In this document: piece after piece, positions 1 through 64,000 of the stretch
Numbering within the stretch: the first letter of the stretch is position 1
Layout of the letters: every line of letters starts with the position of its first letter
Origin: Patescibacteria group bacterium UBA5738
GTDB lineage: Bacteria; Patescibacteriota; Minisyncoccia; Minisyncoccales; UBA5738
DNA: 64,000 nucleotides
NCBI GenBank assembly: GCA_002419295.1
Contig: DIFW01000017.1
Location: 57,099 to 121,098, forward strand
Direction: 5' to 3'
The notes under the pieces: model-generated
The model's database searches: none
What the model was told of the DNA's origin: nothing
What the model saw: the letters and a program-made list of their open reading frames with translations, nothing else
Position numbers and translations under genes: made by a program

Positions 1-285
1 GGTACGGATGAAATTATCAAACGACAAATCAAGTTTTTCTTTTAACGCCAAAAACGGCCGCGCGGAATCATCGCAATACGCCTGCGGGGTTTTTCCAAGC
101 TCGGCGGCGCGTTGATAAATTTTAGCGCCATGCTCGTCGGTACCGGTATTGAAAAACACCTCTGCTCCTTGCGAGCGATGCCATCGCGCCAAAACATCCG
201 CCTGAATGATCTCCAGCGCGAAACCAATGTGCGGTTTGGCGTTCACATAGGGCAAAGTGGTGGTGATATAATATCTTGAAGCCAT
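1..285 (-). CDS. metG: Methionyl-tRNA synthetase, N-terminal part (gene continues past window start)
   Basis: Reverse-strand translation from ATG at 285 reads MASRYYITTTLPYVNAKPHIGFALE..., a class I aaRS HIGH-type motif typical of MetRS. No stop before position 1. Confidence 0.8.
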   Translation of the reverse strand, partial: MASRYYITTTLPYVNAKPHIGFALEIIQADVLARWHRSQGAEVFFNTGTDEHGAKIYQRAAELGKTPQAYCDDSARPFLALKEKLDLSFDNFIRT

Positions 286-307
286 AATAAATAAAACCTT
301 ATCAAAA

Positions 308-994
308 TTAACGCCCCCCTTCAAGCACCGCGACAAATTCGCCCTTCAAAGGGTCTTTTTTTATTTTGGCGATCACTTCGGCGATCGTGCCGCGATAGAT
401 GGTTTCAAAGGTTTTGGTCAATTCTCGGCAAACAACGAGGCGACGGGTTTTGTCTGGATTCAATTCGTCGATTTCGGACAGGGTTTTTAAAATTCGGAAA
501 TTGGATTCGTAGAACACCGCGGTGAATTCGTTTGCCAGCAGGTCTTCAAAGTATTTTTTGCGTTTGTTTTTCGCCGGCGGGAAACCGGCAAACATAAATT
601 TGTCCGTGGCAAAACCGGAAACGCTCAACGCCGCGATCGCGGCATTCGCGCCCGGAACGGGAATAATTTTAACACTATCGCCGAATTCTTCCACCACCGC
701 TTCCACCAGCCGGTTGCCCGGGTCACTGATACCGGGCGTGCCGGCGTCGGAGACCAGCGCCAAGTTTTTTCCCTCCTTCAGCAATTTTAAAATTTCGCCG
801 GTCTTTTCTGCGTCCGAATGCTGGTGGTAACTCAACAGCGGCTTTGCGATTTCATAATTATCAAGCAAAACTTTGGTCACGCGCGTGTCTTCGCACAATA
901 TCAAATCCGCGCTTTTCAGCGCTTCAACCGCCCGCAATGTCATATCGTCCAAATTGCCGATCGGCGTCGCCGCAATGTATAAAATCCCGGACAT
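308..994 (-). CDS. rsmI: 16S rRNA (cytidine1402-2'-O)-methyltransferase, tetrapyrrole-methylase fold
   Basis: 228 aa. ILYIAATPIGNLDDMTLRA...ILCEDTR is the typical RsmI N-terminus. Confidence 0.85.
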   Translation of the reverse strand: MSGILYIAATPIGNLDDMTLRAVEALKSADLILCEDTRVTKVLLDNYEIAKPLLSYHQHSDAEKTGEILKLLKEGKNLALVSDAGTPGISDPGNRLVEAVVEEFGDSVKIIPVPGANAAIAALSVSGFATDKFMFAGFPPAKNKRKKYFEDLLANEFTAVFYESNFRILKTLSEIDELNPDKTRRLVVCRELTKTFETIYRGTIAEVIAKIKKDPLKGEFVAVLEGGR

Positions 995-996
995 AA

Positions 997-2028
997 TTAT
1001 TCGTTTAATCTTTTATTGCGCATCAAATAATCCCTTACAAAGTCGTATAAAACACCAAACAAAGGAATCGCCAAAATCGCGCCGGCGACTCCCCAAATCG
1101 CTTTTCCGGCCAAAAGCGAGAGTAGCACCAATATCGCGGGAAACTCAATGAATTTCTTTGAAAGCAAGGGAATCACCAGATTGTTTTCCAATTGCTGGAT
1201 TATCGTGAAAATCGCAATCGCGGCCGCCGCCTTTTGCCACGAATCAAGCAACGCTACCAGCGCGATCACCGCGCCCGAAGCAATCGGGCCGATAAACGGC
1301 ACAATATCGGCCACTCCCGCGAAAAATCCCAGAAACACCGGATAGCGAATATCCAGCGCCCAGCATGCCAGCGAAGTGAACACCCCCACCGCCAGCATTC
1401 CCGCCAAACGCACCGCGAACCATCCCGAAATCTTCACTTGCGCCCTTCCCCACCAATCTAAAACGATTTTTTCCCGTTTGGCTGGAATGGCCAGCAAAAT
1501 AAATTTTTTAATGCCGGCGGCCTCCAAGGAGAAGAATGCCGCGGCGACGATTATGGTGAATGTCGTTAAAATGCCGCCAAACAATACGCCCAGCGACCCG
1601 ATAATTCCCGAAGACGCGCCCACCATCCAATCGCGGACCGCGGCGACAAACGCGTCCATGCTTTGGAAAATCACAAATCCCATTCCCGAAAGAAACGGCG
1701 ACACTTTTTCGAAATAAAGCGGGAACAACTGTCCCAATTGCTGGGTCTCAATGGCAAAAATCGGCGCGAGCCAATAAATTCCCGCCCCAAAAATTCCGAA
1801 AACGGAAAAATAAACCAAAAACACGGATGCCCCGCGCGGCACTTTCAATTTTTCCAAAAAGTCCACCGCCGGATTGAAAAGCACGGAAATAATCAACGCA
1901 AAAAGCGCCAGCGACAAAACCTCCCGCGCCAAATACAGCGCGTATCCCACCGCCAATGCCAAACCGATCTTTGCCAGCATTGCCCATGAAACATCAATTG
2001 TTTTTTTATCTCCGCCGATTGAAAACAT
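997..2028 (-). CDS. AI-2E family transporter (PerM/YhhT-like membrane protein)
   Basis: 343 aa polytopic membrane protein. C-terminal block DIVPFIGPIASGAVIAL...IIQQLENNLVIP matches the AI-2E/UPF0118 signature. Confidence 0.7.
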   Translation of the reverse strand: MFSIGGDKKTIDVSWAMLAKIGLALAVGYALYLAREVLSLALFALIISVLFNPAVDFLEKLKVPRGASVFLVYFSVFGIFGAGIYWLAPIFAIETQQLGQLFPLYFEKVSPFLSGMGFVIFQSMDAFVAAVRDWMVGASSGIIGSLGVLFGGILTTFTIIVAAAFFSLEAAGIKKFILLAIPAKREKIVLDWWGRAQVKISGWFAVRLAGMLAVGVFTSLACWALDIRYPVFLGFFAGVADIVPFIGPIASGAVIALVALLDSWQKAAAAIAIFTIIQQLENNLVIPLLSKKFIEFPAILVLLSLLAGKAIWGVAGAILAIPLFGVLYDFVRDYLMRNKRLNE

Positions 2029-2037
2029 ATTCTTTGA

Positions 2038-3309
2038 TTATAGCGCCTCTTCGAGTAAATCGCGAAACCTTGATTCGCCGCCATAAGGTCCGATCACCGC
2101 CAAATTCAACTTTTCGGGTTTGAAAATATCACGCGCCGCCTCTTGAATATCATCAACGGTCACTTGCTTTATTTTCTCATAGATTTCCTCAGGTTCCAAT
2201 ATCCGGCCTTCCAGCAATTCTTGCTCGCCGTAGAACAATCCTTTGGCATGGGACGATTCCAGCGCGATGGCGCTCCTGCCGGTGTAATTGTCTTTGGCCC
2301 GTTGCAATTCCGCCGCCGAAACTTGGCTGGCGCGAATTTTTTTAAATTCCCCCAAAATCACTTTGATGCCCTCATCCAGGCGATCGCTGTTTAAATTGGC
2401 CGTCGCCGCCAGTGAACCAGAGTCGGGATCCATTGACAATTCCGTGTGCACATCATAGACCAGCCCACGCTTGAATCTCACCTCTTCCATCAAGCGGGAA
2501 GAAAACATTCCCCCCAAAACGGTTTCCAGCAATTCCAGCGCCCGGCGACGCGGATAACTGTAGTCAAACGCTCTTACCCCCAGTGCGATCTGCGTTTGAT
2601 TAGTGTCTTTTTTATAAATCAAAACCTGCGGCGTTTCCTGCTTTTCCGCCACAGCGGCTTTTTTTGCCGGATCTTTGGCGGCAAACCGCCCGAAATATTT
2701 TTTTGTCAATTTTTCAGCTTCATTTTCGTCAAAATTGCCGGAGACGCAAACAACTGTGTTTTGCGCCGCATAATTTTTGTCCCGGTATTCCAAAAGCCGG
2801 TCGCGGGAGATACCTTTAACCGTTTCAATCGTCCCGACGATGTCCCGCCCCGCCGGCTGGTCGCCGTAAAGCGCCTGGTTCCAAACCGTCCAAATATGAC
2901 GCATCGGGTGGTCATGAAACATATTGATTTCTTCAATGATCGTTCCCCGCTCTTTTTCAATTTCTTCGGCCGGCAAAACGGAGTTCAAAAAAATATCGGC
3001 GACCAAATCAAACGCCGCTTCAAATTTTTTGCTTTGCACCTTGGCGTAATAACCGGTCATCTCCTGCGAAGTAAACGCGTTGGCAACGCCGCCCAGCCCG
3101 TCAATTTCCGAAAAAACAGCCATTTCCGTCAAGCGCTTTTTGGTGCCCTTGAATTGCAAATGCTCCAGAAAATGGGAGATACCGCTGATCTCTTTGGTTT
3201 CGTATTTGGAACCCGTACCCACCAGCGTCAAAACCGTTACCGTATCGGTGTTCGCGGAGTTTACCGTGATCAGCCTCAACCCGTTGGGCAATGTTGTTTT
3301 TTTATACAT
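2038..3309 (-). CDS. M16 family zinc peptidase (insulinase/pitrilysin-like)
   Basis: 423 aa. Inverted zinc-binding HxxEH motif (HFLEH) near the N-terminus, followed by GTKK and an M16-type domain. Confidence 0.75.
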   Translation of the reverse strand: MYKKTTLPNGLRLITVNSANTDTVTVLTLVGTGSKYETKEISGISHFLEHLQFKGTKKRLTEMAVFSEIDGLGGVANAFTSQEMTGYYAKVQSKKFEAAFDLVADIFLNSVLPAEEIEKERGTIIEEINMFHDHPMRHIWTVWNQALYGDQPAGRDIVGTIETVKGISRDRLLEYRDKNYAAQNTVVCVSGNFDENEAEKLTKKYFGRFAAKDPAKKAAVAEKQETPQVLIYKKDTNQTQIALGVRAFDYSYPRRRALELLETVLGGMFSSRLMEEVRFKRGLVYDVHTELSMDPDSGSLAATANLNSDRLDEGIKVILGEFKKIRASQVSAAELQRAKDNYTGRSAIALESSHAKGLFYGEQELLEGRILEPEEIYEKIKQVTVDDIQEAARDIFKPEKLNLAVIGPYGGESRFRDLLEEAL

Positions 3310-3360
3310 ATAATTTACCGCTGAATAATTAACGAATGTATTACTTTAAAATTTTTACGC

Positions 3361-3915
3361 TTATTTTTCAAAACCGCCAATAACCCAGTCAAATTCACCC
3401 TGCCAGTTCCGGTTCGGACAATTCCATCCCGGGCTTGCCGGATGCGGCCGGCCGCTGGTTTCCATATCAATGATCCCCAAAACAAAGAATGCTCCTCTGG
3501 CCGCATCACAATTGGCATATCCGGCGCTGTAACGATGATAACAGTAACCATAACATCCGGTGCCGGATCCCCCTCTGGGGTCTGTCGGCACTTGTTTCAG
3601 CAACCCTGCCGTTTCCAACATGCCAATGAACGGGCTGTTATTGCCGTCATTACATGGCCCTTGGTCCCATCCGTCGCAACAAGCATCCGATGAAATCGGC
3701 GGGAACCCTCCGTATTGGACATTATACATCTGCAGTGCCAGCACAATTTGCCGCATATCACTCACCCGCCGCGCGTCGCGCGCTTTTGCACGGGTATCGG
3801 TCATCGCCACCAGCACCATCCCCGATAACACACCGATGATGGAAATCACCACCAAAAGTTCGATTAAAGTAAACCCGTTCTTGCTTGCCAAATTGGATTC
3901 AAAGGGAAAAATCAT
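3361..3915 (-). CDS. Type IV pilin-like protein (prepilin N-terminal cleavage/methylation domain), paralog 1
   Basis: Class III signal KNG|[25 protein letters not shown], then a KARDARR motif and a Cys-rich variable C-terminal domain. Confidence 0.8.
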
Positions 3916-3959
3916 CTCTCTTTTTAAAATTACCCGATAATCATTTTTCGTAATGAAAA

Positions 3960-4541
3960 TTATTTTTGGCGCATCCCGACGGTGATCACGCCATAATTAA
4001 CACTGCTCGGATTGGTACTGCCATAATTAAAAAAATATCCGGACGGATAATCCGTACCGCTCACGGTGCAAGGACAAGTCCGTGTGCCGGGAGACGCCAT
4101 ATTCGGTTTTTCAAGGCGATAAGAAAGCATGTACCAATGCCCCGAACATCCGTAACCGGAAGCGTAATAGGCATAAAGATAGGTGCTGGTCGTTGTCCAC
4201 GGATAATTAACCGGATTGGTGATCGGAGTATTAACCGGGTCTGCGGGCAAACTGATATACGGCGCCAATTGCGTTTTAAAAGCGTTCCAATTAGTCTCAT
4301 TGTTGCTGATTGTCCAGCCTCTTACCGGATAGGTGCCCTTCTCCGCGTAATACAATTCCAGCGCCTTGCGGATTTGAGTGATGTCGTTAACCCTCCGCGC
4401 GTCCCGCGCTCTGGCACGCGCATCGGTCATCGCCACCAAAACCATCCCCGACAGCACGCCGATGATGGAAATCACCACCAGAAGCTCGATCAGAGTGAAG
4501 CCGTTCTTGCCCGGGTTTAATCTAGCAAAGAACTCCGGCAT
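3960..4541 (-). CDS. Type IV pilin-like protein, paralog 2 (start trimmed to [19 protein letters not shown])
   Basis: Same conserved prepilin N-terminus as paralog 1. About 150 nt near-identical to paralog 4. Confidence 0.8.
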
Positions 4542-4723
4542 TACAACTTGCCCCGCAATCACGCAAACCGCCGGTACCGGCAAATTTCATTTCTTGCAAG
4601 ACATATTAATTTTCTTTTTTGCATCCTTATCATAAAAATCCGGCTTATTATAAACACTCAATAAAACTAGTTTTTCTTGGAAATGAGAAAATCATAAAAC
4701 TCTCGCCGGATAATTACTTATGC

Positions 4724-5311
4724 TTATATTCCCAGATAACCGCATTGGCGGCAAGACCCGCCGGGAGGACAATGAATGGCAGATTTACCACTTTCCCAGG
4801 CCGCCCATTTCCACCCTAGACAATCATTGTCATTATTCGGAAATTTATCCGTTTGAAATGATAATTGATAAGCCCCATTGATAGTATTCACTGGCGACGG
4901 CAACCAATATGATCCGGGAGAGGCATAAATATATGTCCAATAAACGCGGCCAATGTCTCCGTATGACGGATCTTTAGGGATTTGCTTTAGATAAGTTACC
5001 AGCGCGGCATTGACGCTGTCGCTGCCATGCGGACCGCCGCCCCAACATTCTTCCGTGGAAGGTATCCCAAGACACACGATTTGCCCGCCCGTACCCGGAT
5101 ATGAACCGTGTTCGGCGGCATACATTTCTATCGCGGTTCTTATCTGCCGGATATCCGATACCCGCCGCGCGTCCCTTGCCTTTTCCCGAAACCCCGTCAT
5201 TGCCACCAACACCATCCCCGATAACACACCGATGATGGAAATCACCACCAAAAGTTCGATTAGGGTAAAACCTTTTTTGTTCGATTTTAGTTTGGCAAAA
5301 AAATCCGGCAT
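4724..5311 (-). CDS. Type IV pilin-like protein, paralog 3
   Basis: [39 protein letters not shown]..., with a divergent Cys-containing C-terminal domain. Confidence 0.8.
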   Translation of the reverse strand: MPDFFAKLKSNKKGFTLIELLVVISIIGVLSGMVLVAMTGFREKARDARRVSDIRQIRTAIEMYAAEHGSYPGTGGQIVCLGIPSTEECWGGGPHGSDSVNAALVTYLKQIPKDPSYGDIGRVYWTYIYASPGSYWLPSPVNTINGAYQLSFQTDKFPNNDNDCLGWKWAAWESGKSAIHCPPGGSCRQCGYLGI

Positions 5312-5321
5312 TATGCTTTAC

Positions 5322-5555
5322 TTAATGAATCATTTCCCCGGAAACATCGTAATTAACGGTTTGGTTTTTGGCGTTCTGCTGATAGAAATAATATCCCCAA
5401 AACGCGACGGTCAAAACCAGGCACACAATAATGATAACGATCTGAATTTTTTTCTTTTTCGCGCCCCGCTCCAAATCCGGCGGCGGGGCAATCTCGGTTT
5501 GCGGCTTGGCAGTATAATCGCTGAAATCAATGCCTTTATTTTGATTTGAGTCCAT
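5322..5555 (-). CDS. Small single-pass membrane protein, hypothetical, embedded in the pilin array
   Basis: 77 aa. Pro-rich N-terminus, one hydrophobic helix (IVIIIVCLVLTVAFWGYYFY). No recognisable family. Confidence 0.35.
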   Translation of the reverse strand: MDSNQNKGIDFSDYTAKPQTEIAPPPDLERGAKKKKIQIVIIIVCLVLTVAFWGYYFYQQNAKNQTVNYDVSGEMIH

Positions 5556-5566
5556 ATTTTTGAAAA

Positions 5567-6097
5567 TTATTTTTGCACCATACCAATAGTAAGAGTGCCG
5601 GAATAATTATAGGTGCCATTGGGACATTTTACCCCGGGAGATACAATACTACCCGGTTTTTCTATCCTGGCTAACAACATATACCAATGCCGGGTGAATG
5701 AAGCATCCGGGACATAAGTGCCCGTTCCCGTATAATAACTATAAGTATAAACATCGGCAGTATACGCATGTCCGGAAGAAGGCGCGTTGATCGGATCTTT
5801 GGGAAGGGCGATATAAGGCGCCAGCGGTGTCACCAGCGCTTGCCACGCGGCCGCGTCGTTGCTACTTCTCCACCCAATTGCATTAGGATAGATTGCGTTC
5901 TCCGCGTAATACAATTCCAGCGCCTTGCGGATTTGGGTAATATCGTTCACCCGCCGCGCGTCGCGCGCTCTGGCGCGCGTATCGGTCATCGCCACCAAAA
6001 CCATCCCCGACAGCGTGCCGATGATGGAAATCACCACCAGAAGTTCGATCAGAGTAAAACCATTGGATGGTTTTAACTTGGCAAAAAACTCAAACAT
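5567..6097 (-). CDS. Type IV pilin-like protein, paralog 4 (start trimmed to MFEFFAKLKPSNGFTLIE)
   Basis: Conserved prepilin N-terminus. 5' region nearly identical to paralog 2. Confidence 0.8.
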   Translation of the reverse strand: MFEFFAKLKPSNGFTLIELLVVISIIGTLSGMVLVAMTDTRARARDARRVNDITQIRKALELYYAENAIYPNAIGWRSSNDAAAWQALVTPLAPYIALPKDPINAPSSGHAYTADVYTYSYYTGTGTYVPDASFTRHWYMLLARIEKPGSIVSPGVKCPNGTYNYSGTLTIGMVQK

Positions 6098-6171
6098 TCG
6101 CCCTCGCCCCGCGGTCACGCAAAACCCGACTTCGCCGAATCCGGTTTCCCGCGGCACAAATTAACCTTTCT

Positions 6172-7563
6172 TCATCCCGAATATAACCCGCGCTTGACAT
6201 AATCGGCAAGCAAATTCATCTTCACGCGCGTCTGCGCCATAGTATCGCGATCGCGCACCGTGGCATCATCACCGGCAAGCGAATCAAAATCCACGGTAAT
6301 GCAATAGGGCGTGCCGATCTCGTCCTGGCGGCGATAGCGTTTGCCGATATTGCCAGAATCGTCAAACTCGCACATAAATTCCTCGCGCAACGCTTCATAG
6401 ACTTCCCGCGCTTTGGCGACAAGTTCGGGTTTGTTTTTCAACAACGGGAAAATTGCCGCTTTGATCGGCGCCAATCTCCGGTCAAACTTCATCACTGTGC
6501 GCGTCTCGCCGTTAACTTCCTCTTCGGCATAAGCTTTGTCCAAAAACATAAAAAACAGCCGGTTCAAACCCACGGAAGTTTCCATAATGTGGGGAATGAA
6601 TTTTTCGCCGCTTTGAGGATCGGCATAACTCAAGTCCTGCCCGGAAAATTTGGAATGCTGGCTCAAATCCCAATCGCCGCGCGCGTGGATGCCCTCCACT
6701 TCCTTGTATCCGCCCAGCGCCTTGAAATTATATTCAATGTCATACGCTTCGGAAGCATAATGCGCCAATTTTTCATGCTTGTACCAGCGGATATCGCTTT
6801 CATCCATCCCATAATTCAAATACCAGTTCCAACGAGTTTGCTTCCAATCATTATATTTTTCTTTCATCATCGACGGATGCAAAAAATACTGCATCTCCAT
6901 CTGTTCAAACTCGCGCGTGCGGAAAATAAACTGCCGCGCCACGATCTCGTTGCGAAACGCCTTGCCTACTTGCGCGATACCGAACGGCAATTTCACTCTG
7001 GCGGTATCCAGCGTGTTTTTATATTCCAAATAGATGCCGCCGCAGGTTTCCGGCCGCAAATAAACCACATTTTCTTCGCTCAACGCGTCGGTGGGAGAGC
7101 CCAGATTGGATTTGACCATCAATGAAAATCTTTTTGCCGCGGTTAAATCCGTCGATCCGCAATTGGCGCATTTGAGTTTTTTTTCGCTCCGCAGTTTGTC
7201 CAATTCGGCATTAAGAAATTCCAGCGGCTGTTTGTCCGCCGACACTCCGAATTGCTCCAGAATATGATCGGCGCGCCAGCGGGCTTTGCATTTTTTGCAA
7301 TCAACTTGCGGATCATCAAAACTGTCCACATGCCCGGAAGCGAGCCATGTCGTCGGATGCATAAAAATCGCGCTGTCCAAACCCACAACATCGTCGCGCA
7401 ACTGCACCATATGCCGCCACCACGCGTCGCGAATGTTGTTTTTCAAGAGCGTACCGTAATGGCCATAGTCATAAATCGCGGCAAACCCTCCATATATTTC
7501 CGAGGACGGAAAAACGAATCCCCTTCTTTTGGCCAACGAGATGATATTTTGCAAATAATCCAT
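6172..7563 (-). CDS. glyQS: Glycyl-tRNA synthetase (homodimeric alpha2 type)
   Basis: 463 aa. N-terminus GFVFPSSEIYGGFAAIYDYGHYG and class II aaRS motifs typical of GlyRS. Confidence 0.85.
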   Translation of the reverse strand: MDYLQNIISLAKRRGFVFPSSEIYGGFAAIYDYGHYGTLLKNNIRDAWWRHMVQLRDDVVGLDSAIFMHPTTWLASGHVDSFDDPQVDCKKCKARWRADHILEQFGVSADKQPLEFLNAELDKLRSEKKLKCANCGSTDLTAAKRFSLMVKSNLGSPTDALSEENVVYLRPETCGGIYLEYKNTLDTARVKLPFGIAQVGKAFRNEIVARQFIFRTREFEQMEMQYFLHPSMMKEKYNDWKQTRWNWYLNYGMDESDIRWYKHEKLAHYASEAYDIEYNFKALGGYKEVEGIHARGDWDLSQHSKFSGQDLSYADPQSGEKFIPHIMETSVGLNRLFFMFLDKAYAEEEVNGETRTVMKFDRRLAPIKAAIFPLLKNKPELVAKAREVYEALREEFMCEFDDSGNIGKRYRRQDEIGTPYCITVDFDSLAGDDATVRDRDTMAQTRVKMNLLADYVKRGLYSG

Positions 7564-7592
7564 ATTTCAAATGAAAAATTTAAATAGATTTT

Positions 7593-9272
7593 CTAATTTG
7601 TTTTTGGCTGGACGATGCCGCTGTTTTCAACCAGCGCCGGATCGGAAAGCGAGGCTGTGTCAATGGCAGGGGCGATTGATTCCAGCGGAATACCAGTCCA
7701 ACCGTCATTGCCTTTTATCACCGCTTGGCCGATGATCCCGGCGGTGCCGCCGATCTGGGAATTCATCGGCGTTACCGCCACTTGAAATGAAATGTTAAGC
7801 GGATTGGAAACCAGCCCTTGTCCCGCCGACATATCGCCGATGGTCCAAACGATTTCCCGGGTCGTTTGATCATATGCCAATTTTTCGGCTTGATTCTCGG
7901 GAAAAATCTTGCCGGCGGCCAATTGCGCCTCCGGCGGCAAAACCGCGCGCGCGCTCACCGCGCCGACATTCGAATAATAATTTTTCACTTGCCATGTAAC
8001 CGTATAGGTTGTCGGCGCGCCGGCCTGAGGCGGCAAAGGCCCAGTATTGCCGAATATCTCATCGCCATAGAACGCCTTTTGCGTTAATTCCAATTTGGAG
8101 CTGATTTTGGTGGTGAATTCCTCGCGCGCCGGACCGATCATTATCTTGTTGGTAAGTTCCGGCCGATTCAAACGGCTCAAATCGTCTTTCAGCTTCACCC
8201 AGAATTCCGCTTTTCCTTCGTCCATCACCGGCAGATAGGCCAACCCGTTGTTCTGCCGCCAGTCGAATACCAGCGAATTGTTGCCGGTTTGGAAATTACC
8301 GGTTTCTGATTTTATCGTCGTCAAATCATACAAATCACCTTCCAGATTATCGATTAAGACCAGATTATAAAGCTCGCTGTCGCTCACATTTTTATAATAA
8401 ATCTCGTAATGCAACCACTCTCCCGGCTTGGCGGTGTAATTGGCGTCGCCGTTGATGGTTTGCCGCAACGCGACCGTGGGCTTGACGATTTTGGTGCCTT
8501 TTTCAATTTCTTTCAACTGCATATACTGGCCGTCTTTCCAAATACCGATGCGCGCCCGAAAAACCTTTCCTTCGTTCAAAGACCCGGAAAGCCGTCCGGA
8601 GACATCAATCGTACCCGACTGGTTTTTATTCAATACCGGCACCACCCATTCGTCTTTATCGAAAGATTCCGGCGTTGAATGCGAAAATGAATACCCCGCG
8701 GGATAGTCCATATTGACGCGCAAATCGGTGAGAAGCCAATCCACATTGGAAAAATAATTTATCTTGAAGCGAAAATCTTTGTCGGCCTCCACGGTGGAAG
8801 CAATATCCATATCCAAATCCAAAGGCACCTCTTTCATTATTGTGGTAAATGTCGTCGCCGACTCAAAGCGCGCGCTCAAATTTTTCGGCTGGTAGGAAAG
8901 CACCGCGCTTGCCACTCTGGCATCGCCGGCTTTTCCCACCACGCGAAATTTGAAAGTGAAGCTTTTTTCTTCTCCGGGATAAATCGCGCCGCCCAGCTTT
9001 TCGGATTCAAGCACTTCTTTGGCAAAGATTTTATCGTCTTTAACCGAAAAATCCGGCGCCGTAAAAATCAGATTGGGATTTTCCAGCCGGAATTCGCCGT
9101 TGTTTTTGTACTTCACCACATATTCCACTTCCTGCCCCAAAACCGCTTCGCGGGGACCGAAAATTTCCAATTTCAATTCTTCTTTCGAGTAAATGTTTTT
9201 GCGCCAAAAACCATAACCCACGGCGGCAATCACTAAAACAAAAACGATTAAAATTTTAACAAATTTGCTCAT
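7593..9272 (-). CDS. Membrane-anchored DUF11-type (conserved repeat domain) surface protein
   Basis: 559 aa. N-terminal TM helix, then repeated beta-rich modules (GQEVEYVVKYKNNG..., GEWLHYEIYYKNVSDS...) that resemble DUF11/CARDB-like repeats. Confidence 0.5.
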   Translation of the reverse strand: MSKFVKILIVFVLVIAAVGYGFWRKNIYSKEELKLEIFGPREAVLGQEVEYVVKYKNNGEFRLENPNLIFTAPDFSVKDDKIFAKEVLESEKLGGAIYPGEEKSFTFKFRVVGKAGDARVASAVLSYQPKNLSARFESATTFTTIMKEVPLDLDMDIASTVEADKDFRFKINYFSNVDWLLTDLRVNMDYPAGYSFSHSTPESFDKDEWVVPVLNKNQSGTIDVSGRLSGSLNEGKVFRARIGIWKDGQYMQLKEIEKGTKIVKPTVALRQTINGDANYTAKPGEWLHYEIYYKNVSDSELYNLVLIDNLEGDLYDLTTIKSETGNFQTGNNSLVFDWRQNNGLAYLPVMDEGKAEFWVKLKDDLSRLNRPELTNKIMIGPAREEFTTKISSKLELTQKAFYGDEIFGNTGPLPPQAGAPTTYTVTWQVKNYYSNVGAVSARAVLPPEAQLAAGKIFPENQAEKLAYDQTTREIVWTIGDMSAGQGLVSNPLNISFQVAVTPMNSQIGGTAGIIGQAVIKGNDGWTGIPLESIAPAIDTASLSDPALVENSGIVQPKTN

Positions 9273-9290
9273 TGAAAATTTGATGATTGC

Positions 9291-9836
9291 TTAATAAAAC
9301 TTTTTTGGATTCAGGCTGTTTACTCCGGACACAAAATTGCGCCTGCTTTCAGAATCATACTTAAGTTTTTTAACCTCATCGGAAGTGAAGCTTCGGAGCG
9401 ACGGATGGCTCCACCTGCCCTCTTTCACCGCTGTCTGCATAGATCTTAATTTATCTCCTCTCACCCACGCATCACCGCTCCCTCCAAGAATTCTGGCCAT
9501 CGTTTTTTTCGCTTTCTCTTTTGATGCAAATGATTCCGGAAGTGCTTTTCCCCACGATTCCGCCAGCGCCGGCGCGATTTTTTTCAATTGCTCCGACCCC
9601 TGCGCGCCATAATATTTTTTAATTTCTTCTTTAGTTTTTCCGGATTTTTCTTGTATTTTTGGAGCAATCGTCTTGGCCTTATCTGTTGTTATATTGGAAC
9701 GACTGCCGCCAAACCGCGATGTCGGGCGATTTAAAAGATCCCCGCCTTCGGAGAACGAATGACCCAAAACATTTTCATTCTCGTTGCTGTTTTCCGGTTT
9801 TGTGCCGCCGCCAAAAAAATTTCCAAAGATTGACAT
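9291..9836 (-). CDS. Hypothetical low-complexity protein
   Basis: 181 aa. Gly/Ser/Lys-rich, no TM helix and no recognisable motif. Confidence 0.3.
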   Translation of the reverse strand: MSIFGNFFGGGTKPENSNENENVLGHSFSEGGDLLNRPTSRFGGSRSNITTDKAKTIAPKIQEKSGKTKEEIKKYYGAQGSEQLKKIAPALAESWGKALPESFASKEKAKKTMARILGGSGDAWVRGDKLRSMQTAVKEGRWSHPSLRSFTSDEVKKLKYDSESRRNFVSGVNSLNPKKFY

Positions 9837-9848
9837 CGTGCCGTTAAA

Positions 9849-10892
9849 TTAAAAAATTGCAAACAGTTTAGACAAAAACAAGGCATACAAAAGGACATAA
9901 AGCCAACCCTGCCCGGAATTTATTCTGCGCGAAAATCCCGAAACTGTCAACAGCGCGGCGGCGGCGGCAAGAAACGGCAACGATATATCCAAAACCGCGC
10001 CATCAACCGGCAGAGGTGAAAACATCGCGGCAATACCGGCCACCAGCAATAAATTCACCGCGACGCCGGAAAAGACATTCCCCAAGGCCAATTCATATCT
10101 TTTTTTGGCGATCACCGCGAAGCTCCCCCACAATTCGGGCATTGCCGCAAAAATCGCCAGCGCCGAAACCGCCAAAATCGAAGCGGAAACCGGCAATAAA
10201 TCCGCGGTTCCGGCAAGCGATTCAATCGTGAAATTTGCCGCGATCGCCAGCAAAAGCACACCGCCCAGCCCAAGAAAAACCGCGGCGGGAAAATCCTTGG
10301 CGCGGCGGTTAAACCCGCGGCTGAATCGCGCCCCCACCATTTCGACTATGCCCGGAGTACTGCCGAATATCGACGGCGTCACGACATCCCGCGGCGTAAA
10401 TTTGCGGACGCGCCCATGTGAAATTAAAAATACGGCGCAAGCCGAAAACGCGGCCAGCATCAGCAACCCTTCGCCGAAAACAATGATTCCATCAATGGCG
10501 CAAAAACAAAATATCGCCGCGGCGGCTACCAGAAGCGGCGCGTCGGCATCCGTACATTCGCGATTGATCGGCAAATTTTTGGCCGCGATCGCGGACGCGC
10601 CCGCCACCAGCAAGATATTGGCGATCGACGAACCCAAAAGAACCGGCAAGACCAACTCCGGCCGGCCGGTTAAAACGGCGGCAAGGGCCAGCGCCAATTC
10701 GGGCAGAGCCGCGCCAATGGCAATCGCCGCGAATCCCGCCGCGACATCTTTGCTGAAAAACCGCGCGGCGGCGGCGGAAAACAACGCGGCGCCTTGCAAC
10801 AGCGCGACCACCGAAACGATAAATATGAATAGCCAAATAAAAATTTCCACGGACAAAATTGAAAATGTAAATATCAAAATGGAAAATGACAA
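9849..10892 (-). CDS. Ca2+/cation antiporter, CaCA family (YrbG-like)
   Basis: 347 aa polytopic protein with two alpha-repeat motifs (GAALPEL... and AAMPELWGS...GNVFSG..NLLLVAG). Confidence 0.55.
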   Translation of the reverse strand: MSFSILIFTFSILSVEIFIWLFIFIVSVVALLQGAALFSAAAARFFSKDVAAGFAAIAIGAALPELALALAAVLTGRPELVLPVLLGSSIANILLVAGASAIAAKNLPINRECTDADAPLLVAAAAIFCFCAIDGIIVFGEGLLMLAAFSACAVFLISHGRVRKFTPRDVVTPSIFGSTPGIVEMVGARFSRGFNRRAKDFPAAVFLGLGGVLLLAIAANFTIESLAGTADLLPVSASILAVSALAIFAAMPELWGSFAVIAKKRYELALGNVFSGVAVNLLLVAGIAAMFSPLPVDGAVLDISLPFLAAAAALLTVSGFSRRINSGQGWLYVLLYALFLSKLFAIF

Positions 10893-10995
10893 TGTAAAAT
10901 TACAAAATGTCCAGCTCCCGACATTTTAACATTTTAATCTGTCATTTTGATCTTTCCGCCAAAGGACGGATGCGCCTTATGCGCAGATTTTTCAT
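10869..10995 (+). repeat. Intergenic repeat, copy A (19-mer aaatatcaaaatggaaaat ... ttccgccaaaggacggATGcgcct..agattttt)
   Basis: Two conserved blocks with the same spacing (about 80 nt) recur at 32289..32410. Block 2 contains an SD-like AAAGGA, an ATG and an MRL[MV]RRF start. Confidence 0.6.
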
Positions 10996-11014
10996 TTTTA
11001 CATTTATTGTTAGT

Positions 11015-14000
11015 TTAGCATTTTTTTATCCCCAGCCAAATAGGCTGTCCCGCGATCTTGGCATCAACCGCCGCCGCGGTTTTGTCCGGTTTTTTAAACT
11101 CTAAATCGGCCGCTTTGGTTTCTTTGGCGATTATGAGTCGATTTTTTTCAATCACAACCCTCAATTCGCCTTCGGCAACGCAATAAACGGCAATTTTATC
11201 CGCCGGAGTAAATTTGGCGGTCTTGCGCAATTCCTGGATTTGGCGCATAGTTTCGCGGACACTGCCTTCCTCTTTCAATTCGGGCGTGATGTTCCAATCA
11301 ATTTCAACCGGCACTTTCAATTCCGAATTGAATTCAATGGTTTTCACATTTACTTCGCCGGCCAGAAGATCGCGCAATTCGCCGCTCAATCCGCCCGCGC
11401 CGGCGATAACCAGCTTTGCCAGCGGCTGGCGCACCTTCACGCCGCGCTTGGCGCGTTCGGCCAAAACCAGCGCACAAACCTTGCGCGCCCGCTCCATTTG
11501 CGCTTCCAATTTCGCGTCAATCATTTTTTTATCCGCCTCCGGATATGCTTCCAAATGCGCGGATTTCGCGTTGGCAAAATCGTTCCCCGACAAATCTTGC
11601 CAAATCTCTTCGGCCAAAAACGGCGCCAGCGGCGCGCAAACTTTGGCAAATTCGGCCAAAACATAAGCGAAGATTTTTGCCGCTTGGTTCAATCTCGCCG
11701 CGCTTTGCGGATGTTGCAAGCGCTTGCGCGAACGGCGCACATACCAAAGCGACAGATCGTCAATGGCAAACTTTTCCGCGGTTCTTGCCGCGCGGGTGAT
11801 ATCATAAGCGTCAAGACCGGCGGCGATTTTCGCAATCTCTGAATGCAAGCGCGACACAATCCAGCGGTCAAGCACATCCGCCGGCGCGACAGACACGGGA
11901 GCTTTGATTTTCGGCGCGTAAGTTTTCAAGAATATATGGCAATTCCGCAAAGTCATCAAAAACTTATTCTTTGCCAGCGCCAAATCTTTTTCGTTGTACA
12001 GCTTGGAATCCCCCGGATCATTGACGGTGTAAAAATACCACCGCACCGCGTCGGCGCCGTATTTTTCCACCATCTCCCATGGATTCACCACATTGCCTTT
12101 TGATTTGGACATTTTTTCGCCTTTCTCGTCCAACACATGCCCCATTGACACCACATTTTTATAGGGCGCGCCGAATTTCAGCGCCGTGGACAGCGCCAAC
12201 AAAGTGTAAAACCACCCTCTCGTTTGATCAATCGCCTCGCAAATGAAATCCGCGGGAAAAGCCGCCGGCGGCAAATCTTGCGACTGGCCCTTTTGTCGAG
12301 GCCAAAATTCTTGTGCAAACGGCATCGCCCCCGAATCCAGCCAGCAATCCAAAACCTCGGCGGCGCGCGCCATTCTTTGCCCGCATTTTTCGCAAATCGG
12401 CGCGACTTCGTCGATAAACGGGCGATGCAGGTCGATTTCCATGTCATCGCCAAACGGCAATTGCTTAAATTCAATTTCACGGGACTTGCCGGTATCGATT
12501 TTTTTGATTTTGCCCCGATAACGGCCGTCCAAAATTGCCGGCGCGGACATCCCTTTGAGCGTGTGCTCCAACATCGTCAGCGGCAATTCGTGGGATACCA
12601 AAACAATATTTTTACCTTCGTATTTTTTATCAATCTCGGCCATTAATTCATACATCCGGCGGCGAATCATCACCAAACTTTCGCCTTTGGGAGGTTTGGC
12701 GGCGAGAGGATTTTTTTTTGTTGATATGTAATCCCAAAAATTCTTGGGGTCTTGGCCGTTGAAAATTCCCACATTGGCTTCGCGCAATCTTTTGTCATAG
12801 ATGATTTTGGCGCCGGTGGTTTTTGCGATGATTTGCGCCGTTTCTTTCGTCCGCAACAAATCCGAGGCGATAATCAAATCTATTTTTTCTTTGGCCAGTT
12901 TTTTTGCCGAAACCTCCGCTTGTTTTCCGCCTTTTTGAGTGAGCGGCAACGGATCGGCCTCCGGCCAGCAAGAAGCGATTTTTTTAACTTGCCGTTGAGA
13001 GTGGCCGTGGCGAAAAACAAAATATCGGTTCTTTGAATATTTTTGTTCGAGCAAATCGCGGACCGAACCAAAAACTTCCCGATGGCCGCAATCGCATTGC
13101 CACACCGGCAGAGGCGTGCCCCAGTAGCGGTCGCGCGAAATCGCCCAATCTTTCACTTCGCGCAACCATTCGCCAAACCGCCCTTCTTTCAAATGCGGCG
13201 GCACCCAATTTATCTTTTGGTTGTTTTTGAGCAAATCATTTCTCAACGCCGTCATTTTGATAAACCAGCTCTTTTTGGCATAGTACAGCAATGGTGTTTT
13301 GCACCGCCAGCAAAACGGATAATCGTGTTCATACGCTTCGGTTTTAAAAAGCAATCCCTTTTCTTTTAAATCGGCGATGATCAAGGAATCGGCATCCTTG
13401 ACAAACATCCCCGCCCATTTGGGAACATCCGGCAAAAAACCGCCGTCTTCGCCGACATTCAAAATCACGGGGAATACCGGCGCGCCGTTTTTTTCCCGTT
13501 GGCGGTTTTCTTTTTTGATCACTTCCATATCTTCGGCGCCGAACGCCGGCGCGATATGGACAATTCCCGTACCGTCAACCGCCGACACAAAGTCCGCAGC
13601 AATCGTCTCGTAAATGATTTTTGATTCTTCGGTTTTGACCGGAAACGGCGCCCGATACCGCAATCCGATCAAGCTATTGCCTTTTATATCTCGGACAATT
13701 TCGTATTCGCCGCCCAAAACTTCAACGCGGTCTTTGGCCAAAACCAAACCGCCGCTCTCTCCGTTTCTTGGCTTCGCCAACACATAATCCAGCGCCGGAT
13801 TCACCGCGGCGGCAACATTGGCCGGCAATGTCCACGGCGTAGTGGTCCAAACCAACAGCGCAGCATTTTTAAATTCCGGACTAACAAGGGGAAATTTGAC
13901 ATACACCGAAGGGTCTTTCACTCTTTTGTAGCCCTGCGCCACTTCATGGCTGGATAGCGCCGTACCGCAACGCGAGCAGTAGGGCAAAACTTTGTAATCT

Positions 14001-14506
14001 TGAAACAAAAGCTTTTTTTGCCACGCGCGCTTCAAAATAAACCACACCGACTCCATATACCGCGCGTCATAGGTGATATAAGGATTGTCCAAATCCAGCC
14101 AATAGCCGATACGCTCGGTAAGTTTGCGCCATTCGCCAATCTGCTCAAAAACCGAATCGCGGCATTCTTTATTGAATTTTTTAATGCCGTATTTTTCGAT
14201 GTCTTTTTTGCTGTGAAGGCTAAGTTTTTTCTCAATTTGCAATTCCACCGGCAACCCGTGCGTATCCCATCCGGCGCGGCGCCGGACGCGAAACCCCGCC
14301 ATAGTCTTGTAGCGGCAAATTAAATCTTTGAAGACCCGCGTTTCCATATGGTGTATCCCCGGGCGCGCGTTGGCCGTGGGCGGCCCCTCATAAAACACAA
14401 AATCCTTTTTGCGCCGAGGCGTTCTTTTGACCGATTTTTCAAAAATCAAGTTCTCTTTCCAAAACTTGACGATATTTTCCTCATTTTTGTTGAAATCCTT
14501 CTCCAT
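11015..14506 (-). CDS. ileS: Isoleucyl-tRNA synthetase with an embedded histidine-phosphatase (PGAM-like) domain
   Basis: 1163 aa. HIGH-type PGIHH, editing-domain motif GTGIVHIAPAFGAED, WAISRDRYWGTPLP and KMSKSKGNVV. A block of about 190 aa inserted between WAISRDR...CDCGH and IDLHRPFIDE carries RHGHS and LVSHE motifs. Confidence 0.9.
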   Translation of the reverse strand: MEKDFNKNEENIVKFWKENLIFEKSVKRTPRRKKDFVFYEGPPTANARPGIHHMETRVFKDLICRYKTMAGFRVRRRAGWDTHGLPVELQIEKKLSLHSKKDIEKYGIKKFNKECRDSVFEQIGEWRKLTERIGYWLDLDNPYITYDARYMESVWFILKRAWQKKLLFQDYKVLPYCSRCGTALSSHEVAQGYKRVKDPSVYVKFPLVSPEFKNAALLVWTTTPWTLPANVAAAVNPALDYVLAKPRNGESGGLVLAKDRVEVLGGEYEIVRDIKGNSLIGLRYRAPFPVKTEESKIIYETIAADFVSAVDGTGIVHIAPAFGAEDMEVIKKENRQREKNGAPVFPVILNVGEDGGFLPDVPKWAGMFVKDADSLIIADLKEKGLLFKTEAYEHDYPFCWRCKTPLLYYAKKSWFIKMTALRNDLLKNNQKINWVPPHLKEGRFGEWLREVKDWAISRDRYWGTPLPVWQCDCGHREVFGSVRDLLEQKYSKNRYFVFRHGHSQRQVKKIASCWPEADPLPLTQKGGKQAEVSAKKLAKEKIDLIIASDLLRTKETAQIIAKTTGAKIIYDKRLREANVGIFNGQDPKNFWDYISTKKNPLAAKPPKGESLVMIRRRMYELMAEIDKKYEGKNIVLVSHELPLTMLEHTLKGMSAPAILDGRYRGKIKKIDTGKSREIEFKQLPFGDDMEIDLHRPFIDEVAPICEKCGQRMARAAEVLDCWLDSGAMPFAQEFWPRQKGQSQDLPPAAFPADFICEAIDQTRGWFYTLLALSTALKFGAPYKNVVSMGHVLDEKGEKMSKSKGNVVNPWEMVEKYGADAVRWYFYTVNDPGDSKLYNEKDLALAKNKFLMTLRNCHIFLKTYAPKIKAPVSVAPADVLDRWIVSRLHSEIAKIAAGLDAYDITRAARTAEKFAIDDLSLWYVRRSRKRLQHPQSAARLNQAAKIFAYVLAEFAKVCAPLAPFLAEEIWQDLSGNDFANAKSAHLEAYPEADKKMIDAKLEAQMERARKVCALVLAERAKRGVKVRQPLAKLVIAGAGGLSGELRDLLAGEVNVKTIEFNSELKVPVEIDWNITPELKEEGSVRETMRQIQELRKTAKFTPADKIAVYCVAEGELRVVIEKNRLIIAKETKAADLEFKKPDKTAAAVDAKIAGQPIWLGIKKC

Positions 14507-14684
14507 AGTATTTATTCAACTTCTGCTTCATATTAGCAAATCCTCCCGATATTTAAAGACCTTATCGCATTCTGCGGGAACGGTCTTTATGGCCGTTCGC
14601 ATTATATTATATCCAACCCCGCGGACATAAATACAAAATACAGACAAACAGCAGACCTATTGAATTCTTGCCTGTTTTAAAAAA

Positions 14685-14975
14685 TTATTTCAACACTTCC
14701 GCGTCTTCTTTGATTTTTTCGGCTAAAATCATTTTCACCAGCGACTGATAGGGCACATCGCGGCGATTAGCCATTTCCTTCAAGCGATAAATCATATTTT
14801 CCGGCAAGCGGATGGAAACACTGCGCAAGGAAGGATTCAGATTTGGCAAAACGGAATTGGTTGGCGCGTCGCTCCAATCAATATAATCCGCGCTGTCATG
14901 TTTTGCCCAGAATGCGCGCTCTTCGTTTTCATCTTTAAATTTGGGAATCTGTTTTAAATTATTTTTTTTGTTCAT
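14685..14975 (-). CDS. brnA: BrnA-like antitoxin (ribbon-helix-helix) of a BrnT/BrnA type II TA pair
   Basis: 96 aa. EERAFWAKHDSADYIDW...RLPENMIYRLKEMANRRDVPYQSLVKMILAE is a typical BrnA. Overlaps the upstream toxin gene by 17 nt. Confidence 0.7.
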   Translation of the reverse strand: MNKKNNLKQIPKFKDENEERAFWAKHDSADYIDWSDAPTNSVLPNLNPSLRSVSIRLPENMIYRLKEMANRRDVPYQSLVKMILAEKIKEDAEVLK

Positions 14976-15276
14976 ATTGTTTTTGATAAATAATTTTTTC
15001 TTTTTTGCTCATCGTCCTTGCCGAAATGATTCTAATTTTATTTTTTCTGATCGTAAACGCTTCAAAAAGCAATCTGTTTTTATTGGTTTTTCCAAGCGCG
15101 TAATAACGAACTTCATCCTTGCCGGAATGTTTATCGTCGGATTGAAGCAAAAGCGGCCGGTTGAAAAAAATTTCCTCGCTTTCCCAAAATGCCACCCTGT
15201 GTTTTCCCCAATTTTTATCAATGTTGCCGCTATCCCAGTCAAATCCAACAATTTCGGAAAAATTAAAACCTCTCAT
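14959..15276 (-). CDS. brnT: BrnT-like ribonuclease toxin (DUF497)
   Basis: 105 aa. FDWDSGNIDKNWGKHRVAFWESEEIF matches the BrnT/DUF497 N-terminal signature. Confidence 0.75.
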   Translation of the reverse strand: MRGFNFSEIVGFDWDSGNIDKNWGKHRVAFWESEEIFFNRPLLLQSDDKHSGKDEVRYYALGKTNKNRLLFEAFTIRKNKIRIISARTMSKKEKIIYQKQYEQKK

Positions 15277-15850
15277 TTGATTATGTATATTTCCATTATA
15301 TACAACCCGACAAACCTGTCAATAGCGCAAACTCGTCTTCGCTTCCAACGAAAAACGGATCCGAAAGGATCCGCGGTTCCGTTATTCGCTTGTCGGTTAT
15401 CCCGCCGCGCGGGCATCGCGCCCATATCAAACCCGCAAGGTAAAATGCCAACAAATAAAAAATAAAAATGGCTGATATTTATTCCATTTTTAAAATTTGC
15501 GCGCCGCGCTCAATGCGCCGCGCCGCCAATCGGCAGACAATTACGCCGCCGGAGTCGCCGGGTCGGTAACCGGAGCTATTGTCGGTTCTTCGGTGGCCGG
15601 AGCGGCCGGGGTTGTTCCTTCGTCGTTGTACATTGTTTTCAACAAAAACCTTGATTTTTCGCCAAAAATGGGCGGCTTTGGCGCAAAAATTTCAATCTCT
15701 GTTTTTTAACCCGCCAAAGGCAGGACGCGCCCCTCGCGCAAACTCAACTCTCGTCAAGATGTCTTCATACTAATCGCAACCGCAACGGCTTGTCAACCCA
15801 AAAACGCAAAAGGCTTGAAAAATAACGCAATTTATTGTAGAGTTCCAATT

Positions 15851-16699
15851 ATGATTAACACAAACAAAGAAATATCTAAAAATGACGAGAATTGCCCCGT
15901 CACGATAAATCCTCCGCGCACCGGAGAAATTATCAAGGGCAAAGTGATCGTTCAAGAGCGATCGGCGCTTTATGTTGACTTGGGCGCGATCGGCACCGGC
16001 ATTGTTTACGGCAAAGAATTCCACGAAGTCAAAGACCGCCTCAAAGACATTGGCGAAGGCGATTCGATTTCGGCGAAAATCGTGAGCTTGGAAAACGATG
16101 AAGGCTATATCGAACTGTCGATCAGCGGCGCCACCCGCAAGCTGGTTTGGGATGAATTGCGCGAAAAACAAGAAACCCGCGAGCCGGTAACCGTTAAAAT
16201 CGGCGGCGCCAACAAAGGCGGGTTGATGGCAAAAGTATCCGGCCTTCCCGCGTTTCTGCCGGTATCCCAACTGGCGAGCCATCATTACCCCAAAGTAGTG
16301 GGTGGCGATCCGGATAAAATTTTAAAAGAACTCCAAAAATTCGTGGGAGAAGATCTTTCGGTGCGGATTTTAAATTTAAAACCGAAAACCGGCGAAATTA
16401 TTTTGTCGGAAAAAATGGCGGAAATGGAACAGCGCGAAGAACAATTAAAAAAATACCATGTGGGGCAGGATATCGGCGGCGCCATTACCGGCGTAATGGA
16501 ATTCGGTATTTTTATTCGTTTTGATAATGATAGCGTGGAAGGGCTCATTCCCGTGGCGCAAATTCCCGAAGAAGCCAAGAAAAACCTTTCGGAAAACTTC
16601 AAGATCGGCGACAAGCTTAACGCGCGCATTGTTGAAATCGGCAACGGAAAAGTGTTTTTGTCGCTTGCGGATCGCGGCGAGGCCCGGTCTGAAGTTTAA
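15851..16699 (+). CDS. rpsA: Short S1 RNA-binding domain protein (ribosomal protein S1-like, three S1 repeats)
   Basis: Repeated S1-domain patterns (GEIIKGKVIVQERSALYVDLGAIGTGIVYGKEF, GQDIGGAITGVMEFGIFIRF). The track ORF starts at TTG 15815. The first ATG is 15851. Confidence 0.7.
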   Translation: MINTNKEISKNDENCPVTINPPRTGEIIKGKVIVQERSALYVDLGAIGTGIVYGKEFHEVKDRLKDIGEGDSISAKIVSLENDEGYIELSISGATRKLVWDELREKQETREPVTVKIGGANKGGLMAKVSGLPAFLPVSQLASHHYPKVVGGDPDKILKELQKFVGEDLSVRILNLKPKTGEIILSEKMAEMEQREEQLKKYHVGQDIGGAITGVMEFGIFIRFDNDSVEGLIPVAQIPEEAKKNLSENFKIGDKLNARIVEIGNGKVFLSLADRGEARSEV

Positions 16700-16717
16700 T
16701 CTGGCAATTGCCGAACG

Positions 16718-18556
<1,839 letters not shown>

Positions 18557-18580
18557 GCAATCGTCCACGACGATTGCCAC

Positions 18581-18653
18581 GGGCGTGTAGCTCAGTGGTA
18601 GAGCACGGCTCTTATAAAGCCGGGGCCGATGGTCCGATCCCATCCACGCCCAC
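18581..18653 (+). tRNA. tRNA-Ile (anticodon TAT)
   Basis: Cloverleaf folded by hand. Acceptor GGGCGTG/CACGCCC, anticodon stem CGGCT/AGCCG, loop CTTATAA giving anticodon UAU, T-arm GATGG-TCCGATC-CCATC. Confidence 0.7.
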
Positions 18654-18669
18654 AATCTCGAAAACAATC

Positions 18670-18743
18670 GGGCAGTTGGCGCAGGGGTAGCGCACTACTT
18701 TGACATAGTAGGGGTCACAGGTTCAAATCCTGTACTGCCCACC
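18670..18743 (+). tRNA. tRNA-Val (anticodon GAC)
   Basis: Acceptor GGGCAGT/ACTGCCC, anticodon stem CTACT/AGTAG, loop TTGACAT, T-loop TTCAAAT, 3' ACC. Confidence 0.8.
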
Positions 18744-18820
18744 CTTTGACTTTTAAGCGATTTTAGTTTAAAGTGATCACTTGTAAGATCAAAATTCAAT
18801 TATTTAGAATAATCAACACC

Positions 18821-19201
18821 ATGGAAAAGAAAATCGCAGAATTCGCGCAATCGGGCAAAAAACAGGATTTGCCCCAAATCAAGGCCGGCGACACCGTGCG
18901 CGTGCACCAAAAATACACCGACAAAGGCAAAGAAAAAATTCAAATCTTTGAAGGGTTGGTGTTGTGCCGCAAACATGGCAACGAAACGGGAGCGGCTATC
19001 ACCGTGCGCAAAATTTCTTCGGGCGTGGGCGTGGAAAAGATATTCCCCCTTCACTCGCCGGTCGTCGCCAAAATTGAAGTCGTCAAATCGGGAAAAGTCC
19101 GGCGCGCCAAAATTTATTATATGCGCACCGCTAAAGGCAAAAAGTCTCGCTTAAAAAGAGTGGAAGCCAAACCCGCGGCAAACTCAACCGCCAAAGAATA
19201 A
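18821..19201 (+). CDS. rplS: 50S ribosomal protein L19
   Basis: MEKKIAEFAQ...KAGDTVRVHQKYTDKGKEKIQIFEGLVL...GVGVEKIFPLHSP is a canonical L19. Confidence 0.9.
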   Translation: MEKKIAEFAQSGKKQDLPQIKAGDTVRVHQKYTDKGKEKIQIFEGLVLCRKHGNETGAAITVRKISSGVGVEKIFPLHSPVVAKIEVVKSGKVRRAKIYYMRTAKGKKSRLKRVEAKPAANSTAKE

Positions 19202-19208
19202 CCCAAAA

Positions 19209-19241
19209 ATCAAGAAGCCTAACCGCTTCTTGATTTTTATT
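19209..19241 (+). terminator. Rho-independent terminator after rplS
   Basis: Stem ATCAAGAAGC / GCTTCTTGAT with loop CTAACC, followed by TTTTATT. Confidence 0.7.
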
Positions 19242-19289
19242 GCTTTTGCGATAAACTACCCACTATAAACTATTTACCACCCCGTTTCA

Positions 19290-19378
19290 CGGGATTTGAG
19301 CGAGTGATGGAATCGGCAGACATCTGCGTTTGAGGGGCGCAGGCCGCAAGGCGTGAGGGTTCAAGTCCCTCCTCGCTC
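19290..19378 (+). tRNA. tRNA-Leu (anticodon GAG), long variable arm
   Basis: Acceptor GAGCGAG/CTCGCTC, anticodon stem TGCGT/GCGCA, loop TTGAGGG, variable-arm hairpin GGCCGCAAGGC, T-arm GAGGG-TTCAAGT-CCCTC. Confidence 0.75.
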
Positions 19379-19421
19379 ACAAAGAACAGTTGATGAGTAA
19401 TGGAGTAAAATACTATTTCCC

Positions 19422-19496
19422 GGGCGATTAGCTCAGTTGGTACGAGCGACTCGTTTACACCGAGTAGGCCAGGGGTTCGAATCCCTTATCGCCCAC
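19422..19496 (+). tRNA. tRNA-Val (anticodon TAC)
   Basis: GGGCGAT...GCTCAGTTGGTACGAGC, anticodon stem ACTCG/CGAGT, loop TTTACAC, T-loop TTCGAAT, acceptor ATCGCCC. Confidence 0.8.
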
Positions 19497-19511
19497 AGCA
19501 AATTAAAAAGG

Positions 19512-19545
19512 ATGGGATGTTTAGCCAAACATCCATTTTTTATTG
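19512..19545 (+). terminator. Rho-independent terminator after the tRNA cluster
   Basis: Stem GGATGTTT / AAACATCC with loop AGCC, followed by ATTTTTTATT. Confidence 0.7.
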
Positions 19546-19672
19546 CGTTCCCAATTTAAAAATGGTATAAACAGGATGTTGCCCAAACAGCCTGTTTTTT
19601 GTTGTTTTTCCGTTTTGTGTTTCGTCTCGGATTTTGATATTCGAATTTCGGATTTCCCGCCGGAGGCGGGTT

Positions 19673-19757
19673 GGAGGGGTGTTCCGAATGGCAAGGTACC
19701 GCTCTCGAAAAGCGGCGGGCGCAAGCCCTTGCGAGTTCGAGTCTCGCCCCCTCCGCC
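19673..19757 (+). tRNA. tRNA-Ser (anticodon CGA), long variable arm
   Basis: Acceptor GGAGGGG/CCCCTCC, anticodon stem CCGCT/AGCGG, loop CTCGAAA, variable arm CGGGCGCAAGCCCTTG, T-arm GCGAG-TTCGAGT-CTCGC, 3' GCC. Confidence 0.75.
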
Positions 19758-19798
19758 TCAATGATAATTTAAAATTTTGCGCGCGCGCAAAACAATTC

Positions 19799-20164
19799 AT
19801 GCAATTTTTTCCCAAAAAACAAACCGAAGAACCGCAGAATGTTGAAGAAATTTTGGCGGAATTTAAAAAGGTAAAAGACAAGTGCCAAAAACTTGCCGCG
19901 AAAGTTGACCGATTGGAAGAAAAAAACCGGCAGAACATCAATAAAGTCGGCGTGGTCCGGTTTAATCCGTTTGAAGGATGCGGCGGCAATCAAAGCTTTT
20001 CTCTGGCCATTTTAGACGATGAAAAACGGGGGGCGGTGATCACCAGCTTATTTTCGCGAGACGGCAACCGCGTCTATGCCAAACCGATTGAAAACGGCGC
20101 GTCAGCCTATCCCCTGTCGGAAGAAGAAAAGCAAGCAATCGAAATCGCGCAGAAACAAAAATAA
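19799..20164 (+). CDS. DUF4446-like hypothetical protein
   Basis: Start set at MQFFPKKQ because the track ORF N-terminus overlaps tRNA-Ser. Coiled N-terminus, then VGVVRFNPFEGCGGNQSFSLAILDD...GAVITSLFSRDGNRVYAKPI, which resembles the DUF4446 core. Confidence 0.45.
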   Translation: MQFFPKKQTEEPQNVEEILAEFKKVKDKCQKLAAKVDRLEEKNRQNINKVGVVRFNPFEGCGGNQSFSLAILDDEKRGAVITSLFSRDGNRVYAKPIENGASAYPLSEEEKQAIEIAQKQK

Positions 20165-20310
20165 CAAATTTTCAATTTTCAATTTCTAATTTTCATTGAA
20201 TTTTCAAACCATCAATGAGCCAAACGGGATACTTGTTTGTATTTTATTTGAAACATTGGAATTTGAAACATTTATTGGAAATTGAAAATTGGCAATTTAA
20301 AATCATTTTA

Positions 20311-21789
20311 ATGACTTCCAAAACCAACTTAATAACTCGGCCGCCGGTGGTCGTAGTGATGGGCCATGTGGATCACGGTAAAACATCCATATTGGATTAT
20401 ATCCGCAAAACTCATATCGCCGATCGCGAATCCGGCGGCATCACCCAGCACATTGGCGCGTCGGTTGCCGAGTTTAAGGGCAAAACCATCACTTTCATCG
20501 ACACTCCCGGCCATGAGGCGTTTTCGCAAATGCGCGCGCGCGGCGCGAAAATCGCCGATATCGCGGTTTTGGTGGTTGCCGCCGAAGAAGGATGCAAACC
20601 TCAAACCAAGGAAGCGGCGGCGGCAATCAAAAAAGCCGGACTGCCCGTGATCGTGGCAATGAACAAAGCCGATTTGCCGCAAGCAAATATCGACAAAGTA
20701 AAACGCGATCTGGAAAAAGAAGATCTCTTGGTTGAAGATTGGGGCGGCAATGTGCCCGCCATCAGCGTTTCGGCAAAAACCGGCCAAGGAATCGATGAAT
20801 TGCTGGAAATGATTTTATTGGTGGCGGAAATGGAAAACTTCCAAGCCGATTTGAGCGCGGCGGCGGAAGGAATCGTTATTGAATCTTCTTTGGACCATCG
20901 CCGGGGGCCCAGCGCCGCGATTTTGCTTCAAAACGGCATCCTGAATTGCGGGCAGATCATCGGCACCGCTTCAACTTTCGGCAGAATAAAATCATTGGAA
21001 GATTTTTGCGGCAAAAAAACAAACCGCGTCGAGCCGTCTTTTCCGGCAGTGGCAACCGGTTTTGAATCCGTGCCGATCACCGGCGAACCCTTCCGCGCGT
21101 TCAATACCGTTCAGGAAGCGCAAGATTTTATAAAAAGCGCCGCGGCAAATCCCGCGGAAACGGCGGAAAATCAGGAAGGCCGCAAAATTTTCAAAATTAT
21201 CGTCAAAGCCGATGTTTTGGGAACATTGGAAGTTTTGCGGGAAACCATCGGCCAAATTCCGGCAACCGGCGATGTTTCCATCGAAATAATCGGTGGCGGC
21301 GCCGGAGAAATAAATCTAAACGATGTTAAAATGGCAAAGGGAGGCAATACCACAATCATCGGATTTAGAGTTAAAATCAATCCCGACGCCAAAGCGATGG
21401 CCGAACGGGAGAAAATCCGCGTGATGAATTTTGATGTTATCTACGAAATGATTGAATGGTTGCGCTTGTATATGGAAAAAATAAAAACGCCGCAAATCTC
21501 GCGCAAGGATTTGGGCAAATTGAAAGTTTTGTTGAGCTTTTGGGCCGATAAAAACCGGCAGATTGTGGGCGGGAAAATTGTTTCCGGAGAAGTGAAAAAA
21601 GGCGTGAAAATAGAAGTTTTCCGCAATGAAGAATCAATCGGGCAGGGCCGCTTGATCAATCTGCAAAAAAACAAGAAAGATATCGCCGCCGCCGGCAAGG
21701 GCGATGAAGTGGGGATTCTCTACGAAGGGCGGGAAAAAATCCAAGAGGGCGACCAATTGGTGTTCTATATTCATGAAAAAAACCTCTAA
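20311..21789 (+). CDS. infB: Translation initiation factor IF-2 (short form)
   Basis: G-domain [19 protein letters not shown]...DTPGHEAF...NKADL, followed by IF-2 domains. Start trimmed to MTSKTN. Confidence 0.9.
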
Positions 21790-21790
21790 T

Positions 21791-22132
21791 ATGTCCGAGC
21801 ACCGGATTGAAAAAATAGAATCGCTTCTGCGCCAAATTTTGGCCGAAATGCTCCAGCGGGAATTCATCCCTCCCGCAGGCGCGATCGTATCGCTCACGCA
21901 AGTGTCCGCCAGCGGCAATCTTCAAGAAGCCAAAGTTTATATCAGCATCATCCCCGACTCCGCCGCCGAACCGGTTTTCCGACGGTTGGCGCGCGGCGTT
22001 CGCTTTTTCCAAAGCGCCGTCAACAAAAAATTAAAAATGCGCCCGGTGCCAAAAATCATATTTGTCCTTGACCAGCAAGGCCGGCAAGCGCAAAATGTGG
22101 AAACCATCCTGGAACAATTGAAAAAAAACTGA
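21791..22132 (+). CDS. rbfA: Ribosome-binding factor A
   Basis: MSEHRIEKIESLLRQILAEMLQREF...GAIVSLTQVSASGNLQEAKVYISI is an RbfA pattern. Starts immediately after the infB stop. Confidence 0.8.
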   Translation: MSEHRIEKIESLLRQILAEMLQREFIPPAGAIVSLTQVSASGNLQEAKVYISIIPDSAAEPVFRRLARGVRFFQSAVNKKLKMRPVPKIIFVLDQQGRQAQNVETILEQLKKN

Positions 22133-22187
22133 TTTTGTATTAAATTCTACTCATCCCTCGCCGCTCATTGCTCATCAACTATCCCAT

Positions 22188-22263
22188 GGCCAGGTAGCCA
22201 AGCAGTAAGGCAACGGTCTGCAAAACCGTTATGCATGGGTGCAATTCCCATCCTGGCCTCCAA
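22188..22263 (+). tRNA. tRNA-Cys (anticodon GCA)
   Basis: GGCCAGGTAGCCAAG..., anticodon stem ACGGT/ACCGT, loop CTGCAAA, T-loop TGCAATTCC, 3' TCCA. Confidence 0.85.
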
Positions 22264-22357
22264 CAAATTTAAAATTGTAAAATCAAAATTCCGCAAGGAA
22301 TTTTGCCTTAATTTTTAATTTTGATTTTTAAACTTTAAACTTTCACGCGCCCGGGTG

Positions 22358-22434
22358 GTGGAATCGGCATACACGAGGGACTTAAAATCCCTTGGGAGCA
22401 ATCTCGTGTGGGTTCAAGTCCCACCCCGGGCACC
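22358..22434 (+). tRNA. tRNA-Leu (anticodon TAA), long variable arm
   Basis: GCCCGGGTGGTGGAATCGGCATACAC, anticodon stem AGGGA/TCCCT, loop CTTAAAA, T-arm GGG-TTCAAGT-CCC, 3' ACCA. Confidence 0.85.
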
Positions 22435-22535
22435 AACGAATAACTAAACTTAAAGACTAGCGAATCAATAATTGCCATTACCAAAAAACCGCCCCTCGCA
22501 TACGCTCGGGACGGTTTTTTGTTCGATATTAAATT

Positions 22536-23114
22536 TTACTTTTCCAAAACTTCCACATAGGCGTATTTCACGCCGAAGTTTTTCGCTTGCTCATAGGTGG
22601 GGAACCAAATGTCAAAATGGTAGCCGCCCTTTCTTTGGTGCATCCTGTCTTGGACCGAAAACACTTTGTCCCCGAATAATTCAGGAATCCGGATTTCGGT
22701 ACCAAAGGGCAAGCCGTTGTTGGCCACAATGCCATCACGGACATAAGTGCCGTTGGCAGTGATAAACGGCGTGCTGTCGGTCTGTTCCGCAGTACTGGAA
22801 TAGGCGGTTAAAACCACCCTCATCCGGCGCGTTGCCTCCTTGTCCGCCGCCAAATCATTGTTTTTGGAGCAAACATTCGCCGGAGTTTTAATTTCCAAAA
22901 ATACCGCCCGGGAAATCATCTTGCCGCAAAATTTAAATTCCTCGGCATTCCCATAGGCCACAATCTCCTGAACCGGAGCGTCCGGCGGCGAAAACAAGCT
23001 CTCTTGCGCCTCCACGCCGCTGAAACGAAGACCCAGCCACAAACCGTAAACGGCACCCAAAATGAAAACGAGCAAGCTTCGGCTTAAAACCGGCAAAACA
23101 AAACGGATACTCAT
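22536..23114 (-). CDS. 3D-domain protein (MltA/YuiC-like putative cell-wall hydrolase), N-terminal membrane anchor
   Basis: 192 aa. C-terminal VLTAYSSTAEQTDSTPFITANGTYVRDGIVAN...HFDIWF matches a 3D-domain pattern with conserved Asp residues. Confidence 0.55.
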   Translation of the reverse strand: MSIRFVLPVLSRSLLVFILGAVYGLWLGLRFSGVEAQESLFSPPDAPVQEIVAYGNAEEFKFCGKMISRAVFLEIKTPANVCSKNNDLAADKEATRRMRVVLTAYSSTAEQTDSTPFITANGTYVRDGIVANNGLPFGTEIRIPELFGDKVFSVQDRMHQRKGGYHFDIWFPTYEQAKNFGVKYAYVEVLEK

Positions 23115-23367
23115 AATTTATTCGGTCATAGATGCCTTTCTATACCGCGGTTAGGGTTTAAATCCTCCTCGCGTTCATATTGATTCAAAATGAACGCCAA
23201 ACCCGCCTTATTCATCGCGACGCCATCAATTCTATTCTAAAACCAAGAATTTGTCAATACCCGCGCAAGCTCAAAAGTGCCAAAAACATTGACATTTTAA
23301 ATTTGACAAAATTTAAAAAAAGACGCTAAAAAATGCCAATTCGCATCGCCGGGGCGCGAACAAGCCG

Positions 23368-24687
23368 CTAATCCGGCCAATAAACTGCGGCTAACGATTG
23401 CAAAACAACGCTTTTGTCGCTCCACGGCAGTTTTTTGCCGCCGGCCACGCACATTGATTCCTCGCACCCCTTGCCGGTGATAATCACTCTGTCGCCGGAT
23501 TCGGCGGATTTTATCGCTTGATTGATCGCTTCTCGGCGATCAATGATTTTTTTAACGCCGGTATCGTTGCCGGCGATTTCATTGATAATTTTCAACGGAT
23601 CTTCATCATAGGGGTCTTCATTGGTAACAAAAACCAAATTACAGTATTTTTTAGCCAACCCTCCCATAACCGGCCGCTTCCACTTGTCCCGGCCGCCGCC
23701 GCAAGCCCCCAACACGCAAATCAATTTTCCCTTAAAATCGGATTTCATCGTTTGGTAGGCCTTTTCCAGCGAATCGGGTGTCACGGCGTAATCCACAAAA
23801 ACTTCAAACGGGTCAACGGACATTCTCTCCATTCTCCCGGGAATCGTTTCGATTTTTACCAACGCATCCCTGCAGACTTTCAGAGAAATATTTTGTGAAC
23901 GGGCGACACAGATCGCGGCCAACGCGTTGTAAATATTAAATTTTCCGGGCAATCGCAAATTAAAACGGCAACCGGTAGCTTCAAAGGAAGAACCGGCGGA
24001 AGAAACCGCCAAATGACGCGCGAAAATATGGCCGCGATCATCATCCGGACGGTCGTCCGCGGCAATCCCGTAAACATATTTTTCGCGCGCGAAAAATCCG
24101 GAGAAAAAACCATAATTGGCGTCATCGGCGTTTAAAATATGGATTTGGCGGCACGACGCGAAGAGATTGCCCTTGGCGCCGCGATATTTTTCAAAGCCGC
24201 CATGCGATTCAATGTGCTCAAGGGAAACATTGGTGATAACCGCGGCCGTAAAATCAATAAATCGGTGCCGGTACTGCTTAATCCCTTCGGAACTCACCTC
24301 AACCACCGCATATTGGCATCCGCTATTCGCGGCATCGCGCAAAAATTTTTGCAACGCGAATCTGCCGGGCATGGTCATTCTTGACTGATTCTTCCATGCC
24401 TTGCCGCCAACCCTGAATTCAATCGAAGAAGAAAGCGCGGGGTTTTTCCCCGCCTCCGACAAAATCCGCGCGATCATCATTGCGGTGGTGGATTTGCCGT
24501 TGGTGCCGGTCACGCCGATAACTTTCAATTTGCGTGAAGGAAACCGGTAAAAAATCGCGGCGGCGAACGCCAACAAAAAGTGGTAGCCGCCGACAATAAA
24601 TCCGGGCATTATTTTTTTAGCCGCCGTTTTGATCCGATTTAGAATCGCCATATCGCCAATTATAGCCAAAACGCTTGCAAAAATCAA
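23368..24687 (-). CDS. Mur ligase family protein (MurE-like)
   Basis: 439 aa. Walker A GVTGTNGKSTTAMM, central domain, DYAVTPDSL (like the Mur ligase DYAHTPD block) and a C-terminal domain. Confidence 0.6.
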   Translation of the reverse strand: MIFASVLAIIGDMAILNRIKTAAKKIMPGFIVGGYHFLLAFAAAIFYRFPSRKLKVIGVTGTNGKSTTAMMIARILSEAGKNPALSSSIEFRVGGKAWKNQSRMTMPGRFALQKFLRDAANSGCQYAVVEVSSEGIKQYRHRFIDFTAAVITNVSLEHIESHGGFEKYRGAKGNLFASCRQIHILNADDANYGFFSGFFAREKYVYGIAADDRPDDDRGHIFARHLAVSSAGSSFEATGCRFNLRLPGKFNIYNALAAICVARSQNISLKVCRDALVKIETIPGRMERMSVDPFEVFVDYAVTPDSLEKAYQTMKSDFKGKLICVLGACGGGRDKWKRPVMGGLAKKYCNLVFVTNEDPYDEDPLKIINEIAGNDTGVKKIIDRREAINQAIKSAESGDRVIITGKGCEESMCVAGGKKLPWSDKSVVLQSLAAVYWPD

Positions 24688-24780
24688 AAATTATGATATA
24701 GTTTGCTTTGTCGGTCTTTAATTTTCCGATATTCCCGTTCTTGGCGGGATGCGCCCGGGCGCATAATTTTAACGCAAAAT

Positions 24781-25044
24781 ATGCCAATCATAAAGTCAGC
24801 AAAAAAAGCCCTGCGGCAAAATGTGGCGCGGCGCAAAAAAAACAAAGCGTGCAAACAAAAAATCAAATCGCTGGTAAAAGACGCGCGCACGGCGATTGGC
24901 GGCAAAAACGCTTCAGAGGCGCAAAAAAATTTGCCGGCCATCTACAAAGCATTGGACAAAGCCGCTAAAACCGGAGTCATCAAAAAAAACACAGCGGCAA
25001 GAAAAAAATCGCGCATTACCAAACTAATTAAAAAACTCTCCTAA
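24781..25044 (+). CDS. rpsT: 30S ribosomal protein S20
   Basis: MPIIKSAKKALRQNVARRKKNKACKQKIKSL... is a canonical S20 N-terminus. Start trimmed from the track ORF. Confidence 0.85.
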   Translation: MPIIKSAKKALRQNVARRKKNKACKQKIKSLVKDARTAIGGKNASEAQKNLPAIYKALDKAAKTGVIKKNTAARKKSRITKLIKKLS

Positions 25045-25057
25045 CAACGAGAGTTTT

Positions 25058-25972
25058 TTATAAGGCCGCGACCAACAAATCCAGACCGGCGAGAGCGTCT
25101 ATCTTTCCGGTTTTGATGTCAAAATCGGCTTGGCGAATCAAAAAATAATCTTTCTTTAAGCGCGCCGCTTCAAAGCGGCGCGCTTGCGCGACGGTTTTGG
25201 CAAAAACATAAGGGTGCATTCCCAATCGCCGCGCTCCCGCGGCGGAAAAATTTTTGACCAAAAGCAAATTCTTGAATTGTCCGGCGATCATCGCCAGAAG
25301 ATAAAGAGGATGATCGCCGCGGGCGATGTGGCGCCGGATCATTGCGATCGCCTCTTTTTTGTTTTGTCCGGCCAGCGCGTCAACGGTTTGAAAAATGTTA
25401 TTTTCAAAAACCGCGGAAATGTTTTTTTCAATATCGGCGGAAGTAATTTTGCGGCCGGCGGCAAAATTGACCAATTTCCTTATTTCATTGGCAACAAGCC
25501 AAAGATCGTTCCCCAACCGGCGGGCCAAAAGCGGCGCGATGCCGGCGCTTTCCGGACGGCCCAAGGCGGCAAGCTCCGCCGCAATCCACTGCTCCAGATC
25601 CGCACCACCCAAAGGAATAAATTCTTGGACTTGTCCGGCCTTGGAAAGCGCTTTCAGAAAGCGATCCGCTTTCAAAACCTTGCCCTTTTGGCAAAATAAA
25701 ATGTTATTGGGTGAAGCCGAAATTTCACCAATCCTGCCAATAATCGCCTCTTTAAATTCTTTGCTTGCAATTGGATTTTTGACAATGAAAAATTTTTTGG
25801 CGGCAAAAAGCGACGGTTGGAAAAAAGCGCGGAAAAAATCATGCGCGGAAATATCTTCCGCGTCAAAGACCGCAAAGTCCGATCCCTTTGACCGGTTTTT
25901 GTATTCGGAAACTATTTGTTTCATTTTCCGGCCAAGCCGGAGAGTGTCGGCGCCGTAAAGAAAAATCAGCAT
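25058..25972 (-). CDS. holA: DNA polymerase III delta subunit
   Basis: 304 aa. MLIFLYGADTLRL..., the AAA+ lid-like fold of HolA. Position beside the rpsT region is typical. Confidence 0.75.
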   Translation of the reverse strand: MLIFLYGADTLRLGRKMKQIVSEYKNRSKGSDFAVFDAEDISAHDFFRAFFQPSLFAAKKFFIVKNPIASKEFKEAIIGRIGEISASPNNILFCQKGKVLKADRFLKALSKAGQVQEFIPLGGADLEQWIAAELAALGRPESAGIAPLLARRLGNDLWLVANEIRKLVNFAAGRKITSADIEKNISAVFENNIFQTVDALAGQNKKEAIAMIRRHIARGDHPLYLLAMIAGQFKNLLLVKNFSAAGARRLGMHPYVFAKTVAQARRFEAARLKKDYFLIRQADFDIKTGKIDALAGLDLLVAAL

Positions 25973-25982
25973 CGTGTCCCGA

Positions 25983-26351
25983 TTATTTGAGAATATTCCT
26001 CACTTTTTCGATAATCTCGCCGGGAGTAAAGTGCGCCTTAATCAAGTAATCCACGGCCCCCAAGCTTAATCCCTTGTCCACATCTTCTTTCTGTCCCAAA
26101 TTTGACAGGATGACTACCGGAATTGACGCGGTGAACGGATCTTCTCTTTTTTGAGTTAGAACTTCAAATCCGTCGATGCCGGGCAAAATCAAATCCAAAA
26201 GCACCAATTCGGGATGGCCTTCTTTTATCTGGAGCAACCCTTGCTCCCCGTCAACCGCCTCCAACACATCATAGCCTTCGTTTGACAATTTTTTGACGAT
26301 CAATTCCCGCAGAAATTTATCGTCTTCCACAATAAGAATTTTTCTTGGCAT
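25983..26351 (-). CDS. Single-domain response regulator (CheY-like receiver only)
   Basis: KILIVEDDKFLREL...VLLDLILPGIDGFEVL...VVILSNLGQKED...GAVDYLIKA is a receiver domain with no output domain. Start at MPRKIL. Confidence 0.75.
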   Translation of the reverse strand: MPRKILIVEDDKFLRELIVKKLSNEGYDVLEAVDGEQGLLQIKEGHPELVLLDLILPGIDGFEVLTQKREDPFTASIPVVILSNLGQKEDVDKGLSLGAVDYLIKAHFTPGEIIEKVRNILK

Positions 26352-26367
26352 AGGTAATAAAAACAAA

Positions 26368-26736
26368 CTATTCCCCGATGTATTTTTGAATTTTATCAGC
26401 CACCTCTTTGGGATCAAACTCCGTCTTAACCAGCCAATCGGCCGCTCCCAGTTCTTTTGCTCTTTCCAGCTCAAGCGGCTGGCCGGAATTGGAAATGATG
26501 ATCACCGGTATTTTCGCGAGCTTTTCATCTTTTTTCATCTCCGCCATCACCTCAAACCCGCCCATGCGCGGCATCACGATATCAAGCAAAACCAAATCGG
26601 GCATATTCTCCCTCATTTTCTCAATTCCTTCCTGGCCGTTCATCGCCAACGCCACATCATAACCGGCGGCATCAAGCTTTTTGCTCAAAAGCTTGATGAT
26701 CAATTCCTCGTCTTCGATTAGTAAAATTTTTTTCAT
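26368..26736 (-). CDS. Single-domain response regulator (CheY-like receiver only)
   Basis: MKKILLIEDEELIIKLL...DLVLLDIVMPRMGGFEV...VIIISNSGQ...GAADWLVK. Start trimmed to MKKILL. Confidence 0.75.
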   Translation of the reverse strand: MKKILLIEDEELIIKLLSKKLDAAGYDVALAMNGQEGIEKMRENMPDLVLLDIVMPRMGGFEVMAEMKKDEKLAKIPVIIISNSGQPLELERAKELGAADWLVKTEFDPKEVADKIQKYIGE

Positions 26737-26779
26737 AGCCTTTTGTGATATTATAACCCTTGACGCAAAAAGAATCAAA

Positions 26780-28189
26780 TCAAGCCTCAATCAGCGGATC
26801 TGGGGCGGGCGGCAAAGTAAAAGAAAACGCGGTTCCTTCGTCTTTTTTGGAAACAAAGCCGATACTGCCGCCGTGGGTTTCCACAATATTCTTCGCGATA
26901 AAAAGCCCCAGCCCGGTACCTTCGGTTTCCGCTTTGATCGCGTTGGCTCCGCGAAAATATTTGGTAAAAACCCGATTTTGCTGCTCTTCGGGAATGCCTA
27001 TCCCGGTATCTTTCACCTCAAGAAAAACCATCCCCTCTTCTTCACCGAGAGTAACAAAAATATTGCCGCCGGCAGGCGTGTATTTCAACGCGTTTTCAAT
27101 TAGATTTGAAATCACCAGCTTGATTTTTTCAAGGTCCACTTTCACCGGAGGAATAATCGGCGAAATTTTCTCAAAATTTAATTTCAATTTCTTTTGCCGG
27201 GCGATATCTTCATAATTCGCCATTAAGCCGGCGACAACCTCTTCCATATCCGCAATCGTCAAAGTGTAAAGATGGCGGCCTTCTTCAATACGCGTCACAT
27301 TCAACAGATCATTGATCAAGTTGATCATCCTTTCGTTCGATTTGTATGTCTTGTCTAAAAATTCTTCCTGCTCTTCGTTGATCGGTCCCAAATCGCCGTC
27401 CAAAATCATCCGCAGTGTCCATTTAATCGCCGAAATCGGCGTGCGCAACTGGTGTGCGGCGATGGAAACAAATTCGGTTTTCATTTTTTCCACCATTTTT
27501 TCACGGCTGATATCATGCACGAGCAAAATCGTACCGATTTTTCCGGCGTGCCCGGCAACCTCCAAAACGCTTACTTCAAAAACATTTTTTTCATCCAAAA
27601 ATAATTCTTTGCGCGAGATATTCGCCAAGCCGTCGCCCATCAGCTTTCCCAGCAATTTAAGCTTGGGCGCGCGAAAACATTCGGCAATGCTTTGCCCGGT
27701 CATATTTTTGCTTTCTATGCGGGTAATGCCAAAAAAAGATTCCATTCGGGGATTAATCAGCGCCAACCGGTCGTGATGGTCAAAAAACATCAGTCCGTCC
27801 GCCAGAGCGGTGATTATCGCCAAAGTTTTTTCCTTTTCTTCTTCGGCCCGGCGGCGCAAATCTTCCATATCTTCAAGCATATTCATCAGCGCCATGCGGG
27901 AATTCTCCGATTCTTCCACTTTTTGCCGCAATTCTTGGGTGCGCGCCTTCACCTCCTCCTCCAACCCCGAAGCAAGGTCCCGCAACGCTTTTGTCTTCGC
28001 ATTGACTCTTATTTCTAAAATATTTTTGGCTTCTTCCAATTGAGATTTGACCTCGTTGAGTTCGCGAATTTCATCGGCGCGGGAAGGCAAAACCGGCTCC
28101 GATTCGTTGCCGGAACCTTTCGCGCCGCTTGGGAACACCGCCTTTTCGGGGCGCGGAATATTGTTTTTATCAATTAACGGCTGGTTCAT
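26780..28189 (-). CDS. Cytoplasmic sensor histidine kinase portion (coiled-coil, PAS-like, HisKA, HATPase)
   Basis: 469 aa. H-box AAHQLRTPISAIKW, N/G1/G2 ATPase boxes (LIENALKYT, DTGIGIP, GTGLGL). The N-terminus is a coiled coil with RTxEL repeats and no TM segment. Confidence 0.8.
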   Translation of the reverse strand: MNQPLIDKNNIPRPEKAVFPSGAKGSGNESEPVLPSRADEIRELNEVKSQLEEAKNILEIRVNAKTKALRDLASGLEEEVKARTQELRQKVEESENSRMALMNMLEDMEDLRRRAEEEKEKTLAIITALADGLMFFDHHDRLALINPRMESFFGITRIESKNMTGQSIAECFRAPKLKLLGKLMGDGLANISRKELFLDEKNVFEVSVLEVAGHAGKIGTILLVHDISREKMVEKMKTEFVSIAAHQLRTPISAIKWTLRMILDGDLGPINEEQEEFLDKTYKSNERMINLINDLLNVTRIEEGRHLYTLTIADMEEVVAGLMANYEDIARQKKLKLNFEKISPIIPPVKVDLEKIKLVISNLIENALKYTPAGGNIFVTLGEEEGMVFLEVKDTGIGIPEEQQNRVFTKYFRGANAIKAETEGTGLGLFIAKNIVETHGGSIGFVSKKDEGTAFSFTLPPAPDPLIEA

Positions 28190-29411
28190 TTTGTTTTTTT
28201 TCTTTAACCATTGCCGCTTGCAATCGCGCTATCTCTTGTTTTAATTCCATCATTTTCAGTTCGCGGCCAACGGTAATTTTTTGGAAAATTTCCAAATCTT
28301 TGATTTTCGATTCAAGGTCTTTGGTGCGCTCCGCCACCCTGTCTTCCAAAGTTCGATTCAATATCTCCAACTCTTTGGTGCGGGCGCTGACGCGCGCCTC
28401 CAAAGCCGCGTTCGCTTCTTCCAAATTGACTCTGGCATGCTCCAGCGCATGGGTTCTCTGCGCGACTTTTTGTTCCAGCGCTTCTTTTTCGCGATATTCT
28501 TGAACGGTGCTTTGCACCAAAACATAGCCAAAAACGCAAAAAAGGATAAAAAGCACGATTAAAAGCGCTTGTTGCCACAAAACCTCCACAAAAATAGGCA
28601 TCACCAATAAACTCGCGCCCATCAATCCCACAAAAACTTCCACCAAAATAATCTTGATGCCGTACAATTTATCCCTTATCGCCCGATAAATCGCATACCC
28701 CAGAAAAACGGCAATAATATAATCCGCAAAAATCGCAAAAAAACCGATGTATCCCCAAAATTCTCCGCGCGCCGCACCGATAATGTTAAACACCAGATTA
28801 AACAGCCCGAAAATCGCCGCCGGCAATAAAATTGCTTGAGCTTTTTGCCGATTTTGAAGATCGGCAAAACGGCGGTTGCGCGACAATTCTCGAAAAGATA
28901 ATGCCAGCGTCGCGGCGGCGGCAATCGCATATGGCCAAAAAAGAGGTCCGGCGGCAATCCATGAAGCAACTGAAAAATTTTTGTCGAAAAACGATTCGGC
29001 GGCAATCAAAGGAGTGAAGGACGCGGCGAAGAAAAACGACCAAACCGCAATGTTGATATTGTTTTTGCGCCGCTGTTTTTTATCAAGAGGATTGGCCGCG
29101 GGAAAATTCAAAACAAAAGAATAAAACGCGGCGAAAAAAATCGCCAGCAGGGCATATATCCCCCGGAATACCCACAACGATGCGGCGGAAGCGATTTCCA
29201 AAGGAAAAATCACTCCGGATTGCGCGCTCAAGAAATCAAAATCAATCCAAAGTAAGACATAAAAAACCCCCGCCAGAAACAACCGTCCGGAACGAGTGCG
29301 CCAATTGGCCGCGTATGCCCATAGAATTAATTGCAATCCCGCGACATTGACCAGAAAAAACAGCAACTTGCCGATCAGCGCGAAAATATTAATTATATTG
29401 ATAAAATCCAT
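28170..29411 (-). CDS. Polytopic membrane sensor module with C-terminal RTxEL coiled-coil, probably the N-terminal half of a split histidine kinase
   Basis: 413 aa with many TM helices, then ...AQRTHALEHA...SARTKELEIL...AERTKDLES.... The stop overlaps the kinase start by 20 nt, in another frame, at an A7 tract. Confidence 0.5.
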   Translation of the reverse strand: MDFINIINIFALIGKLLFFLVNVAGLQLILWAYAANWRTRSGRLFLAGVFYVLLWIDFDFLSAQSGVIFPLEIASAASLWVFRGIYALLAIFFAAFYSFVLNFPAANPLDKKQRRKNNINIAVWSFFFAASFTPLIAAESFFDKNFSVASWIAAGPLFWPYAIAAAATLALSFRELSRNRRFADLQNRQKAQAILLPAAIFGLFNLVFNIIGAARGEFWGYIGFFAIFADYIIAVFLGYAIYRAIRDKLYGIKIILVEVFVGLMGASLLVMPIFVEVLWQQALLIVLFILFCVFGYVLVQSTVQEYREKEALEQKVAQRTHALEHARVNLEEANAALEARVSARTKELEILNRTLEDRVAERTKDLESKIKDLEIFQKITVGRELKMMELKQEIARLQAAMVKEKKQNEPAVN

Positions 29412-29472
29412 CTTCGTTGAAGATATGCTTTTATAATATCATCAAACGCGTGCGGCGAAAAGAAACCATGGA

Positions 29473-30411
29473 TTAAAACAGCGTGCCGTTGCGTCCCGCG
29501 CCGTTTTGCGGCAAGCGCTTGGCAACGCCGGCGAGACCCAAATCCAAAAGCGCGGCGGCGGGCATTTTCCCCGCGAAATTTTTAAACGCGCATTTTTCCA
29601 CCACCGCGCCCACGGGCGCATCGGCAACCATCAGCGCCAATTTTTGAAATTGCAAAATTTTTCCCCGGTTTTGCACAAGAATTTCTTTGATTTTTTCTCC
29701 GCGAGCGCGGTTTCCGAAGCAGAAAGGCTCCCGAGATTCTCTAATTTCGACAAACGCGTTTTCCAAACTGCCGCATTGTTTCAAAATTTCAACCGCCGCC
29801 TTGGGACCGATCCCCGGGGCTCCGGGAATATTGTCCGAAGCATCCCCCGCCAGCGCTTTTAACGCCGGAATTTGCGCGGGCGCAACACCAAAGAATTCTT
29901 TCACCTTTGCCGCATCGTACATTACCGCGTTTTTTATGCCGCGGTTGACAATAAACGCTTTCACATTTTCACCCACCAATTGCAAACTATCGTAATCTCC
30001 GGTGAGAATATAAAAATCAATCGGTTCTTTTTCAGATTCCTTTTGCGCCGCCGCGATCACCGAGGCGATCAAATCATCGGCTTCAAATCCGGCAACAGCA
30101 AACGCCGCGATTCCCAAATCCGGCAACAAATTTTGAATGATCTTCAATTGCGACACCAAATCGGGCGCGGTTGCCGGCCGCTGGGCCTTATAGCCGGCAA
30201 ATTCTTTGTTGCGGAATGTTCCGCCTTTGGTGTCAAAACAAACCGCGAGATAAGCGGGAGAAAAATCCTCCACCGCGCGCAGAAGCGCCAGCATAAATCC
30301 ATGCGCCGCGCCCACCGCCTGCCCCTTTTTATTGGTCAGCGGCGGCATCGCGTGAAACGCGCGGTGCGCCACGGAATTCCCGTCGATGACCACAAATGTC
30401 TTGTTTTTCAT
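29473..30411 (-). CDS. Stand-alone 5'-3' exonuclease (FEN-like, Pol I N-terminal domain homolog)
   Basis: MKNKTFVVIDGNSVAHRAFHAMPPL...FDTKGGTFRNKEF..YKAQRP is the 5' nuclease signature. Start trimmed to avoid overlap with tsaE. Confidence 0.75.
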   Translation of the reverse strand: MKNKTFVVIDGNSVAHRAFHAMPPLTNKKGQAVGAAHGFMLALLRAVEDFSPAYLAVCFDTKGGTFRNKEFAGYKAQRPATAPDLVSQLKIIQNLLPDLGIAAFAVAGFEADDLIASVIAAAQKESEKEPIDFYILTGDYDSLQLVGENVKAFIVNRGIKNAVMYDAAKVKEFFGVAPAQIPALKALAGDASDNIPGAPGIGPKAAVEILKQCGSLENAFVEIRESREPFCFGNRARGEKIKEILVQNRGKILQFQKLALMVADAPVGAVVEKCAFKNFAGKMPAAALLDLGLAGVAKRLPQNGAGRNGTLF

Positions 30412-30421
30412 TGCTTTAATT

Positions 30422-30880
30422 TTAAAATTCCGCCAAAAGGCGGCGAGTTTTGGCGCCGGCGATTTCAAAGCTTATCGCCCGCGCGCTTTGAGGTAAAAAT
30501 TCCGCGGCGACTTGCGGCCACTCGATTGCGACGATATTATTTTTGTCGTTTAAAATCTTCTTAATGCCCAATAATTCCAGATCGTCTTCGGCGCCAAGCC
30601 GGTAAAAATCAATGTGATAAAAATTTTCACATCCATTGCCCGGCAGCGAATATTTTTTCAAAATCGTAAAAGTGGGACTGTTGATCGTTTCCTTGATCCC
30701 CAGACCGGCGGCGAACCCTTGGATAAAATTGGTTTTACCCGCGCCCAAATCTCCGAACAACGCCAAAACGCGCGCCGCCGCGCCGGATTTTTCTCCCAGA
30801 ATTTTTCGCGCCAACAATCTCCCCAGCCTTTTGGTTTGGCCGGGCGACTCGGAAATATAAATTTGTTTTTTGTTTTTCAT
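30422..30880 (-). CDS. tsaE: tRNA threonylcarbamoyladenosine biosynthesis protein TsaE
   Basis: P-loop LFGDLGAGKTNFIQG...INSPTFTILKKY...YHIDFYRL is canonical TsaE/YjeE. Start trimmed to MKNKKQ. Confidence 0.75.
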   Translation of the reverse strand: MKNKKQIYISESPGQTKRLGRLLARKILGEKSGAAARVLALFGDLGAGKTNFIQGFAAGLGIKETINSPTFTILKKYSLPGNGCENFYHIDFYRLGAEDDLELLGIKKILNDKNNIVAIEWPQVAAEFLPQSARAISFEIAGAKTRRLLAEF

Positions 30881-30949
30881 CGAAAAATTGACTTTTGCGC
30901 GGGAGTGGGATAATTTGAATAAACCCCCGTTATCCATTCTGTCATATTT

Positions 30950-32278
30950 ATGGCCATAACTCAAAAAATAACTCAAAAAATCGTCCTGCCGCGAGAATTG
31001 ATTGATTCAATGAAAACCGATCTGGTCGGACTGGAAGCGTTTCGCGCGAAAATTGAAGAAATGTTGCGCGATCCGGAAAATACCGTCACTCAAATTATTG
31101 AAATAATTCTGGCGGGCGGCATTATTTTTGATTCTTCAGACATTCATATTGAGGGCCGGGAAAACGACGCCAAATTGAGAATGCGCTTGGACGGCGTTTT
31201 GCAGGATGTGATCTTATTTGACAAAAAAAACTACGACGCGCTAATCTCGCGCGTAAAATTACTTTCGGAAATGAAGCTTAATGTGAGCAACCGCCCCCAA
31301 GACGGCCGTTTTTCCATCGCCGCCGGGGACAATTCCGTGGAAATCCGCGCGTCAATTCTCCCCACCGAGCATGGCGATTCGGTAGTGATGAGAATTTTAA
31401 ATCCCAAAAATCTGATCAATCTGGAAGAAGCCGGATTGCGCAAAGACCTTTATGAGATGTTTCTGGAACAGATTGGACGGCCCAACGGCATGGTTATCGT
31501 CACCGGACCCACCGGATCGGGCAAGACCACCACGCTGTACGCATTTTTAAAAAAATTGCAAAGCCCGGAGGTGAAAATTGTGACCATCGAAGATCCAATT
31601 GAATATCATTTGGAAGGCATTTCCCAAACCCAAGCGGAGCCCGACAAAGGATATGATTTTGTTTCCGGATTGCGCGCTATCGTGCGCCAAGACCCGGATG
31701 TTATTCTGGTAGGTGAAATCCGCGATTTGGAAACCGTGGATATCGCCCTGCAAGCCGCGCTCACCGGCCATTTGGTATTCTCGACCCTGCATACCAACGA
31801 CGCGGTCGGAGCAATCCCCCGCCTGATCAGCTTGGGCGCCAAGCCGTTTAACATCGGTCCGGCGATCAATATGGCCATTGCCCAGCGCCTGGTCCGGCGC
31901 GTATGCCCCGAATGCGCAGTAATGGAATCCCCCTCCGAAGCGGAACTGGCGGAAATCAAGGATGGCTTGTCCGCCGTTATTTCGGAATTGGCCAAAAAGG
32001 GGATAGAAATTCCCGTGCTGGACGAAAACTTCAAAATCCCCCGCGCCAAAGGGTGCAAAAAATGCGCCGATACCGGCTATCGCGGAAGAATCAGCATTTA
32101 TGAAGCGTTTAAAGTGGATGATGAAATCCAATCCTATGTTTTGGGATCGCCCACCGTCCCCGGCATAAAAGAAATCGTGAAAAAGAAGGGAATGCTCACG
32201 CTCTATCAAGACGGACTGATTAAAATCGCGCAAGGCATCACCACATTGGATGAATTAAAAAGAGTGGCTGAAAAATAA
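30950..32278 (+). CDS. GspE/PilB-family secretion ATPase (type IV pilus assembly ATPase-like)
   Basis: 442 aa. Walker A VTGPTGSGKTTTLYA, Asp/His boxes (GEIRDLET, LVFSTLHTND) and a tetracysteine C.EC...C.KC motif of the PilB type. Confidence 0.8.
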   Translation: MAITQKITQKIVLPRELIDSMKTDLVGLEAFRAKIEEMLRDPENTVTQIIEIILAGGIIFDSSDIHIEGRENDAKLRMRLDGVLQDVILFDKKNYDALISRVKLLSEMKLNVSNRPQDGRFSIAAGDNSVEIRASILPTEHGDSVVMRILNPKNLINLEEAGLRKDLYEMFLEQIGRPNGMVIVTGPTGSGKTTTLYAFLKKLQSPEVKIVTIEDPIEYHLEGISQTQAEPDKGYDFVSGLRAIVRQDPDVILVGEIRDLETVDIALQAALTGHLVFSTLHTNDAVGAIPRLISLGAKPFNIGPAINMAIAQRLVRRVCPECAVMESPSEAELAEIKDGLSAVISELAKKGIEIPVLDENFKIPRAKGCKKCADTGYRGRISIYEAFKVDDEIQSYVLGSPTVPGIKEIVKKKGMLTLYQDGLIKIAQGITTLDELKRVAEK

Positions 32279-32288
32279 TGGAAAATTT

Positions 32289-32410
32289 AAATATCAAAAT
32301 GGAAAATTTTGGAGTTAAAATTTAGCTTTACCAAATTTTAACGATATATAATATCCTTAATTTTAATTTTTCCCGCCAAAGGACGGATGCGCCTCGTGCG
32401 TAGATTTTTA
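32289..32410 (+). repeat. Intergenic repeat, copy B (same two conserved blocks as 10869..10995)
   Basis: aaatatcaaaatggaaaat at 32289, ttcccgccaaaggacggATGcgcct at 32369 and agattttt at 32401. The embedded ATG opens a 29-codon ORF, MRLVRRFLHF.... Confidence 0.6.
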
Positions 32411-32831
32411 CATTTTAAATTTCAATTAAAAAATCCCGGGATCGGGAGTCAAATTGGTTCTGCGCCCAATTTTTAGAATTTCCCGAGGTATACCCCAGCC
32501 GCAGCCAGGATACCCATCGTAAAAAATTCCAGACTCCCAATCTCGAGATTCTCGTTTTTGCCGTTGCTCTCGCAAAACGGCGCGTTTTCTATTACCTGTG
32601 CATTATAGTATATTTGGTTTTTCTTGTCAAGCCCCCATTACAAAAATCACGGAACAAGAAAGAGTTGACTAAACAGGGTTTTTGGTATAGTGTGAAAGCA
32701 CAGGACGCAAAAGATGATTTTGCGATGATTTTTTGTGTCGAATTAACAAATTAAAGTCCGACTGCCGGAATTTGAACGCCCGAGATCATCGTTTCAAATT
32801 TTGCGCTTCGCGCTTTGAGCTTATCATTTCA

Positions 32832-33566
32832 ATGTCAGGACATTCTCACGCCAAAACCATCGCCCATGCCAAAGGCATCGCCGACCAAAAACGCGGCGCC
32901 GCGTTTTCCAAAATGGTGCGCCTCATCACCGTCGCCGTAAAAGACGGCGGCGCCAATCCCGAAACCAACGCCCGCCTGCGCATGGCGCTGGACCAAGCCA
33001 AGGGTATTAATATGCCCAAGGACAACATTGAACGCGCGATCGCCCGCGCCACCGGCGCCGGCGAGGGGCAAATATTTTCGGAATTTTTGTTCGAAGGTTA
33101 CGGCCCCGGCAATGTCGCGCTTTTAATTGAAGGAATCACCGACAACAAGAACCGCGCCGTTAACGATGTGAAAACCATTCTAAACCAAAACAACGGCAAG
33201 ATTGTGGGCGAAGGCGCCATCCGCTGGATGTTTGAGCGCAAAGGAATGGTAATTGTCAAAGTGGAAGACCAAGCGTCGGAAAAACAAACCAAAGAAAATT
33301 TGGAAATGGAAGCGATTGAAGCCGGCGCCGAAGATATTTATTGGTTTGAAAATGTCTTGGAAATACGCACCGCGCCCGAAAACGCCGAAGCGGTGAAAAA
33401 GGCGCTGGAAGGAAAAGGCGTCAAGGTGGAGTCATTTTCCCTGTCGTGGCTACCCAAAGAAGAAATTGAAGGCGACGAAAAAATTAAGGAGCAAAACGAA
33501 AAACTGATAGAAAAATTAACCGACAACGATTCGGTACAGGAAGTCTATTCCAATTTAAAAGATTAA
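32832..33566 (+). CDS. yebC: YebC/PmpR family DNA-binding regulatory protein
   Basis: MSGHSHAKTIAHAKGIADQKRGAAFSKMVRLITVAVKDGGANPETNARLR is a canonical YebC N-terminus. Start trimmed. Confidence 0.85.
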   Translation: MSGHSHAKTIAHAKGIADQKRGAAFSKMVRLITVAVKDGGANPETNARLRMALDQAKGINMPKDNIERAIARATGAGEGQIFSEFLFEGYGPGNVALLIEGITDNKNRAVNDVKTILNQNNGKIVGEGAIRWMFERKGMVIVKVEDQASEKQTKENLEMEAIEAGAEDIYWFENVLEIRTAPENAEAVKKALEGKGVKVESFSLSWLPKEEIEGDEKIKEQNEKLIEKLTDNDSVQEVYSNLKD

Positions 33567-33618
33567 AAATAAACATTGAGCTTAACCCTTATTAAGCTTT
33601 GACAAAAAACATCAAAAA

Positions 33619-33645
33619 GCTCCGCGCTAGCGGAGTTTTTTTGGT
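33619..33645 (+). terminator. Rho-independent terminator after yebC
   Basis: GCTCCGC-GCTA-GCGGAG hairpin followed by a T8 run. Confidence 0.7.
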
Positions 33646-33767
33646 ATTTGCATTTTTCTATGCAATCGCCCACATTTGATTAACCGCAAAGGGCGCGCAC
33701 CCACAGATGCAAATCAAAATTGAGGTTGTTGAGGTTTGACCTCAACACAAGATAAAAAATAGCAGAG

Positions 33768-34076
33768 TTAAAGTTGCGATACTATTCGCAAATACTCTGC
33801 TACGATAATACTTTGCAATAACTGCGGAGTTATTCCGAAATTGCTTGCAAAAGAAACGAACACTGGATCATTCAACCTGTGTGCGGCAGTAATTTGGGGC
33901 AAGGTATAATTAACAAAACCTGCCCCGCATGTAGTAACCACCAAGCAACTACTTTTATCGGGGCTTATCACATATTCAATGCTATTTTCCCCACCATCCG
34001 CATTAGTAAAGGTGGTAATATCTACTACTACTTTTACCATCAAATCACCATAATAATTTTGCCATATTTTTAACAT
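33768..34076 (-). CDS. Hypothetical protein
   Basis: About 103 aa from MLKIWQNYYGD.... No recognisable motif. Local A/T-richer composition. Confidence 0.25.
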   Translation of the reverse strand: MLKIWQNYYGDLMVKVVVDITTFTNADGGENSIEYVISPDKSSCLVVTTCGAGFVNYTLPQITAAHRLNDPVFVSFASNFGITPQLLQSIIVAEYLRIVSQL

Positions 34077-34204
34077 TTTGTCAAGATGGCTATCTGTGCG
34101 GCGCAAGCGTATAATGAATAATAAAATCAAAATACGAATTTCAGTTTGCAGGGGTCGCACCCCTGCGATTACGCAGGGGAACGACCCCCAAAATTCAATA
34201 ATTT

Positions 34205-34690
34205 ATGATAATTTTAGGTATTGACCCCGGGTTGGCAACCACCGGATTTGGGGTGGTATGTCCCATTAAAACCGGCGCGTCCAAACTCAAGTGCGTGGGA
34301 TATGGCACGATTGATACCGCGCCGGATATGATTTTGCCCGAGCGGTTGAAAAAGATACACAATGATTTGGGCCGGGTGATCACGCAATACCAACCCAAGG
34401 CTTTGGTGATGGAAAATGTTTTCTTTTTCAAGAACGCCAAAACCATTGTGCCGGTTTGCCAGGCCCAAGGAGTTATTTTGCTCGCCGCGGCCAAAAAGGG
34501 CCTGCCGGTTTACCGCTACACCCCCATCGAAGTCAAAATGACCATCACCGGGTTTGTGAAAAGCGACAAAAAAGATGTTCAATGCGAAATTCGCAAAATC
34601 TTGCGGCTGGAAGAAATTCCCAAGCCCGACGACGCGGCCGACGCGCTCTCAATCGCGGCGACATATCTTATTCGCAGTTTAAATTTGTAA
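34205..34690 (+). CDS. ruvC: Holliday junction resolvase RuvC
   Basis: MIILGIDPGLATTGFGVV...VMENVFFFKN...PDDAADALSIA is the canonical RuvC pattern. Confidence 0.85.
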   Translation: MIILGIDPGLATTGFGVVCPIKTGASKLKCVGYGTIDTAPDMILPERLKKIHNDLGRVITQYQPKALVMENVFFFKNAKTIVPVCQAQGVILLAAAKKGLPVYRYTPIEVKMTITGFVKSDKKDVQCEIRKILRLEEIPKPDDAADALSIAATYLIRSLNL

Positions 34691-34791
34691 ATTTAAACTG
34701 CGATTTTCAATTTATCAAAACAAAAAACCGTTGAAATCAAATTTCAACAGCTTTTTCAATGGGTTTCCAACAGATTTATCAATATGTTATC

Positions 34792-34905
34792 CACAACTCG
34801 CAAAATTCAATAAAATGTTTTTGCGGAACCCTGCGAGCGCGACGGCGCGAACACGAGGAATTTTTCTGCAGAAAAATATCCGTGTTCCGCAAAAACATTT
34901 TATTG
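34792..34905. repeat. Perfect 30-bp inverted repeat (gcaaaattcaataaaatgtttttgcggaac / gttccgcaaaaacattttattgaattttgc) with a 54-nt spacer
   Basis: Both arms read directly from the sequence at 34792..34821 and 34876..34905. They lie between convergent ruvC and tyrS. Confidence 0.8.
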
Positions 34906-34926
34906 AATTTTGCACCGCCGAACAAC

Positions 34927-36126
34927 TTATGCAACCTTGTAGAATTTTGATTTGCCAATTTGGACAACCATACCCGGCTTAATTTCAATCATTTCTTGCC
35001 AATCGGTTTTTAATTCACCGCCTACCTTAACTCCGCCTTGTTCGCACAACCGCCGCGCTTCCCCCTTTGATTTTGCCGCACTCAGCGCCACCAGCAAATC
35101 GGGAAGATTGAGAAAATTTTCTTTGACGGCAACCGTTGGAATGGTGGTCGGCAATTTGCCCTCCTGCGCCACCCGGACGAATTCTTCTTTGGCGCCATCC
35201 GCCTGTTTTTTGTCATAAAATATGGCCACGATCCGATGCGCCAAATCCATTTTAACATCCCGCGGGTGAACAATTTCTTTTTCCGTTTTTAACTTCAATT
35301 CGGCAATCTCCGTTTGCGGCGCGTCGGTCAGCAATTCAAAATAATTCCACATCAAACGATCGGAAACCGCCATAACTTGAGTAAACATTTTCGCCGGCTC
35401 TTCATTGATGCGAATATAATTATTCACCGATTTGCTCATTTTTTTAACCCCATCGGTACCAATCAGCAAAGGCACGGTCATCACATCTTGTTCGGGACGG
35501 CCGAACGCTCTCTGGACTTTGCGGCCAAACAACAAATTAAGCCGCTGGTCATAGCCGCCCAATTCGATATCGGCAGAAACCGCCACCGAATCATAACCCT
35601 GCAAGAGCGGATACAAAAGCTCCAGCATGCTCACATCCAAACCTTCTTTCAGGCGCTTTTGGAAATCTTCGCGCTCAATCAAGCGCGCCACGGTAAAACG
35701 GCCCGCCAAATCCATCAAAAACGACATCGGCTTTTGACCAAACCACTCTCGATTGTAATGTATCTCGGCTTTATCAATATCAATCACCTTCGAGGCTTGC
35801 CGAATATAATCTTTCATGTTATCCCGAATTTGCGCCTCGGTCAGGGCGGGCCGCGAAGTCGTCCGGCCCGAAGGATCGCCGATGAGCGTTGTGAAATCGC
35901 CGATTATCAATACCGCGGTATGCCCCAATTCCTGGAATTGCGCGAGTTTGCGCATCGCTACCGAATGGCCAAGATGAATGTCGGCCGCGGTGGGATCGAT
36001 GCCGAATTTAACGCGCAACCGTTTTCCCGAGGAAAGTTTTTTGGCCAGAGAATCTTTATCGATCGCCTCCTCCACTCCGCGCGCCAATATTTCTTTAATT
36101 TTTTCCGAATCGGTGTTTATCTCCAT
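34927..36126 (-). CDS. tyrS: Tyrosyl-tRNA synthetase
   Basis: HIGH-type ADIHLGH, KMSKS, and a C-terminal S4-like domain (ARRLCEQGGVKVGGE). Confidence 0.9.
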   Translation of the reverse strand: MEINTDSEKIKEILARGVEEAIDKDSLAKKLSSGKRLRVKFGIDPTAADIHLGHSVAMRKLAQFQELGHTAVLIIGDFTTLIGDPSGRTTSRPALTEAQIRDNMKDYIRQASKVIDIDKAEIHYNREWFGQKPMSFLMDLAGRFTVARLIEREDFQKRLKEGLDVSMLELLYPLLQGYDSVAVSADIELGGYDQRLNLLFGRKVQRAFGRPEQDVMTVPLLIGTDGVKKMSKSVNNYIRINEEPAKMFTQVMAVSDRLMWNYFELLTDAPQTEIAELKLKTEKEIVHPRDVKMDLAHRIVAIFYDKKQADGAKEEFVRVAQEGKLPTTIPTVAVKENFLNLPDLLVALSAAKSKGEARRLCEQGGVKVGGELKTDWQEMIEIKPGMVVQIGKSKFYKVA

Positions 36127-36182
36127 ATGGTTTTATTCTACAATAATAAATTCAGATAACAAATAATCGATAAAATTTCAAT

Positions 36183-38123
36183 ATGGCAATCAAATTCATC
36201 AATTTTAAAAAACAGCGCGCCGGCGGAAGGAAATTCGCGCAAATTTTGGGAAAAATTTTAGCGGCGGGCATTGTTTTGGTATTGGCCGGCGCGGTATTGG
36301 CCGGCATGGTTTTCATTTATTACACGCGCGACTTGCCGCGTCCGGAAAAATTTTCGGAAAAAACCACCATCCAATCAACAAAAATATACGACAGGACAAA
36401 AACATTCCTTCTTTATGAAATCTATGGCGAAGAAAAACGAAACTGGGTCACTTTCAGTGAGATTCCCGAACCAATGAAAAAAATGGCCGTGGCCGCCGAA
36501 GACAAAAATTTTTATAAAAACAATATTGGTATTGATATCGAGGGCATCACCCGTTCGTTTTTGAATTATTTTAAAACCGGCAAAATTACCGGCGGATCGA
36601 CAATCCCACAACAATTGATCCGCTCCACATTTCTCACCAACGAAAAAACCGCGGAAAGAAAAATCAGGGAAATTATTATGGCAATCGAGTTAACGCGCCG
36701 CTACTCAAAAGATGAAGTTTTGGAGTGGTATTTAAATCAAGTCCCTTTTGGCCAAAACACTTACGGCGTGGGCGCGGCCAGTATCAATTATTTCAAAAAA
36801 CGCGTCAACGAACTTGATTTAGCCCAACAAGCCACCTTAATATCTTTAATTCAATCACCATCCTACTATCCCAATCATTTCGATGAATTAATGAATAGAA
36901 AAAATTATGTCTTAAACCGGATGGTTGAGGATGGGTATTTAACTCCCGAAGAATCCGAAGACGCCAAAAAAATAGAAGTGAAATTTGAAGAGAAAAAAAC
37001 AGAAATGAAAGCGCCGTATTTCACCCTCTGGGTGAAACAATCCATGGAACAAGAATACGGAAAACAATATCTTGAAGAGGCCGGACTCACGGTAATCACC
37101 TCGCTTGATTGGGAAATGCAACAAACCGCCGAAGCTACGGTTCGCGACGGAGTAAGAGCCAATTACGCCAATTACGCCCATAACGCGGCGTTGGTGGCGC
37201 TTGACCCCAAGACCGGCCAAGTATTGGCAATGACAGTGGGAAGCGGTAATTATTATGACGATCCCTATCCAAAAGGATGCAATCCGGGAATTGATTGTTT
37301 ATTTGATCCCCAATATAATGTCGCGACAATGGCCCCGGGCCGGCAACCAGGATCATCGTTTAAGCCGTTTGTTTACGCCACCGCTTTTGAAAAAGGATAT
37401 TCCGACACCAGTATTGTCAACGACACGCCAACATGTTTTGGCAAATGGGGAGGTGAAAACTATTGCCCCAGAAATTATACCGGAACATTTCAAGGCCCGG
37501 TAACATTAAGAAAAGCGCTTGCCGGATCTCTAAATGTTCCCGCGGTACAAGTATTGAATTCAATGGCGGGATTAAGCGACAGCATCGCCAAAGCTAAAGA
37601 AATGGGAATCAGCACCCTTAACAACCCGTCATCCTTCTATGGCCTTGCTTTGGTTTTGGGAGGCGGTGAAACCACTTTAATAGATATGGTATCGGCCTAT
37701 GGCGTTTTCGCCGCGCAAGGACAGCGTATACCGGCAAACGGGATAGTTGACATTTTGGACAGCAATGGCTTTTCAATTTACAAAAACAACCAATCACCCC
37801 AAAAAGTTTTAAGCCGCCGCAGTGCCAATTTGATTAGCAGTATCCTTTCAGATAACAATGCCCGCGCTTATATTTTTGGCGCCAACTCGCCGCTTTATTT
37901 TCCAAATTACGAAGTGGCGGTCAAAACCGGCACAACCAGCGATTATAAAGACGGCTGGATTATCGGCTACACCCCCTCTGTCGCCGCCGGAGTTTGGGCG
38001 GGAAACAATAATAATGAGGCGATAAAAAAAGAACCGGGTTCGGTGGTCGCCGGTCCAATATTCCATTCTTTTATGGAAAAAATCCTTCCTAAATACCCAA
38101 AAGAATATTTCCCCGCACCATAA
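36183..38123 (+). CDS. Class A penicillin-binding protein (bifunctional transglycosylase/transpeptidase, PBP1A-like)
   Basis: 646 aa. N-terminal TM helix, GT51 motifs (AAEDKNFY, GGSTIPQQL), then a transpeptidase domain (SSFKPF, KTGT). Confidence 0.85.
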   Translation: MAIKFINFKKQRAGGRKFAQILGKILAAGIVLVLAGAVLAGMVFIYYTRDLPRPEKFSEKTTIQSTKIYDRTKTFLLYEIYGEEKRNWVTFSEIPEPMKKMAVAAEDKNFYKNNIGIDIEGITRSFLNYFKTGKITGGSTIPQQLIRSTFLTNEKTAERKIREIIMAIELTRRYSKDEVLEWYLNQVPFGQNTYGVGAASINYFKKRVNELDLAQQATLISLIQSPSYYPNHFDELMNRKNYVLNRMVEDGYLTPEESEDAKKIEVKFEEKKTEMKAPYFTLWVKQSMEQEYGKQYLEEAGLTVITSLDWEMQQTAEATVRDGVRANYANYAHNAALVALDPKTGQVLAMTVGSGNYYDDPYPKGCNPGIDCLFDPQYNVATMAPGRQPGSSFKPFVYATAFEKGYSDTSIVNDTPTCFGKWGGENYCPRNYTGTFQGPVTLRKALAGSLNVPAVQVLNSMAGLSDSIAKAKEMGISTLNNPSSFYGLALVLGGGETTLIDMVSAYGVFAAQGQRIPANGIVDILDSNGFSIYKNNQSPQKVLSRRSANLISSILSDNNARAYIFGANSPLYFPNYEVAVKTGTTSDYKDGWIIGYTPSVAAGVWAGNNNNEAIKKEPGSVVAGPIFHSFMEKILPKYPKEYFPAP

Positions 38124-38130
38124 AAAACAA

Positions 38131-39267
38131 TCAATATTTTTTAATCGGCATTATAATATAAATAAAATCGGTTTCATTGTTGAATTTCAACAACCCCGGC
38201 CCGTCATCTCCAGAAAATTCAAAAATACATTCATCGTTTTTTAAGGCGGATAATCCGTCAATTAAAAAACGGCAATTAAAAACAATCGACATATCTTTTC
38301 CGGACGCGGAATTTATTTTTAATTCACCCTCATATTCCCCCAGCTCCGCGGAGTGGCTTGAAATTTTTATTGATTTATTTTTAATTGAAACATTAAAAAC
38401 CACCTCGCTGTTTTTTCCCGCAAAAATACCCGCGGGTTTTAAATGTCCCATTATTTCTTTTTTGGAAAATTCCGCCGATGCCGCGTATGAAGCGGGAATT
38501 ATCGCCTGATAATCGGGAAAATCACCATCGATAAGCCGGCTAAAAAACCGGATTCGCGGCTCGTCAATATCCGCGCCATTAAACAAATCTATTGTTATTT
38601 GATTACCAGATAAATATATGTTTATATTTTTTGAAATATCTCCGAATATCGCGATAATTTCGCGCGCCGCCCTTGCGGGCAAAGTTATTGCGTAATCTTT
38701 GGAAATTTTATTTGACGCGGTAATGGGAATAGTTTTTTCTCCCAACCGAAAACTGTCAGTGGCGACAAATTTTATTTTATTGGCGCCAACAACCATATAA
38801 ACCCCGTTAATTTCCGGTTTCACCGAAGAAACTCCGGTAAAACCAACAACACAAGACAACGCTTGGCAAAACAAATCCGCGCGAACGCTAAAAAAATCAC
38901 CATCACCAATAAAGGGAATCACGGGAAATTCTTCCGCGGATAACCCGTTTAAATTTGTTTTTGTTTTTCCGTCAATAATGGAAATGGAATTTTTTTGGGT
39001 TTCAATTGTTAGTGTTGGTCCGGGAAGCGATCCTATTAAACTTGATAAAGTTTGAGTTGGTAAAACAATCGCGCCATCCTCTTCAACTTTAGCAAGAGTT
39101 TCCCATAGCACCCCTGTTTCCAGATTGGTCGCGGCAATACCCATTGAATTATTTTCAACTTTTAACATAATATTTCCCAATATGGGTAATGTTAAATCTT
39201 TTCCTGTAACTTTTTCAACATAAGAAATCGCTTTTTTGAGTTTTTCTTGTAAAATTTTAACTTTCAT
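38131..39267 (-). CDS. dnaN: DNA polymerase III beta sliding clamp
   Basis: 378 aa. MKVKILQEKLKKAISYVEKV...LTLPILGNIMLKV... has a three-domain clamp profile. Immediately downstream of dnaA. Confidence 0.85.
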   Translation of the reverse strand: MKVKILQEKLKKAISYVEKVTGKDLTLPILGNIMLKVENNSMGIAATNLETGVLWETLAKVEEDGAIVLPTQTLSSLIGSLPGPTLTIETQKNSISIIDGKTKTNLNGLSAEEFPVIPFIGDGDFFSVRADLFCQALSCVVGFTGVSSVKPEINGVYMVVGANKIKFVATDSFRLGEKTIPITASNKISKDYAITLPARAAREIIAIFGDISKNINIYLSGNQITIDLFNGADIDEPRIRFFSRLIDGDFPDYQAIIPASYAASAEFSKKEIMGHLKPAGIFAGKNSEVVFNVSIKNKSIKISSHSAELGEYEGELKINSASGKDMSIVFNCRFLIDGLSALKNDECIFEFSGDDGPGLLKFNNETDFIYIIMPIKKY

Positions 39268-39500
39268 TTTTTTATTGTTATTTTTTAATTTAATTAAATT
39301 TTAAAATAGTATTATTAGTTTGTGTGGATAAATTAATTTTTTAATCATAATCACCTTTAATTTTTACGATTTCTAATATGTTAATTTGTTTGTGGATATT
39401 TTTGTTGAAAAACATAACTCGTTTTTTAGTTGTTTATAATTAACATAATATTACCATTTTTTCCTGCGCCAAATAACAACTTATCCACACACAACACAAA
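39268..39500. other. Probable oriC (dnaA-dnaN intergenic region, AT-rich, DnaA boxes)
   Basis: TGTGGATAA at 39323..39331, TGTGGATAT at 39392..39400 and TTATCCACA at 39481..39489, in a very AT-rich 233-nt spacer. Confidence 0.65.
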
Positions 39501-40859
39501 TTAAGAATTGTAAATTTTATTTTTTAATAATTTTATTTCCTCGCAAAAATCATCATCATTTTTCATTTTTAAAGATATTTTTTTATAGGCGTGCATTACC
39601 GTGGTGTGATCTTTATTTCCTATTTTTCTGCCAATAAATGGAAAAGAAGCGTTAATTTCATTTCTTAAAAGATACATCACCACTTGGCGAGGCGTAACAA
39701 TTTCTTTTTTGCGCGAGTTCGATAATATTTCTTTTTCTTTTAAATCGTAAAAATTGGCGGTTTCTTGGATTATTTTTTTAAAATTAATTATTTTCTTCGG
39801 GTTTATGGACGACAAAACCTCTCGGCACATTTCAGGAGTGGTGGTTGTGTTTTTAAGTTTTGAGTGCGCGGCGATTTTAATTAACGCGCCCTCAAGTTCC
39901 CGCACATTGTTTTGGATTGTTTCGGCGATTGCCGATAATATTTGGTCTGAAAAAGAAAGTTTCAGATATTGGCATTTTTCTTTTAAAATTGCCATTCTGG
40001 TTTCAAAGTCGGGCAAGCTGATGTCGGCGATCATTCCTCCTTCAAAACGGGACCGCAAGCGATCGGAAAGCTCGGTGATGGCTTTTGGTGGACGATCGGA
40101 GGATAAAACTATTTGCAGGTTTTTGTTGTGGAGGGTGTTGAATATGTAAAAAAATTCATCTTGAGTTTTTTCTTTTCCGGAAATAAATTGAATATCGTCA
40201 ATGATAAAAACCGCGGTATTGAGATATTTGGCGCGCAAATCTTCAATTGTGCCGCCGCGGATGGCATTAATAATTTCCGTGGTAAGTTTTTCCGTTGGAA
40301 CATATTTAACTTTTTTATCCGGGAATTTGTTGGCGACCTCGTTGCCGATTGCTTGCAGTAGGTGCGTTTTTCCCAAACCGACGCCGCCGTAAAGAAAAAG
40401 AGGGTTGTAGGTTTGTCCCGGTTTTTCCGCCGCCGCGCGCGCGGCGGCGTGTGCCAGCTCGTTATGCGGACCCACAACAAAACAATCAAATTGGTATTTC
40501 GGGTTGAGGTTTGTGTTTTTATTGAATGAAAATTCTTCAAAACCCAGCTGTCCCCCGATTTGAGGATTGCGGCGGGATAGATTTTTGTTTTTTATTGACG
40601 GGTCGGGTGCGATTTGCACCACCTTGAAAAACACTTCTCTGATTGATGTATCAAACTCTCTTAAAAACGCAATCATTTGTTTGCGGTATTTTTGTTCCAG
40701 CCACTCTTTTGCCAGACAATTGGGCACGGCGACAACCGCCTCCCCGTTTTCAATTGAAATGATCATGGTTGATTTAAACCATGTGGCGAAAATCGCCGGA
40801 GAAACGCTTAATTGTATTTGGGCCAGTATCGATCGCCAGATTACTTCATTGTTGATCAT
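39501..40859 (-). CDS. dnaA: Chromosomal replication initiator DnaA
   Basis: 452 aa. AAA+ Walker A GGVGLGKTHLLQAIGNE, box VII, and a C-terminal DNA-binding domain. Confidence 0.9.
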   Translation of the reverse strand: MINNEVIWRSILAQIQLSVSPAIFATWFKSTMIISIENGEAVVAVPNCLAKEWLEQKYRKQMIAFLREFDTSIREVFFKVVQIAPDPSIKNKNLSRRNPQIGGQLGFEEFSFNKNTNLNPKYQFDCFVVGPHNELAHAAARAAAEKPGQTYNPLFLYGGVGLGKTHLLQAIGNEVANKFPDKKVKYVPTEKLTTEIINAIRGGTIEDLRAKYLNTAVFIIDDIQFISGKEKTQDEFFYIFNTLHNKNLQIVLSSDRPPKAITELSDRLRSRFEGGMIADISLPDFETRMAILKEKCQYLKLSFSDQILSAIAETIQNNVRELEGALIKIAAHSKLKNTTTTPEMCREVLSSINPKKIINFKKIIQETANFYDLKEKEILSNSRKKEIVTPRQVVMYLLRNEINASFPFIGRKIGNKDHTTVMHAYKKISLKMKNDDDFCEEIKLLKNKIYNS

Positions 40860-41217
40860 ATTTTTGTGGTGGTTCAGTCGCAGTTCTTAATTATAGCCCG
40901 ACATTTTTCAAAAACAATAAACCGTAAAAATGGCAAAATTTACTCAAAAAAATTCTCCTTCTTTTTTTCAATCGCGATTCTAGACGCAATTTTCAAAATT
41001 AAGCCCAAAAAACAACAATAAGAAACAAATAGCAAAAAAGGGCAAATTTTTTGCTTGTTTAAAACTTGTGGAAAACTATGGGTAAAATGTGGATAAAAGC
41101 TAGAAATAAACGCTATTGACACAATATCATTTTTTACCAAACATTTGCAAGCGGTTGTTTTCGGCGCTTGCTTTTTTGCGTGATTAGTATACAATAATCG
41201 TGTGATAATTTAATGAT

Positions 41218-41352
41218 ATGAGCGTAACCTATCAGCCCAAAAAAAGGAAAAGAAGCAAAACGCATGGATTCCGCGAACGGTCAAAAACCGTTGGCGGACG
41301 CCGTGTTTTGAAAGCAAGACGCGCCAAAGGGCGGAAAAAGCTTTCGGTTTAA
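41218..41352 (+). CDS. rpmH: 50S ribosomal protein L34
   Basis: Hand-translated 44 aa, [44 protein letters not shown]. Too short for the ORF track. Confidence 0.85.
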
Positions 41353-41358
41353 TTTTTT

Positions 41359-41706
41359 ATGTTGCCGCCGGCCAATCGTCTAAAAAAAGAAAAAGAAATA
41401 AAGCGCGCGCGGGCCGGAAAAATGATTGGAGGAAGCGGATTACTGGCGTGCCGGGCGGCGGCAAACGATTTGCCGGTTGCCCGGTTTTGTTTTATTGTGT
41501 CAAAAAAAATTTCTCCGAAAGCGACCGCGCGCAATAAAATTAAACGGCGTTTGCGCGCCGCGATCGCCGCGGCGATGCCGCGGATTGCGTCCGGATTTGA
41601 TTGTGTTTTGATCGCTCGTTTTGGCTTGGCGGCAAAAAATTATCAAGAAATTTGCGACTGCGTCAATTTGGTTCTGGCAAGGGCGGGGTTGATAAAATCA
41701 AGCTAA
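41359..41706 (+). CDS. rnpA: RNase P protein component
   Basis: 115 aa basic protein with RNR-like motif (ARNKIKRRLR). Sits in the conserved rpmH-rnpA-yidC order. Confidence 0.8.
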   Translation: MLPPANRLKKEKEIKRARAGKMIGGSGLLACRAAANDLPVARFCFIVSKKISPKATARNKIKRRLRAAIAAAMPRIASGFDCVLIARFGLAAKNYQEICDCVNLVLARAGLIKSS

Positions 41707-41724
41707 TATAAACTTTTTATCACT

Positions 41725-42429
41725 ATGAATATCTTTGATGTTTTAATCTATCATCCCCTTTTTAATATTCTTATTGTTTTATACCAATGGCTGGGAGATT
41801 TTGGATTGGCGGTAATCGCGCTCACAATACTGATTCGGTTTTTGCTTTATCCCCTGGCCGCGAACGCGGTTCGGATGCAAAAAATTACCGCGCGCATTCA
41901 GCCGCGGATGAAAGAAATTCAAGAAAAATATAAAAACGACAAAGAAAAACAAGCGTTGCTGATGATGCAATTATGGAAAGAGCACAAAATCAATCCGATG
42001 AGCAGTTTTTTTCTGTTGTTGGTGCAATTGCCGATACTCTGGGGGCTTTATTATGTTTTTTGGAACGGGATGAAAAACGGTTCGTTATCAATGTTATACG
42101 ATTTTGTTCCCAACCCGGGGGCGATTGATCCGATGTTTTTGGGCGCAGTGTCTTTATCGGAAGCGTTTCCTCCTTTTGCGATCGCGGCGGGGATTTTGCA
42201 GTTTATTCAGACCAAAATGATGGCGCCGGCGATGCCGGATAAAAATGGCGGAGAAAAAAGCCAAAGCGAGCGCTTCGCGGCAATGATGCAAACTCAAGCC
42301 CTTTATGTTTTTCCGGCCGTTACAATATTGATTTTTTGGGGATTGCCGTCTGCGCTGGGGCTTTATTGGATTGCTTCCGGCGTATTTTCTATCATTCAGC
42401 AATATTATATTTTGAAAAAAAACAGCTGA
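41725..42429 (+). CDS. yidC: Membrane protein insertase YidC (short form)
   Basis: 234 aa polytopic protein. LLYPLAANAVRMQKITARIQPRMKEIQEKYKNDKEKQ...LWKEHKINPM is the Oxa1/YidC core. Confidence 0.85.
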   Translation: MNIFDVLIYHPLFNILIVLYQWLGDFGLAVIALTILIRFLLYPLAANAVRMQKITARIQPRMKEIQEKYKNDKEKQALLMMQLWKEHKINPMSSFFLLLVQLPILWGLYYVFWNGMKNGSLSMLYDFVPNPGAIDPMFLGAVSLSEAFPPFAIAAGILQFIQTKMMAPAMPDKNGGEKSQSERFAAMMQTQALYVFPAVTILIFWGLPSALGLYWIASGVFSIIQQYYILKKNS

Positions 42430-42474
42430 TTTTGCCATAGAGGCACTAAAACAACGGGTTTAACCAAAAAAAGC

Positions 42475-42939
42475 ATGAATGAACAAAAAACCATCACCGA
42501 AAAAATCAAAAAAATCGTGCAGAGTTTGATAGAAAAAATCGATAACGCCGCCAGAATTTCCGTTTCCGACGCGAAAGACGGCGTTGTTGAGATAAATATC
42601 AATTCCGACGATGCGGAAACAATGATCGGCGCCGGCGGCGAAACCCTGCGGGCGGTCCGGCATCTCGCGCGGGTGATGGCGCGAAAAACTTTCGGGGAGC
42701 CGGTTTTTATCGAGATTGACATTAACGGGTATCTCGAAAAGAAAAAAAATTACCTGCGCCAGTTGGCGGTTTCCACCGCCGATGAAGCGGCGCTGGAAAA
42801 CAAGGAAATTTCTCTGCCGCCGATGAATTCTTATGAGCGCCGCATTGTGCATATGGCGCTGGCCGGCCGGCGCGACATTTTCACCGAAAGCCGCGGGTGC
42901 GATTCTGACCGGCGCGTGGCGATTAAGCCCGCGCGCTAG
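42475..42939 (+). CDS. Jag/KhpB-like RNA-binding protein (KH and R3H domains)
   Basis: KDGVVEININSDDAETMIGAGGETL (KH domain) and C-terminal YERRIVHMALAG (R3H domain). Downstream of yidC, as usual. Confidence 0.75.
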   Translation: MNEQKTITEKIKKIVQSLIEKIDNAARISVSDAKDGVVEININSDDAETMIGAGGETLRAVRHLARVMARKTFGEPVFIEIDINGYLEKKKNYLRQLAVSTADEAALENKEISLPPMNSYERRIVHMALAGRRDIFTESRGCDSDRRVAIKPAR

Positions 42940-43001
42940 ATTTGGCAAAAAAAACGGCGGCCCGATCAAAGGCGGCCGTTTTTTGTTTGGCGGGATGTGG
43001 A

Positions 43002-44990
43002 CTATGCGGCGGCGGTTTTCCCAACATTGATTCCGGAATCGGTTTTGAGGGGTTCGTTCGCCGCCGGAGTTTCTTTTAAAGCGTTTATCGACGCTCCGCC
43101 GCCATTATTTTTCGGCGCCGCCATCGCGCCGGATTCCGAATCGGGCTTGCGGTTGATGATCTCGGGCGGCGGCCCCGGTTTTTGCGCGACCGCGGCTTTT
43201 TTGATTTCCGCTTTTGCTTTTTTGATTTTTTCCAACTCTTCGGGATTGGTGGTGATAATTTGATCTTCAATATATGAAGCCACCACTTTCATTGCCACAT
43301 GCTTTTGCCCGGCAAAAAACAACCCTTCTCCGATTTCGGCTTCCAAAAGCAACCCCTTTTCCCTTTCGGTGAGATTAAATGTTTTTTGGACCACATCAAT
43401 GGTCGCCGGCGATTGTTTCAGCAGGATTTGTATTGAAGAGTTGGTGATGATCGGCGGTCCGTAGTTGGAACGCATAAAATCAGCCACATCTTGGGTGATG
43501 GTGGAAACTCCCAGCCAGTATTTGCGGGCCCGCTTGCACAATCCGTATAAAAACGAGGCGCCATCGTCGTTTTGCATCAATACCCACGCCTCGTCAACCA
43601 CCAAAATCCGTTTGCGCAATTTGGCGCGGACCTTGTTCCAAATATAATGCATAATGATATACATCGCCGCCGTTCGGAACTCGTTTTCCATATCGCGGAT
43701 GCCAAAAACCACCAGCGGCTTGTCCGTGGAAATGTTGGTGGGTTGGTTGAAAAATTCCGCGTATGTTCCCTGCGTAAATTTGCGAACGCGGCGCACCAAA
43801 GAGTCGGCGCCTTCCATTCCTTCCAGCACCGCTTCCAAATCCTGCATCAGCGGCACTCTCTCCGCCCACAGCCGGGGATCGGTTTCCGGGGTGATGTCTT
43901 TGGCGGCATAAACTTCGGTAAGCGCTTGATCGATGATAGCGTCTTCTTCGGAGGTTAATCCTCCCAAAAGGATTCTTACCAATCCCACGACATTAATAAT
44001 GTTGGAGCGGATTACATCGGCCGGGTTTTCGTCTTCTCTCGGCTCGGGCAAATCAAAAGCATTGATATGGTAGGGTGACGACAGCGAAACATTCAAAAAC
44101 GATCCGCCAGTCGCCTCGGCCAAAGTTTTAAATTCGTTTTCCGGGTCCACGACAATGGCATCCACCCCCATCATCATTGAGCGCAAGATTTCCAATTTGA
44201 CGGTGTAGCTTTTTCCCGATCCTGATTTCGCGAAAATGACGCTATTGGCGTTTTCCATTGAAAAGCGATCAAAAAGTATCAAGGAATTATTATGGAGATT
44301 GGTGCCATAAAGAATCCCTTCATTGGCGGAGAGATCAAACGAGACAAACGGAAAAGTGGACGACAGCGGGCTGGTATTCATCGGCGTCCATGTTTGTATT
44401 TGGTCCATGCCGTAGGGACAGGTGGAAACAAAGCCTTCTTTTTGCTGATAGAGCGACGGCTTGATGTAAATCAGTTTGGATTCAAGGATTGAGCGCAAGG
44501 TGGTTTCAATATCGCGCAATTTTTCAAAATCGTTTTCATATGCCGTCAAATAAATTCCCAGACGAAACATTCTTTCGGTGGAAGTTTGCAATTTGTCGCG
44601 CAAATCTTCCAAATCTTGATGGGCGATTTCCAGCGCTGGATCGCGCACCAGTCCTTTTTCCTGGCGATCCATGATTTCGGCTTGAACTTCGGTGAGTTTT
44701 TTGCGCAATTGTTTTAGCGTGGTGCCGGTATCAATGGGATGGATATGGAAACTTACATCCATGGGAGTGTCCAGATTGATTACCGGAGTGAACCAGCCGG
44801 AATTCAAATAGCGCGGATAGGAAAAAATAAAAAACGATTTACCGCACCGCTCCCCGATCTTGAAATGATCCGACGCCAAAACAATTGACGCCGGCGCGAC
44901 AATATCTTTGATGTTGATCGTTTTCATTTGCAATTCTTGGCCAGGCAACGCGATTTTTTTCGCTTTTTTGGGGGGAGAAAATAACGACAT
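43002..44990 (-). CDS. VirB4/TraC-family type IV secretion ATPase (body)
   Basis: 662 aa. Walker A AKSGSGKSYT, VVDPENEF...INAFDL, Walker B LVVDEAWVLM, and a TraC-like N-domain (YPRYLNSGWFTPVINL). Low-complexity K/A/P-rich tail. Confidence 0.7.
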   Translation of the reverse strand: MSLFSPPKKAKKIALPGQELQMKTINIKDIVAPASIVLASDHFKIGERCGKSFFIFSYPRYLNSGWFTPVINLDTPMDVSFHIHPIDTGTTLKQLRKKLTEVQAEIMDRQEKGLVRDPALEIAHQDLEDLRDKLQTSTERMFRLGIYLTAYENDFEKLRDIETTLRSILESKLIYIKPSLYQQKEGFVSTCPYGMDQIQTWTPMNTSPLSSTFPFVSFDLSANEGILYGTNLHNNSLILFDRFSMENANSVIFAKSGSGKSYTVKLEILRSMMMGVDAIVVDPENEFKTLAEATGGSFLNVSLSSPYHINAFDLPEPREDENPADVIRSNIINVVGLVRILLGGLTSEEDAIIDQALTEVYAAKDITPETDPRLWAERVPLMQDLEAVLEGMEGADSLVRRVRKFTQGTYAEFFNQPTNISTDKPLVVFGIRDMENEFRTAAMYIIMHYIWNKVRAKLRKRILVVDEAWVLMQNDDGASFLYGLCKRARKYWLGVSTITQDVADFMRSNYGPPIITNSSIQILLKQSPATIDVVQKTFNLTEREKGLLLEAEIGEGLFFAGQKHVAMKVVASYIEDQIITTNPEELEKIKKAKAEIKKAAVAQKPGPPPEIINRKPDSESGAMAAPKNNGGGASINALKETPAANEPLKTDSGINVGKTAAA

Positions 44991-45008
44991 GTTCCAATTT
45001 TTGGTTTT

Positions 45009-45656
45009 TTATTGAATTAATTCGGGCGGGATCTCCGGATAATAACCGCGTTCAGAGTCTTCAAGATGGTGCGAGCTCCATAAAAACTCGGCGATTTCAA
45101 GGCTGTTGAGCGGCACGCATTGCAAGCCGCAACGGCGCAATCCCAATGCCACGAACTCCATTCTTTGCGCCAGCTGGGTCTTGCTTTGGTCAAATTGTTC
45201 CTGTGCCGCTTCCGCGATTTTTTCGCGATTGACATTTTTTTCCCGTTTCGCCGCCGCCAAGCTGGGAAGCGCGATCGGCTGGAACGGCACAATCACATAA
45301 AAAGATTTGTTCATAATGGTGCCTCCCGAAACGATTTCATTAATAAAGTTGCGATATTCAACAATCTGCGTGCGCAGAAGATCGTTGCTTTGCTTGGTTT
45401 CCAAATCGCGCAACTTGTCCAAATAGCTGGTGATATTCAACTTGCGGCTTTGCACCAGAATCTGCAGGGAAAAATCAAGAGAATTCAAAAAATTTTGATA
45501 TTGGCCGATGACGGCGTTTTGTTCTTCTTCGGCCATCAGGGCGAAATTGATGGAATTAACCATAATAATCCCCCGCAACCCCTTGTTTTTCAGAACCAGG
45601 ATGCCGTCTTTGATTTGATCAATTTCCAAAAATTGTTGAGTGGATAGAATCGCCAT
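45009..45656 (-). CDS. VirB4 N-terminal domain fragment, separated from the ATPase body by one in-frame TAA
   Basis: 215 aa. IDQIKDGILVLKNKGLRGIIMVNSINFALMAEEEQ resembles Gram-positive-type VirB4 N-termini. The downstream ATG (44990) is 21 nt from the stop, in the same frame. Confidence 0.45.
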   Translation of the reverse strand: MAILSTQQFLEIDQIKDGILVLKNKGLRGIIMVNSINFALMAEEEQNAVIGQYQNFLNSLDFSLQILVQSRKLNITSYLDKLRDLETKQSNDLLRTQIVEYRNFINEIVSGGTIMNKSFYVIVPFQPIALPSLAAAKREKNVNREKIAEAAQEQFDQSKTQLAQRMEFVALGLRRCGLQCVPLNSLEIAEFLWSSHHLEDSERGYYPEIPPELIQ

Positions 45657-45668
45657 ATTTTAAATTTT

Positions 45669-46109
45669 TTACGCGGTTTCTATATAATCGCGGATGAGCC
45701 GCCAGTTGTTTTTTTTGGAAGACGCGGTAATTTTAATCATTGTCGGCGCTTTTTGGAGGGTGATTGTGCCTCGGTCAACGGCCTGCTGGTTGGGCAGAGA
45801 AAATCCTTGCCATAAAAACATTCTTGGCGATCTGGCAAAAGCGATATAGTGCTCAATCACCTTGATGATGTCGATGCCGTCAATTTTCACGAACGCCAGC
45901 GCGCCGGAGCATCCTCCAACGATGGCGATCATCGCCAGCGCCAGCGGCATGCTGGCCTTGCCGACCACAAAATAAATCACAAACGATATGGTGGTGCCGA
46001 TGCCGACAAAAATAAACTGCTTGAATGTGAGCGGCCCCACAATCTTGGACTCCATTTCAATAAATTGCGGAATGGTGAAATTCATGTTGGAATCATAATT
46101 CGCTTTCAT
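45669..46109 (-). CDS. Small two-TM membrane protein, VirB3-like (PrgI/TcpE-type) by position and topology
   Basis: Start trimmed to MKANYDSNMNFTIPQFIEME. Two adjacent hydrophobic helices. Lies directly upstream of the VirB4 genes. Confidence 0.35.
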   Translation of the reverse strand: MKANYDSNMNFTIPQFIEMESKIVGPLTFKQFIFVGIGTTISFVIYFVVGKASMPLALAMIAIVGGCSGALAFVKIDGIDIIKVIEHYIAFARSPRMFLWQGFSLPNQQAVDRGTITLQKAPTMIKITASSKKNNWRLIRDYIETA

Positions 46110-46291
46110 TATATCATCCTTCCATTTTCCCCGCAAAATTTCGCGCGTTAAAAACCGCCGCGTTTTGGCCCGAATATGGTTTTGTGAAAGCCATTTCGCG
46201 AGTGAAATATATTTGATTTCTTTTGCAATCCCCAACGAGGGGTTACGCTGTAATTTCTTGACAGATAGATTGGGTTTGATAATGTGAAAAT

Positions 46292-46633
46292 ATGAAAAGC
46301 AAAAACACATTGGAGAATGGATCGGTGCGGCATATAATTTTTAAACAGGACGGCGTTTGGTACGGCGTGGCTTTGGAATTTAATATCGTGGAAGAAGGCG
46401 ATAATCCGGTGGAAGTGATGGTGTCTTTATTTGAGGCGATACAGGGTTATGTTCAAACCGCGCAAAAATGCAAAATGAGCGCGGCGCCGTTAAACCAAAC
46501 CCCTGATAAAGAATATCAAAAACTTTGGGAGAAACTGTCCAAATCCCAAGTTGCGGGGAATAAAAACGAAAAATCATTACAGGTCTATAATTTCGGCTAT
46601 ACGCCCTTCGCTTCCTATGCCTTGTGCCATTAG
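46292..46633 (+). CDS. HicB-like (UPF0150) antitoxin-family protein
   Basis: DGVWYGVALEFNIVEEGDNPVEVMVSLFEAIQGY resembles the HicB N-domain. A TTGACA-17-TAATGT promoter lies directly upstream at 46257. Confidence 0.4.
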   Translation: MKSKNTLENGSVRHIIFKQDGVWYGVALEFNIVEEGDNPVEVMVSLFEAIQGYVQTAQKCKMSAAPLNQTPDKEYQKLWEKLSKSQVAGNKNEKSLQVYNFGYTPFASYALCH

Positions 46634-46636
46634 TTT

Positions 46637-46741
46637 ATGGCTAAAAATATTTTCAATTGGACTTTTTCGGATATAGTTGGTTTTTTGCGGGATCGCGGTT
46701 TTATTTATTCCCACGCCAGAGGCAGTCATCAGATTGGCTGA
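46637..46741 (+). pseudogene. Truncated hicA-like toxin remnant (34 codons)
   Basis: MAKNIFNWTFSDIVGFLRDRGFIYSHARGSHQIG then stop. It matches the HicA/YcfA N-terminal half through the GSH motif. No continuation in any frame. A terminator hairpin follows at 46768..46800. Confidence 0.4.
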
Positions 46742-46949
46742 AATATTAAGCCGCTTCTATTTCCAAACAAAAACCGCCGCGATTTTTGCGGCGGTATTGT
46801 TTTGGTAACCATAAATACCTCGGTCTTGGATTGATAATTGTCCGCGCATAGTTTTGATGGTTGTCAATCTTTGCAAATTGATTTTACCATTTTGTAATAT
46901 GCGGGCAATAGCTTGGGTTAAACCGGTATTCAAATTTGTGAGCAGTTAA

Positions 46950-47135
46950 AAAAGTAACCCCTCACTGGGGCTACTGCATTTTGCATTTATTCCTCCTTTG
47001 GAAAAGGAGGTGGCCCCGCTACGGCGGGGCCGGAGGATTTCTTAATTCGAATTTCAAATCCCTCCTTTTCGCTTCGCTCAAAGTGCTCCCTTTTCCAAAG
47101 GGAGAATAATACTCAGTGAGGGGTTACTTAAAAAA
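46950..47135. mobile_element. MITE-like element, 170 bp, with 14-bp perfect terminal inverted repeats and an 8-bp target-site duplication
   Basis: TIRs gtaacccctcactg (46958..46971) and cagtgaggggttac (47114..47127). Direct repeat ttaaaaaa on both flanks. Four internal 8-bp hairpins. Confidence 0.65.
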
Positions 47136-47249
47136 TCCTTGACAAATTAGCAAAAATATGATATGGGATAACCAGCTCCGCCGGGCTTCCGGCGCCTAAA
47201 ATTATTAATATGGATGCTGAAAAATAGATAGAAAAAGGAGGTTGTAAGC

Positions 47250-47621
47250 TTGGGAAGTGTTAGGCTTGGATTGTTAACGGATATTATTTTCATATCTTCT
47301 TTTCTTCCATTTGTTGTGGCATATTATCTTTCCGCAACATATCTATGGCCGATCATGGACGACCCTGTGATCAATATGGTAGAATTTTACATGGTTTGGG
47401 CGGTTGCCTTTGCTGTGTTTTGGACCATCATCAGGGTTTGGAGAAGGAAGAGGGTGGAATTAAGTGCGGTGCAAGCCGCGGAAAATAGGAAGTGGGGTGT
47501 TCCCGAGAAAGAAAAACCCAAAAAGAAGGAAAAAACCAGCACAGATTTGCTGGCAGAAGAGGTACTTAAGAAAGTTGAGGAGAGCATGGATGAAAAAGGA
47601 GAAAAAGGAGGTGAAAAATAA
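47250..47621 (+). CDS. Small two-TM membrane protein with Lys/Glu-rich tail, hypothetical (TTG start)
   Basis: Strong SD AAAGGAGG 8 nt before the TTG start. Two hydrophobic helices, then a KEKPKKKEK tail. Confidence 0.4.
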   Translation: MGSVRLGLLTDIIFISSFLPFVVAYYLSATYLWPIMDDPVINMVEFYMVWAVAFAVFWTIIRVWRRKRVELSAVQAAENRKWGVPEKEKPKKKEKTSTDLLAEEVLKKVEESMDEKGEKGGEK

Positions 47622-48895
47622 TGGCAATACCGTTGCCTGACATCCCGGGGGATATTATTTATTTGTTTTTGGGGCTTTTGGGTGTTTGTATTTTGTGTTT
47701 TTTGGTTTGGTTGGTTTGGTTCCGTATTCCAAACGATCTCCAAGGGCGGTGGTTGATCCGAATTAGCGAGGGTCAAGGTGGATGGCTACACCAAGGAGAT
47801 AACAAAATTGACCCAAAAAGAAATGATCAGGGAAATGCCGCAGGGGTAGTAACGAATGGTCCTGCGATTAAGCCAATCATTTGTTTCAAGGGGTACCATT
47901 GCGAAAAAAATGATGCTGGAGAATATATAGTTGTTCCAGATGTGGATAAAAAACAAGACAAGAAGGATTCTCCCGCGGGTTATGCACTGTTGTGGCCTAT
48001 TCTCTTTGTTTGGCACTATCTTTCTGCTTTAACAAAAAAGCTTTTCTACGGCATTTTTTGGCTTGGCCCTCTTTATGTGTATGGGGCGGGAACCAATAAA
48101 TGGGAAGAATGGGTAGAAGAGCGTGGCAAAAAGGTGCTACGGACATTTGATCGTCGTGAGTTCGGTTTTAGGCTCAAAGTTACGAACTTTGGGTTTGAGA
48201 CAGAGGCCGCTGAAGCAAAAAACAAAGTTCCTTATAAGATTAAGGGAGAAGCTTTCTGGCGTATTGAGAATATAGACAGAGCAACCAGAATGATAGATGA
48301 CAGCAACTATAAGGCGGCAGCGTTGCTGACAGGAGAAATAGTAGCATGGGTTAGCAAGGAACCAATCTATCATATTGAAAGAGATAGAAAAGGAAAGATT
48401 GTCGCCGTTGGAGCTGAGCCGTCGGAGACTTTGAAGGAGAAGCTAGTGGTGCATTTATCAAGAGAAGGAGGTGCTGTTGAAAGGATCCGAAAAGAATATG
48501 GATTCTTAATTAGCGAAATTGTTATTTTGGATATTGAGCCCATGGGTGAGTTTTCCGAGCTTTTAGCCGCTGAAGCAAAGGCTGAGCTCAAGGGGCAAGC
48601 CGATGTTAGAGCGGAAGAGTTTGAAATGGCAGTCCAAAATATTAGGAGAGAATATACTGAAGCATGGTCAGATCTTTATAGAAGAAAACCAGAAACATTT
48701 GTCCAGTTTGCGGCCAGAGGTATTGAAAAACACGGCCCTCCGAGCATTTTTGGAATTGAGGGAATGGTGAGAGGTTCGACTGCGGATGGAGACATAGGAA
48801 GGCTTTTACAACTGATTGCTCCCAAACTGTCTGCGGAAGAAATAGATAAAGTAATTCCACAAATAATGGAATTGCTCAAAAAGAAATCGAAATAA
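47621..48895 (+). CDS. Membrane-anchored protein, possibly SPFH/band-7-like
   Basis: 424 aa. N-terminal TM helix. ILDIEPMGEFSELLAAEAKAELKGQADVRAEEFE resembles the SPFH C-terminal coiled region. A/T-rich codon usage. Confidence 0.35.
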   Translation: MAIPLPDIPGDIIYLFLGLLGVCILCFLVWLVWFRIPNDLQGRWLIRISEGQGGWLHQGDNKIDPKRNDQGNAAGVVTNGPAIKPIICFKGYHCEKNDAGEYIVVPDVDKKQDKKDSPAGYALLWPILFVWHYLSALTKKLFYGIFWLGPLYVYGAGTNKWEEWVEERGKKVLRTFDRREFGFRLKVTNFGFETEAAEAKNKVPYKIKGEAFWRIENIDRATRMIDDSNYKAAALLTGEIVAWVSKEPIYHIERDRKGKIVAVGAEPSETLKEKLVVHLSREGGAVERIRKEYGFLISEIVILDIEPMGEFSELLAAEAKAELKGQADVRAEEFEMAVQNIRREYTEAWSDLYRRKPETFVQFAARGIEKHGPPSIFGIEGMVRGSTADGDIGRLLQLIAPKLSAEEIDKVIPQIMELLKKKSK

Positions 48896-48896
48896 G

Positions 48897-48938
48897 GCTA
48901 TCTGTACCAATCAGACAGCCTCTTTTTATTTACCCATT
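48897..48938 (+). terminator. Rho-independent terminator
   Basis: GGCTATCTG-taccaat-CAGACAGCC hairpin (one mismatch) followed by TCTTTTTATTT. Confidence 0.6.
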
Positions 48939-49065
48939 AAAATATTGCAACGAATCTGCCCTAAATATACTTGGTGAGCAATTAAACTTTTCTTAACGCG
49001 TAGTATTGACAAGGAGGGAAAGCCGCGACAATTTGGTTACGCAACAGCTTATTCGAATATTGGCT

Positions 49066-50352
49066 TTATGCTCTCATATCTTTTATTGGGATTTTGCTTT
49101 CTTGATGTTTTTGATATTCTTCGCTTTGTCCGTATTTGGTATCCATTGATGCTCGCGTATCTTTGATGCCACCCTGTATCTTTCCTTCCATTCCGGATTG
49201 GAAACTTTTTCTTCCTCCGGAGGAAATTCCCTTGCCTATTCCTCCCGCCATTCCCTGCATGCCCTTGGTGATACCGCTACTGATTTCTCCGCTAAGCTTG
49301 GGAATCATTGCGGCGCAAAGCATTTGCACCGTCATCATATATATTGCCAGCGCGATCCAGTAGATTATTCCCGAAGTGATAAAAGAAATCGTATAGGTGC
49401 CAAACGAAAAAATTGGGGGTTCGTATTGCATTTCTTGCGGCATAATCATATAGGACGCGCTTAATCCGAGCGTAAGCAAAAACAACATCAATACTCCTCC
49501 CAATGTCCAGCTAGTAAGCCAATCAACCCATGTTTTGAAGTGATGTTGCGTTTGCGGCAAGACGCCGGCCAATATTGCCAGCGGTGCGAGAATTGCCAAA
49601 ATTTGGATAACAAAAACACGCGTTAAAAAAAACATTGCAAAAGAAAACAACAATCCGGTCAATGTGTTCATTACCATTATTTTAACGATCAAGGTTGGCA
49701 CAGTGTATATCATTAGCAAGAGTGTTCCCATTACCAATCCCAACCCGGCTAAAATATTCCATCCCAATACAACCGAAGCTACTGCGCCGCCGCTATAAAG
49801 CGCGAATAGAGACAGAGCATTTATAAAAATATCTTTGAAAAATATATCAAATACCGCGGAAAAGATGTCTCCCCCGCCGATGATAATGCTTCCCATTATT
49901 ATATTGCTTATATCAAGCAACATTCCCACAAACAACGGCGCGAAATGGATTAACAATGCGGCAACAAAAAATTTAATAAAATGTTTTTTTGCATTAATTG
50001 ACTCAACATTAAAAATCGTCCCTAGGGCAATGGTGATAAATACAACAATTAGCAAGATATCGGCTATTGTTGTGGTTATGCTTATGCCTGTTTGGACGAA
50101 TGCGCTGTCTTTGAGATTAAGCATTTCCGGGCTTTTGCTGATGGAAAAATTGAATAAAGCGCTGGCGGTTAAAAGATAGATCAATCCACTGGCAATTTGT
50201 TTAAACAAATCAAATATGTATTGTGTTACCGGCTTAACGAAATTCGAAAGCATTACCTCCATGCTTGCCGATTGGGCTACTGCCTGATCAGGGAAGTATG
50301 TTAATCCGACTATCAATAATATTACCAACAAAAATGAGAATTTTGCTTTCAT
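49066..50352 (-). CDS. Polytopic membrane protein with signal peptide and Gly-rich C-terminal tail, VirB6/TrbL-like by architecture
   Basis: 428 aa. N-terminal signal peptide (...DQAVAQSAS), about 8 TM helices, hydrophilic GxxG-rich C-terminus. Sits in the T4SS-like operon. Confidence 0.35.
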   Translation of the reverse strand: MKAKFSFLLVILLIVGLTYFPDQAVAQSASMEVMLSNFVKPVTQYIFDLFKQIASGLIYLLTASALFNFSISKSPEMLNLKDSAFVQTGISITTTIADILLIVVFITIALGTIFNVESINAKKHFIKFFVAALLIHFAPLFVGMLLDISNIIMGSIIIGGGDIFSAVFDIFFKDIFINALSLFALYSGGAVASVVLGWNILAGLGLVMGTLLLMIYTVPTLIVKIMVMNTLTGLLFSFAMFFLTRVFVIQILAILAPLAILAGVLPQTQHHFKTWVDWLTSWTLGGVLMLFLLTLGLSASYMIMPQEMQYEPPIFSFGTYTISFITSGIIYWIALAIYMMTVQMLCAAMIPKLSGEISSGITKGMQGMAGGIGKGISSGGRKSFQSGMEGKIQGGIKDTRASMDTKYGQSEEYQKHQESKIPIKDMRA

Positions 50353-50379
50353 AATTTTATCATTGTAAAAACTTGGCGA

Positions 50380-51630
50380 TTAACGGAACATTCCGCCTAT
50401 AATTCCGATGAAAGTACCGATAACATTTTGAGTTTGATTGGCGATATTTACCAAAGTGCCTTGCTTCGTTTTGTCTTTAATTCTAACTGCGGTGATATTT
50501 TCAAAATTCGTTGCGCTATAGGCATATTCTTTAAACTCTCCAGTGTTCTCGTCGGCGGTTTCTTTGATGCATTTGCCTGAATCTCTGTTTAGACAGCGGT
50601 TTATTAAGCAACCGCAAGCAAGGAAGCCGCAAGGCTCCAGTTTAGCGGTGTCAACTGTGCCGTCGGCATTTTTTTTGTAGGAAAATGCTTGGTATGATTT
50701 TGGTTGGCTCACCGGGCCTTGGGGGAAATTGATCCATCCGCCGTTGATTGCATTGTTCCCTGCCCCCTCCACTTTGTATTCATTGCCGGCAAAATTAACT
50801 TCATCATAGAAGATCACGACATCACATCCCGTTTCAGGAGCATTATAGGTGGCAATGCAGGTATAGGGATTTGGCAGGCATATTTTTTGCCAATCAGTTT
50901 TGCTGCCGTTTTCATCAAAGCCATAATTGCAACCGCAATATAAGCTTTGGCAATCGGCATTTTTACTGCAAAACTGGTAATTATCACTGGCGCCTGGTGT
51001 TATTTTGGCTTCATTCCCCGTTTCGGCGCATACGCTATCGTTGCCGCGGCAACAGCGCCAATTTTTTGGCACGCATTGTTGGTCAAAAGTACCATCGGAA
51101 TCTTTACAGCAATTTATATTATCGTTTGGCCCGGAACAACTTCGGTTGTTAATCGGGAAATTTCCCGCAAGATTTGCCGGGATTGTCGGCAAAGCGACTG
51201 CCATTTCGGTGAGATTGGGATTGATCAAGCTAAAGATTGCCCAACTGGATAATAATAATGCCAGTCCGATCGCCGCGGATTGTATTCTTTTCCTTGCTTC
51301 AGATAATTTATTTGGATCGGCAACGGAAGTGATATATTGTATGCCGGCGATAATCAGCGCGATGAATACCGCCAATCCCCCCAACCCCACTCCCCAGCCG
51401 AAAAAGTAGCCGACAAGATCCGCCAGCGCTGAATCTTCACTCAATGTATATCCTCCCAGTGGAGATGCCGGCCAATCGGTTTGCAAGGTAAAGCCAAAAT
51501 CCGGCGCTTCACATTTCGTTTCAGCTAATTCGCTGGAAAAAATTATTGTCGCGGGGAACGACAAGAGGCAAGCGATTGCAAATAGTAAAAATGCGCGTAA
51601 AATATTTTTTTTAAAAAATTTGGAATGCAT
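50380..51630 (-). CDS. VirB2/TrbC pilin-like hairpin fused to a C-terminal Cys-rich extracellular domain
   Basis: Signal peptide, LADLVGYFFGWGVGLGGLAVFIALIIAGIQYITSVADPNKLSEARKRIQSAAIGLALLLSSWAIF (pilin-like two-helix hairpin), then about 280 aa with about 22 Cys. Confidence 0.45.
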   Translation of the reverse strand: MHSKFFKKNILRAFLLFAIACLLSFPATIIFSSELAETKCEAPDFGFTLQTDWPASPLGGYTLSEDSALADLVGYFFGWGVGLGGLAVFIALIIAGIQYITSVADPNKLSEARKRIQSAAIGLALLLSSWAIFSLINPNLTEMAVALPTIPANLAGNFPINNRSCSGPNDNINCCKDSDGTFDQQCVPKNWRCCRGNDSVCAETGNEAKITPGASDNYQFCSKNADCQSLYCGCNYGFDENGSKTDWQKICLPNPYTCIATYNAPETGCDVVIFYDEVNFAGNEYKVEGAGNNAINGGWINFPQGPVSQPKSYQAFSYKKNADGTVDTAKLEPCGFLACGCLINRCLNRDSGKCIKETADENTGEFKEYAYSATNFENITAVRIKDKTKQGTLVNIANQTQNVIGTFIGIIGGMFR

Positions 51631-51631
51631 T

Positions 51632-52366
51632 TTATTTTTTGGGAAGGATTGATACTGATTCTATCATTTCGTTGATTTCTTGCACAATTGTTGCGGTGGA
51701 GCTTTGCGAGGTTATCGATATGGTGTAAATTTTGCCGGAGGGGGTGTCGAAAATGGCGTTGACTATTTTTAAATTTATCGTAATTTTTGAAGTTGGCTCA
51801 ACGATGGATTGTTCCGTTTCCACCACGGAAACGGTTTGGTCCCCTTTGACGATTTCGGAGCGGGCGATTTTGGCGGCGATATTTTTGGCGCGCAAATCGG
51901 TTTCAATTTTTTCCATCAGTTCTTCAGCGGTTTGCGCGCTTGATTCTTCCACGGTGAGGGAGTTGATCGACGGCATTATCGATTGGCTGGCGGTTTTATA
52001 GGCGGCGAATAATATCTTGCCGCCGGCGCTTTCCGCGGCTTGTTCGCCGAGATTCATCGGTATCCAATCAATCGGGTACTCAAAGGAGAAGGACTCGTCC
52101 GGGGCGGTCCATATTTTTGTTTCAACGGTCGTGGTGGCGCTGTCCGCCGGACTTTGCGCCGGATTTTGCAATTGGCCTTGTATCTGGCTCATAATGCCGT
52201 CAAGCTGTTGGCCGGCGTCGGGCACTCCTTGCATCAATTCTTGCGGCAAATTAAGTTGCAGATTTTTGATATTGCCCTGAAATTGGTTGAACTGCCACAT
52301 CGTGGAGCCGGCCAGAAACGCAATCATTACAAACACGCCGATTAAATATAGATTCACCAATTTCAT
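51632..52366 (-). CDS. N-terminally anchored hypothetical protein (possible VirB8-like periplasmic component)
   Basis: 244 aa. One N-terminal TM helix, a Q-rich linker and a soluble domain. No diagnostic motif. The VirB8 assignment is only positional. Confidence 0.3.
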   Translation of the reverse strand: MKLVNLYLIGVFVMIAFLAGSTMWQFNQFQGNIKNLQLNLPQELMQGVPDAGQQLDGIMSQIQGQLQNPAQSPADSATTTVETKIWTAPDESFSFEYPIDWIPMNLGEQAAESAGGKILFAAYKTASQSIMPSINSLTVEESSAQTAEELMEKIETDLRAKNIAAKIARSEIVKGDQTVSVVETEQSIVEPTSKITINLKIVNAIFDTPSGKIYTISITSQSSTATIVQEINEMIESVSILPKK

Positions 52367-52375
52367 AATATCGAA

Positions 52376-54955
52376 TTATATGTTCCACCACACTCCCGCG
52401 TATCCGAACAATGAGGTGAATATTCCCACGATTGTCCAGGCGAAAAACAATATGAAATAGCCGATGCCGATCAGTTTCCACCATGAAATGACTTTTTGCT
52501 TGATTTCGGGAGTGCCAAAGCTGGTATAGAACAAGCCGCCGGTGGCCAGCCCCAGCAAAGGCAGAAGAATAAACGCCGCGCGGAACAGAATCATATTCAA
52601 AATTTGCATTATTACCAGCAGAAAATGCTTGGCGCCGCAAGCTTCGCGGTCGTCCCATTCGGTGTTGGGATTGTCATTGGTGAGGCCGCAGACCGCCAAA
52701 ACCATTTGCCCTTTTTCTATTTCTTTGCCGCCGGCGGCAAAATCAAACGACCATGTTGCCGGCGCCGCGCCCGTATCCGTGCATTTTTCGTCCAGACAAG
52801 CTAAAACCGACCACTCATATTTTCCCAGACAATAGAGCTGGCGGATGTCCTTGTTGATCGTCGTTGAGTTTTCGTTGACGATTTTTTCCACTTTTTGTCC
52901 GGGAGCGCAATCTTTGTTGGTTTCTTTGTCGGATTTTTCGGCATAATTCAGATTTAGTTTGTAATAATGCGCGCCGGCGACCGGTTCCCATGAAAAGCTG
53001 TAGATCAGCTGGCTGTTATTGATTGTTTCTTGCGGGTTAATCGGTCCTTCTGACGCGCCCAAGGCCGCGGTGGAAAAAGTGAATTTGGGCGAAGGCGCGC
53101 CACAAAGCTGGCCGTTTTCGTCGGCGCAAGTTTGCACGCTCCATTCATAAGATTGGCTTTGGTTGACGGCTGGATAGTCCGCGGCGTAATTATTGTTTTG
53201 CGAGACAATTTTCTGGCCGTTGAAATCCAAAACATAAGATTTGGCGCCGGCAACCGCTTCCCAATGCAAATCAACCGGCATTGCCAAATCGGAAGTGTTG
53301 TCCGCGGGGGATAAAGTTTCGGTTTTCGGCGCGCGGCCGGTGGTGCGGAAATACCACCATTGAGACCACGGCTCGTCGCACACATTGCCCACCGGAATCG
53401 ACGGCCAGCAAGATTTCACGCGCCATTTGTAGGCAGTGTCCAATTCCAGTTCAATCCCCTGCGCGTCGCTGTTGTTGTCGGCGGCGTTTGCTTTGGAAAA
53501 AATAATTTGTGATTTTGTGGTGCGCCGCTCTCCGTCTACCAATGATTGGCCGGTGTCGCCGGAAATTTTTTGAATATCATAAGCAAAAGAATTGGCGCCG
53601 TTGGGAGCTTGCCATAAAAGCTTTCCCGGCAGTTCGGCGAGTTTGGCGGTTTGCGCATTGGCATAATCGCCGTCATTGGCGGGCGAAAGCGCCTTCGGTG
53701 CTTCAACAATTTCATTTTTTGCGGTAAATTTCCAAAGCTGGCCCCAATATTTGTCTGATGATGAGCCGCAATATTCATCGCCGGCATTGGTGTTGTTGAA
53801 ACACCGCCGCAACTGCCAATAGTAGGTAATGTTTTTGGTGAACAGCGCCCGATCTTGACTGGACATTTCTTTATGCGACCACCAATTGCGCCCGACTGTC
53901 TCTTGCGCCGGGTTAATGACATCGGGCTTGCAGGTGTTATCGGTTTGCTTTTGAAGATAATGGCAAGCCATGGGATTTTGCAATGCCGGCACATCTTTTT
54001 TTAACCATGCGGCCAATTGAGAAAATCCTTGCGGGATTTGCGCGCCGGTCAATACCAGATGATTTTCGTTGGTATAAACACGCAACTGGTATGATAGCGC
54101 CGCGATCATATTATTGTTGTAGGCCATTTTTTCCGATGAAACTTTGGCCGAACACCAATCAAGCTTCAACCCATCATAGGAGATGCCGGTTTTTCCGTCC
54201 GGACCGTTCCAATCCGGGTCGCCGATGTTGATGGGTTCGGGAGCCGGGCTGGTTTTAAATGTCCACCATGGCGCTTTGTCTTCGGGCAGGCAATTGGAAC
54301 CGTCTTCGTTGCAACAAGGGCGTATGCGCCACTTGATTACCGTGTCGGAGTTATAGAAACAGGGGTAAAATTTTTCCGTCGCGTTAAATTCGTTGGTAGT
54401 CAAAATCTGGCGGAAAATACCGCCGGCGCTTTGAGAGTCGTTTAATTCCAAATTCTTGTTTTCTATTTCTAAAATATACGAATGGGCGCCGAATAATTTG
54501 GAAGTCGTCGCTTTTTTATTTCCCAATTTTTCTTGAAAATTCCAAATATATTCTCCGTCTTCGTTTTGCCACCCGTCGATATTGTCCCATGCCAAAACCA
54601 CGGGCAAGGTGATTTCATTTTCGTTGGTTTGCCTGGTTTTATTCACCGGATCGTTATAATAGTAATGGTTTTTGGGCATGGTCAAGCATTCGTTGACGCA
54701 AGCGCAAGCGCCCATATCAATATTGTCGTTAATTTTCAGTTGCCCTCCCTTTTGCCACGATTTGCAAACGGTTTCGCCGGATTTCGTGCCGCTAAAAGAC
54801 GCGCCGCATTCTTCCGGGATGTCAAAATAATCGGTTTCACCGATATCGGTTGCGGAACACAATAACGGCGCGATTGTTGCGGCCAAAAAAAATAAAATAT
54901 GCGGGAAAAATGATTTTAAAATTTTAGAAATCATGCCGATTTTTTGATTTATCAT
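52376..54955 (-). CDS. Giant secreted Cys/Trp-rich repeat protein with C-terminal VirB2-pilin-like membrane hairpin (paralog A)
   Basis: 859 aa. Signal peptide. Repeated modules (YKWRVKSCWPSIPVGNVCDEPWSQWWYFRTTGRAPK, YEWSVQTCADENGQLCG, WTFKTSPAPEP). C-terminus FRAAFILLPLLGLATGG...IGIGYFILFFAWTIVGIF. Confidence 0.5.
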   Translation of the reverse strand: MINQKIGMISKILKSFFPHILFFLAATIAPLLCSATDIGETDYFDIPEECGASFSGTKSGETVCKSWQKGGQLKINDNIDMGACACVNECLTMPKNHYYYNDPVNKTRQTNENEITLPVVLAWDNIDGWQNEDGEYIWNFQEKLGNKKATTSKLFGAHSYILEIENKNLELNDSQSAGGIFRQILTTNEFNATEKFYPCFYNSDTVIKWRIRPCCNEDGSNCLPEDKAPWWTFKTSPAPEPINIGDPDWNGPDGKTGISYDGLKLDWCSAKVSSEKMAYNNNMIAALSYQLRVYTNENHLVLTGAQIPQGFSQLAAWLKKDVPALQNPMACHYLQKQTDNTCKPDVINPAQETVGRNWWSHKEMSSQDRALFTKNITYYWQLRRCFNNTNAGDEYCGSSSDKYWGQLWKFTAKNEIVEAPKALSPANDGDYANAQTAKLAELPGKLLWQAPNGANSFAYDIQKISGDTGQSLVDGERRTTKSQIIFSKANAADNNSDAQGIELELDTAYKWRVKSCWPSIPVGNVCDEPWSQWWYFRTTGRAPKTETLSPADNTSDLAMPVDLHWEAVAGAKSYVLDFNGQKIVSQNNNYAADYPAVNQSQSYEWSVQTCADENGQLCGAPSPKFTFSTAALGASEGPINPQETINNSQLIYSFSWEPVAGAHYYKLNLNYAEKSDKETNKDCAPGQKVEKIVNENSTTINKDIRQLYCLGKYEWSVLACLDEKCTDTGAAPATWSFDFAAGGKEIEKGQMVLAVCGLTNDNPNTEWDDREACGAKHFLLVIMQILNMILFRAAFILLPLLGLATGGLFYTSFGTPEIKQKVISWWKLIGIGYFILFFAWTIVGIFTSLFGYAGVWWNI

Positions 54956-54978
54956 TTATCATTTATCATTATACACCT

Positions 54979-57930
54979 TCAAAGGATTTGGTTCCATAAT
55001 TCTTTATAGCCGACCAAATTCATCAAAACGGAAACAATGATCCACGCGAAAAACAAAATGCCATAGCCGATGCCGATTTTTTTCCAGCCGTCTTTTATTG
55101 TCGGAATAAGATTGGCCTTATCATGCGACAAATAGAACATTCCGCCGGTGATCATCGCCATTACCGGTAAAAGTATGAATGCCAGCTTGAACACCACAAA
55201 GTCAATGATTACTTTGGTTCCCAGAACCAGATGTTTGATTTCGCAAGGTTCTTTCTCGTTGTATTGGGTGTTTGGATCGTCCGCTGCCAATCCGCAGACC
55301 ATCAGTCCGGAACTCTGCCCTTTGTTGGCGATGGAAAAAAATTGTTCGGCGTAAACATATCCTTTTGAGGCGCATTTATCATCAAAGCACGGTTGCACCA
55401 CAAACGAATAATTACCGGCGCAGTATGGCGATCCGTTTTTATCCGCCGTTCTGATTGCCATACTGGTCGCGGAAACTATTTTTTCTTTGTATTCGTTGTT
55501 AAACCAATCCGGATCGCAGCTGGTGCTCTTCTCTCCGCTTTCAACTTTCGCGGTTACCAGAAAATATTTGGCGTTACTGCTCCATGTCAAACCGGAAGGT
55601 ATCCGCGAGATGTCTCCCGAAGGAGACAAGTTGGTTGGCTTAGTAAAATCTTTTGTGAGATATGTTCCAAAATTGCTCCACGGACCGCAAACGGTTCCGT
55701 TCTTGTCGGCACAAGTCTGCACCTGCCAGCGATAAGTTTCTTTTGCTACTTTATAATTGAAGGTATAGGAATTGGTTGGTTGAGGATTCGGATTTTCGAT
55801 GCCGACTTCTTTTCCGGCCGCGTTGAAAATCCTGACATTAAAAGATCCGTTCGCCGGCACGCTTTCCCATATGAAGGTCGCACTGGGCGCGTCGTCATTG
55901 GCGATTTGCAGAGAATCGTTTTTTGGCGGCCGTCCGGTAGTGATAAAATTTTGCCACTCCGACCATTTGCCGCCGCAAATTTCGTTGATATTGCCCACCG
56001 GGATTGACGGCCAGCAGGATTTCACGCGCCATTTGTATTTGGTGTTGATCTTTAATTCCACGGATTCGGGATTTTTCCCCTGCGTTGGGGCCTTGTCGGT
56101 GATGGCGATTGTAATTTGAGCTTTATTAAACCTTCGCCCTGCGTCATTTTTGTAGCTTTCTTGGCAATCCCCCGTTCTAAAAATACTTTCTCCGTTTTCG
56201 TCTTGAATGTCGTATAAAAAAGAGTTTGCGCCGCAGGGAGCGGTCCAGTTGAAAGTATTGTTCAATCCGATCAGATTGTTGTCATCGCCCCAGTTTTCAT
56301 TTTTCGCCGGGCTGATCGGCGCCGGCGGTTTCAATGTGCTCGAATCCATTGCTTTGCCGATTAATTGCCATTTTTGCCCGAAGTCTTCGTCAATGTTGCT
56401 GTCGCAGTGAGGGAAGCTGCTGTCTTCGGCGCCGCCGCTAACATTGAAACAGGGTTTGATTTGCCAGGAATACTTCAAATCGGCGCCTTTACTGCCGGTA
56501 AAAAGATTGCGATCTTGGCTGGTATTTTCCGCCGCGGAAAAAAAAGGCTTGAAAGTCGCGTCACTTATCAATTGATCCGTATAGGGGGAAAAAGAAAGAG
56601 ACTCCGGTTTCGCGCAACTTCCGTCGCTGTTTCTTTGCAAGTAATGGCAAGCTTCGGATTCGTGCTCCCCGACGGCCACTTCGCTTTTCGCGGCCTTTTC
56701 TATGCCGGATTCCATCCATTTATCGCATTCGCTGGCGCCGCCGCTCCACGCGTTTTTCCAGCCATCCCAGCGGGATTTAATGCCGCTGACAACGCCGCTG
56801 TTTTTTATCCATCCGAGAATGCCGCCTAAAACGGGGATATTCTCAATTTTTTCGATCAGTGCTCCCAGAGAAGTGTTTTCGCTGGACATTACGCGCATTT
56901 GGTAATTGGCCGCGTAGTCAATCTGGCTGTCGTTATAGACTTTATCAAAACGATTGTAGGTGTTCGGAACGGATTTTACGAGTTTGGCTTTGCACCAATA
57001 TAGCTTGGCACTGCAAAAATCCACGCCTTCAAGGGCGCCCGGTCCGTTCCAATCCGGGTCTTGGGCGATTTTATTGTTGCCGGCATATGCCTCTGAATCG
57101 TTGACACCTAAGAGTTCGGGGGCCGGAGAAGTGGAAAATTCCCACCAACCCTCGTTATCGCCGTATGTTTTACATTGCAATCCGGACCTGTCGCAACAAG
57201 GCAAAACTCGCCAGCGGTACTTTGAGTTGGTTTGAAAAAAACACGCTCCGCCGTCATCGCGCGAATTGAAGCCGTTTTTTTGCAGAACCTTGGCATAGGC
57301 TTCTTTTCCGCCGATATTTTCAATCGCGTATCCTCCGGCTTCGGCGAGATTTAAACCTTTTATTCCGTCCGGGGCGCCGGCATCATCCATGCTCTGGATT
57401 TGGACGCGGTAGCTCCGCGCGCCGTAATCAACGGTTGGCGCTCCCGTACCGATCACGAATTTCCCCTCGTTTTGCCATTCCGGGATATTATCCCATGCCA
57501 AGATGATGGGCAAGCTGATGACATCGGGCGTGTTTTGGTAAAGCTTGCCGCCTTCAATTTTTTTTGTCTCTTCGTCGTATTGCGCGTTATTATCGTAATA
57601 TTGCGGATTTTTTGGCGATTCAAGGCATTCTTTTTCACATTTGCAGAGTCCGTAATCGTTGCGCCCGGCTTGCGCGATTTGCCAGCTTGAGCATTTTCTT
57701 GTGCGCCTATCGTTGTCGCAACATGAAGGATTTCCATCTTTCTCGCAGGGAGAAGTGTAATGTTCCCATACTTCTCCGCTTCCGACATCAAAACCGTTGC
57801 ATGTTTTGGGAATATCTTCGTAATAATATTTATGGCCGCAGGCATTCGCTTCAAGCGGAGCCGAAAAGCAAAACAACACTGTTGCCGTTGTGGCGAAAAA
57901 AGAAAAGATTTTAAAATAATTTTCTGCCAT
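54979..57930 (-). CDS. Giant secreted Cys/Trp-rich repeat protein with C-terminal VirB2-pilin-like membrane hairpin (paralog B)
   Basis: About 983 aa from MAENYF. The same repeat family (YKWRVKSCWPSIPVGNINEICGGKWSEWQNFITTGRPPK, YRWQVQTCADKNGTVCG, WEFSTSPAPE). C-terminus KLAFILLPVMAMITGG...IGIGYGILFFAWIIVSV. Confidence 0.5.
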   Translation of the reverse strand: MAENYFKIFSFFATTATVLFCFSAPLEANACGHKYYYEDIPKTCNGFDVGSGEVWEHYTSPCEKDGNPSCCDNDRRTRKCSSWQIAQAGRNDYGLCKCEKECLESPKNPQYYDNNAQYDEETKKIEGGKLYQNTPDVISLPIILAWDNIPEWQNEGKFVIGTGAPTVDYGARSYRVQIQSMDDAGAPDGIKGLNLAEAGGYAIENIGGKEAYAKVLQKNGFNSRDDGGACFFQTNSKYRWRVLPCCDRSGLQCKTYGDNEGWWEFSTSPAPELLGVNDSEAYAGNNKIAQDPDWNGPGALEGVDFCSAKLYWCKAKLVKSVPNTYNRFDKVYNDSQIDYAANYQMRVMSSENTSLGALIEKIENIPVLGGILGWIKNSGVVSGIKSRWDGWKNAWSGGASECDKWMESGIEKAAKSEVAVGEHESEACHYLQRNSDGSCAKPESLSFSPYTDQLISDATFKPFFSAAENTSQDRNLFTGSKGADLKYSWQIKPCFNVSGGAEDSSFPHCDSNIDEDFGQKWQLIGKAMDSSTLKPPAPISPAKNENWGDDNNLIGLNNTFNWTAPCGANSFLYDIQDENGESIFRTGDCQESYKNDAGRRFNKAQITIAITDKAPTQGKNPESVELKINTKYKWRVKSCWPSIPVGNINEICGGKWSEWQNFITTGRPPKNDSLQIANDDAPSATFIWESVPANGSFNVRIFNAAGKEVGIENPNPQPTNSYTFNYKVAKETYRWQVQTCADKNGTVCGPWSNFGTYLTKDFTKPTNLSPSGDISRIPSGLTWSSNAKYFLVTAKVESGEKSTSCDPDWFNNEYKEKIVSATSMAIRTADKNGSPYCAGNYSFVVQPCFDDKCASKGYVYAEQFFSIANKGQSSGLMVCGLAADDPNTQYNEKEPCEIKHLVLGTKVIIDFVVFKLAFILLPVMAMITGGMFYLSHDKANLIPTIKDGWKKIGIGYGILFFAWIIVSVLMNLVGYKELWNQIL

Positions 57931-57937
57931 TAGACCA

Positions 57938-58738
57938 TTATAATTCAAAAACGCGGGCAAGGGCAATCCAGTCCTGCGGCGATAAATTTTCCGGCCGGCA
58001 ATTTTGGGGGATGCCGGAGTTCGCCATTGCCGCCTTTATTTTTTCGCGGGGCAGATTCGCGATTTGGACGAGATTGCTTGCCAAAAGTTTTCGCGGATGC
58101 GAAAATCCGGCTTTTAAAATTCTAAAAAATTTTTCCGAGAATTTTTTATCGGCGCGCTCCCCTTCTTTTGCGCGGGGAACAAGAAGCAAGATCGCGGCAT
58201 CAACTTTCGGCACGGGCCAAAAAGATCCCTTGGAAACATAGCTGATAATTTTGGGAATGGCGTAAAATTGCACGGCGGTTGCCAAAATGTTCGCTTTTGG
58301 CGCTTGCGCGCAAATTCTTTGCGCCACTTCTTTTTGGATGATCAAAGACATTAACGCCGGCGGATTTCGGCTTTCCAAGAATTTGCGGATGATCGGCGCG
58401 GCGGCATAGAACGGCAGGTTGGCGACGATCTTGTAGGGCGCGGCGATTTTTAATTCGTCGAATTTGAGCGCGTCGGCGAGAAACAATGTGAAATTGTCCG
58501 CTTTGTTGAATTTTTCGCGCAAAACATCCGCCATTCGGCGGTCTTTTTCCGCGGCGATCACGGGACGGCCGGTTTTTATCAATTCCGCGGTGAGATTGCC
58601 GGTGCCCGGTCCGATTTCCAAAACAGTTTCGCCCGATTTAATTTCCGCCGCGCCGATTAATTTTTTTATGATTCCCGTTTCGGACAAAAAATTCTGCCCC
58701 AGCCGTTTTTCCGGCCTGATTTTCAATTTATCGTTCAT
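57938..58738 (-). CDS. rsmA: 16S rRNA (adenine1518/1519-N6)-dimethyltransferase
   Basis: RLGQNFLSETGIIKKLI...VLEIGPGTGNLTAEL is the canonical KsgA SAM-binding region. Confidence 0.85.
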   Translation of the reverse strand: MNDKLKIRPEKRLGQNFLSETGIIKKLIGAAEIKSGETVLEIGPGTGNLTAELIKTGRPVIAAEKDRRMADVLREKFNKADNFTLFLADALKFDELKIAAPYKIVANLPFYAAAPIIRKFLESRNPPALMSLIIQKEVAQRICAQAPKANILATAVQFYAIPKIISYVSKGSFWPVPKVDAAILLLVPRAKEGERADKKFSEKFFRILKAGFSHPRKLLASNLVQIANLPREKIKAAMANSGIPQNCRPENLSPQDWIALARVFEL

Positions 58739-58820
58739 GGATTCATTTTACCATAAAAAAAGCTTTTCCGAATTTATCTATTGACAATATCTTGGGTTTT
58801 TATACAATAATGATTGGATT

Positions 58821-59876
58821 ATGAGTATTATTCTCCAACTGAAAAATTTCGCCAAACTACTCCTCGCCGGAGCGGTTTTGTTTGCCGTCTGCTCCGTGAT
58901 CTCCCGGCAGGTATCTCAGCGCGCTTCGGCCGGAATTAACGATGATTTTTGCGCCGAAACCAAAATGTTTGCTCATGCCGGCGAGCAGGCGAAGCCCGAA
59001 TCGCCGGATTATCTTTTGGCGGGCGAAGGATGCGTTAAAGCCGCGGTCCCGCCGGTGGCGATTACACCTCGGGTTTTGGCGGCGATTACCGGCGATTTTT
59101 CGGAGAACAAAGCGCAAGAAGAACAACAAAACACCATTATTGAGTATGAAATCACCGGCGACGAAACGCTGTCAAGCTTGGCCGAAAAGTTTAACATCAG
59201 CGTTGACAGCATCGCGTGGGCGAACAATCTTTCCAAAAACGCGGATTTGAAAACGGGAGAGAAATTGGTCATTCCGCCGGTAAGCGGGGTGATCCATCAC
59301 GCGGTCGCGGGCGATACGATCGGGCAGATTGCCAAAAAATACCAAGCGAAATCGGAAGAAATCGTTGCCTTCAACGGCCTTGCCGGCGAGAATGATATTT
59401 TTATCGGTGATATTCTGATGGTTCCCGGCGGCAAGATCGTTGTTCCTCCCGCGCAAAAGCCGGCGGCGGCAAAAACCGCGGTGCAGGCTCCCGCGCGCGC
59501 ATCGGGATTGTCGGCGATGCCGGCGGACTATTTCTTGTGTCCGGTGGGAGCGGCTTGCAAAAAAACGCAAGGATTGCATTTCTACAACGCGGTTGATTTG
59601 ACCGGAGGATATTGCGGCGCGCCAATATACGCCGCGGCGTCGGGAATCGTGGTCAAGGCGGTAACCGGCGGCTGGAACGGCGGTGCCGGCAATAATATCA
59701 CCATTTCCCATATGTCCGGCACGATAACAACTCATTATTATCATTTGCAAACAATTTTGGTAAAAGCGGGACAAGAAGTGAAAAAGGGCGACTTGATCGG
59801 TACGATGGGAAAAACCGGCAATTCGACCGGTTGCCATCTCCACTTCGGCGTGGGCGGCGCGGCCAACCCTTTTTAA
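58821..59876 (+). CDS. LysM-domain M23 family peptidase
   Basis: N-terminal TM helix, two LysM repeats (GDETLSSLAEKFNISVDSIAWANNL and GDTIGQIAKKYQAKSEEIVAFNGL), and a C-terminal M23 domain with HYYH...GCHLHFGV metal-binding motifs. Confidence 0.8.
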   Translation: MSIILQLKNFAKLLLAGAVLFAVCSVISRQVSQRASAGINDDFCAETKMFAHAGEQAKPESPDYLLAGEGCVKAAVPPVAITPRVLAAITGDFSENKAQEEQQNTIIEYEITGDETLSSLAEKFNISVDSIAWANNLSKNADLKTGEKLVIPPVSGVIHHAVAGDTIGQIAKKYQAKSEEIVAFNGLAGENDIFIGDILMVPGGKIVVPPAQKPAAAKTAVQAPARASGLSAMPADYFLCPVGAACKKTQGLHFYNAVDLTGGYCGAPIYAAASGIVVKAVTGGWNGGAGNNITISHMSGTITTHYYHLQTILVKAGQEVKKGDLIGTMGKTGNSTGCHLHFGVGGAANPF

Positions 59877-59931
59877 GGGGCTTTTATAAATAAAATTTCA
59901 GACTGCAATCCCAACCGCTTCACGGCGGTTT

Positions 59932-61452
59932 TTAAATTAATTCGGGGGGCCGATATGATAGCGCTTCGGAAATGTGATCAGAAGTAATATTTTCTTTTCC
60001 GTCCATATCGGCAATGGTGCGGCTTACTTTCAGCACGCGATGATAGCCGCGCGCGGAAATTTTGGAAGAATTTACCGCGGCTTTCATCAGCAGTTCGGAA
60101 TCTTTGTCCATGCGGCAAAATTGCTTGATTTGGTCAATATTCATCTCGGCGTTGGTTTGGTCTTTGCCGAAGCGGGATTTTTGAATTTCGCGGCAGCGGC
60201 AGACTCGATCTTTTATATTTTGCGCCAAATCGTTTTGTTCCGGTGCGGGATTGGCCAATTTGTCATATTTTACCGCCGGAACATTGATAAACAGATCAAT
60301 GCGGTCCATCAGCGGTCCGGAGAGTTTTTTGCGGTACATTCTGATTTGCGCGGGTGTGCAAACGCAAGGTTTTTCCGGATTGCCGAAATTCCCGCACGGG
60401 CAGGGATTGGAGGCCAGGACGAGCATAAAGCGCGCCGGCAGCGACATTGCGTGCCGCGCCCGCAAAACATTGATAGCTCCTTCCTCTATCGGTTGCCGCA
60501 AAGATTCCAGCGCGTCGCGATGAAATTCAGGGAATTCATCCAAAAAAAGAACACCGCGATGTGCCAAGGTGATTTCGCCCGGCCGGGGAGGGTTGCCGCC
60601 GCCGATTAGCGCGGCATCCGAAGTTGTGTGGTGCGGCGCGCGAAAGGGGCGGTTTGAAATCAAGGAGCCGCTGTTTAACAGGCCGCAAACGCTGTATATT
60701 TTGGTGACTTCCAGCGATTCTTCAAAAGAAAGCGGCGGGATAATGTCGGGCAGGGTTTTTGCCAGCAGGGTTTTTCCGGTGCCCGGAGGACCCCACATGG
60801 AAAGATTATGGCCGCCCCCGGCCACGATTTCCAACGCTCGTTTGGCCGATTCTTGTCCGGCGATTGATGCCATGCCGTTGACGACAACGCTTTTGAATTC
60901 CGTTTCCGCCGGTTTTTCCGCCGGCTCGATGTTTATTTTTCCTTCCAGATAATCAATCGCGTGAGAAAGGGTTCTGACCCCAATCGCGCGAATGCCGTCA
61001 ATCAGCGCCGCTTCGCTTGCGTTTGCTTCGGGAAGGATGATTTCTTTGATTCCCTTTTGCCGGCAAGCGATGGCGAAACAAACCGCGCCTTTGGCTGGCC
61101 GCAAACGGCCGTCAAGCGCCAATTCTCCCAAAAAAATTTTTTCGTTCGGATCAAACCGTATTTTTTTATCGGCCAAAAGATAGCCCAGAGCGATGGGAAG
61201 GTCGTAAAGAGTGCCTTCTTTTTTTAAATCGGCGGGCGCCAAAGAAACCAAAACTTTCACCGGTTCGTGGTGCGGCGGCTTAAATCCCGCGCTTTCAATC
61301 GCCGCCCCTACCCTTTCTTTGGCTTCTTGGACGGATTTATCGGGCAAGCCGACAACATCAAACCGGCGCAGGCCGTAGGAAGCATCAACTTCAATTTCAA
61401 TTAGTTGCGCGTCCAATCCGGTGATGGCCGCGGAAAAAATTTTAGAAAGCAC
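59932..61452 (-). CDS. comM: YifB/ComM family Mg-chelatase-like AAA+ ATPase
   Basis: 506 aa. MLSKIFSAAITGLDAQLIEIEVD...Lon-like N-domain, Walker A GPPGTGKT, and a C-terminal ChlI-like region. Confidence 0.8.
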   Translation of the reverse strand: MLSKIFSAAITGLDAQLIEIEVDASYGLRRFDVVGLPDKSVQEAKERVGAAIESAGFKPPHHEPVKVLVSLAPADLKKEGTLYDLPIALGYLLADKKIRFDPNEKIFLGELALDGRLRPAKGAVCFAIACRQKGIKEIILPEANASEAALIDGIRAIGVRTLSHAIDYLEGKINIEPAEKPAETEFKSVVVNGMASIAGQESAKRALEIVAGGGHNLSMWGPPGTGKTLLAKTLPDIIPPLSFEESLEVTKIYSVCGLLNSGSLISNRPFRAPHHTTSDAALIGGGNPPRPGEITLAHRGVLFLDEFPEFHRDALESLRQPIEEGAINVLRARHAMSLPARFMLVLASNPCPCGNFGNPEKPCVCTPAQIRMYRKKLSGPLMDRIDLFINVPAVKYDKLANPAPEQNDLAQNIKDRVCRCREIQKSRFGKDQTNAEMNIDQIKQFCRMDKDSELLMKAAVNSSKISARGYHRVLKVSRTIADMDGKENITSDHISEALSYRPPELI

Positions 61453-61563
61453 GTTGAATTTAAATTTAATCCGGTATTTAATCCGGCAAGAATGATTCGC
61501 TTACGCCGGCGATGCTTTACCGGTCCGTGGCGCAACGAAGCAAAACGGAGGATTAAATAATCC

Positions 61564-61932
61564 TTATTGCTGGCAATCCACGCAAAACGGCGCTTCGGGA
61601 AAAATTTCCAACCGCGCCATGGGAATTTGCTTGCCGCATTTTTCGCATTTGCCATAATTGCCATTTTTGATTTTAGCGAGCGCTACATTGATCGCGGCCA
61701 GCTTTGTTTCAAGATTTCGTTCAAGTGAAAGGCGATTGGTATATTCTTCAACTTCGTCCGCCTGCCGTTCCAGAGAAGAGGTTCCGGCATCGCCTCCGCC
61801 ATACGGAAATTTGCTCTGCCAGTCGCCGGGAACATTTTTATTGGGAACGGCAATTTTGTTTAGTTCGGCTTCCGCGGCGATTTTTTCCTCTTTCAGTTTT
61901 TTTTCAAATTGATCCAATGTTTGTTTTGCCAT
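61564..61932 (-). CDS. DksA/TraR family C4-type zinc-finger protein
   Basis: Start trimmed to MAKQTLDQFEKKL. Coiled-coil N-terminus and C-terminal CEKCGKQI...FCVDCQ four-Cys finger. Confidence 0.6.
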   Translation of the reverse strand: MAKQTLDQFEKKLKEEKIAAEAELNKIAVPNKNVPGDWQSKFPYGGGDAGTSSLERQADEVEEYTNRLSLERNLETKLAAINVALAKIKNGNYGKCEKCGKQIPMARLEIFPEAPFCVDCQQ

Positions 61933-62005
61933 TTTTTTGTGATTATTATTCGAGGGCTTAAAGAAAAAGCGCCCCGCGCGGCTTCGTCTTGATTTTACCC
62001 CCCTT

Positions 62006-64000
62006 TTATTCTTTTGGCAATCGGTCAAATATTCCGGACATGGAATTGTTCGAAGTTGAGAAAACGAAATACTTTTGCCGGTAACTTATCCAAGCAATCG
62101 CGAATTCATCTTCCGCGGGAGAAAAACTCATCAGTTTGTAAGAGGTTTGGGCGCTACCGGATGTGCTGAATTTCAACGCGTCGTTATCGGCGGAAGTTTT
62201 TCGGCCCAAGAGGTGAAAAAAGTTTTCGGTGTCTTTGACGATACTGCCTTCCCAGCCGCTCATTGCCGTTTCAATCAGGCTGGCATTAATAACCGGCGAC
62301 ACGAGTCCGATGCGATTTTTCCCGTTGTTGGCAAAAATGAAAAATTCACATTCATCGTTGATTGAATTGTAAAAAACTGAGGGTGCGTTTATTTTATAAA
62401 TAGCAAAAAATTGTTTCAGGCCGATTTTTTTATCGGTGGCCCGGTTGATAATTACGAGTTTATAATATCCGTTGGCGTCAAATTTTTTACGCAAGTATGG
62501 CGAAATTAAATTGGGTATGTTGGCGGGGTCGTCGGTATAGATCGTTACCGGCGATGGCATGGCGGATAAAATTGATTTATTTTCCGCCGGCGTTTGCGGC
62601 TCTGATTTTGCCGGCGTTTCAACCGTTGCCGGCTTTTTAACAACCGGGGCGTTGCCGTTTTTACTCATAATGATTATCAGCGTTATTGCTAAAATTCCGG
62701 CCAGCGCCAGAATTACCATCATTCTCGCGAAAAATTTATTTTTTCCGGATTTATCCATCGGTTGCTCAAAATCGGGTTGCGGTTGAACTGCGGCGATCTC
62801 GTTTGCCATCGTCGACGTATTTATTGCGCCGGTATTCGTCGGGATTGTGGTTTTTTTGATTTGCTGCCACCGGCTTTCCAATCTCGCTGCGACGGGAGTT
62901 AAAATTTCTTCCTCTTGTTTTGGCTCTTCTGTTATTTTTTTCGCGACTACGGGCTCAAACGGCGGCGCGCTTGGCCTCTGGATGTTTGGTTTGGAGCTAC
63001 TTTCCAAAGGATCTTTTTGGGCAAAAGCGCGGATGTTTTTTGCCGGAGACGCTTCCACTTGCTCGCGGTATATCGCGCCGTTTCGCGCCGCCATTTTGGC
63101 GATATCTTCCGCACTCGGGGCCGCGTTCTTGGCCGTTTCGCCGGCCGGTTTTGCCGCAACAATATTATTTTTTGTTTCTTGTTCGTTGCCGGTTTTTGGC
63201 TCTTCCTTTTTCGTTTCGGGAATATCCGTTTTTTTGATTTGGCTTCCGGTCGGGGTTTCGATATTTGTTTGCGGAGCTTTTTCGGCGGGATTATCCGGCA
63301 AACCGCTATCTTTGTTTTGATTGTTTTGGATCGATTTTTTCGTTTCTTGCGCCGGAGAACTTTGGGCCGTTTCTTTGTTTTGGGATTCTATTTCTTGAGC
63401 CGGAGTTTGATTTATTTTTGAATTTTCGGGTTCGCTTTTTCTTTCCTCGGATTTGTTTTGACCAATTTTTTTTTCTTCGGGCTTGTCTTGTTGAGCGGCT
63501 TTTTTTGCCGGTTCTTCTTCCAATTGGACGATATCTGCCAAGATTTCGGGATTAAAATTGACGCCGTTTTCTTCCAAAAGGCGGCGGATAGTGTCGCGCA
63601 ACGCGCGAACCGGCAGGCCGTCTTTCTCCAAGTTAACTTGGGCGGCCATGATTTTGTTTTGAATGGCGTCTATTTTGGAGTTGAATAAGTTTATTTTTTC
63701 TTTTACGGAGTTTAATTGCGTTTCCGCTTGCTTGAATTTTTCTTCTTCCGACCATTTTTTTTCCACAATCGACTTGAGCTTGTTGTTGGCTTCCCATCTT
63801 GATTGTTCTATTTCCCTCTTTTTAGCGGGGTCCGACTCTTTGGCTTCTTGGTTTTCGATTGTGTTGATCCGGCTTGAAAGTAAAGCCTCTTCTTCCGACA
63901 GAAGAGATAATTCTTGTTGGATTTTTGCTTTTCTGTTTTCTGCGGCGGTAAAATCGGGAGATACCGCTTCTTTTTCGGTAATAATTTTTAAAATATCTTC
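62006..64000 (-). CDS. Large hypothetical protein: coiled-coil, K/E/P low-complexity segment, one TM helix and a C-terminal globular domain (N-terminus beyond window end)
   Basis: The reading frame stays open upstream of the GTG at 63766 to the window edge (...EDILKIITEKEAV...KKWSEEEKF). TM helix ILALAGILAITLIIIM. No family recognised. Confidence 0.35.
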   Translation of the reverse strand, partial: EDILKIITEKEAVSPDFTAAENRKAKIQQELSLLSEEEALLSSRINTIENQEAKESDPAKKREIEQSRWEANNKLKSIVEKKWSEEEKFKQAETQLNSVKEKINLFNSKIDAIQNKIMAAQVNLEKDGLPVRALRDTIRRLLEENGVNFNPEILADIVQLEEEPAKKAAQQDKPEEKKIGQNKSEERKSEPENSKINQTPAQEIESQNKETAQSSPAQETKKSIQNNQNKDSGLPDNPAEKAPQTNIETPTGSQIKKTDIPETKKEEPKTGNEQETKNNIVAAKPAGETAKNAAPSAEDIAKMAARNGAIYREQVEASPAKNIRAFAQKDPLESSSKPNIQRPSAPPFEPVVAKKITEEPKQEEEILTPVAARLESRWQQIKKTTIPTNTGAINTSTMANEIAAVQPQPDFEQPMDKSGKNKFFARMMVILALAGILAITLIIIMSKNGNAPVVKKPATVETPAKSEPQTPAENKSILSAMPSPVTIYTDDPANIPNLISPYLRKKFDANGYYKLVIINRATDKKIGLKQFFAIYKINAPSVFYNSINDECEFFIFANNGKNRIGLVSPVINASLIETAMSGWEGSIVKDTENFFHLLGRKTSADNDALKFSTSGSAQTSYKLMSFSPAEDEFAIAWISYRQKYFVFSTSNNSMSGIFDRLPKE

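Follow-up and report, generated by a model that had tools for sequence, protein, structure and literature searches.

The locus described here raises a question about how its genes evolve. Four type IV pilin genes stand in tandem in a Patescibacteria (CPR) genome, and their 5' ends resemble each other at the nucleotide level. Does this likeness only reflect what a pilin N-terminus must encode, or do these genes exchange DNA with one another? We analysed the window, that is, the whole stretch of 64,000 nucleotides. Our reading, to which we give a probability of about 0.8, is that it contains a modular, recombination-active type IV pilin locus.

Layout of the array

The array consists of four complete type IV prepilin genes and the gene of a 77-aa membrane protein. 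All lie on the minus strand, and GlyRS and an M16 peptidase flank them. The other neighbours are a DUF11-like surface protein, a Na/Ca exchanger, an AI-2E transporter and a methylase. The four paralogous pilin ORFs previously placed at 3361-3915, 3960-4583, 4724-5311 and 5567-6157 were recovered, as was the 77-aa ORF inside the array at 5322-5555. In order of transcription, the genes are as follows.

5567..6097, minus strand: pilin a, first gene of the array, 176 aa counted from the ATG (the ORF reaches up to GTG 6157), 1 Cys
5322..5555, minus strand: orf77, small single-pass membrane protein, 77 aa
4724..5311, minus strand: pilin b, 195 aa, 6 Cys
3960..4541, minus strand: pilin c, 193 aa counted from the ATG (the ORF reaches up to TTG 4583), 3 Cys
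3361..3915, minus strand: pilin d, last gene of the array, 184 aa, 8 Cys

All four pilin copies are full-length, each with a start codon and a signal, and no silent copy is present in the window. The gap is 10 nt between orf77 and pilin b and 44 nt between pilins c and d. Pilin c is the closest paralog of pilin a.

For comparison we used five or six related arrays (five of them syntenic), which represent few independent Patescibacteria lineages. In every one of them orf77 directly follows the first-position pilin (a, a second allele a*, or an unrelated type e). Its product had no family match in profile searches. It is kept as 77-81 aa in the window, L089, L092, L093, L096 and L099, with pN/pS of 0.18-0.52. 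Pilin b has an ortholog in L089, and its body is 100% identical in L099. Pilin d is the type most widely conserved across Patescibacteria, with at least 120 clusters among the matches listed (53-100% identical) and a body pN/pS of 0.11-0.19.

Pilins a and c most likely start at ATG 6097 and ATG 4541, with leaders of 12-13 aa. The longer leaders, from GTG 6157 and TTG 4583, were rejected. In L093 the upstream stretch has a 1-nt deletion and a TTG start at the same position, so the sequence upstream of the two ATG codons appears to be non-coding. It forms two homologous elements.

6098..6166, minus strand: conserved non-coding leader upstream of a, whose predicted hairpin ends immediately before the start codon
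4542..4610, minus strand: homologous non-coding leader upstream of c, with a similar predicted hairpin

Pilin b is without a leader element of its own, and both b and d come right after an a- or c-type gene. The array would comprise two transcription units, a-orf77-b and c-d. At the head of each stands an a/c-type gene with the conserved 5' leader hairpin. An Rfam scan of 3200-6400 returned nothing, even at E <= 5, and over the whole window it found only six tRNAs. Promoter-like sites (9 versus 5.1 +/- 2.5 in shuffles) and terminator-like sites (7 versus 4.0 +/- 2.1) were not in excess. They were not used as evidence.

The four genes encode type IV prepilins

All four proteins score above the cutoffs of PF07963 N_methyl (30.5-36.8 bits; cutoff 21.2) and TIGR02532 (27.5-34.5 bits; cutoff 16.3). 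Each carries the signal ...(K/N/S)(N/K)G|FTLIELLVV, with the Gly(-1), Phe(+1) and Glu(+5) of class III signals. Outside these four proteins, no class III signal was found in the 64-kb window. The AF2 models of pilin c (pLDDT 87.5) and pilin d (pLDDT 80.0) are lollipop folds, with a helix at residues 17-68 and a beta sheet of 3-5 strands. Profile searches matched solved structures of Geobacter PilA (2e-17), GspG (6.6e-13), Thermus PilA and Neisseria PilE, overall at about 1e-17 to 1e-5. The top PDB matches of Foldseek are also pilins, below significance (E >= 0.04). Pilins a, b, c and d are all prepilins of the type IV pilin superfamily. The disulfide-bonded C-terminal D-region typical of T4a major pilins is impossible in pilin a, which has a single Cys.

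Two more specific assignments, the T2SS major pseudopilin GspG and a T2SS pseudopilin operon, were rejected. TIGR01710 scores are 43-52 bits versus an equivalog cutoff of 88.85, PF08334 scores are 16.8-20.3 versus a cutoff of 21, and there are no Gsp genes nearby.

The absence of adjacent assembly genes, remarked in the earlier note, was borne out: PilC, PilD and PilM were not found among the window ORFs scanned. The assembly ATPase of the window, at 30950-32278 as had been said, is a GspE/PilB-like T2SSE protein (PF00437, 1.1e-112) that scores below the NCBIfam equivalog cutoffs.

A 5' cassette with homogenised synonymous sites

The four genes have a 5' cassette of about 120 nt in common, and their 3' bodies are unrelated. 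A repeat search found one direct family of four copies, with spacings of 626, 770 and 789 nt.

5942..6061, minus strand: 5' cassette of a, 120 nt from the Gly(-1) codon, encoding 40 residues
5153..5272, minus strand: 5' cassette of b, with a 53-nt exact match to the cassette of d
4383..4502, minus strand: 5' cassette of c, left arm of a 626-nt deletion in L099 and L103
3757..3876, minus strand: 5' cassette of d, right arm of the same deletion

The longest exact matches are 22-53 nt between cassettes, against 8-10 nt between gene bodies. The lowest of these values, 22 nt, is that of c and d. The earlier note had reported shared 5' DNA, 85-90% identical over about 110 nt. The sharing is real, but the identity is not uniform. 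Measured from the Gly(-1) codon, pairwise identity is 85-94% over 78 nt, 77-92% over 110 nt and 75-91% over 120 nt. The second and fourth paralogs (c and a) had been described as alike almost exactly over about 150 nt. This was too strong: they are 91.6% identical over 167 nt, with 14 mismatches and a longest exact run of 38 nt.

We also compared the use of codons. At identical residues of the cassette, the same codon occurs in 16-28 of 32-36 cases, versus 11-12 expected from codon usage (z 1.9-5.6). In the gene bodies, five of the six comparisons are at expectation (z -0.6 to 1.2), and the exception is a-b (z 2.3). Identity confined to what the amino acids demand, with saturated synonymous sites, had been named as the observation that would speak for old paralogs without exchange. 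We found instead an excess of same-codon use, confined to the cassette. Synonymous sites are homogenised in the cassette only.

Other genomes help to read this excess. Among orthologs in sister species, synonymous sites of the cassette differ with pS of 0.29-0.67 (0.20 in the close pair L092-L093). Another CPR genome has an unlinked pilin with the same 24 N-terminal residues and only 6-7 of 24 codons in common. The cassette codons therefore appear not to be constrained. Two tandem pilins of that same genome are 97-100% identical over the first 120 nt and 95% over nt 121-180.

Concerted evolution of the cassettes within genomes

We compared p-distances within and between the related arrays. Over cassette nt 1-78 the distance is 0.074 for paralogs of the same genome, 0.116 for orthologs and 0.119 for non-orthologs. 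Conversely, over nt 121-180 the orthologs are closer (0.177) than the paralogs (0.428). In the permutation test, 27 of 5000 replicates counted for the cassette (p about 0.005, which is not overwhelming) and 4382 of 5000 for the downstream part. Ortholog cassettes differ by 7.5-27.5%, with most pairs of the window and another genome at 16-28%.

Moreover, all paralogs of one genome have states in common that are specific to that genome. They occur at columns 15, 21, 33 and 34 in the window. All paralogs of L089 have a synonymous TTG at column 49, and all those of L092 have RERA. These comparisons of sequence show concerted evolution of the cassettes within a genome, with orthology intact just downstream.

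Strain L004 has one SNP in pilin b (GAA to GCA), which is the codon of d. We rejected it as a micro-conversion, a single site being too little for such a call. The differences of L005 gather near the end of the contig, in the M16 gene, and have nothing to do with the array.

Modules are shuffled, deleted and replaced among relatives

The gene orders of the window and three related arrays are as follows.

Window: a-77-b-c-d
L089: c-b-a2-81-d
L092: a-81-c2-d
L093: e-80-c-d, where e has an unrelated body

Gene number (2-4), order and content vary among close relatives, and one position is occupied by a, a*, e or a remnant. Every boundary between the blocks of the window and L089 falls inside a cassette. 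The remnant is a 5'-truncated e-type fragment in L099, the sole truncated remnant among the relatives. The flanks are also mosaic: L092 and L093 are 97.6% identical in GlyRS and only 70.7% in the M16 gene.

Two relatives carry fusions. In L099 (a 300-kb JGI contig) and L103, the upstream region and leader of c are joined to the body of d, and one 626-nt unit is missing. Pilin c was apparently lost from both by deletion. In principle, such chimeras on metagenomic contigs might be misassemblies. We regard this as unlikely here, because c and d share only 22 nt exactly and the fusions of the two datasets cross over at different places in the cassette.

The first gene of the array has a second allele.

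5438..6298, minus strand: a/a* dimorphic tract, 126 differences with identical flanks; a* coexists in four metagenome datasets

In three ENA assemblies a* is carried by bubble contigs, whose ends are the first and last variant site plus or minus k. Of the 94 Ns of a JGI contig, 91 stand at a/a* differences. The two alleles have a pS of 0.05 in the N-terminal part (leader and cassette, up to ARDARR) and of 0.54 in the body. Since the body pS is 0.54, the divergence of the two bodies appears to be ancient and not a product of switching. The variation seen here lies between strains and lineages.

Between closely related strains, the variable outer domains are swapped, deleted and replaced, with the cassette as the crossover point. 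The earlier view of the array as a substrate for recombination holds. It is backed by synonymous sites homogenised only in the cassette, the position of all breakpoints between related arrays within cassettes, deletion chimeras in relatives and the coexisting second allele of gene a.

The range of the locus was also explored. In a GlyRS-anchored synteny search of GTDB species representatives (best identity 72%), none of 22 loci at 52-72% GlyRS identity had a pilin in the flanks. Two of four more distant CPR loci had one unrelated pilin upstream of GlyRS. On this basis, neither the source species nor its genus has a member in that set of representatives. A palindromic element seen at the array borders of L089 and L099 is absent from the window.

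A model for the locus

In our model, each gene joins a constant 5' cassette of about 120 nt to a variable body. The cassette encodes the last part of the class III signal, followed by the hydrophobic alpha-1 helix, which lies packed in the core of the filament. The body encodes the exposed globular domain. Homologous recombination among the direct-repeat cassettes, by gene conversion and unequal crossing-over, keeps them alike within a genome, as their concerted evolution shows. Through the same recombination the cassettes become the junctions at which modules are lost, change places or give way to diverged alleles of other lineages, as the comparisons between strains show. Such a module consists of a body, the spacer behind it and the leader of the next gene. 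The machinery is probably a general RecA-type pathway; the window has a RuvC gene, and there is no dedicated recombinase close to the array. The likely outcome is a diversified pilus surface with assembly compatibility kept, which may be relevant to attachment to a host or partner and to contact with phage or DNA.

Alternative explanations

The four genes might simply be an ordinary operon of major and minor pilins. The proteins would then be different parts of one pilus, and the recombination signals would be incidental. Several pilins per locus are normal in Saccharibacteria (PMC11623550). Core minor pilins are often strongly conserved, as pilin d is across Patescibacteria, and the placement of b and d directly behind a- or c-type genes also suits an operon. 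However, a fixed structural set would not usually vary as this locus does among close relatives, in gene number (2-4), order and content. Moreover, minor pilins are not typically known to have N-terminal DNA nearly identical to that of the major pilin. We consider this explanation rather unlikely as an alternative. The operon view is compatible with a recombination-active locus and does not exclude it.

The earlier note also offered antigenic variation or regulated pilin switching. Such a program would switch the expressed pilin within a clone, either from a donor-fed expression locus as in Neisseria or by an invertase or shufflon. A constant 5' part with a variable 3' part is the logic of these systems, the truncated e-type fragment of L099 resembles a silent copy, and two alleles coexist in the same samples. 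Nevertheless, the elements of a switch did not appear. We found no inverted-repeat pair of >=20 nt in 3300-6250, all cassettes being in direct orientation, no recombinase or invertase gene adjoining the array and no G4 motif (G3+N1-7 x4) on either strand of 2000-8000. Each of the four window copies is complete, the a/a* bodies diverged long ago, and independent assemblies of the window strain have one and the same gene order. This part of the earlier proposal was not upheld, and programmed high-frequency variation is improbable.

Selection on the 5' nucleotide sequence itself is very improbable. It could act through mRNA structure, translation pacing for membrane insertion or a regulatory site, and recombination would not be needed. 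Small hairpins did appear inside the cassettes in the terminator-like scan (e.g. TTGGTGGTGATTTCCATCATCGG), and similar hairpins are predicted for the 5' leaders of a and c. However, hairpin counts are no higher than in shuffled sequence. Such selection should also hold across species, yet ortholog cassettes diverge to the extent given above and each genome has its own shared variants. Chimeras, permuted modules and replaced alleles are left unexplained.

Finally, old independent paralogs, alike only where the signal and helix demand it, are hardly credible: the amino acids of the first ~40 mature residues are nearly invariant in thousands of pilins and the gene bodies are saturated (p-distance about 0.43), but the same-codon excess is limited to the cassette, the paralogs of a genome share its own synonymous and replacement states, orthologs diverge at these very sites, and the unlinked pilin with identical residues has saturated codons.

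Comparison with known systems

In the pilE/pilS system of Neisseria, RecA-dependent gene conversion draws on promoterless, 5'-truncated silent copies. The exchange takes place in the variable 3' region by way of short conserved blocks, with a G4 element as its trigger. The array described here is similar in its multiple pilin copies per genome, homologous non-reciprocal exchange, constant N-terminal and variable exposed parts, and coexisting population variants. It differs in that all copies are complete, the 5' cassette serves as the tract of homology, bodies move whole, as modules, and no G4 motif was found in 2000-8000.

Moraxella tfpQ/tfpI (Piv) and the R64 shufflon (Rci, acting on PilV C-terminal segments) rely on site-specific inversion, with inverted repeats and a dedicated recombinase. 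There too, one constant N-terminal pilin segment is combined with alternative C-terminal segments, and the junction is within the coding region. In contrast, our repeats are direct, with neither inverted repeats nor an adjacent recombinase gene.

Pilin allele islands are a third case. The pilA groups of Pseudomonas aeruginosa, with tfpO/tfpX/Y/Z, and the fimA classes of Dichelobacter nodosus have one pilin gene per strain. As in these islands, the array occupies a fixed site between housekeeping genes, and highly diverged alternative alleles are exchanged horizontally with a small accessory gene (here orf77). Unlike them, it has three to four tandem paralogs that also recombine with each other.

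Type IV pili are nearly universal in the Patescibacteria phylum, and their pilins have a T4a-like signal and a lollipop fold, with C-terminal domains that diversify (PMC11623550). The present pilins share these three features. Saccharibacteria and other Patescibacteria loci place sets of major and minor pilins beside assembly genes (PMC11623550), whereas the present array is isolated from them. The words 'tandem', 'recombination' and 'hypervariable' do not occur in the text of that paper.

Implications for Patescibacteria

The array may also be part of something wider. The 120-nt cassette could be a portable site of exchange, through which co-occurring Patescibacteria lineages draw on a common pool of pilin-body modules. 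Modules would be taken up as DNA, possibly by the pilus, and slotted between cassettes, and the a/a*/e polymorphism would be kept by frequency-dependent selection from hosts or phages. We hold this extension to be doubtful. If it were true, episymbionts would have here an equivalent of an integron or shufflon that works by homologous recombination and serves host-attachment specificity.

Short-read assemblies break at arrays of this kind, leaving bubble contigs and N-masked consensus. Pilin diversity in CPR MAGs is probably under-reported for this reason.

For Patescibacteria, attachment to other cells is a necessity, and the organelle of attachment and DNA uptake with the best support is the type IV pilus (PMC11623550). 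The locus provides a concrete, sequence-defined set of interchangeable pilin surface domains. A simple mechanism would vary these domains while the filament core stays constant, and natural populations hold alternative alleles. Existing metagenomes of hydrocarbon-degrading enrichments make it testable whether bodies track hosts, how fast modules turn over and whether selection acts on the variation.

The pilin array and its genes

The array contains four complete pilin genes on the minus strand, named a to d in transcription order. This confirms the array that the earlier note had described from the sequence, with a, b, c and d corresponding to its paralogs 4, 3, 2 and 1. All four pass the N-methylation signal profiles PF07963 and TIGR02532 above their cutoffs. 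Each has a leader peptide of 12-13 residues with a terminal Gly, followed by FTLIELLVV. A six-frame search of the whole 64 kb gave no class III signal beyond these four pilins.

Pilin array and its borders
7563-6172, minus: glycyl-tRNA synthetase (GlyRS), one border
6098-6166, minus: non-coding leader of a, predicted hairpin
6097-5567, minus: pilin a, 176 aa
5555-5322, minus: orf77, between pilins a and b
5311-4724, minus: pilin b, 195 aa
4542-4610, minus: non-coding leader of c, predicted hairpin
4541-3960, minus: pilin c, 193 aa
3915-3361, minus: pilin d, 184 aa
3309-2038, minus: M16 peptidase, other border

The AlphaFold2 models, made with family alignments, present pilins c and d as lollipops with a helix at 17-68 and a beta sheet (pLDDT 87.5 and 80.0, respectively). 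Among solved structures, the family profiles of c and d have matches to pilins and pseudopilins: Geobacter PilA (2e-17), GspG 5wda (6.6e-13, positions 11-110), Thermus PilA and Neisseria PilE. In Foldseek the top-ranked structures were pilins, at non-significant scores. Pilin d is the most conserved type, with 53-100% identity across Patescibacteria among the 120 clusters listed and a body pN/pS of 0.11-0.19. The a-type is the least conserved (body pN/pS 0.25-0.48).

The closest GlyRS sequences come from CPR MAGs (71-72% identity). The named pilin relatives belong to Minisyncoccales, Nealsonbacteria, Portnoybacteria and Paceibacterota. By sequence, the source organism is placed in Patescibacteria (CPR). 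The DNA of the window is also present in assemblies labelled hydrocarbon metagenome (PRJNA183510).

Cassette repeats and codon usage

The shared DNA is a cassette of ~120 nt that begins at the Gly(-1) codon. The four cassettes are direct repeats, spaced by 789, 770 and 626 nt. Any two of them are 85-94% identical over 78 nt, falling to 75-91% over 120 nt. Between a and c, ~90% is maintained for 170 nt (BLAST, 167 nt at 91.6%). The longest exact runs are 22-53 nt in the cassettes versus 8-10 nt in the bodies, the variable remainders of the genes.

Identity confined to what the protein demands was the result that the earlier note had set against recombination. We found an excess of shared codons instead. 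At cassette residues identical between two paralogs, the codon is the same in 16-28 of 32-36 cases, while the codon usage of the window predicts 11-12 (z 1.9-5.6). In the bodies, five of six gene pairs agree with the expected count (z -0.6 to 1.2), the exception being a-b (z 2.3).

A constraint at the codon level could also conserve these codons, and two controls exclude it. First, between orthologs of sister species the cassette pS is 0.29-0.67, as high as in the body; in the close pair of loci L092 and L093, it is 0.20. Second, the more distant CPR genome L100 has two tandem a/c-type pilins (6001-7086) and a third pilin 4 kb away (10832-11374). Its unlinked pilin has the identical first 24 residues, but only 6-7 of 24 codons in common with the tandem pair. 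Between the two tandem pilins, identity is 97-100% in the initial 120 nt and 95% in nt 121-180.

Concerted evolution of the cassette

In cassettes, orthology is erased and similarity is predicted by the genome of residence; downstream, the opposite holds. Over nt 1-78 the distances are 0.074 for paralogs of the same genome, 0.116 for orthologs and 0.119 for non-orthologs in other genomes. Over nt 121-180 they are 0.428, 0.177 and 0.416. Permutation of the genome labels within gene types gave 27/5000 for the cassette and 4382/5000 downstream.

Individual sites present the same pattern. All four window cassettes have ATC...CTT...ATTTCC (Ile-Ser), whereas the ten others have ATT...CT(G/A)...AT(C/T)GC(C/T) (Ile-Ala). 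A synonymous TTG is common to the four cassettes of locus L089. RERA occurs in the three copies of L092, and REKA or RARA in its close relative L093. The cassettes thus exchange sequence within genomes.

Related arrays and cassette junctions

A GlyRS-anchored search of GTDB representatives gave no synteny with the window. Related loci between GlyRS and M16 were recovered by exact-protein look-up of close pilin homologs.

Gene order between GlyRS and M16 (77, 81 and 80, orf77 and its counterparts; a2 and c2, a- and c-type pilins of relatives)
Window: a-77-b-c-d
L089, L090 and L091: c-b-a2-81-d
L092: a-81-c2-d
L093: e-80-c-d (e, unrelated Cys-rich body)

The nucleotide divergence of GlyRS is ~17% among the window, L089 and the L092/L093 pair. 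Within this pair, GlyRS is 97.6% identical and M16 only 70.7%, so a recombination boundary runs through the array. The flanking housekeeping genes are mosaics, and the entire neighbourhood is a hotspot for homologous exchange among lineages.

The BLAST blocks between the window and L089 terminate within cassettes. One of them spans the body of c, the spacer after it and the leader of the following gene; beyond it comes the body of d in the window, but that of b in L089. What moves as a unit is thus a body together with its 3' spacer and the leader that follows. L089 also has, upstream of a2, a relic of the GlyRS 3' end, which shows that c-b entered between GlyRS and a.

The 300-kb JGI contig L099 is identical to the window at 99.4% in isoleucyl-tRNA synthetase, 94.2% in GlyRS and 93.7% in AI-2E/methylase, with a more diverged M16. 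Along window positions 2000-7500, its identity alternates between 100% (bodies of b and d) and 66-82% (middle of M16).

In L099, the upstream region and leader of c are fused to a d body 100% identical to that of the window. The switch, no more than ~25 nt into the cassette, entails the loss of exactly one 626-nt unit. L103, from the same project and a different run, has the same type of fusion, with the switch at ~nt 110. Of the first-position pilin, L099 retains only an e-type fragment truncated at its 5' end; it lies behind an adjoining small palindromic element. This element (GGGTCTAnCCC...GGGnTAGACCC) occurs at array borders in L089 (7681-7714) and L099 (7556-7591 and 10960-10993), and is absent from the window. 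Where strains or species differ by deletion, permutation or replacement, the junctions lie in the cassettes.

A second allele of pilin a

In three ENA assemblies, a occurs together with a second allele, a*, on sibling contigs. The a* protein has 175 aa and is 78% identical to a. The alleles differ at 126 sites from window position 6298 to 5438 and are identical outside this tract. The contigs end at 6298 and 5438 plus or minus k (k = 141, k = 127), a de Bruijn bubble signature. A JGI contig of the locus has 96 isolated Ns; 91 of the 94 aligned Ns coincide with sites that differ between a and a*, and b, c and d contain none. The pS is 0.05 in leader and cassette versus 0.54 in the body (pN/pS 0.31). 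The body is as old as a species split, and the cassette in front of it bears the window-type variants (ISIIGV).

orf77, leaders and possible transcription units

orf77 is present in every related array, always directly after the first-position pilin, whichever its body. It encodes a single-pass membrane protein of 77-81 aa under purifying selection (pN/pS 0.18-0.52). Profile searches gave no family match. It may be an accessory factor of the pilins.

Every related array has a conserved non-coding leader of ~70 nt ahead of its a-, c- and e-type genes. The predicted hairpin of this leader has the 3' arm GCGGGGC, which stops ~8-10 nt short of the start codon. Four pairs have changes on both sides with pairing kept, and z is ~-1.4 with few independent sequences; this is modest support for the hairpin. 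Rfam gave no match. The leader may control translation or transcription. The b and d genes have no such leader, and the gap to the gene before them is 10-44 nt, which suggests two transcription units, a-orf77-b and c-d.

Other features of the window

Genes outside the array
25983-26474: response regulator, near the GspE/PilB-like ATPase
26780-28189: histidine kinase, near the GspE/PilB-like ATPase
28170-29411: 413-aa protein, faint match to a c-di-GMP phosphodiesterase response regulator
30950-32278: GspE/PilB-like ATPase
38131-39267: dnaN
39501-40859: dnaA
43002-44990: VirB4/TraG P-loop ATPase, type IV secretion cluster
45669-46310: PrgI-family protein, same cluster
50380-51630: T4SS-pilin-domain protein, same cluster
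52376-57966: several large proteins without Pfam match, same cluster

The regulatory genes near the GspE/PilB-like ATPase could have a link to pilus assembly. The GC content has a trough of 0.339 at 38-40 kb, and the GC skew changes sign in 38000-41000. The replication origin is probably here, ~33 kb away from the pilins. At ~43000-58000 there is a type IV secretion cluster that resembles conjugation systems, of a kind known from Patescibacteria (PMC12102498). The isoleucyl-tRNA synthetase (11015-14506, minus, 1163 aa) has a histidine phosphatase domain (PF00300 His_Phos_1) inserted between its tRNA-synt_1 segments. L089 and L092 have the same insertion.

Discussion

Concerted evolution of the cassettes, breakpoints within them, deletion fusions and the a/a* alleles support recombination, as the earlier note had proposed for this array. 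The direct repeats would recombine by the general homologous pathway. The window includes a RuvC gene. At the array we found no adjoining recombinase, inverted repeats or G4 motif.

The logic is similar to Neisseria pilE/pilS, the Piv inversion of Moraxella, the R64 shufflon, and the pilin allele islands with accessory genes of Pseudomonas and Dichelobacter. Unlike in all of these systems, every copy here is a complete gene in direct orientation, homology resides in the constant 5' region, and no dedicated recombinase or initiator was found. Type IV pili and diversifying pilin C-termini have been documented in Patescibacteria (PMC11623550). In the literature searched, we found no report of a tandem pilin cassette architecture or its recombination in this phylum.

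The benefit would be to vary the exposed pilin domain while the filament core stays constant. The a, c and e types are likely the main variable subunits. As L100 suggests, homogenised 5' ends of tandem pilins may be widespread across the phylum.

Follow-up and report, generated by a model that had tools for sequence, protein, structure and literature searches.

Why should an isoleucyl-tRNA synthetase (IleRS) carry a phosphatase inside its catalytic core? The question is raised by the ileS gene of an uncultured bacterium with a tiny genome, located in the 64,000-nucleotide stretch of DNA analyzed here (the window). A preliminary description, made from the letters alone, had proposed that a PGAM-like histidine-phosphatase domain of about 190 aa is embedded in frame in the synthetase at 12440-13040, where a canonical IleRS has only a short linker. 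The features of the gene and of its two halves are collected in Table 1.

Table 1. Features of the ileS gene and its product. Positions are those of the window; conservation is given as the number of sequences among 121 close homologues.
Feature	Position	Strand	Basis or conservation
ileS, complete, type-2 IleRS with embedded phosphatase	11015..14506	minus	ORF, 1163 aa + stop codon
IleRS N-terminal part, aa 1-489: first Rossmann half, CP1 editing domain, CP2, first Cys pair	13040..14506	minus	
Class I signature G50-I-H52-H53, non-canonical (GXHH replaces HXGH)	14348..14359	minus	sequence
Cys471 + Cys473 (CDCG), first half of the zinc knuckle, which is split by the insert	13088..13096	minus	both 121/121
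Inserted histidine-phosphatase domain, 201 aa, aa 490-690	12437..13039	minus	Pfam, alignment
Arg499-His500-Gly501, phosphate-binding Arg and nucleophilic His	13004..13012	minus	R499 121/121, H500 121/121, G501 120/121
Arg552, second phosphate-binding Arg (SDLLRT motif)	12851..12853	minus	121/121
Glu576, predicted general acid (LRE motif)	12779..12781	minus	E 102, D 19 of 121
His639, second catalytic His (VSHE motif)	12590..12592	minus	121/121
IleRS C-terminal part, aa 691-1163	11018..12436	minus	Pfam and KMSKS position
Cys705 + Cys708 (CEKCG), second half of the zinc knuckle	12383..12394	minus	both 121/121
KMSKS, aa 798-802	12101-12115	minus	sequence

Judged from its motifs, the synthetase half of the protein is a complete type-2 IleRS, in which the editing motifs, GXHH, KMSKS and the zinc-knuckle cysteines are all retained. 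The full-length product passes the equivalog threshold of the NCBIfam ileS model (TIGR00392, 876.2 bits versus a cut-off of 621.4), and Pfam recognizes tRNA-synt_1 (residues 12-489), Anticodon_1 (residues 880-1030) and DUF5915 (residues 1052-1162), in addition to His_Phos_1. The C-terminal part comprises the second Rossmann half, the stem-contact fold, the anticodon-binding domain and the type-2 C-terminal domains; the closest solved structures are those of Priestia megaterium IleRS2 (8c8w/8c8v) and Thermus thermophilus IleRS (1ile). Examination of the 121 sequences shows that the editing-domain motifs T221-L227 and H317..D326 and the segment TTTPWTLP are invariant, as are G50 and H52 of the class I signature, with H53 conserved in at least 90%; Cys471 and Cys473 align with the CQACG segment of the T. 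thermophilus enzyme. The GXHH motif has been tied to mupirocin hyper-resistance in IleRS2 and is documented in IleRS2 only (PMC10485003). With these motifs intact, the protein would be expected to aminoacylate tRNA(Ile), and no second ileS was seen within the 64-kb window. An exact-sequence search for the protein matched no existing record. A gene for a BrnT ribonuclease toxin lies directly upstream of ileS.

The inserted domain is readily delimited. The His_Phos_1 model (PF00300) matches residues 497-656 with an E-value of 1.1e-31 (110.5 bits versus a gathering score of 21.7), so that a chance match is far out of the question, and AlphaFold confidently predicts the insert as a separate fold, of the alpha/beta type that characterizes branch 1 of the histidine phosphatase superfamily. 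In the alignment the insert appears as a clean indel: the segment that joins the two Cys pairs of the zinc knuckle measures 12-17 aa in insert-less relatives versus about 205 aa here, and the insert stands in place of residues 478-487 of T. thermophilus IleRS (1ILE). It is preceded by a conserved 22-residue IleRS block (residues 454-475) and followed by IDLHRPFIDE (691-700), CEKCG (705-709) and EVLDCWLDSG (717-726), and it contains the Arg-His-Gly segment YFVFRHGHSQRQ (residues 495-506, window 13024-12989) and LVSHELPL (residues 636-643). At 0.42-0.45, the GC content of the insert is a little below the 0.52-0.55 of its flanks. The insert is surface-exposed and occupies the second zinc-knuckle loop; this knuckle, by our reading, is probably the CP3 element. 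The insert has no part in the aminoacylation chemistry. The preliminary description was thus accurate as to the in-frame domain, the motifs it quoted and their places in the protein, and the short canonical linker; its interval needed only the small adjustment given in Table 1, and its length estimate was right within 10 aa. The checks it had proposed (a PF00300 search, structure prediction, residue conservation and comparison with related genomes) likewise bore it out, and the possibility it had raised of no match to the phosphatase clan can be set aside. The insertion is indeed specific to a lineage, albeit a large one in which the feature occurs in several forms.

The catalytic residues, including the Arg-His-Gly motif and the second His named in the preliminary description, are present and conserved across the 121 homologues (Table 1). 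Arg552 aligns with the equivalent Arg of PspA and PhoE, and Glu576 with the Glu of the PhoE segment LREIHLG. In proteins with several phosphatase domains, the catalytic residues are intact in every copy, at the positions that the sequences cover. The phosphatase domain is under purifying selection, with a dN/dS (0.12-0.14) that is the same as that of the synthetase core. It apparently folds independently and appears to be a catalytically competent phosphomonoesterase of the small PhoE/PspA/CobC type. Its scores fall below every NCBIfam equivalog cut-off. The best match is the short archaeal dPGM model (NF038349 dPGM_arch, 83-87 bits versus 225); other mutase models score 74-79 versus 261 (GpmB) and 28 versus 81.7 (TIGR01258), and the models of small phosphatases 79-82 versus 162.9 (CobC, TIGR03162), 62-67 versus 350 (PspA) and 28.7 versus 74.5 (SixA). 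The model of RNase H/acid phosphatase (NF005567) gives 77-81 bits versus 326. The full-length protein scores 324.7 versus 1999 on the model of IleRS with an acetyltransferase (ileS_w_GNAT, NF040702), and Pfam finds no GNAT domain in it.

The distribution of the phosphatase among related genomes links it to synthetases. All 120 of the best homologues are fused, and at least 411 relatives were found among the GTDB species genomes; the best 80 of these loci consist of 66 fused and 14 free-standing forms. Thirteen of the 14 free-standing genes follow argS and 12 precede an ileS without the insert. The free gene codes for about 190 aa, and most such genes overlap their neighbors by 4-7 nt or are separated from them by gaps of up to about 35 nt, with an extra ORF intervening at one locus. 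Fused loci carry no free phosphatase copy; within the window itself, neither a second copy nor glycolytic genes were found. Insert-less IleRS are basal in the tree of IleRS cores, and the gene of about 190 aa between argS and ileS is likely the ancestral form, from which, in the lineage of the window, a copy was transferred into ileS and the free gene lost. The phosphatase subfamily is genetically coupled to class I synthetases in the Parcubacteria/Paceibacteria. The many matches of 650-760 aa were considered as evidence of a split gene, with the phosphatase and the C-terminal half of IleRS encoded separately; this reading was rejected, as these matches are mostly contig-truncated fragments with a non-Met start.

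The fused forms are themselves diverse. Two further insertion sites occur in the IleRS of other lineages, making three in all, and some IleRS contain two phosphatase domains that are 26-40% identical to one another. Tandem duplication was rejected in the case of L030/L031, in which the two domains occupy different sites and are 40% identical. Fusion of the phosphatase to ArgRS also exists, and fusions to TsaC are recurrent. One ValRS bears at least four phosphatase domains; this low-coverage sequence is present in two assemblies, its nearest relative lacks the first insert, and the metagenome scan yielded no second example, such that it must be regarded as a single case. Patescibacterial TsaC is, in turn, fused to many unrelated partners, including MGMT, TruB, a 2H phosphoesterase, NUDIX and GNAT. 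The IleRS-phosphatase pairing is found again and again, in different forms, among hundreds of related species, and we found no published description of it: a search of the literature that combined IleRS, aminoacyl-tRNA synthetases or CPR/Patescibacteria with phosphatase or domain architecture revealed no embedded phosphatase, and recent work on IleRS domain evolution (including PMC10485003) does not mention one.

What, then, might the domain do? Our tentative preference, held at a little short of an even chance, is a tethered small-molecule phosphomonoesterase that is coupled to class I synthetases. Attack on a phosphomonoester would proceed through a phospho-histidine on His500. In this scheme the phosphate would be bound by Arg499 and Arg552, the acid would be Glu576, and His639 would supply the second His. 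The enzyme would clear some small phosphorylated compound associated with the cycle in which ATP is converted to aminoacyl-AMP and PPi and then to AMP, thereby serving in synthetase-associated clean-up or product removal, and selection, as we read it, would favor its presence near the synthetase at one-to-one dosage. The leading candidate substrate may be an AMP-type or 2'/3'-phosphorylated adenosine nucleotide; both the substrate class and the functional nature of the coupling are inferred. The varied positions of the domain favor a diffusible substrate over a fixed geometry. Several observations weigh against this proposal. The nearest characterized enzymes have unrelated substrates (phosphoserine, glucosyl-3-phosphoglycerate, alpha-ribazole-5'-P and a riboflavin intermediate). 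The many unrelated partners of TsaC imply that fusions in these genomes can be promiscuous and weaken a shared theme of adenylate-forming enzymes. The low coverage and isolation of the ValRS case also count against it, as does one genome in which the phosphatase remains beside argS and ileS is located elsewhere.

In a broader formulation, which is possible and on balance somewhat unlikely, the modules would represent an unrecognized accessory activity of CPR class I synthetases, comparable to an editing domain and clearing phosphorylated rather than mis-acylated species. Its target might be an inhibitory by-product of nucleotide type or a tRNA whose 3' end is phosphorylated, and the repeated attachment of the phosphatase (as an operon partner, as an insert at three sites of IleRS, in more than one copy, and in fusions with ArgRS, ValRS and TsaC) would reflect this activity.

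The main rival to the tethered phosphatase, unlikely in our estimate and still deserving serious weight, is that the insert is a housekeeping phosphatase that serves a routine step of metabolism outside translation and has merely hitch-hiked into ileS. It would have arrived by local rearrangement from the neighboring gene, the free copy disappearing afterwards, as in constructive neutral evolution, and would persist only because its activity is needed and the surface loops of IleRS tolerate the insert; the phosphoglycerate mutase (PGM) reported missing from some Parcubacteria, the ARPP phosphatase of the riboflavin pathway and phosphoserine phosphatase are examples of such steps. The donor gene adjoins ileS, which renders local fusion or insertion more likely, and in these genomes neighboring genes are often fused end to end, as in the TsaC partners and the ArgRS-phosphatase. 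However, in-frame internal insertion at three IleRS sites, together with the ValRS case, goes beyond simple loss of a stop codon; the insertions recur in synthetases rather than in arbitrary neighbors; and the copies that share a protein are old, all with their catalytic residues. The identification with PGM is supported by the top-ranking archaeal dPGM model and by the reported absence of PGM from several shallow Parcubacteria clades, where it is possibly too divergent for detection (Jaffe et al. 2020, PMC7304191). On the other hand, the mutase models are far under their cut-offs (at best 87 versus 225 bits). The dPGM substrate residues are an Arg/Tyr following the catalytic Glu, an Arg-Arg pair and a His-Gly-Asn, plus a C-terminal tail. 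By our reading of the sequence, these mutase-specific residues seem to be absent from the insert, where the motifs are E576-A-N-V-G and H639-E-L and no RR pair occurs.

Distinctly less likely is the healing of tRNA ends, i.e., removal of a 2'- or 3'-terminal phosphate, or of the product of cyclic-phosphate opening, from tRNA(Ile) or other tRNAs bound by class I synthetases, thus permitting their recharging. This is close to the role in processing of tRNA 3' ends or 2',3'-cyclic phosphates that had been suggested, along with regulation, in the preliminary description. The main partners (IleRS, ArgRS and ValRS) act on tRNA; TsaC takes part in a tRNA-modification pathway and is also fused, in the same phylum, to 2H/CPDase-type phosphoesterases; the gene next to ileS codes for the BrnT ribonuclease toxin; and the topology suggests that the zinc-knuckle insertion exits on the face of the Rossmann fold where the active site lies. 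To our knowledge, though, TsaC itself does not bind tRNA. The close structural neighbors of the insert all act on small molecules, and a tRNA CCA end has access to the synthetic and editing sites alone. The dispersed insertion sites, the free-standing form, the TsaC fusions and the literature search, in which no RNA end-healing enzyme with the histidine-phosphatase fold was found, all lower the likelihood of an action at the end of the tRNA that depends on geometry. In charge, the domain does not stand out as basic against the IleRS core; as the core is equally basic, charge is uninformative as a sign of RNA binding.

Still more improbable is a protein phosphatase that strips phospho-His, -Ser or -Thr from the synthetase or a partner, either in reversal of inactivation by a kinase toxin (cf. 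HipA on GluRS) or in regulation of the SixA/PGAM5 kind. Toxin-antitoxin genes are abundant in these genomes, and the RHG domain of mycobacterial MutT1, fused to a nucleotide enzyme, has been linked to phospho-protein control (PMC11784022, PMC12407098). The closest relatives of the insert, however, are of the PhoE/PspA/CobC rather than the SixA/PGAM5 type, and no kinase is conserved in the neighborhood. We know of no kinase directed at IleRS.

A non-catalytic structural or tRNA-binding module is very improbable: many add-on domains of synthetases do have binding roles, and the C-terminal domain of MutT1 did not need its RHG motif for the activity assayed (PMC11784022/PMC12407098), but in the 121 homologues the Arg, His, Arg, Glu/Asp and His are invariant or conservatively replaced, duplicated copies are intact where covered, and purifying selection on the domain equals that on the core. 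The chance of a chimeric or mis-joined assembly, raised in the preliminary description, is negligible, given the continuous reading frame and the identical in-frame architecture and boundaries in more than 100 independent assemblies from several sources.

Few enzymes are as conserved or as well studied as the aminoacyl-tRNA synthetases, and the domains added to them (editing domains, tRNA-binding appendages) have each revealed a new aspect of translation quality control or regulation. The repeated attachment of an intact phosphatase to class I synthetases in a very large, uncultured bacterial radiation suggests a need outside the textbook aminoacylation cycle, which could be a by-product, inhibitor or damaged substrate that is dephosphorylated beside the synthetase. 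The NCBI pipeline names many such IleRS only "class I tRNA ligase family protein". An embedded enzyme would escape gene-level metabolic reconstruction of CPR genomes and could contribute to apparent pathway gaps, e.g., the "missing" PGM.

Among known systems, IleRS2 of P. megaterium (8C8U/8C8V/8C8W) and T. thermophilus IleRS (1ILE) have the same full domain set and are 32-38% identical to the window protein, which shares its GXHH signature with the hyper-resistant IleRS2. Unlike the window protein, none of the matched solved IleRS structures (chains of 821-1263 aa) has a histidine-phosphatase domain; the linker of about 10 aa in their second zinc knuckle is exchanged here for 201 aa. The insert resembles the small branch-1 phosphatases PhoE (1H2E), PspA (4IJ5), CobC (6E4B) and GpgP (6S2Q) in its size of about 200 aa and in its Arg-His-Gly/Arg/Glu/His set, with about 25% identity; in contrast to these enzymes, it is never free-standing in the lineage of the window, being embedded in the synthetase. 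Class I synthetases have likewise gained a second domain, appended or nested, in the case of ileS_w_GNAT (IleRS with an N-acetyltransferase) and of the CP1/INS editing domains, and the MetRS of Mycoplasma penetrans bears large N-terminal ancillary domains (PMC13215547). We found no report of a phosphatase as such an added domain, and, as opposed to other synthetases that gained domains, the phosphatase occupies alternative sites, with up to two copies per IleRS and at least four in one ValRS. Mycobacterial RNase H/acid phosphatase (NF005567, of the Rv2228c type) and MutT1 (Nudix and RHG) also combine a branch-1 phosphatase with a nucleic-acid or nucleotide enzyme, and there too it has proved difficult to assign a role to the phosphatase half; the RHG domain of MutT1 was discarded as a precedent for anhydride cleavage, its activity being described as unknown rather than as nucleoside-diphosphate hydrolysis (PMC11784022/PMC12407098). 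Both are end-to-end fusions, with other partners and in other taxa, whereas the phosphatase of the window protein is inserted into a loop and, like the CP1 editing domain, interrupts the Rossmann fold.

The window ileS gene encodes an isoleucyl-tRNA synthetase (IleRS), scoring 876 bits with NCBIfam model TIGR00392 against a cut-off of 621. Pfam assigns it a class I catalytic domain, an anticodon-binding domain and, at the C-terminus, the type-2 DUF5915; the nearest solved structures are those of Priestia megaterium IleRS2 and Thermus thermophilus IleRS (32-38% identity), and tests place the protein in IleRS2. The synthetase part retains the editing-domain motifs, KMSKS and the class I signature, the last in a non-canonical form in which G50 and H52 never vary among 121 homologues and H53 hardly does. 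The GXHH swap has been shown to increase the mupirocin Ki of IleRS2 up to about 1000-fold (PMC10485003), and CPR enzymes of the window type are therefore predicted to be hyper-resistant to mupirocin.

Features of the ileS region and of the remainder of the window
Feature	Position	Strand	Remarks
DUF7619 protein, class II aaRS (tRNA-synt_2b + HGTP_anticodon), M16 peptidase, AI-2E transporter, TP_methylase	308-9272		
181-aa ORF	9291-9836	minus	no family match
Na+/Ca2+ exchanger gene	9849-10892	minus	GC 0.54-0.62; neighbours 0.38-0.45
ileS	11015-14506	minus	uninterrupted ORF, 1163 aa
Histidine-phosphatase insert	12437-13039	minus	aa 490-690; Pfam and alignment
Class I signature GIHH	14348-14359	minus	aa 50-53; GXHH replaces HXGH
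CopG/BrnA-type antitoxin	14685-14975	minus	paired with BrnT
BrnT ribonuclease toxin	14959-15276	minus	with antitoxin, directly upstream of ileS
dnaN	38131-39267		
dnaA	39501-40859		
yidC	41725-42429		after dnaA
TraG/VirB4-like P-loop ATPase	43002-44990		in cluster 43002-57966
T4SS-pilin-domain protein	50380-51630		in cluster 43002-57966
Large ORF, 859 aa	52376-54955		no Pfam match
Large ORF, 995 aa	54979-57966		no Pfam match

The preliminary description had claimed a PGAM-like phosphatase block embedded in the core of this enzyme. The claim is borne out by a His_Phos_1 (PF00300) match at aa 497-656 (E=1.1e-31) and by alignment with insert-less relatives, in which a linker of 12-17 aa stands in place of about 205 aa; every motif it had quoted was found at its position. 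The insert replaces the segment equivalent to residues 478-487 of T. thermophilus IleRS and splits a zinc knuckle, with the Cys pair C471/C473 on its N-terminal side and C705/C708 on the other. In the 121-sequence alignment all four cysteines are invariant, as are the phosphatase catalytic residues R499, H500, R552 and H639; G501 is present in 120 sequences, and the general acid E576 is Glu in 102 and Asp in 19. The domain is present in all of the 120 best full-length homologues (53-94% identity, 1141-1244 aa), which were drawn from JGI, ENA, NCBI and Logan and, where named, belong to Minisyncoccales, Nealsonbacteria, Paceibacterota or Parcubacteria. The domain is conserved about as well as the core (mean 0.58 against 0.47-0.65). 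In pairwise comparisons with four relatives the insert has a dN/dS of 0.12-0.14, as compared with 0.11-0.17 in the N-terminal core and 0.15-0.24 in the C-terminal part; dS is close to saturation, which makes these figures rough. On the strength of catalytic residues, conservation and dN/dS, the insert is a true histidine phosphatase of branch 1 and of the short "phosphatase" type, an intact fold under selection. Tests place it in the superfamily, but it is assigned to no named enzyme, since it scores below every NCBIfam equivalog cut-off, those of the dPGM models included.

NCBI lists many of these essential enzymes (accessions considered: MFZ3073764.1, UMX47965.1, HOX30562.1 and MFH1575423.1) under just the name "class I tRNA ligase family protein" instead of isoleucine--tRNA ligase, and the insert is presumably the cause; UMX47965.1, which comes from Ca. 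Nealsonbacteria DGGOD1a, is an example. One accession bears the label "Candidatus Pacearchaeota archaeon". Many of the GTDB-representative MAGs are titled "uncultured Candidatus Saccharibacteria", a title that seems to be a generic placeholder.

A profile of the insert, scanned against one genome per GTDB species, recovered at least 411 relatives. Among the best 80 of these loci, 66 carry the domain inside the IleRS ORF (about 1130-1370 aa where complete), with no second phosphatase copy, and 14 carry a free gene of about 190-227 aa. The free gene is directly downstream of argS in 13 of the 14 and directly upstream of a same-strand, insert-less ileS in 12; one locus ends too early to judge, and in L063 the gene lies elsewhere. 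Its boundaries are often overlaps of 4-7 nt or gaps of a few nucleotides. The clade-wide order is smpB(-) / argS - [phosphatase] - ileS - recO - DUF7619 membrane protein: argS abuts ileS in 26 of 46 fused loci, and in 10 of 11 free-gene loci the two are separated by 480-690 nt, namely the phosphatase gene (L072 has an additional ORF here and a gap of about 1.7 kb). A crude tree of the IleRS core (neighbour-joining, phosphatase removed, midpoint-rooted, no bootstrap) places insert-less enzymes as a basal grade and fused enzymes as a large derived clade. The simplest history is that an operon partner of argS and ileS was copied into ileS, after which the free copy was lost.

Additional forms emerged when 1.84 billion cluster representatives were searched, 277 clusters matching at E <= 1e-30; the top 152 sequences analysed include 84 IleRS-associated and 58 free-standing phosphatases. 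Besides the zinc knuckle (site 1, the form in the window), Pfam and sequence reading confirmed a second site at query aa ~731-751, after DSG...PYAQ and before FPADFI.EG.DQTRGWFY (for example proteins P0329, P0336 and P0355 and locus L030), and a third at aa ~864-877, just before the anticodon-binding domain (for example P0276, P0336 and P0355). Several IleRS contain two phosphatase domains, in tandem or at two sites; copies within one protein are just 26-40% identical and therefore old, and the catalytic residues are kept in every copy wherever covered by sequence. P0295, an IleRS-like protein of 1030 aa (TIGR00392 296 bits, below cut-off) with the phosphatase at site 1, appears to lack the entire CP1 editing domain.

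Other partners were also found. P0263 is an ArgRS with a C-terminal phosphatase, whose locus has no ileS between argS and recO. P0241 is a ValRS (411 bits; L084/L085, 366-3947) with at least four phosphatase domains, one in the CP2 region and the others after the "PVW" strand; the fourth is broken by an in-frame stop, the next ORF carrying the rest, and with contig coverage of only about 2x the stop could be an error or mark a pseudogene. No second ValRS with such domains was found when looked for. Four clusters (52-65% identity) are fusions of the phosphatase to TsaC (Sua5/YrdC). The partners of this t6A enzyme in Patescibacteria (P0392-P0504) are remarkably diverse: O6-methylguanine methyltransferase is the commonest, others being TruB, 2H/CPDase phosphoesterase, methylpurine glycosylase, NUDIX, GNAT and histidine phosphatase.

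The phosphatase module is firmly tied in its genetics to class I synthetases, and to IleRS most of all, and accommodates varied attachment points and copy numbers. Because it occurs as a free protein, at three dispersed sites and in multiple copies, a role that depends on fixed geometry (access to the CCA end, say, or allosteric gating) would be hard to reconcile with its forms. What would fit is an enzyme that must be co-expressed with the synthetase and near it, acting on a diffusible phosphomonoester. Our leading proposal, held at somewhat less than even confidence, is a synthetase-associated phosphatase for clean-up or product removal with a nucleotide-type candidate substrate; we favour it because the close structural relatives of the insert are all small-molecule phosphatases and no RNA end-healing enzyme with this fold was found in the literature. 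Its main rival, an unrelated housekeeping activity fixed neutrally in IleRS, has perhaps one chance in four: the donor gene adjoins ileS, the many unrelated TsaC partners indicate that fusion is common in such genomes, and some Parcubacteria are reported to lack PGM (PMC7304191), but in-frame internal insertions recur in synthetases and the insert fails the dPGM models. Healing of tRNA ends is unlikely, dephosphorylation of proteins more so, and a non-catalytic role very improbable; an artefactual origin deserves next to no credence.

The BrnT/antitoxin pair occupies the place of argS in related genomes, and no argS was found anywhere in the 64-kb window. Likewise, the exchanger gene and the 181-aa ORF, flanked by ileS and the conserved DUF7619/DUF11 membrane-protein gene, take the position that recO has in related genomes; the exchanger region resembles a replacement or insertion that may have come by horizontal transfer. 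The gene order at 308-9272 is identical downstream of the ArgRS-phosphatase fusion in locus L083, so this side of the neighbourhood is conserved despite the loss of argS and recO. Elsewhere in the window, the chromosome's origin of replication probably lies at about 41 kb, and the cluster 43002-57966, with several large ORFs without Pfam match, probably encodes a CPR apparatus that is type-IV-secretion-like or serves attachment.

We found no literature report of a phosphatase within a synthetase, and recent papers on IleRS domain evolution make no mention of the insert; the fused sequences are public under generic annotation. The coupling is ancient and widespread and takes several independent forms, which makes the finding of greater interest than the preliminary description conveyed. 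Domain accretion in synthetases is well known, as in the CP1 editing domains, the NCBIfam IleRS-with-GNAT family and the M. penetrans MetRS fusion, and histidine phosphatases are fused to nucleic-acid or nucleotide enzymes in RNase H/acid phosphatase and MutT1.

Follow-up and report, generated by a model that had tools for sequence, protein, structure and literature searches.

A type IV secretion locus with modular pilins beside the replication origin of a Paceibacteria-class genome

Gene content of the locus

The window (the whole stretch of 64,000 nucleotides analysed here) carries a type IV secretion system (T4SS) locus (Table 1); dnaA and its DnaA boxes are 2 kb away. VirB4, TrsD-like and PrgI/VirB3-like genes on the minus strand are separated by three plus-strand genes from a tight minus-strand surface operon, which encodes a VirB6-like polytopic protein, a 416-aa pilin/Cys-rich fusion, an anchored 244-aa protein and two giant paralogues. 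All genes that an initial annotation had placed here are present, every ORF of the locus is intact, and the proposed part list of VirB2, VirB3, VirB4 and VirB6 holds on family matches. The origin-adjacent placement was likewise borne out by the neighbouring dnaA and rpmH genes, by the DnaA-box matches (of the 13 in the window, 5 fall within the two intergenic stretches on either side of dnaA) and by the minimum of the cumulative GC skew at 38–40 kb.

Table 1. Features of the T4SS locus and its surroundings (window coordinates).
Feature	Position	Strand	Evidence or remark
Replication-origin region	39323..41352	.	DnaA boxes, dnaA, rpmH, GC skew
DnaA boxes	39323-39489 and 41067-41096		flanking dnaA
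dnaA	39501-40859	-	
rpmH	41218-41352	+	followed by rnpA, yidC, jag
VirB4-family T4SS ATPase, 662 aa, without canonical N-terminal domain	43002..44990	-	conju_CD1110, P-loop_TraG, AAA_10, DUF87
TrsD-like protein, 215 aa; VirB4 N-terminal domain as separate gene	45009..45656	-	N-part of conju_CD1110, TrsD NF041427
PrgI/VirB3-like small membrane protein	45669..46235 (ORF up to 46310)	-	Pfam PrgI 2.1e-11
113-aa protein, variable spacer between two T4SS gene blocks	46292..46633	+	
Small membrane protein, 88-123 aa by start choice	47250..47621	+	one hydrophobic segment
Membrane-anchored, distantly SPFH/stomatin-like protein, 424 aa	47621..48895	+	profile vs PDB
VirB6-like polytopic membrane protein, 428 aa, last gene of surface operon	49066..50352	-	
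Modular VirB2-like pilin, 416 aa	50380..51630	-	signal peptide, hairpin ~72-138, ~280-aa Cys-rich ectodomain
Bitopic 244-aa protein	51632..52366	-	N-terminal TM helix, Gln-rich low-confidence linker, extracytoplasmic PsbP/Mog1-fold domain ~80-244
Giant modular pilin, 859 aa	52376..54955	-	signal peptide, rod ~40-740, VirB2-like hairpin 775-849
Second giant modular pilin, 995-aa ORF	54979..57966	-	full-length paralogue of 859-aa protein
ksgA/rsmA rRNA dimethyltransferase, directly upstream of giants	57938..58738	-	Pfam RrnaAD 7e-47
LysM + Peptidase_M23 cell-wall hydrolase	58821..59876	+	Peptidase_M23 1.3e-23, LysM 2.9e-18

By its profile matches the ATPase is of the VirB4 family and not of a HerA/FtsK type: it scores 360.6 bits against NCBIfam conju_CD1110 (cut-off 325; profile positions 172–733 of 752) and 7.8e-24 against Pfam P-loop_TraG; AAA_10 and DUF87 are also matched, and Walker A (AKSGSGKS, residues 254–261) and Walker B (ILVVDE, residues 462–467) motifs are present. 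Since the TrsD-like protein matches only the N-terminal part of the VirB4 profile (conju_CD1110 positions 2–123) together with TrsD and, as a precomputed assignment, the TraC-like family PF26593, its earlier reading as a VirB4 N-fragment was right. The identity of the PrgI/VirB3-like gene stands as well, and its start is ambiguous: the originally given 46109 is as plausible as the called 46235 (188 aa in public contigs). Its relatives align solely from about residue 46 on, and a hydrophobic segment spans residues 73–121.

The plus-strand genes had been described as a short island, which is present and holds a syntenically conserved gene. The 113-aa protein matched no Pfam or NCBIfam family and has a 92% identical copy in one related locus alone (L005); the small membrane protein, whose stop codon overlaps the start of the next gene, gave nothing significant in the family search and has a homologue only in L006. 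The 424-aa protein, in contrast, keeps position and orientation in L005–L009. In a search of the PDB with a profile of six syntenic homologues, 6/6 matches were stomatins (PH stomatin, E 1.3e-4; QmcA, 0.012), and Pfam Band_7 reached 0.0096 in one family member alone. The gene converges with that of the VirB6-like protein, the facing 3' ends having a hairpin in common (48894–48922).

The 428-aa protein has about six or more hydrophobic segments and is remotely VirB6-like, an annotation that holds at the level of sub-threshold sequence matches: a profile of 20 homologues had TrwI (VirB6 of R388) as its sole PDB match (E 0.58, at a LAPL...F..W motif), and homologue P0061 reached 22.5 bits (1.1e-4) with Pfam TrbL, short of the cut-off of 25.9. 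The gene is syntenic yet only 22–58% identical in relatives, and the protein reaches 746–918 aa in the more distant ones. The VirB2-pilin-like/Cys-rich fusion was confirmed by a match to Pfam T4SS_pilin (31.2 bits; cut-off 26.6), a further one to the NCBIfam Mbov_0395 pilin-like family (7e-9) and 21 Cys residues. The 244-aa protein is anchored as annotated, through an N-terminal TM helix; as its fold is that of PsbP/Mog1, VirB8 was ruled out as its identity.

Both giant surface proteins of the initial annotation exist, and each was found to carry a pilin module itself. The AlphaFold model of the 859-aa protein (mean pLDDT 86.8) has a disulfide-rich rod of Fn3/Ig-like beta-sandwich domains followed by a terminal helical hairpin, with multi-Fn3/Ig ectodomains (gp130, contactins, GhpA neck) as Foldseek matches (E 1e-13). 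The giants are 31% identical along their full length (E 9e-129); the second is a real gene, whose true start is probably 57930, as in the public contig (983 aa, not 995), rather than 57966. Their own T4SS_pilin scores are below the Pfam cut-off (the full giants score 19.4 and 15.1 bits, the isolated C-terminus of the 859-aa protein 23.5), so that the pilin call depends on family-level evidence: the C-terminal 105 aa match T4SS_pilin in 12 of 13 family members, the family HMM finds the module of the second giant with E 2e-47 and the 416-aa pilin with E 1.7e-4, and NCBI names homologues of the 859-aa giant 'pilin'. Cluster representatives with the module number 2,470, the median length being 793 aa for the best 147 new ones; in the matches listed, with few exceptions, only a few residues separate the module from the C-terminus. 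Cys and Trp positions of the ectodomain are invariant, and the N-terminal domains of the giant (residues 81–240) are among its most conserved parts rather than its most variable, which does not agree with a simple model of a hypervariable tip for host recognition. Taken together, three VirB2-type pilin modules each carry a large Cys-rich ectodomain, which in two cases is an Fn3/Ig-like rod. The module HMM detected no small pilin in the window; any small major pilin would have to come from another part of the genome. To our knowledge, there is no precedent for a VirB2-type helical pilus polymerised from subunits of 400–1000 aa.

Conservation and flanking genes

The order giant, 244-aa protein, pilin, VirB6-like, spacer, PrgI, TrsD, VirB4, jag, yidC, rnpA, dnaA is complete in L005, L006 and L009, and is kept in L007 and L008 without a detected homologue of the 244-aa protein. 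L020 has the same order with M23 peptidase, ksgA, one giant and the VirB6-like gene; the 244-aa protein and the pilin fusion were not detected there. The genomes sharing this housekeeping-flanked order (jag, yidC, rnpA, rpmH, dnaA / ksgA) have DnaA identities of merely 49–82%. VirB4 (83–93% identity in close relatives) shows stronger conservation than DnaA wherever both are present in a locus, e.g. 86% versus 74% in L007, and the TrsD-like protein is 77–93% identical, while the surface parts fall to 22–58%, as would be expected if the motor is essential and the exposed parts evolve fast. The nearest VirB4 relatives (47–93% identity) are all from Patescibacteria MAGs, in agreement with the original guess of a CPR organism, and no plasmid VirB4 exceeds 34%, the best (~34%) being from Bacillota/Actinomycetota. 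The host genome is Paceibacteria-class, kin to Ca. Yanofskyibacterium and Nealsonbacteria, and the host cell partner in this lineage is probably a methanogenic archaeon.

On the right, the adjacency of ksgA and giant recurs in L020, and ksgA is a frequent virB4 neighbour in the phylum-wide description of Patescibacteria T4SSs (Quinonero-Coronel et al. 2025, PMC12102498). The LysM-M23 gene, just outside the range initially annotated, is kept beside ksgA and the giant in L020, and an M23 peptidase follows virB4 in a Pontibacillus locus; the present gene probably belongs to the T4SS and is a candidate VirB1 analogue. Among the genes called in the window and 7 kb to its right there is no coupling protein (T4CP, VirD4-like), relaxase, VirB11 or VirB9/10, as had been stated for the window, and the sole T2SSE ATPase (30950–32278) is of PilB/GspE type. 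The right flank, where a full conjugative set might have followed, holds housekeeping genes.

Function and alternative explanations

We consider the locus very likely (probability about 0.85) to be a vertically inherited chromosomal T4SS of the Patescibacteria clade, derived from the monoderm MPF-FATA lineage. Its function is probably that of a host-contact surface structure, which may either attach the cell alone or also conduct host nucleic acids or nutrients inward or effectors outward. Fn3/Ig-like rods on pilin anchors make the earlier proposal of surface display or adhesion plausible, but 'dedicated' was overstated, as the structure may also have a role in transport. The T4SS of a Saccharibacterium is essential (Wang et al. 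2023, PMC10633639), epibiotic growth of S. epibionticum requires it, pilin genes included (PMC10633639; PMC12857230), in Paceibacteria that parasitise archaea, proteins with a T4SS-pilin domain rank among the secreted proteins with the highest expression (PMC10936435), and tubular structures, possibly T4SS pili, occur at a parasite–host interface (bioRxiv 10.64898/2026.06.21.733656).

In a possible mechanism, the modular pilins would enter the membrane via Sec and YidC, and a VirB4/TrsD hexamer docked on VirB3/VirB6 would pull the pilin hairpins out of the bilayer, in the known pilin-dislocase role of VirB4. The extracted hairpins would build a short pilus, tube or surface array with the ectodomains displayed toward the host cell; the M23 peptidase would open the wall, and the PsbP-fold bitopic and stomatin-like proteins may act as lineage-specific envelope scaffolds.

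Alternatively, and more tentatively, the machine could be an uptake conduit like ComB or Ced, through which a cell unable to make nucleotides takes in nucleic acids or other macromolecules from its host, with the modular pilins just docking it there. ComB and Ced are not known to need a relaxase or coupling protein; neither gene was found in the window, a point of agreement with ComB. ComB is a T4SS linked to DNA uptake (PMC11665869) and Ced a DNA-import system (PMC12102498); given that S. epibionticum can do without competence, the T4SS has been put forward as a candidate route of nucleotide acquisition (PMC11665869; PMC12857230); a cultured relative eats host RNA and has tube-like interface structures (bioRxiv 10.64898/2026.06.21.733656); and a PNPase gene lies 5–7 kb past the right end of the window. 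However, VirB4 reaches only 42.7 bits with CedB, whose cut-off is 700, and 22.7 with CedD, ComB7-10 equivalents are absent, and the operon holds no nuclease or nucleic-acid-binding gene.

Delivery of effector proteins into the host cell through a coupling ATPase encoded elsewhere appears unlikely. The Saccharibacteria system has been suggested to deliver effectors (PMC11665869; PMC10633639), and most Patescibacteria genomes are reported to have VirD4-like genes elsewhere (2,918 genomes, mostly distant from virB4; PMC12102498). A T4CP may be encoded outside the 64 kb + 7 kb to which its absence here applies, which would favour export; but the distant t4cp of S. epibionticum is not essential whereas its T4SS genes are (PMC12102498), and no candidate effector gene was recognised in the locus. 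A decayed or cryptic conjugative element (ICE) that lost its DNA-processing genes is highly improbable, as the initial annotation also held: the nearest curated families of VirB4, TrsD, PrgI and pilin are from conjugative elements of Bacillota and Mycoplasma, and conjugative plasmids make up 2,126 of the 3,123 in which VirB4 has a match, but the VirB4-family ATPase is more strongly conserved than DnaA, the intact ORFs lie in constant order between housekeeping genes, no integrase, relaxase or flanking tRNA is found at the locus, and neither flanking direct repeats with an integrase in relatives nor patchy presence among close relatives was seen.

Comparison with known systems

A T4SS of the MPF-FATA lineage has its conjugative counterparts in CTn2/CD1110 of C. 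difficile, pGO1 TrsD/TrsE, pCF10 PrgH-PrgL and the Mycoplasma ICE Mbov_0395/0397. In common with these are a VirB4 above the CD1110-family cut-off, the TrsD-like, PrgI-like and Mbov_0395-like pilin matches and a nearby M23-type wall hydrolase; unlike them, the locus has no relaxase, T4CP or VirB8-like (NTF2) protein, is not on a mobile element and has pilin modules with giant ectodomains. An uncharacterised cluster of Pontibacillus sp. ALD_SL1 (NZ_CP062975.1, 351.8–361.4 kb, an 898-kb non-mobilizable 'plasmid' record, i.e. a megaplasmid) is collinear over pilin-VirB6-PrgI-TrsD-VirB4-M23 with homology at every step: two pilins match the module HMM of the giants (E about 4e-6), a 779-aa membrane protein weakly matches the 428-aa protein (E 0.013), and PrgI (3e-5), TrsD (29% identity, 9e-30, upstream of virB4), VirB4 (34% identity, 1.6e-122) and the M23 peptidase (6e-12) correspond. 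It has no annotated relaxase or T4CP within 12 kb; in contrast to our locus, its pilins are small (145–151 aa), and it lies beside flagellar genes, not the origin, in a free-living member of the Bacillota.

ComB (H. pylori) and Ced (Crenarchaeota), T4SS-related DNA-uptake machines, may be functional analogues; membership of either family was rejected on the VirB4 scores below the CedB/CedD cut-offs and the lack of ComB7-10 equivalents. The modular type IV pilins PilB/PilC of Streptococcus sanguinis, in which a polymerisation module is fused to a bulky adhesive domain, belong to type IV pili and not to VirB2/T4SS, with a pilin fold and an assembly machine that are unrelated to those considered here, and would be analogous in concept alone.

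The closest match is the Patescibacteria-clade T4SS (PMC12102498; S. epibionticum SEML1_0006-0019, PMC10633639), published as lying near dnaA, dnaN, rnpA, ksgA and rpmH without relaxase or adjacent T4CP, and with TrsD and pilin arrays. The majority of these ultra-small bacteria have such a system on the chromosome beside the origin. The locus has in common with it VirB4 with adjacent TrsD, PrgI/VirB3, the VirB6-like protein, a VirB2-like pilin array broken by a non-pilin gene, the origin neighbours, the MPF-FATA affinity and the missing relaxase and adjacent T4CP. It differs in that each of the three pilin modules carries a large ectodomain (proteins of 416, 859 and 995 aa) with no small pilin within 64 kb, in the PsbP-fold bitopic protein inside the pilin array and in the syntenic, distantly stomatin-like gene; none of these accessory features is in the main text of PMC12102498. 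The novelty of such systems was overrated, since the same system, its missing parts and its origin placement are published (PMC12102498, PMC10633639, PMC12857230), this kind of system having been described since 2023–2025. New here are a few accessory details only: the pilin-hairpin giants without a small pilin, the PsbP/Mog1 244-aa protein, the syntenic stomatin-like gene, the flanking LysM-M23 peptidase and the counterpart on a Bacillota megaplasmid.

The motor block and its chromosomal setting

The ORF listing together with the family searches recovered all genes named in the initial annotation. The ATPase, which had been assigned to the VirB4/TraC family, indeed scores above the curated conju_CD1110 and Pfam P-loop_TraG cut-offs (84.5 against a cut-off of 25.8 for the latter, E 7.8e-24), and both its Walker A (AKSGSGKS, residues 254-261) and Walker B (ILVVDE, residues 462-467) motifs are intact. 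It covers positions 172-733 of the 752-position conju_CD1110 profile; the N-terminal domain is not in the same polypeptide, and the adjacent TrsD-like gene, earlier described as a VirB4 N-fragment, supplies positions absent from VirB4 itself (see the table below). A split of this kind is typical of Patescibacteria and of the pGO1 type according to the main text of Quinonero-Coronel et al. 2025 (PMC12102498). Alignment of the PrgI/VirB3-like protein with its relatives starts only at about residue 46. The identical VirB4 sequence was seen again in ENA and JGI metagenome contigs; public contigs with VirB4 measure 0.2-1 Mb, and one with the 983-aa giant 300 kb. In one relative, a Ca. Nealsonbacteria genome, VirB4 is much longer, as it carries an intein (Intein_splicing plus a LAGLIDADG_3 homing endonuclease) in front of the P-loop domain.

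At the origin, the gene order is dnaN, dnaA, a 358-bp gap with DnaA boxes, rpmH, rnpA, yidC, jag and virB4, and cumulative GC skew is lowest at 38-40 kb. The window belongs to a Patescibacteria (CPR) chromosome, and all 20 related loci, drawn from one-genome-per-species contigs, lie in Patescibacteria MAGs (47-93% VirB4 identity; labelled Paceibacteria, Nealsonbacteria, Yanofskybacteria, Minisyncoccales and some Saccharibacteria), while the best of 3,123 plasmid VirB4 matches reaches about 34% identity. The housekeeping synteny is kept in each of the 15 relatives whose loci contain both virB4 and dnaA, and PrgI and TrsD are also in place in all those whose contig reaches upstream of virB4 (11 of 11). 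Three relatives (L005, L006, L009) keep the full order of giant, 244-aa protein, pilin fusion, VirB6-like protein, variable spacer, PrgI, TrsD, VirB4, jag, yidC, rnpA and dnaA; two more (L007, L008) show the same order with the 244-aa homologue undetected. In the complete Nealsonbacteria genome (L020) the motor block is retained among its housekeeping neighbours, with an M23 peptidase gene and ksgA ahead of one giant and a VirB6-like gene; here both the 244-aa gene and the pilin fusion went undetected.

VirB4 identity exceeds that of DnaA in every locus with both (for example 89/75, 86/74, 87/72 and 69/55%), and TrsD is 77-93% identical in close relatives, whereas the VirB6-like protein, the pilin fusion, the 244-aa protein and the giants drop to 22-58% (one giant reaches up to 79% in the closest locus). 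This pattern is, at the level of sequence, the signature of what would be an essential cytoplasmic motor with rapidly changing exposed parts.

Pfam and NCBIfam searches of the called genes found no VirD4/TcpA, relaxase, VirB11 or VirB8-10 in the window plus 7 kb to its right, so that the reported lack of VirD4, relaxase, VirB11 and VirB9/10 is upheld for the annotation of window and right flank; the remainder of this region holds housekeeping and type IV pilus genes. No integrase was found, nor was a patchy distribution among the relatives seen. The ICE reading was rejected because synteny with housekeeping genes is conserved and both integrase and relaxase are missing, and the earlier view that the locus is not a conjugative element stands, with no MOB or T4CP in the window or right flank.

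The type IV pilus genes form a second surface machine, with four N_methyl (pseudo)pilin genes, a 559-aa DUF11/CLIPPER surface protein and a PilB/GspE-type ATPase; essentiality of this machine has been reported in Saccharibacteria. The only T2SSE ATPase of the region was considered as a VirB11 and rejected: it scores 450 bits for GspE vs 48.7 for VirB11, which makes it PilB/GspE-type, and it is grouped with the type IV pilus genes. Elsewhere in the window, the His_Phos_1 stretch of IleRS looks like an inserted domain from the order of its Pfam matches, and a 1045-aa protein without a Pfam family, whose gene adjoins a DksA/TraR zinc-finger gene, crosses the right end.

Features of the T4SS locus, of its surroundings in the window and of related loci (L005-L020, loci of relatives; L029, Pontibacillus locus)
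Feature	Sequence	Coordinates	Strand	Remarks
VirB4 ATPase, 662 aa	window	43002-44990	-	NF045971 (NCBIfam conju_CD1110) 360.6 bits, cut-off 325
TrsD-like protein, 215 aa	window	45009-45656	-	conju_CD1110 positions 2-123; also matches TrsD and Pfam TraC-like
PrgI/VirB3-like membrane protein	window	ORF reaching 46310, called from 46235	-	upstream of TrsD-like gene; 2.1e-11
617-bp gap without ORFs	window	46634-47250		inside T4SS locus
Hairpin with T runs	window	46773-46795		bidirectional
Hairpin with T runs	window	46953-46975		
Hairpin with T runs	window	47012-47031		
Hairpin	window	48894-48922		between convergent genes
Surface operon	window	57966-49066	-	five genes
Pilin fusion, 416 aa	window	50380-51630	-	part of surface operon
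LysM-M23 peptidase	window	58821-59876		
1045-aa protein	window	62006-64000	-	continues past the right end to ~65143
Type IV pilus genes	window	3361-9272	-	
Type IV pilus T2SSE ATPase	window	30950-32278	+	
IleRS, 1163 aa	window	11015-14506	-	His_Phos_1 (histidine phosphatase, PF00300) between two tRNA-synt_1 stretches (precomputed Pfam)
BrnT toxin / CopG-type (BrnA) antitoxin pair	window	~14685-15276	-	between IleRS and S1-domain gene
VirB4 with intein, 1258 aa	L018	7235-11011	+	Ca. Nealsonbacteria CP179887.1
Three large pilin-domain proteins	L012	13483-18350		
Three large pilin-domain proteins	L015	7037-11474		
Extended VirB6-like gene	L007	3114-5354		
Extended VirB6-like gene	L008	3367-5634		
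Extended VirB6-like gene	L009	2506-4863		
Extended VirB6-like gene	L016	4376-7132		
Extended VirB6-like gene	L020	4043-6691		
PF05635 gene	L005	1609-1974		
PF05635 gene	L006	1628-1990		
PF05635 gene	L007	8768-9139		
Collinear cluster	L029	351.8-361.4 kb		Pontibacillus sp. ALD_SL1, NZ_CP062975.1

Pilin modules on large surface proteins

The surface operon encodes, in this order, the 995-aa (probably 983 aa), 859-aa, 244-aa, 416-aa and 428-aa proteins, with intergenic gaps of 23, 9, 1 and 27 nt from the ORF coordinates; ksgA ends 7 nt ahead of where the first gene probably starts. In the 416-aa protein, which has 21 Cys in total, a T4SS_pilin domain (PF18895, residues 76-136; 31.2 bits vs a gathering threshold of 26.6) precedes a C-terminal extracytoplasmic domain. 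Both giants are full-length paralogues of each other (31% identity, E 9e-129), and their final 105 residues comprise a conserved Cys-containing motif and a two-helix hairpin. Against T4SS_pilin the giants reach 19.4 and 15.1 bits at full length and the isolated C-terminus of the 859-aa protein 23.5, all below the 26.6 cut-off; across the family, this C-terminal module gave a T4SS_pilin match in 12 of 13 members (best 3.2e-6) and a TrbC/VirB2 match in one, and two homologues carry the NCBI name 'pilin'. An HMM of the module, run against the 883 six-frame ORF fragments of the window, had the 416-aa pilin as its sole other match and revealed no small stand-alone pilin there. The proteins with a pilin module are 416, 859 and 995 aa long, with large ectodomains, and do not have the small form of signal peptide plus hairpin.

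An AlphaFold model of the 859-aa giant (41 aligned sequences, mean pLDDT 86.8) predicts a signal helix, an all-beta ectodomain at about 40-740 and an end hairpin (775-810 and 816-849). In Foldseek the ectodomain resembles strings of Fn3/Ig-like domains as found in gp130, contactins and the neck of GhpA, a bacterial grappling-hook protein (E ~1e-13). Cys and Trp positions are invariant in the giant family. No hypervariable tip was found on the giants, in which conservation is highest at residues 81-240 and in the pilin module. When the profile of the C-terminal module was searched against 1.84 billion proteins, 2,470 cluster representatives were found (414 at E <=1e-10), the best 147 new ones having a median length of 793 aa, and the module lies a few residues from the C-terminus in all but few of the matches listed. 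Giant modular VirB2-like pilins thus make up a large family, with hundreds of members in metagenomes. In two more distant relatives, virB4 and a 163-166-aa gene are followed by three large pilin-domain proteins in a row (395-783 aa); thus arrays of oversized pilins are common in the group.

Accompanying genes of the locus

The 428-aa protein is polytopic (at least five TM helices by hydropathy) and is encoded amid the other T4SS genes. By itself it gave no Pfam match and no plasmid tblastn match. A profile of its family (20 homologues) found one match among 177,635 PDB sequences, TrwI, the VirB6 of R388 (E 0.58), spanning the motif LAPL...T...F..W, and one homologue (P0061) scores 22.5 bits on Pfam TrbL, under the 25.9 cut-off. 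From these formally sub-threshold matches the protein is likely VirB6-like. In more distant relatives the VirB6-like gene encodes 746-918 aa ('extended VirB6') vs 428 aa in the window, and the extensions of four (L007, L009, L016, L020) matched no significant Pfam family.

The 244-aa gene, inside the pilin array, occupies the 'VirB8 position'; as a VirB8 it was rejected, its extracytoplasmic domain being without the NTF2-like fold and having a PsbP fold. A 61%-identical homologue occurs in Ca. Yanofskyibacterium parasiticum, a parasite of Methanothrix (PMC10936435).

The short + strand island, which might have been taken for a random insertion, proved to be of two kinds: this description suits the variable 113-aa and 88-aa genes but not the 424-aa gene, which has syntenic homologues in L005-L009. 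The 424-aa protein may be distantly related to SPFH/stomatin proteins: all six PDB matches of its family profile are stomatins (PH stomatin 1.3e-4, QmcA 0.012), and against Pfam Band_7 one of six members matched, at 0.0096 at best. Only the first ~100 nt of the 617-bp gap are kept in L005. The gap contains three strong GC-rich hairpins with T runs, which together with a hairpin between convergent genes were all that was notable in a promoter and terminator scan; Rfam gave only tRNAs in the window and no match in the gap. Three relatives carry within the T4SS locus a 120-aa '23S rRNA-intervening sequence protein' (PF05635) gene that is absent from the window. The LysM-M23 peptidase is a plausible VirB1 analogue.

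Possible function and relation to described systems

In T4SSs, VirB4 is the ATPase that dislocates and assembles pilins, the membrane platform consists of VirB3 and VirB6, and the VirB2 subunits of conjugative pili point both termini outward. On these grounds we propose that the split VirB4/TrsD motor would pull the hairpins of the modular pilins from the membrane, and that the extracted pilins would be assembled into a surface filament, tube or array displaying Fn3/Ig rods and Cys-rich domains toward the host, with the M23 peptidase aiding passage across the wall. We give about even odds that building such a host-contact structure is the immediate job of the locus. Import of host macromolecules is a possible but doubtful role; a 2026 preprint (bioRxiv 10.64898/2026.06.21.733656) describes tubular structures, possibly T4SS pili, at a parasite-host interface, and host RNA feeding. 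That the locus would serve attachment only seems somewhat less probable still, and export of effectors with a distal T4CP is the least probable.

Beyond the proposed host-contact structure, the VirB2 hairpin might have become a general 'assembly handle' in this Paceibacteria lineage, with each pilin module fused to a large, disulfide-rich ectodomain that is either Cys-rich or built as an Fn3/Ig rod. The modular pilins would then make or tip a host-specific grappling or contact filament or array, with the PsbP-fold protein replacing VirB8 and a stomatin-like ring as scaffold; we regard this as tentative. If true, modular type IV pilins would have a T4SS counterpart in this design, and, as a corollary, pilin-bearing, relaxase-less T4SSs of such design would also exist in Bacillota, as shown by Pontibacillus. 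The best VirB4 relative in the plasmid database (34% identity) is from Pontibacillus sp. ALD_SL1, on an 898-kb non-mobilizable 'plasmid' record (a megaplasmid) of this Bacillota species. There, a collinear cluster adjoining flagellar genes comprises two small pilins, a 779-aa membrane protein, PrgI, TrsD, VirB4 and an M23 peptidase, with no annotated relaxase or T4CP within 12 kb. A diderm origin of the pilins is left open in the main text of PMC12102498; the Pontibacillus cluster and a pilin match to the Mbov_0395 pilin-like family (NCBIfam) suggest that the pilins were inherited together with the monoderm MPF-FATA machine and not acquired from diderm systems. As the species is cultivable, the cluster is a possible tractable model.

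What the Patescibacteria T4SS does is discussed as an unsolved problem in a 2025 FEMS review (PMC12857230) and a 2024 PNAS perspective (PMC11665869), the latter calling its role in Saccharibacteria 'completely unknown'. The system is essential in the sole species tested: in S. epibionticum, the cluster, pilins included, is essential for epibiotic growth, and Wang et al. 2023 (PMC10633639) noted that coupling and relaxase proteins are missing. In Paceibacteria that parasitise archaea, proteins with a T4SS-pilin domain rank among the secreted proteins with the highest expression (Kuroda et al. 2024, PMC10936435). For work on these parasites, our data offer the pointers that pilin modules anchor giant Fn3/Ig rods, that the gene at the 'VirB8 position' has a PsbP fold, and that a putative stomatin-like gene and an M23 peptidase accompany the locus.

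According to the main text of PMC12102498, VirB4 occurs in 2,417 of 3,035 Patescibacteria genomes as a monophyletic clade nested in MPF-FATA, with TrsD, PrgI/VirB3, VirB6 and VirB2-like pilin arrays near virB4; relaxases are almost absent, a T4CP is rarely adjacent, and the Paceibacteria neighbourhood is rich in dnaA, dnaN, rnpA, ksgA and rpmH. Our window shares the dnaA/dnaN/rnpA/rpmH/ksgA context of this published pattern and the TrsD, PrgI/VirB3 and VirB2-like pilin genes near virB4, and is likewise without a nearby relaxase or adjacent T4CP (window plus 7 kb right). The Ced and ComB DNA-uptake systems differ: the VirB4 of the window scores 42.7 bits against a cut-off of 700 for CedB and 22.7 against 600 for CedD, and no homologues of the ComB7-10 core or VirB7-10 were found in the window plus 7 kb right. 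With a probability of about 95%, the locus is a Patescibacteria-type T4SS; it is real and, by its match to the published features of the clade, rightly recognised and of an already known kind. As a further example of a system present in ~80% of Patescibacteria genomes, it leaves the functional picture unchanged. The terms SPFH, stomatin, Band_7, PsbP and flotillin are absent from the main text of PMC12102498, and oversized pilins do not seem to be mentioned there. Modestly new relative to the described systems may be the fusion of every pilin module in this lineage to a large ectodomain, the PsbP-fold protein inside the pilin array, the putative stomatin-like gene syntenic with the locus, and the collinear Pontibacillus cluster.

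Follow-up and report, generated by a model that had tools for sequence, protein, structure and literature searches.

The two adjacent minus-strand genes at positions 43,002 to 45,656 of the window, i.e., the whole 64,000-nt stretch of Patescibacteria group bacterium UBA5738 DNA that was analysed, very probably encode a naturally two-gene VirB4 ATPase of a Patescibacteria (CPR) type IV secretion system (T4SS) whose two genes share a reading frame incidentally. The upstream gene (ORF A) would provide the first ~200 residues of the VirB4 N-domain as a free-standing TrsD-like or 'TraC-like' protein, and the downstream gene (ORF B), the counterpart of TrsE from plasmid pGO1, would provide the remaining N-domain along with the ATPase motor. 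The original prediction had described a VirB4-like gene interrupted by a single in-frame TAA and had left four readings side by side: a naturally split VirB4, a very recent nonsense mutation, a sequencing error and a stop-codon readthrough site. The natural split was borne out by the collinear homology of the two proteins and by the orthologous loci; since the two genes share their frame only incidentally, the weight that the original prediction gave to one in-frame TAA was not warranted.

A compact three-gene unit

The gene boundaries given in the original prediction were confirmed in the sequence. ORF A (45009..45656, minus strand) encodes 215 aa and ends ...YPEIPPELIQ, followed by TAA at 45011..45009; its conserved C-terminal tail is GYYPEIPPELIQ. 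ORF B (43002..44990, minus strand) begins with the ATG at 44990, encodes 662 aa starting with MSLFSPP and runs to 43002. Both lie in the same frame, with 21 nt from the first base of the stop codon to the first base of the ATG. The intergenic spacer of 18 nt (44991..45008, minus strand), AAAACCAAAAATTGGAAC, reads as the six codons KTKNWN.

A gene for a PrgI-family (VirB3-like) small membrane protein of 213 aa (45669..46310, minus strand; Pfam PF12666 PrgI, E 2.1e-11, above the gathering score) precedes ORF A, and its stop codon lies 12 nt ahead of the ORF A ATG. This gene is the first in a compact unit of three co-oriented genes, in the order PrgI, 12 nt, ORF A, 18 nt, ORF B and a hairpin. The terminator-like hairpin (42950..42983, minus strand), recognized in the sequence by its flanking A and U runs, sits directly past the ORF B stop codon between convergent genes, and its RNA fold was calculated at -19 kcal/mol (z -2.4). 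The consensus terminator scan did not list it; therefore, we infer a terminator at this position rather than regard it as demonstrated. The hairpin is likely the end of the PrgI–ORF A–ORF B transcript.

Proteins with T4SS-pilin-like domains are encoded upstream of the PrgI gene on the same strand. A 416-aa protein (50380..51630, minus strand) showed a T4SS pilin-like domain (Pfam PF18895 T4SS_pilin, E 2.4e-7) and matched the NCBIfam model of the Mbov_0395 pilin-like conjugal transfer protein at E 7e-9, below its cut-off; it probably belongs to this secretion locus as an additional component. The adjacency to a VirB3-like gene and to other T4SS components that is expected of a VirB4 gene was found here in the form of the PrgI gene and the T4SS_pilin proteins.

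Across the 28 long ORFs in the window, TAA is the commonest stop codon (19 of 28), and a Shine-Dalgarno-like motif was present ahead of a single one. Therefore, the missing Shine-Dalgarno motif before ORF B is normal in this DNA and does not argue against independent initiation.

Division of the VirB4 protein between ORF A and ORF B

ORF B matched Pfam P-loop_TraG (PF19044, E 7.8e-24), AAA_10 and DUF87, and among solved structures it matched the VirB4 C-terminal domain in PDB 4ag5 (E 5e-45) and TrwK of R388. The C-terminal RecA-like ATPase domain characteristic of the VirB4 family was found in ORF B with both of its motifs, Walker A (GSGKS, around residue 257) and Walker B (VVDEAW); a low-complexity tail of ~75 aa was also observed. 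Against NF045971 (VirB4-like, CD1110 family), ORF B scored 360.6 bits and passed the cut-off of 325 but covered only positions 172-733 of 752, and alone it fell under the TIGR00929 and NF045975 cut-offs. In a BLASTP alignment with PrgJ of pCF10, a single-chain VirB4, the first residue of ORF B paired with PrgJ residue 197. As the model coverage begins at 172 and the PrgJ alignment at 197, ORF B is without ~200 N-terminal residues. Judging by these matches, ORF B is the remainder of the VirB4 N-domain together with the RecA-like motor.

ORF A matched the corresponding N-terminal regions of three NCBIfam VirB4 models: positions 2-123 of the CD1110 model (E 7e-7), positions 108-233 of the Mbov_0397 model (E 2e-8) and positions 18-153 of TIGR00929. 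On the same CD1110 model, the segments covered by ORF A (2-123) and ORF B (172-733) are collinear and do not overlap. An artificial concatenate of the two proteins aligned with TIGR00929 (VirB4_CagE) in one stretch, with residues 15-811 corresponding to profile positions 18-777 of 792. The N-terminal domain of the VirB4 family is therefore present and divided between ORF A and ORF B; the single polypeptide of ~800 aa seen elsewhere in the family is replaced here by two genes. These matches, the concatenate and the alignments with a fused relative described below agree with the original prediction that ORF A is the start of the VirB4 N-domain and ORF B the rest.

ORF A also matched the NCBIfam TrsD/TraD model (NF041427) at E 4.6e-7, with 29.9 bits where the curated cut-off is 200 bits, indicating that it is a remote homologue rather than a TrsD/TraD member by NCBIfam. 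The Pfam domain PF26593 (TraC-like) was found in the precomputed annotation of all 120 best ORF A homologues, including one that is 98% identical, as well as at the N-terminus of fused VirB4 proteins. A scan of ORF A itself against the local Pfam copy gave no match; the PF26593 assignment of ORF A thus rests on the precomputed annotation of its homologues. The description that suits ORF A best is that of a distant TrsD homologue with the TraC-like domain.

We considered that ORF A might be an unrelated family that is merely encoded upstream of a short VirB4, an outcome that the original prediction had itself named as a challenge to its reading. ORF A sequence searches found nothing in the local Pfam copy or among PDB chains, the latter even at E<=10, and hhalign, run with the ORF A profile on PrgJ as a lone sequence, produced a spurious match only (E 0.2), the sensitivity of this profile being limited by its low diversity (Neff 1.7). 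Against such a family stand the significant matches of ORF A within the N-terminal regions of three VirB4 models, and so does the fold: in a Foldseek search of the PDB with the AlphaFold2 model of ORF A (pLDDT 69), the top 12 matches were all TrwK/VirB4 chains of the R388 secretion system, the best at E 4e-4 and probability 1.0, although its TM-score was modest (0.40) and its rmsd high. Moreover, ORF B is without exactly the first ~196 residues of PrgJ, and the N-terminal part of a fused VirB4 shares 41% identity with ORF A. We consider it scarcely conceivable that ORF A is unrelated to VirB4.

The fused protein (P0219, from the representative search), which testifies most directly to the nature of the two ORFs, is a 797-aa VirB4 of a related patescibacterium of the Colwellbacteria type. 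Residues 6-197 of ORF A aligned with its residues 8-208 (41% identity, E 6e-43), and residues 4-586 of ORF B aligned with its residues 207-788 (53% identity). The neighbourhood of the fused gene matches that in the window, with PrgI upstream and R3H, YidC, RnpA and DnaA downstream; a PrgI gene has the equivalent position at the fused-VirB4 locus L084 and at L083, which carries a damaged copy. Fused VirB4 proteins of ~790 aa with an N-terminal TraC-like domain formed at least 118 protein clusters (90% identity), labelled mostly Colwellbacteria or Parcubacteria. More generally, the full architecture of single-chain VirB4 proteins (PrgJ of pCF10, from the CD1110 family; TrwK of R388; the fused P0219) is covered collinearly by ORF A and ORF B, and the single-chain systems also have an adjacent VirB3/PrgI gene. 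The difference is that their N-terminal ~200 residues lie within the chain, whereas in the window they form a separate polypeptide.

A neighbour-joining tree built on the ATPase part placed the split proteins and the fused proteins in reciprocally monophyletic, deep sister clades, with pGO1 TrsE outside both. These separate clades suggest that the split and fused states are each stably inherited. Sampling for the tree was biased to two query neighbourhoods and the tree carries no support values; therefore, the ancestral state, split or fused, cannot be read from it.

The stop codon in orthologous loci

The protein collection contained 4,054 homologues of ORF A. Of these, the best 120 were drawn from ENA, JGI, NCBI and Logan assemblies, were 59-98% identical to ORF A and were all 184-232 aa in length; a protein 98% identical to ORF A (P0001) has exactly 215 aa. 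When ORF A was aligned with 25 of these 120, all 26 sequences ended at one position (...PEIPPE-x-x-x), with a mean column identity of 70%.

The original prediction had proposed a comparison of orthologous loci for a fused or split VirB4, and this comparison showed the split in 79 of 80 loci and the fused form in a sister lineage. A genome scan confirmed 545 related loci, and the best 80, all from different species, were analysed. All 80 were Patescibacteria metagenome-assembled genomes, e.g., of Nealsonbacteria, Paceibacterota, Staskawiczbacteria and Wildermuthbacteria. A separate ORF B gene lay downstream of ORF A on the same strand in 79 of them, and the end position of ORF A was common, within 0-5 residues, to these 79 loci and all 25 aligned homologues. 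The A/B split is thus ancient and stable. What lies between the two genes was variable. ORF A ended in TAA at 56 of the 79 loci, TGA at 15 and TAG at 8; ORF B was in frame 0 relative to ORF A at 18, +1 at 33 and +2 at 28. The gap ranged from -4 nt (an ATGA overlap) to 1675 nt and was 1-130 nt in most loci, with gaps of about 500-640 nt in five and the longest in one. At an in-frame locus (L057), four codons separate the ORF A stop from the ORF B ATG. The distribution of 18, 33 and 28 loci over the three frames indicates that the shared frame in the window is incidental.

One alternative is that a single VirB4 of ~880 aa was recently broken by one TAA and that the secretion system is decaying. 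The in-frame layout with six intervening codons and the fused VirB4 of ~790 aa in the sister lineage would both fit such a mutation. However, a recently created stop should face a sense codon in orthologues, and no such codon was found at this position in the 25 aligned homologues or the 79 loci: all aligned homologues, down to ~50% identity, terminate at the matching point of the protein. Both pieces are strongly conserved, and the mean column identity of ORF A is 70%. The closest relatives carry a longer spacer in another frame, and the split and fused proteins form separate deep clades. A genuinely damaged copy looks unlike the window; the one at L083 has an internal N-domain deletion of ~100 aa and a frameshift. 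A false stop codon made by sequencing or assembly error has nothing specific in its favour and fares no better, as a ~215-aa protein, including P0001, is encoded independently in ENA, JGI, NCBI and Logan assemblies and the stop occurs at the equivalent place in 79 of 80 loci of other species. Because stand-alone homologues of ~215 aa share the end residue across independent assemblies, we excluded both the nonsense mutation and the sequencing error that the original prediction had entertained, and we give either one almost no chance of being correct.

Programmed readthrough, in which some ribosomes would continue past the TAA and yield a fused VirB4 of 884 aa in addition to the two separate proteins, is slightly less improbable but still very unlikely. 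The in-frame layout with a short spacer would suit it, and 18 of the 79 orthologous loci, L057 among them, are also in frame; yet with a prior of 1 in 3, 26 in-frame loci would be expected, and the 18 observed represent no enrichment. A programmed site should keep its frame, stop identity and downstream context among orthologues. Here, the stop varies between TAA, TGA and TAG, the gap can be as short as an ATGA overlap or as long as 1.7 kb, and the spacer lacks sequence conservation; TAA is, in addition, the standard stop of the window, and no suppressor tRNA was found within the window. Since frame, spacing and stop identity are not conserved between loci, readthrough was excluded as a conserved mechanism, and this part of the original prediction was not upheld. 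Low-level, non-programmed readthrough may occur, and nothing suggests selection for it.

In the two relatives closest to the window (L001 and L002, 91% and 80% identity), the genes are 127-130 nt apart, the spacer is AT-rich and the frame is +1. The window is without ~110 nt of this spacer; among orthologues, the sequence between the genes is not conserved and could not be aligned. Because the closest relatives keep the long spacer and the other frame, the shared frame in the window is a by-product of spacer deletion rather than a conserved feature: the lineage lost the ~110 nt of AT-rich spacer, and the shared frame with its single TAA arose in consequence.

For the two-gene VirB4, we postulate that PrgI, ORF A and ORF B are co-transcribed and that ORF A and ORF B are each translated from their own start codon. 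By homology with single-chain VirB4, the two polypeptides would rejoin non-covalently into a VirB4-like subunit. The membrane-proximal N-terminal part of single-chain VirB4 contacts VirB3 in the R388 structures; by the same homology, ORF A may supply the membrane-proximal part that contacts the PrgI (VirB3-like) protein.

Known split systems and annotation of Patescibacteria genomes

The split of VirB4 in conjugative plasmids of Gram-positive bacteria has long been known but is little discussed. In the TrsD + TrsE system of pGO1/pSK41 (Staphylococcus aureus; MPF_FATA, pGO1 subclass), the genes follow one another as they do in the window: positions 25492-28602 of pGO1 encode a VirB3-like protein of 135 aa, TrsD of 227 aa and TrsE of 672 aa, compared with 213, 215 and 662 aa here. 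ORF A accordingly has the size and place expected of a TrsD/TraD protein: it falls within ~200-230 aa, follows a VirB3-like gene and precedes a VirB4 that is short at its N-terminus (TrsE-like). ORF B and pGO1 TrsE aligned end to end with coinciding N-termini, and ORF B residue 29 corresponded to TrsE residue 36 (BLASTP, E 1e-34), indicating that the split boundary is common to pGO1 and the window. The alignment of ORF A residues 19-198 with pGO1 TrsD residues 47-217 over ~160 columns was weak (hhalign, E 0.0017, probability 15%), and pGO1 TrsD scored 227.6 bits on NF041427 against the 29.9 bits of ORF A. The systems also differ in setting: that in the window is chromosomal, beside dnaA/yidC in an obligate-symbiont lineage, whereas that of pGO1 is on a conjugative plasmid.

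In Patescibacteria, TrsD was reported as the most abundant T4SS component in a survey that used the CONJscan TrsD HMM (MPF_FATA) (Quinonero-Coronel et al. 2025, Microb Genom, PMC12102498). The survey counted 2,272 TrsD homologues in 2,221 Patescibacteria assemblies, of which 1,664 adjoin virB4, and described Patescibacteria TrsD as remotely homologous to the N-terminal portion of VirB4; for the TrsD–VirB4 homology it cites Guglielmini et al. 2014 (PMC4027160), and the word TrsD is absent from the main text of the latter. As presented in the passages of the survey on TrsD and VirB4, the Patescibacteria TrsD–VirB4 pair is the same system as that in the window, and nothing substantive differs. 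Because the survey reports TrsD adjoining virB4 across Patescibacteria, the window pair exemplifies an arrangement that is very common and was already known from publication. Those same passages hold no discussion of the fused VirB4 variants of ~790 aa.

One feature that distinguishes ORF A from pGO1 TrsD is its C-terminal tail, GY[YF]PxIPPE, which is lineage-specific. The motif was present at the ORF A-type C-terminus in 111 of the 120 best split homologues and in none of the 118 fused proteins. Purely as a hypothesis, the tail may be a docking peptide that re-attaches the N-terminal piece to the ATPase. In loci that are in frame and six codons apart, as in the window, a single base change could turn the split form into the fused one or back. 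We tentatively suggest, with more doubt than confidence, that Patescibacteria VirB4 exists in two stable states, with the break at the pGO1 boundary, that the tail of the split state may dock and that a point mutation could interconvert the two.

For the annotation of CPR genomes, these results mean that pseudogene, frameshift and recoding flags are out of place where a stop codon lies in frame between a small 'hypothetical protein' and a short VirB4, and that the small gene ahead of a short VirB4 should be annotated as a TrsD-like N-terminal piece of VirB4. TrsD is essential in Ca. Southlakia epibionticum (Wang et al. 2023, cited in PMC12102498), and for the epibiotic lifestyle of at least one cultivated patescibacterium, the T4SS is reported as essential (PMC12102498).

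Origin-region synteny and genes around the T4SS unit

We compared the surroundings of the T4SS unit in the window with those in two fused-VirB4 relatives, L083 and L084. In all three, the unit adjoined the origin-region genes dnaA / yidC (/ R3H-jag / rnpA), which were located at 39501-42939 in the window and at 2944-5937 in L084. Synteny of the T4SS unit with the origin-region genes is thus conserved between the split-form and fused-form lineages.

Upstream of the PrgI/TrsD/VirB4 unit lay a run of large uncharacterised genes on the minus strand (49066-57966), encoding proteins of 995, 859, 244, 416 and 428 aa. The 416- and 859-aa proteins contained a T4SS_pilin-like segment, and the 995-, 244- and 428-aa proteins showed no family match. 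The proteins of this run probably belong to the secretion system of PrgI/TrsD/VirB4, as parts of its surface or pilus. A 424-aa ORF on the plus strand (47621-48895) was located inside the T4SS gene cluster, on the strand opposite to it. This ORF had no match in Pfam or NCBIfam and was preceded by a strong Shine-Dalgarno sequence (AAGGAGGTG), the sole case among the long ORFs of the window; it may be a foreign insertion.

Variants among the TrsD-like relatives

Of the 150 representative TrsD-like proteins, 41 (roughly one in four; P0136, P0139, P0152, P0158, P0187 and P0188, among others) were 260-450 aa in length. Their surplus was a C-terminal extension past the conserved domain, low in complexity and rich in Pro, Ala, Gln and Thr, which the low-complexity tail of approximately 75 aa of the 662-aa VirB4-like ATPase in the window resembles. 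Six related Patescibacteria loci (L073, L052, L072, L078, L079 and L080) carried 0.5-1.7 kb of additional DNA between the TrsD-like and ATPase genes, possibly an inserted gene.

In the fused-VirB4 clade, one MAG (L083) had a damaged N-terminal TraC-like domain (1282-1850), in which approximately 100 residues were missing internally and a frameshift was present; the called ATPase that was left measured 600 aa. This damage reflects either genuine pseudogenisation or an assembly artefact.

Decoding and translation starts in the window

A cluster of seven tRNA genes was observed at 18.5-22.4 kb of the window, and its first member was a tRNA-Ile with the anticodon TAT (UAU) on the plus strand (18581-18653). 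AUA is normally decoded in bacteria by a lysidine-modified CAU tRNA; the UAU anticodon of tRNA-Ile is unusual.

At the starts of the ORFs of at least 250 aa, a Shine-Dalgarno-like motif was found in 1 of 28. Several long ORFs had a TATAAT-like box approximately 20 nt or less upstream of the ATG (examples of long-ORF starts, on the minus strand: 54955, 57930, 24651, 2028 and 36126). Boxes so close to the ATG suggest that leaderless or very-short-leader mRNAs are widespread.
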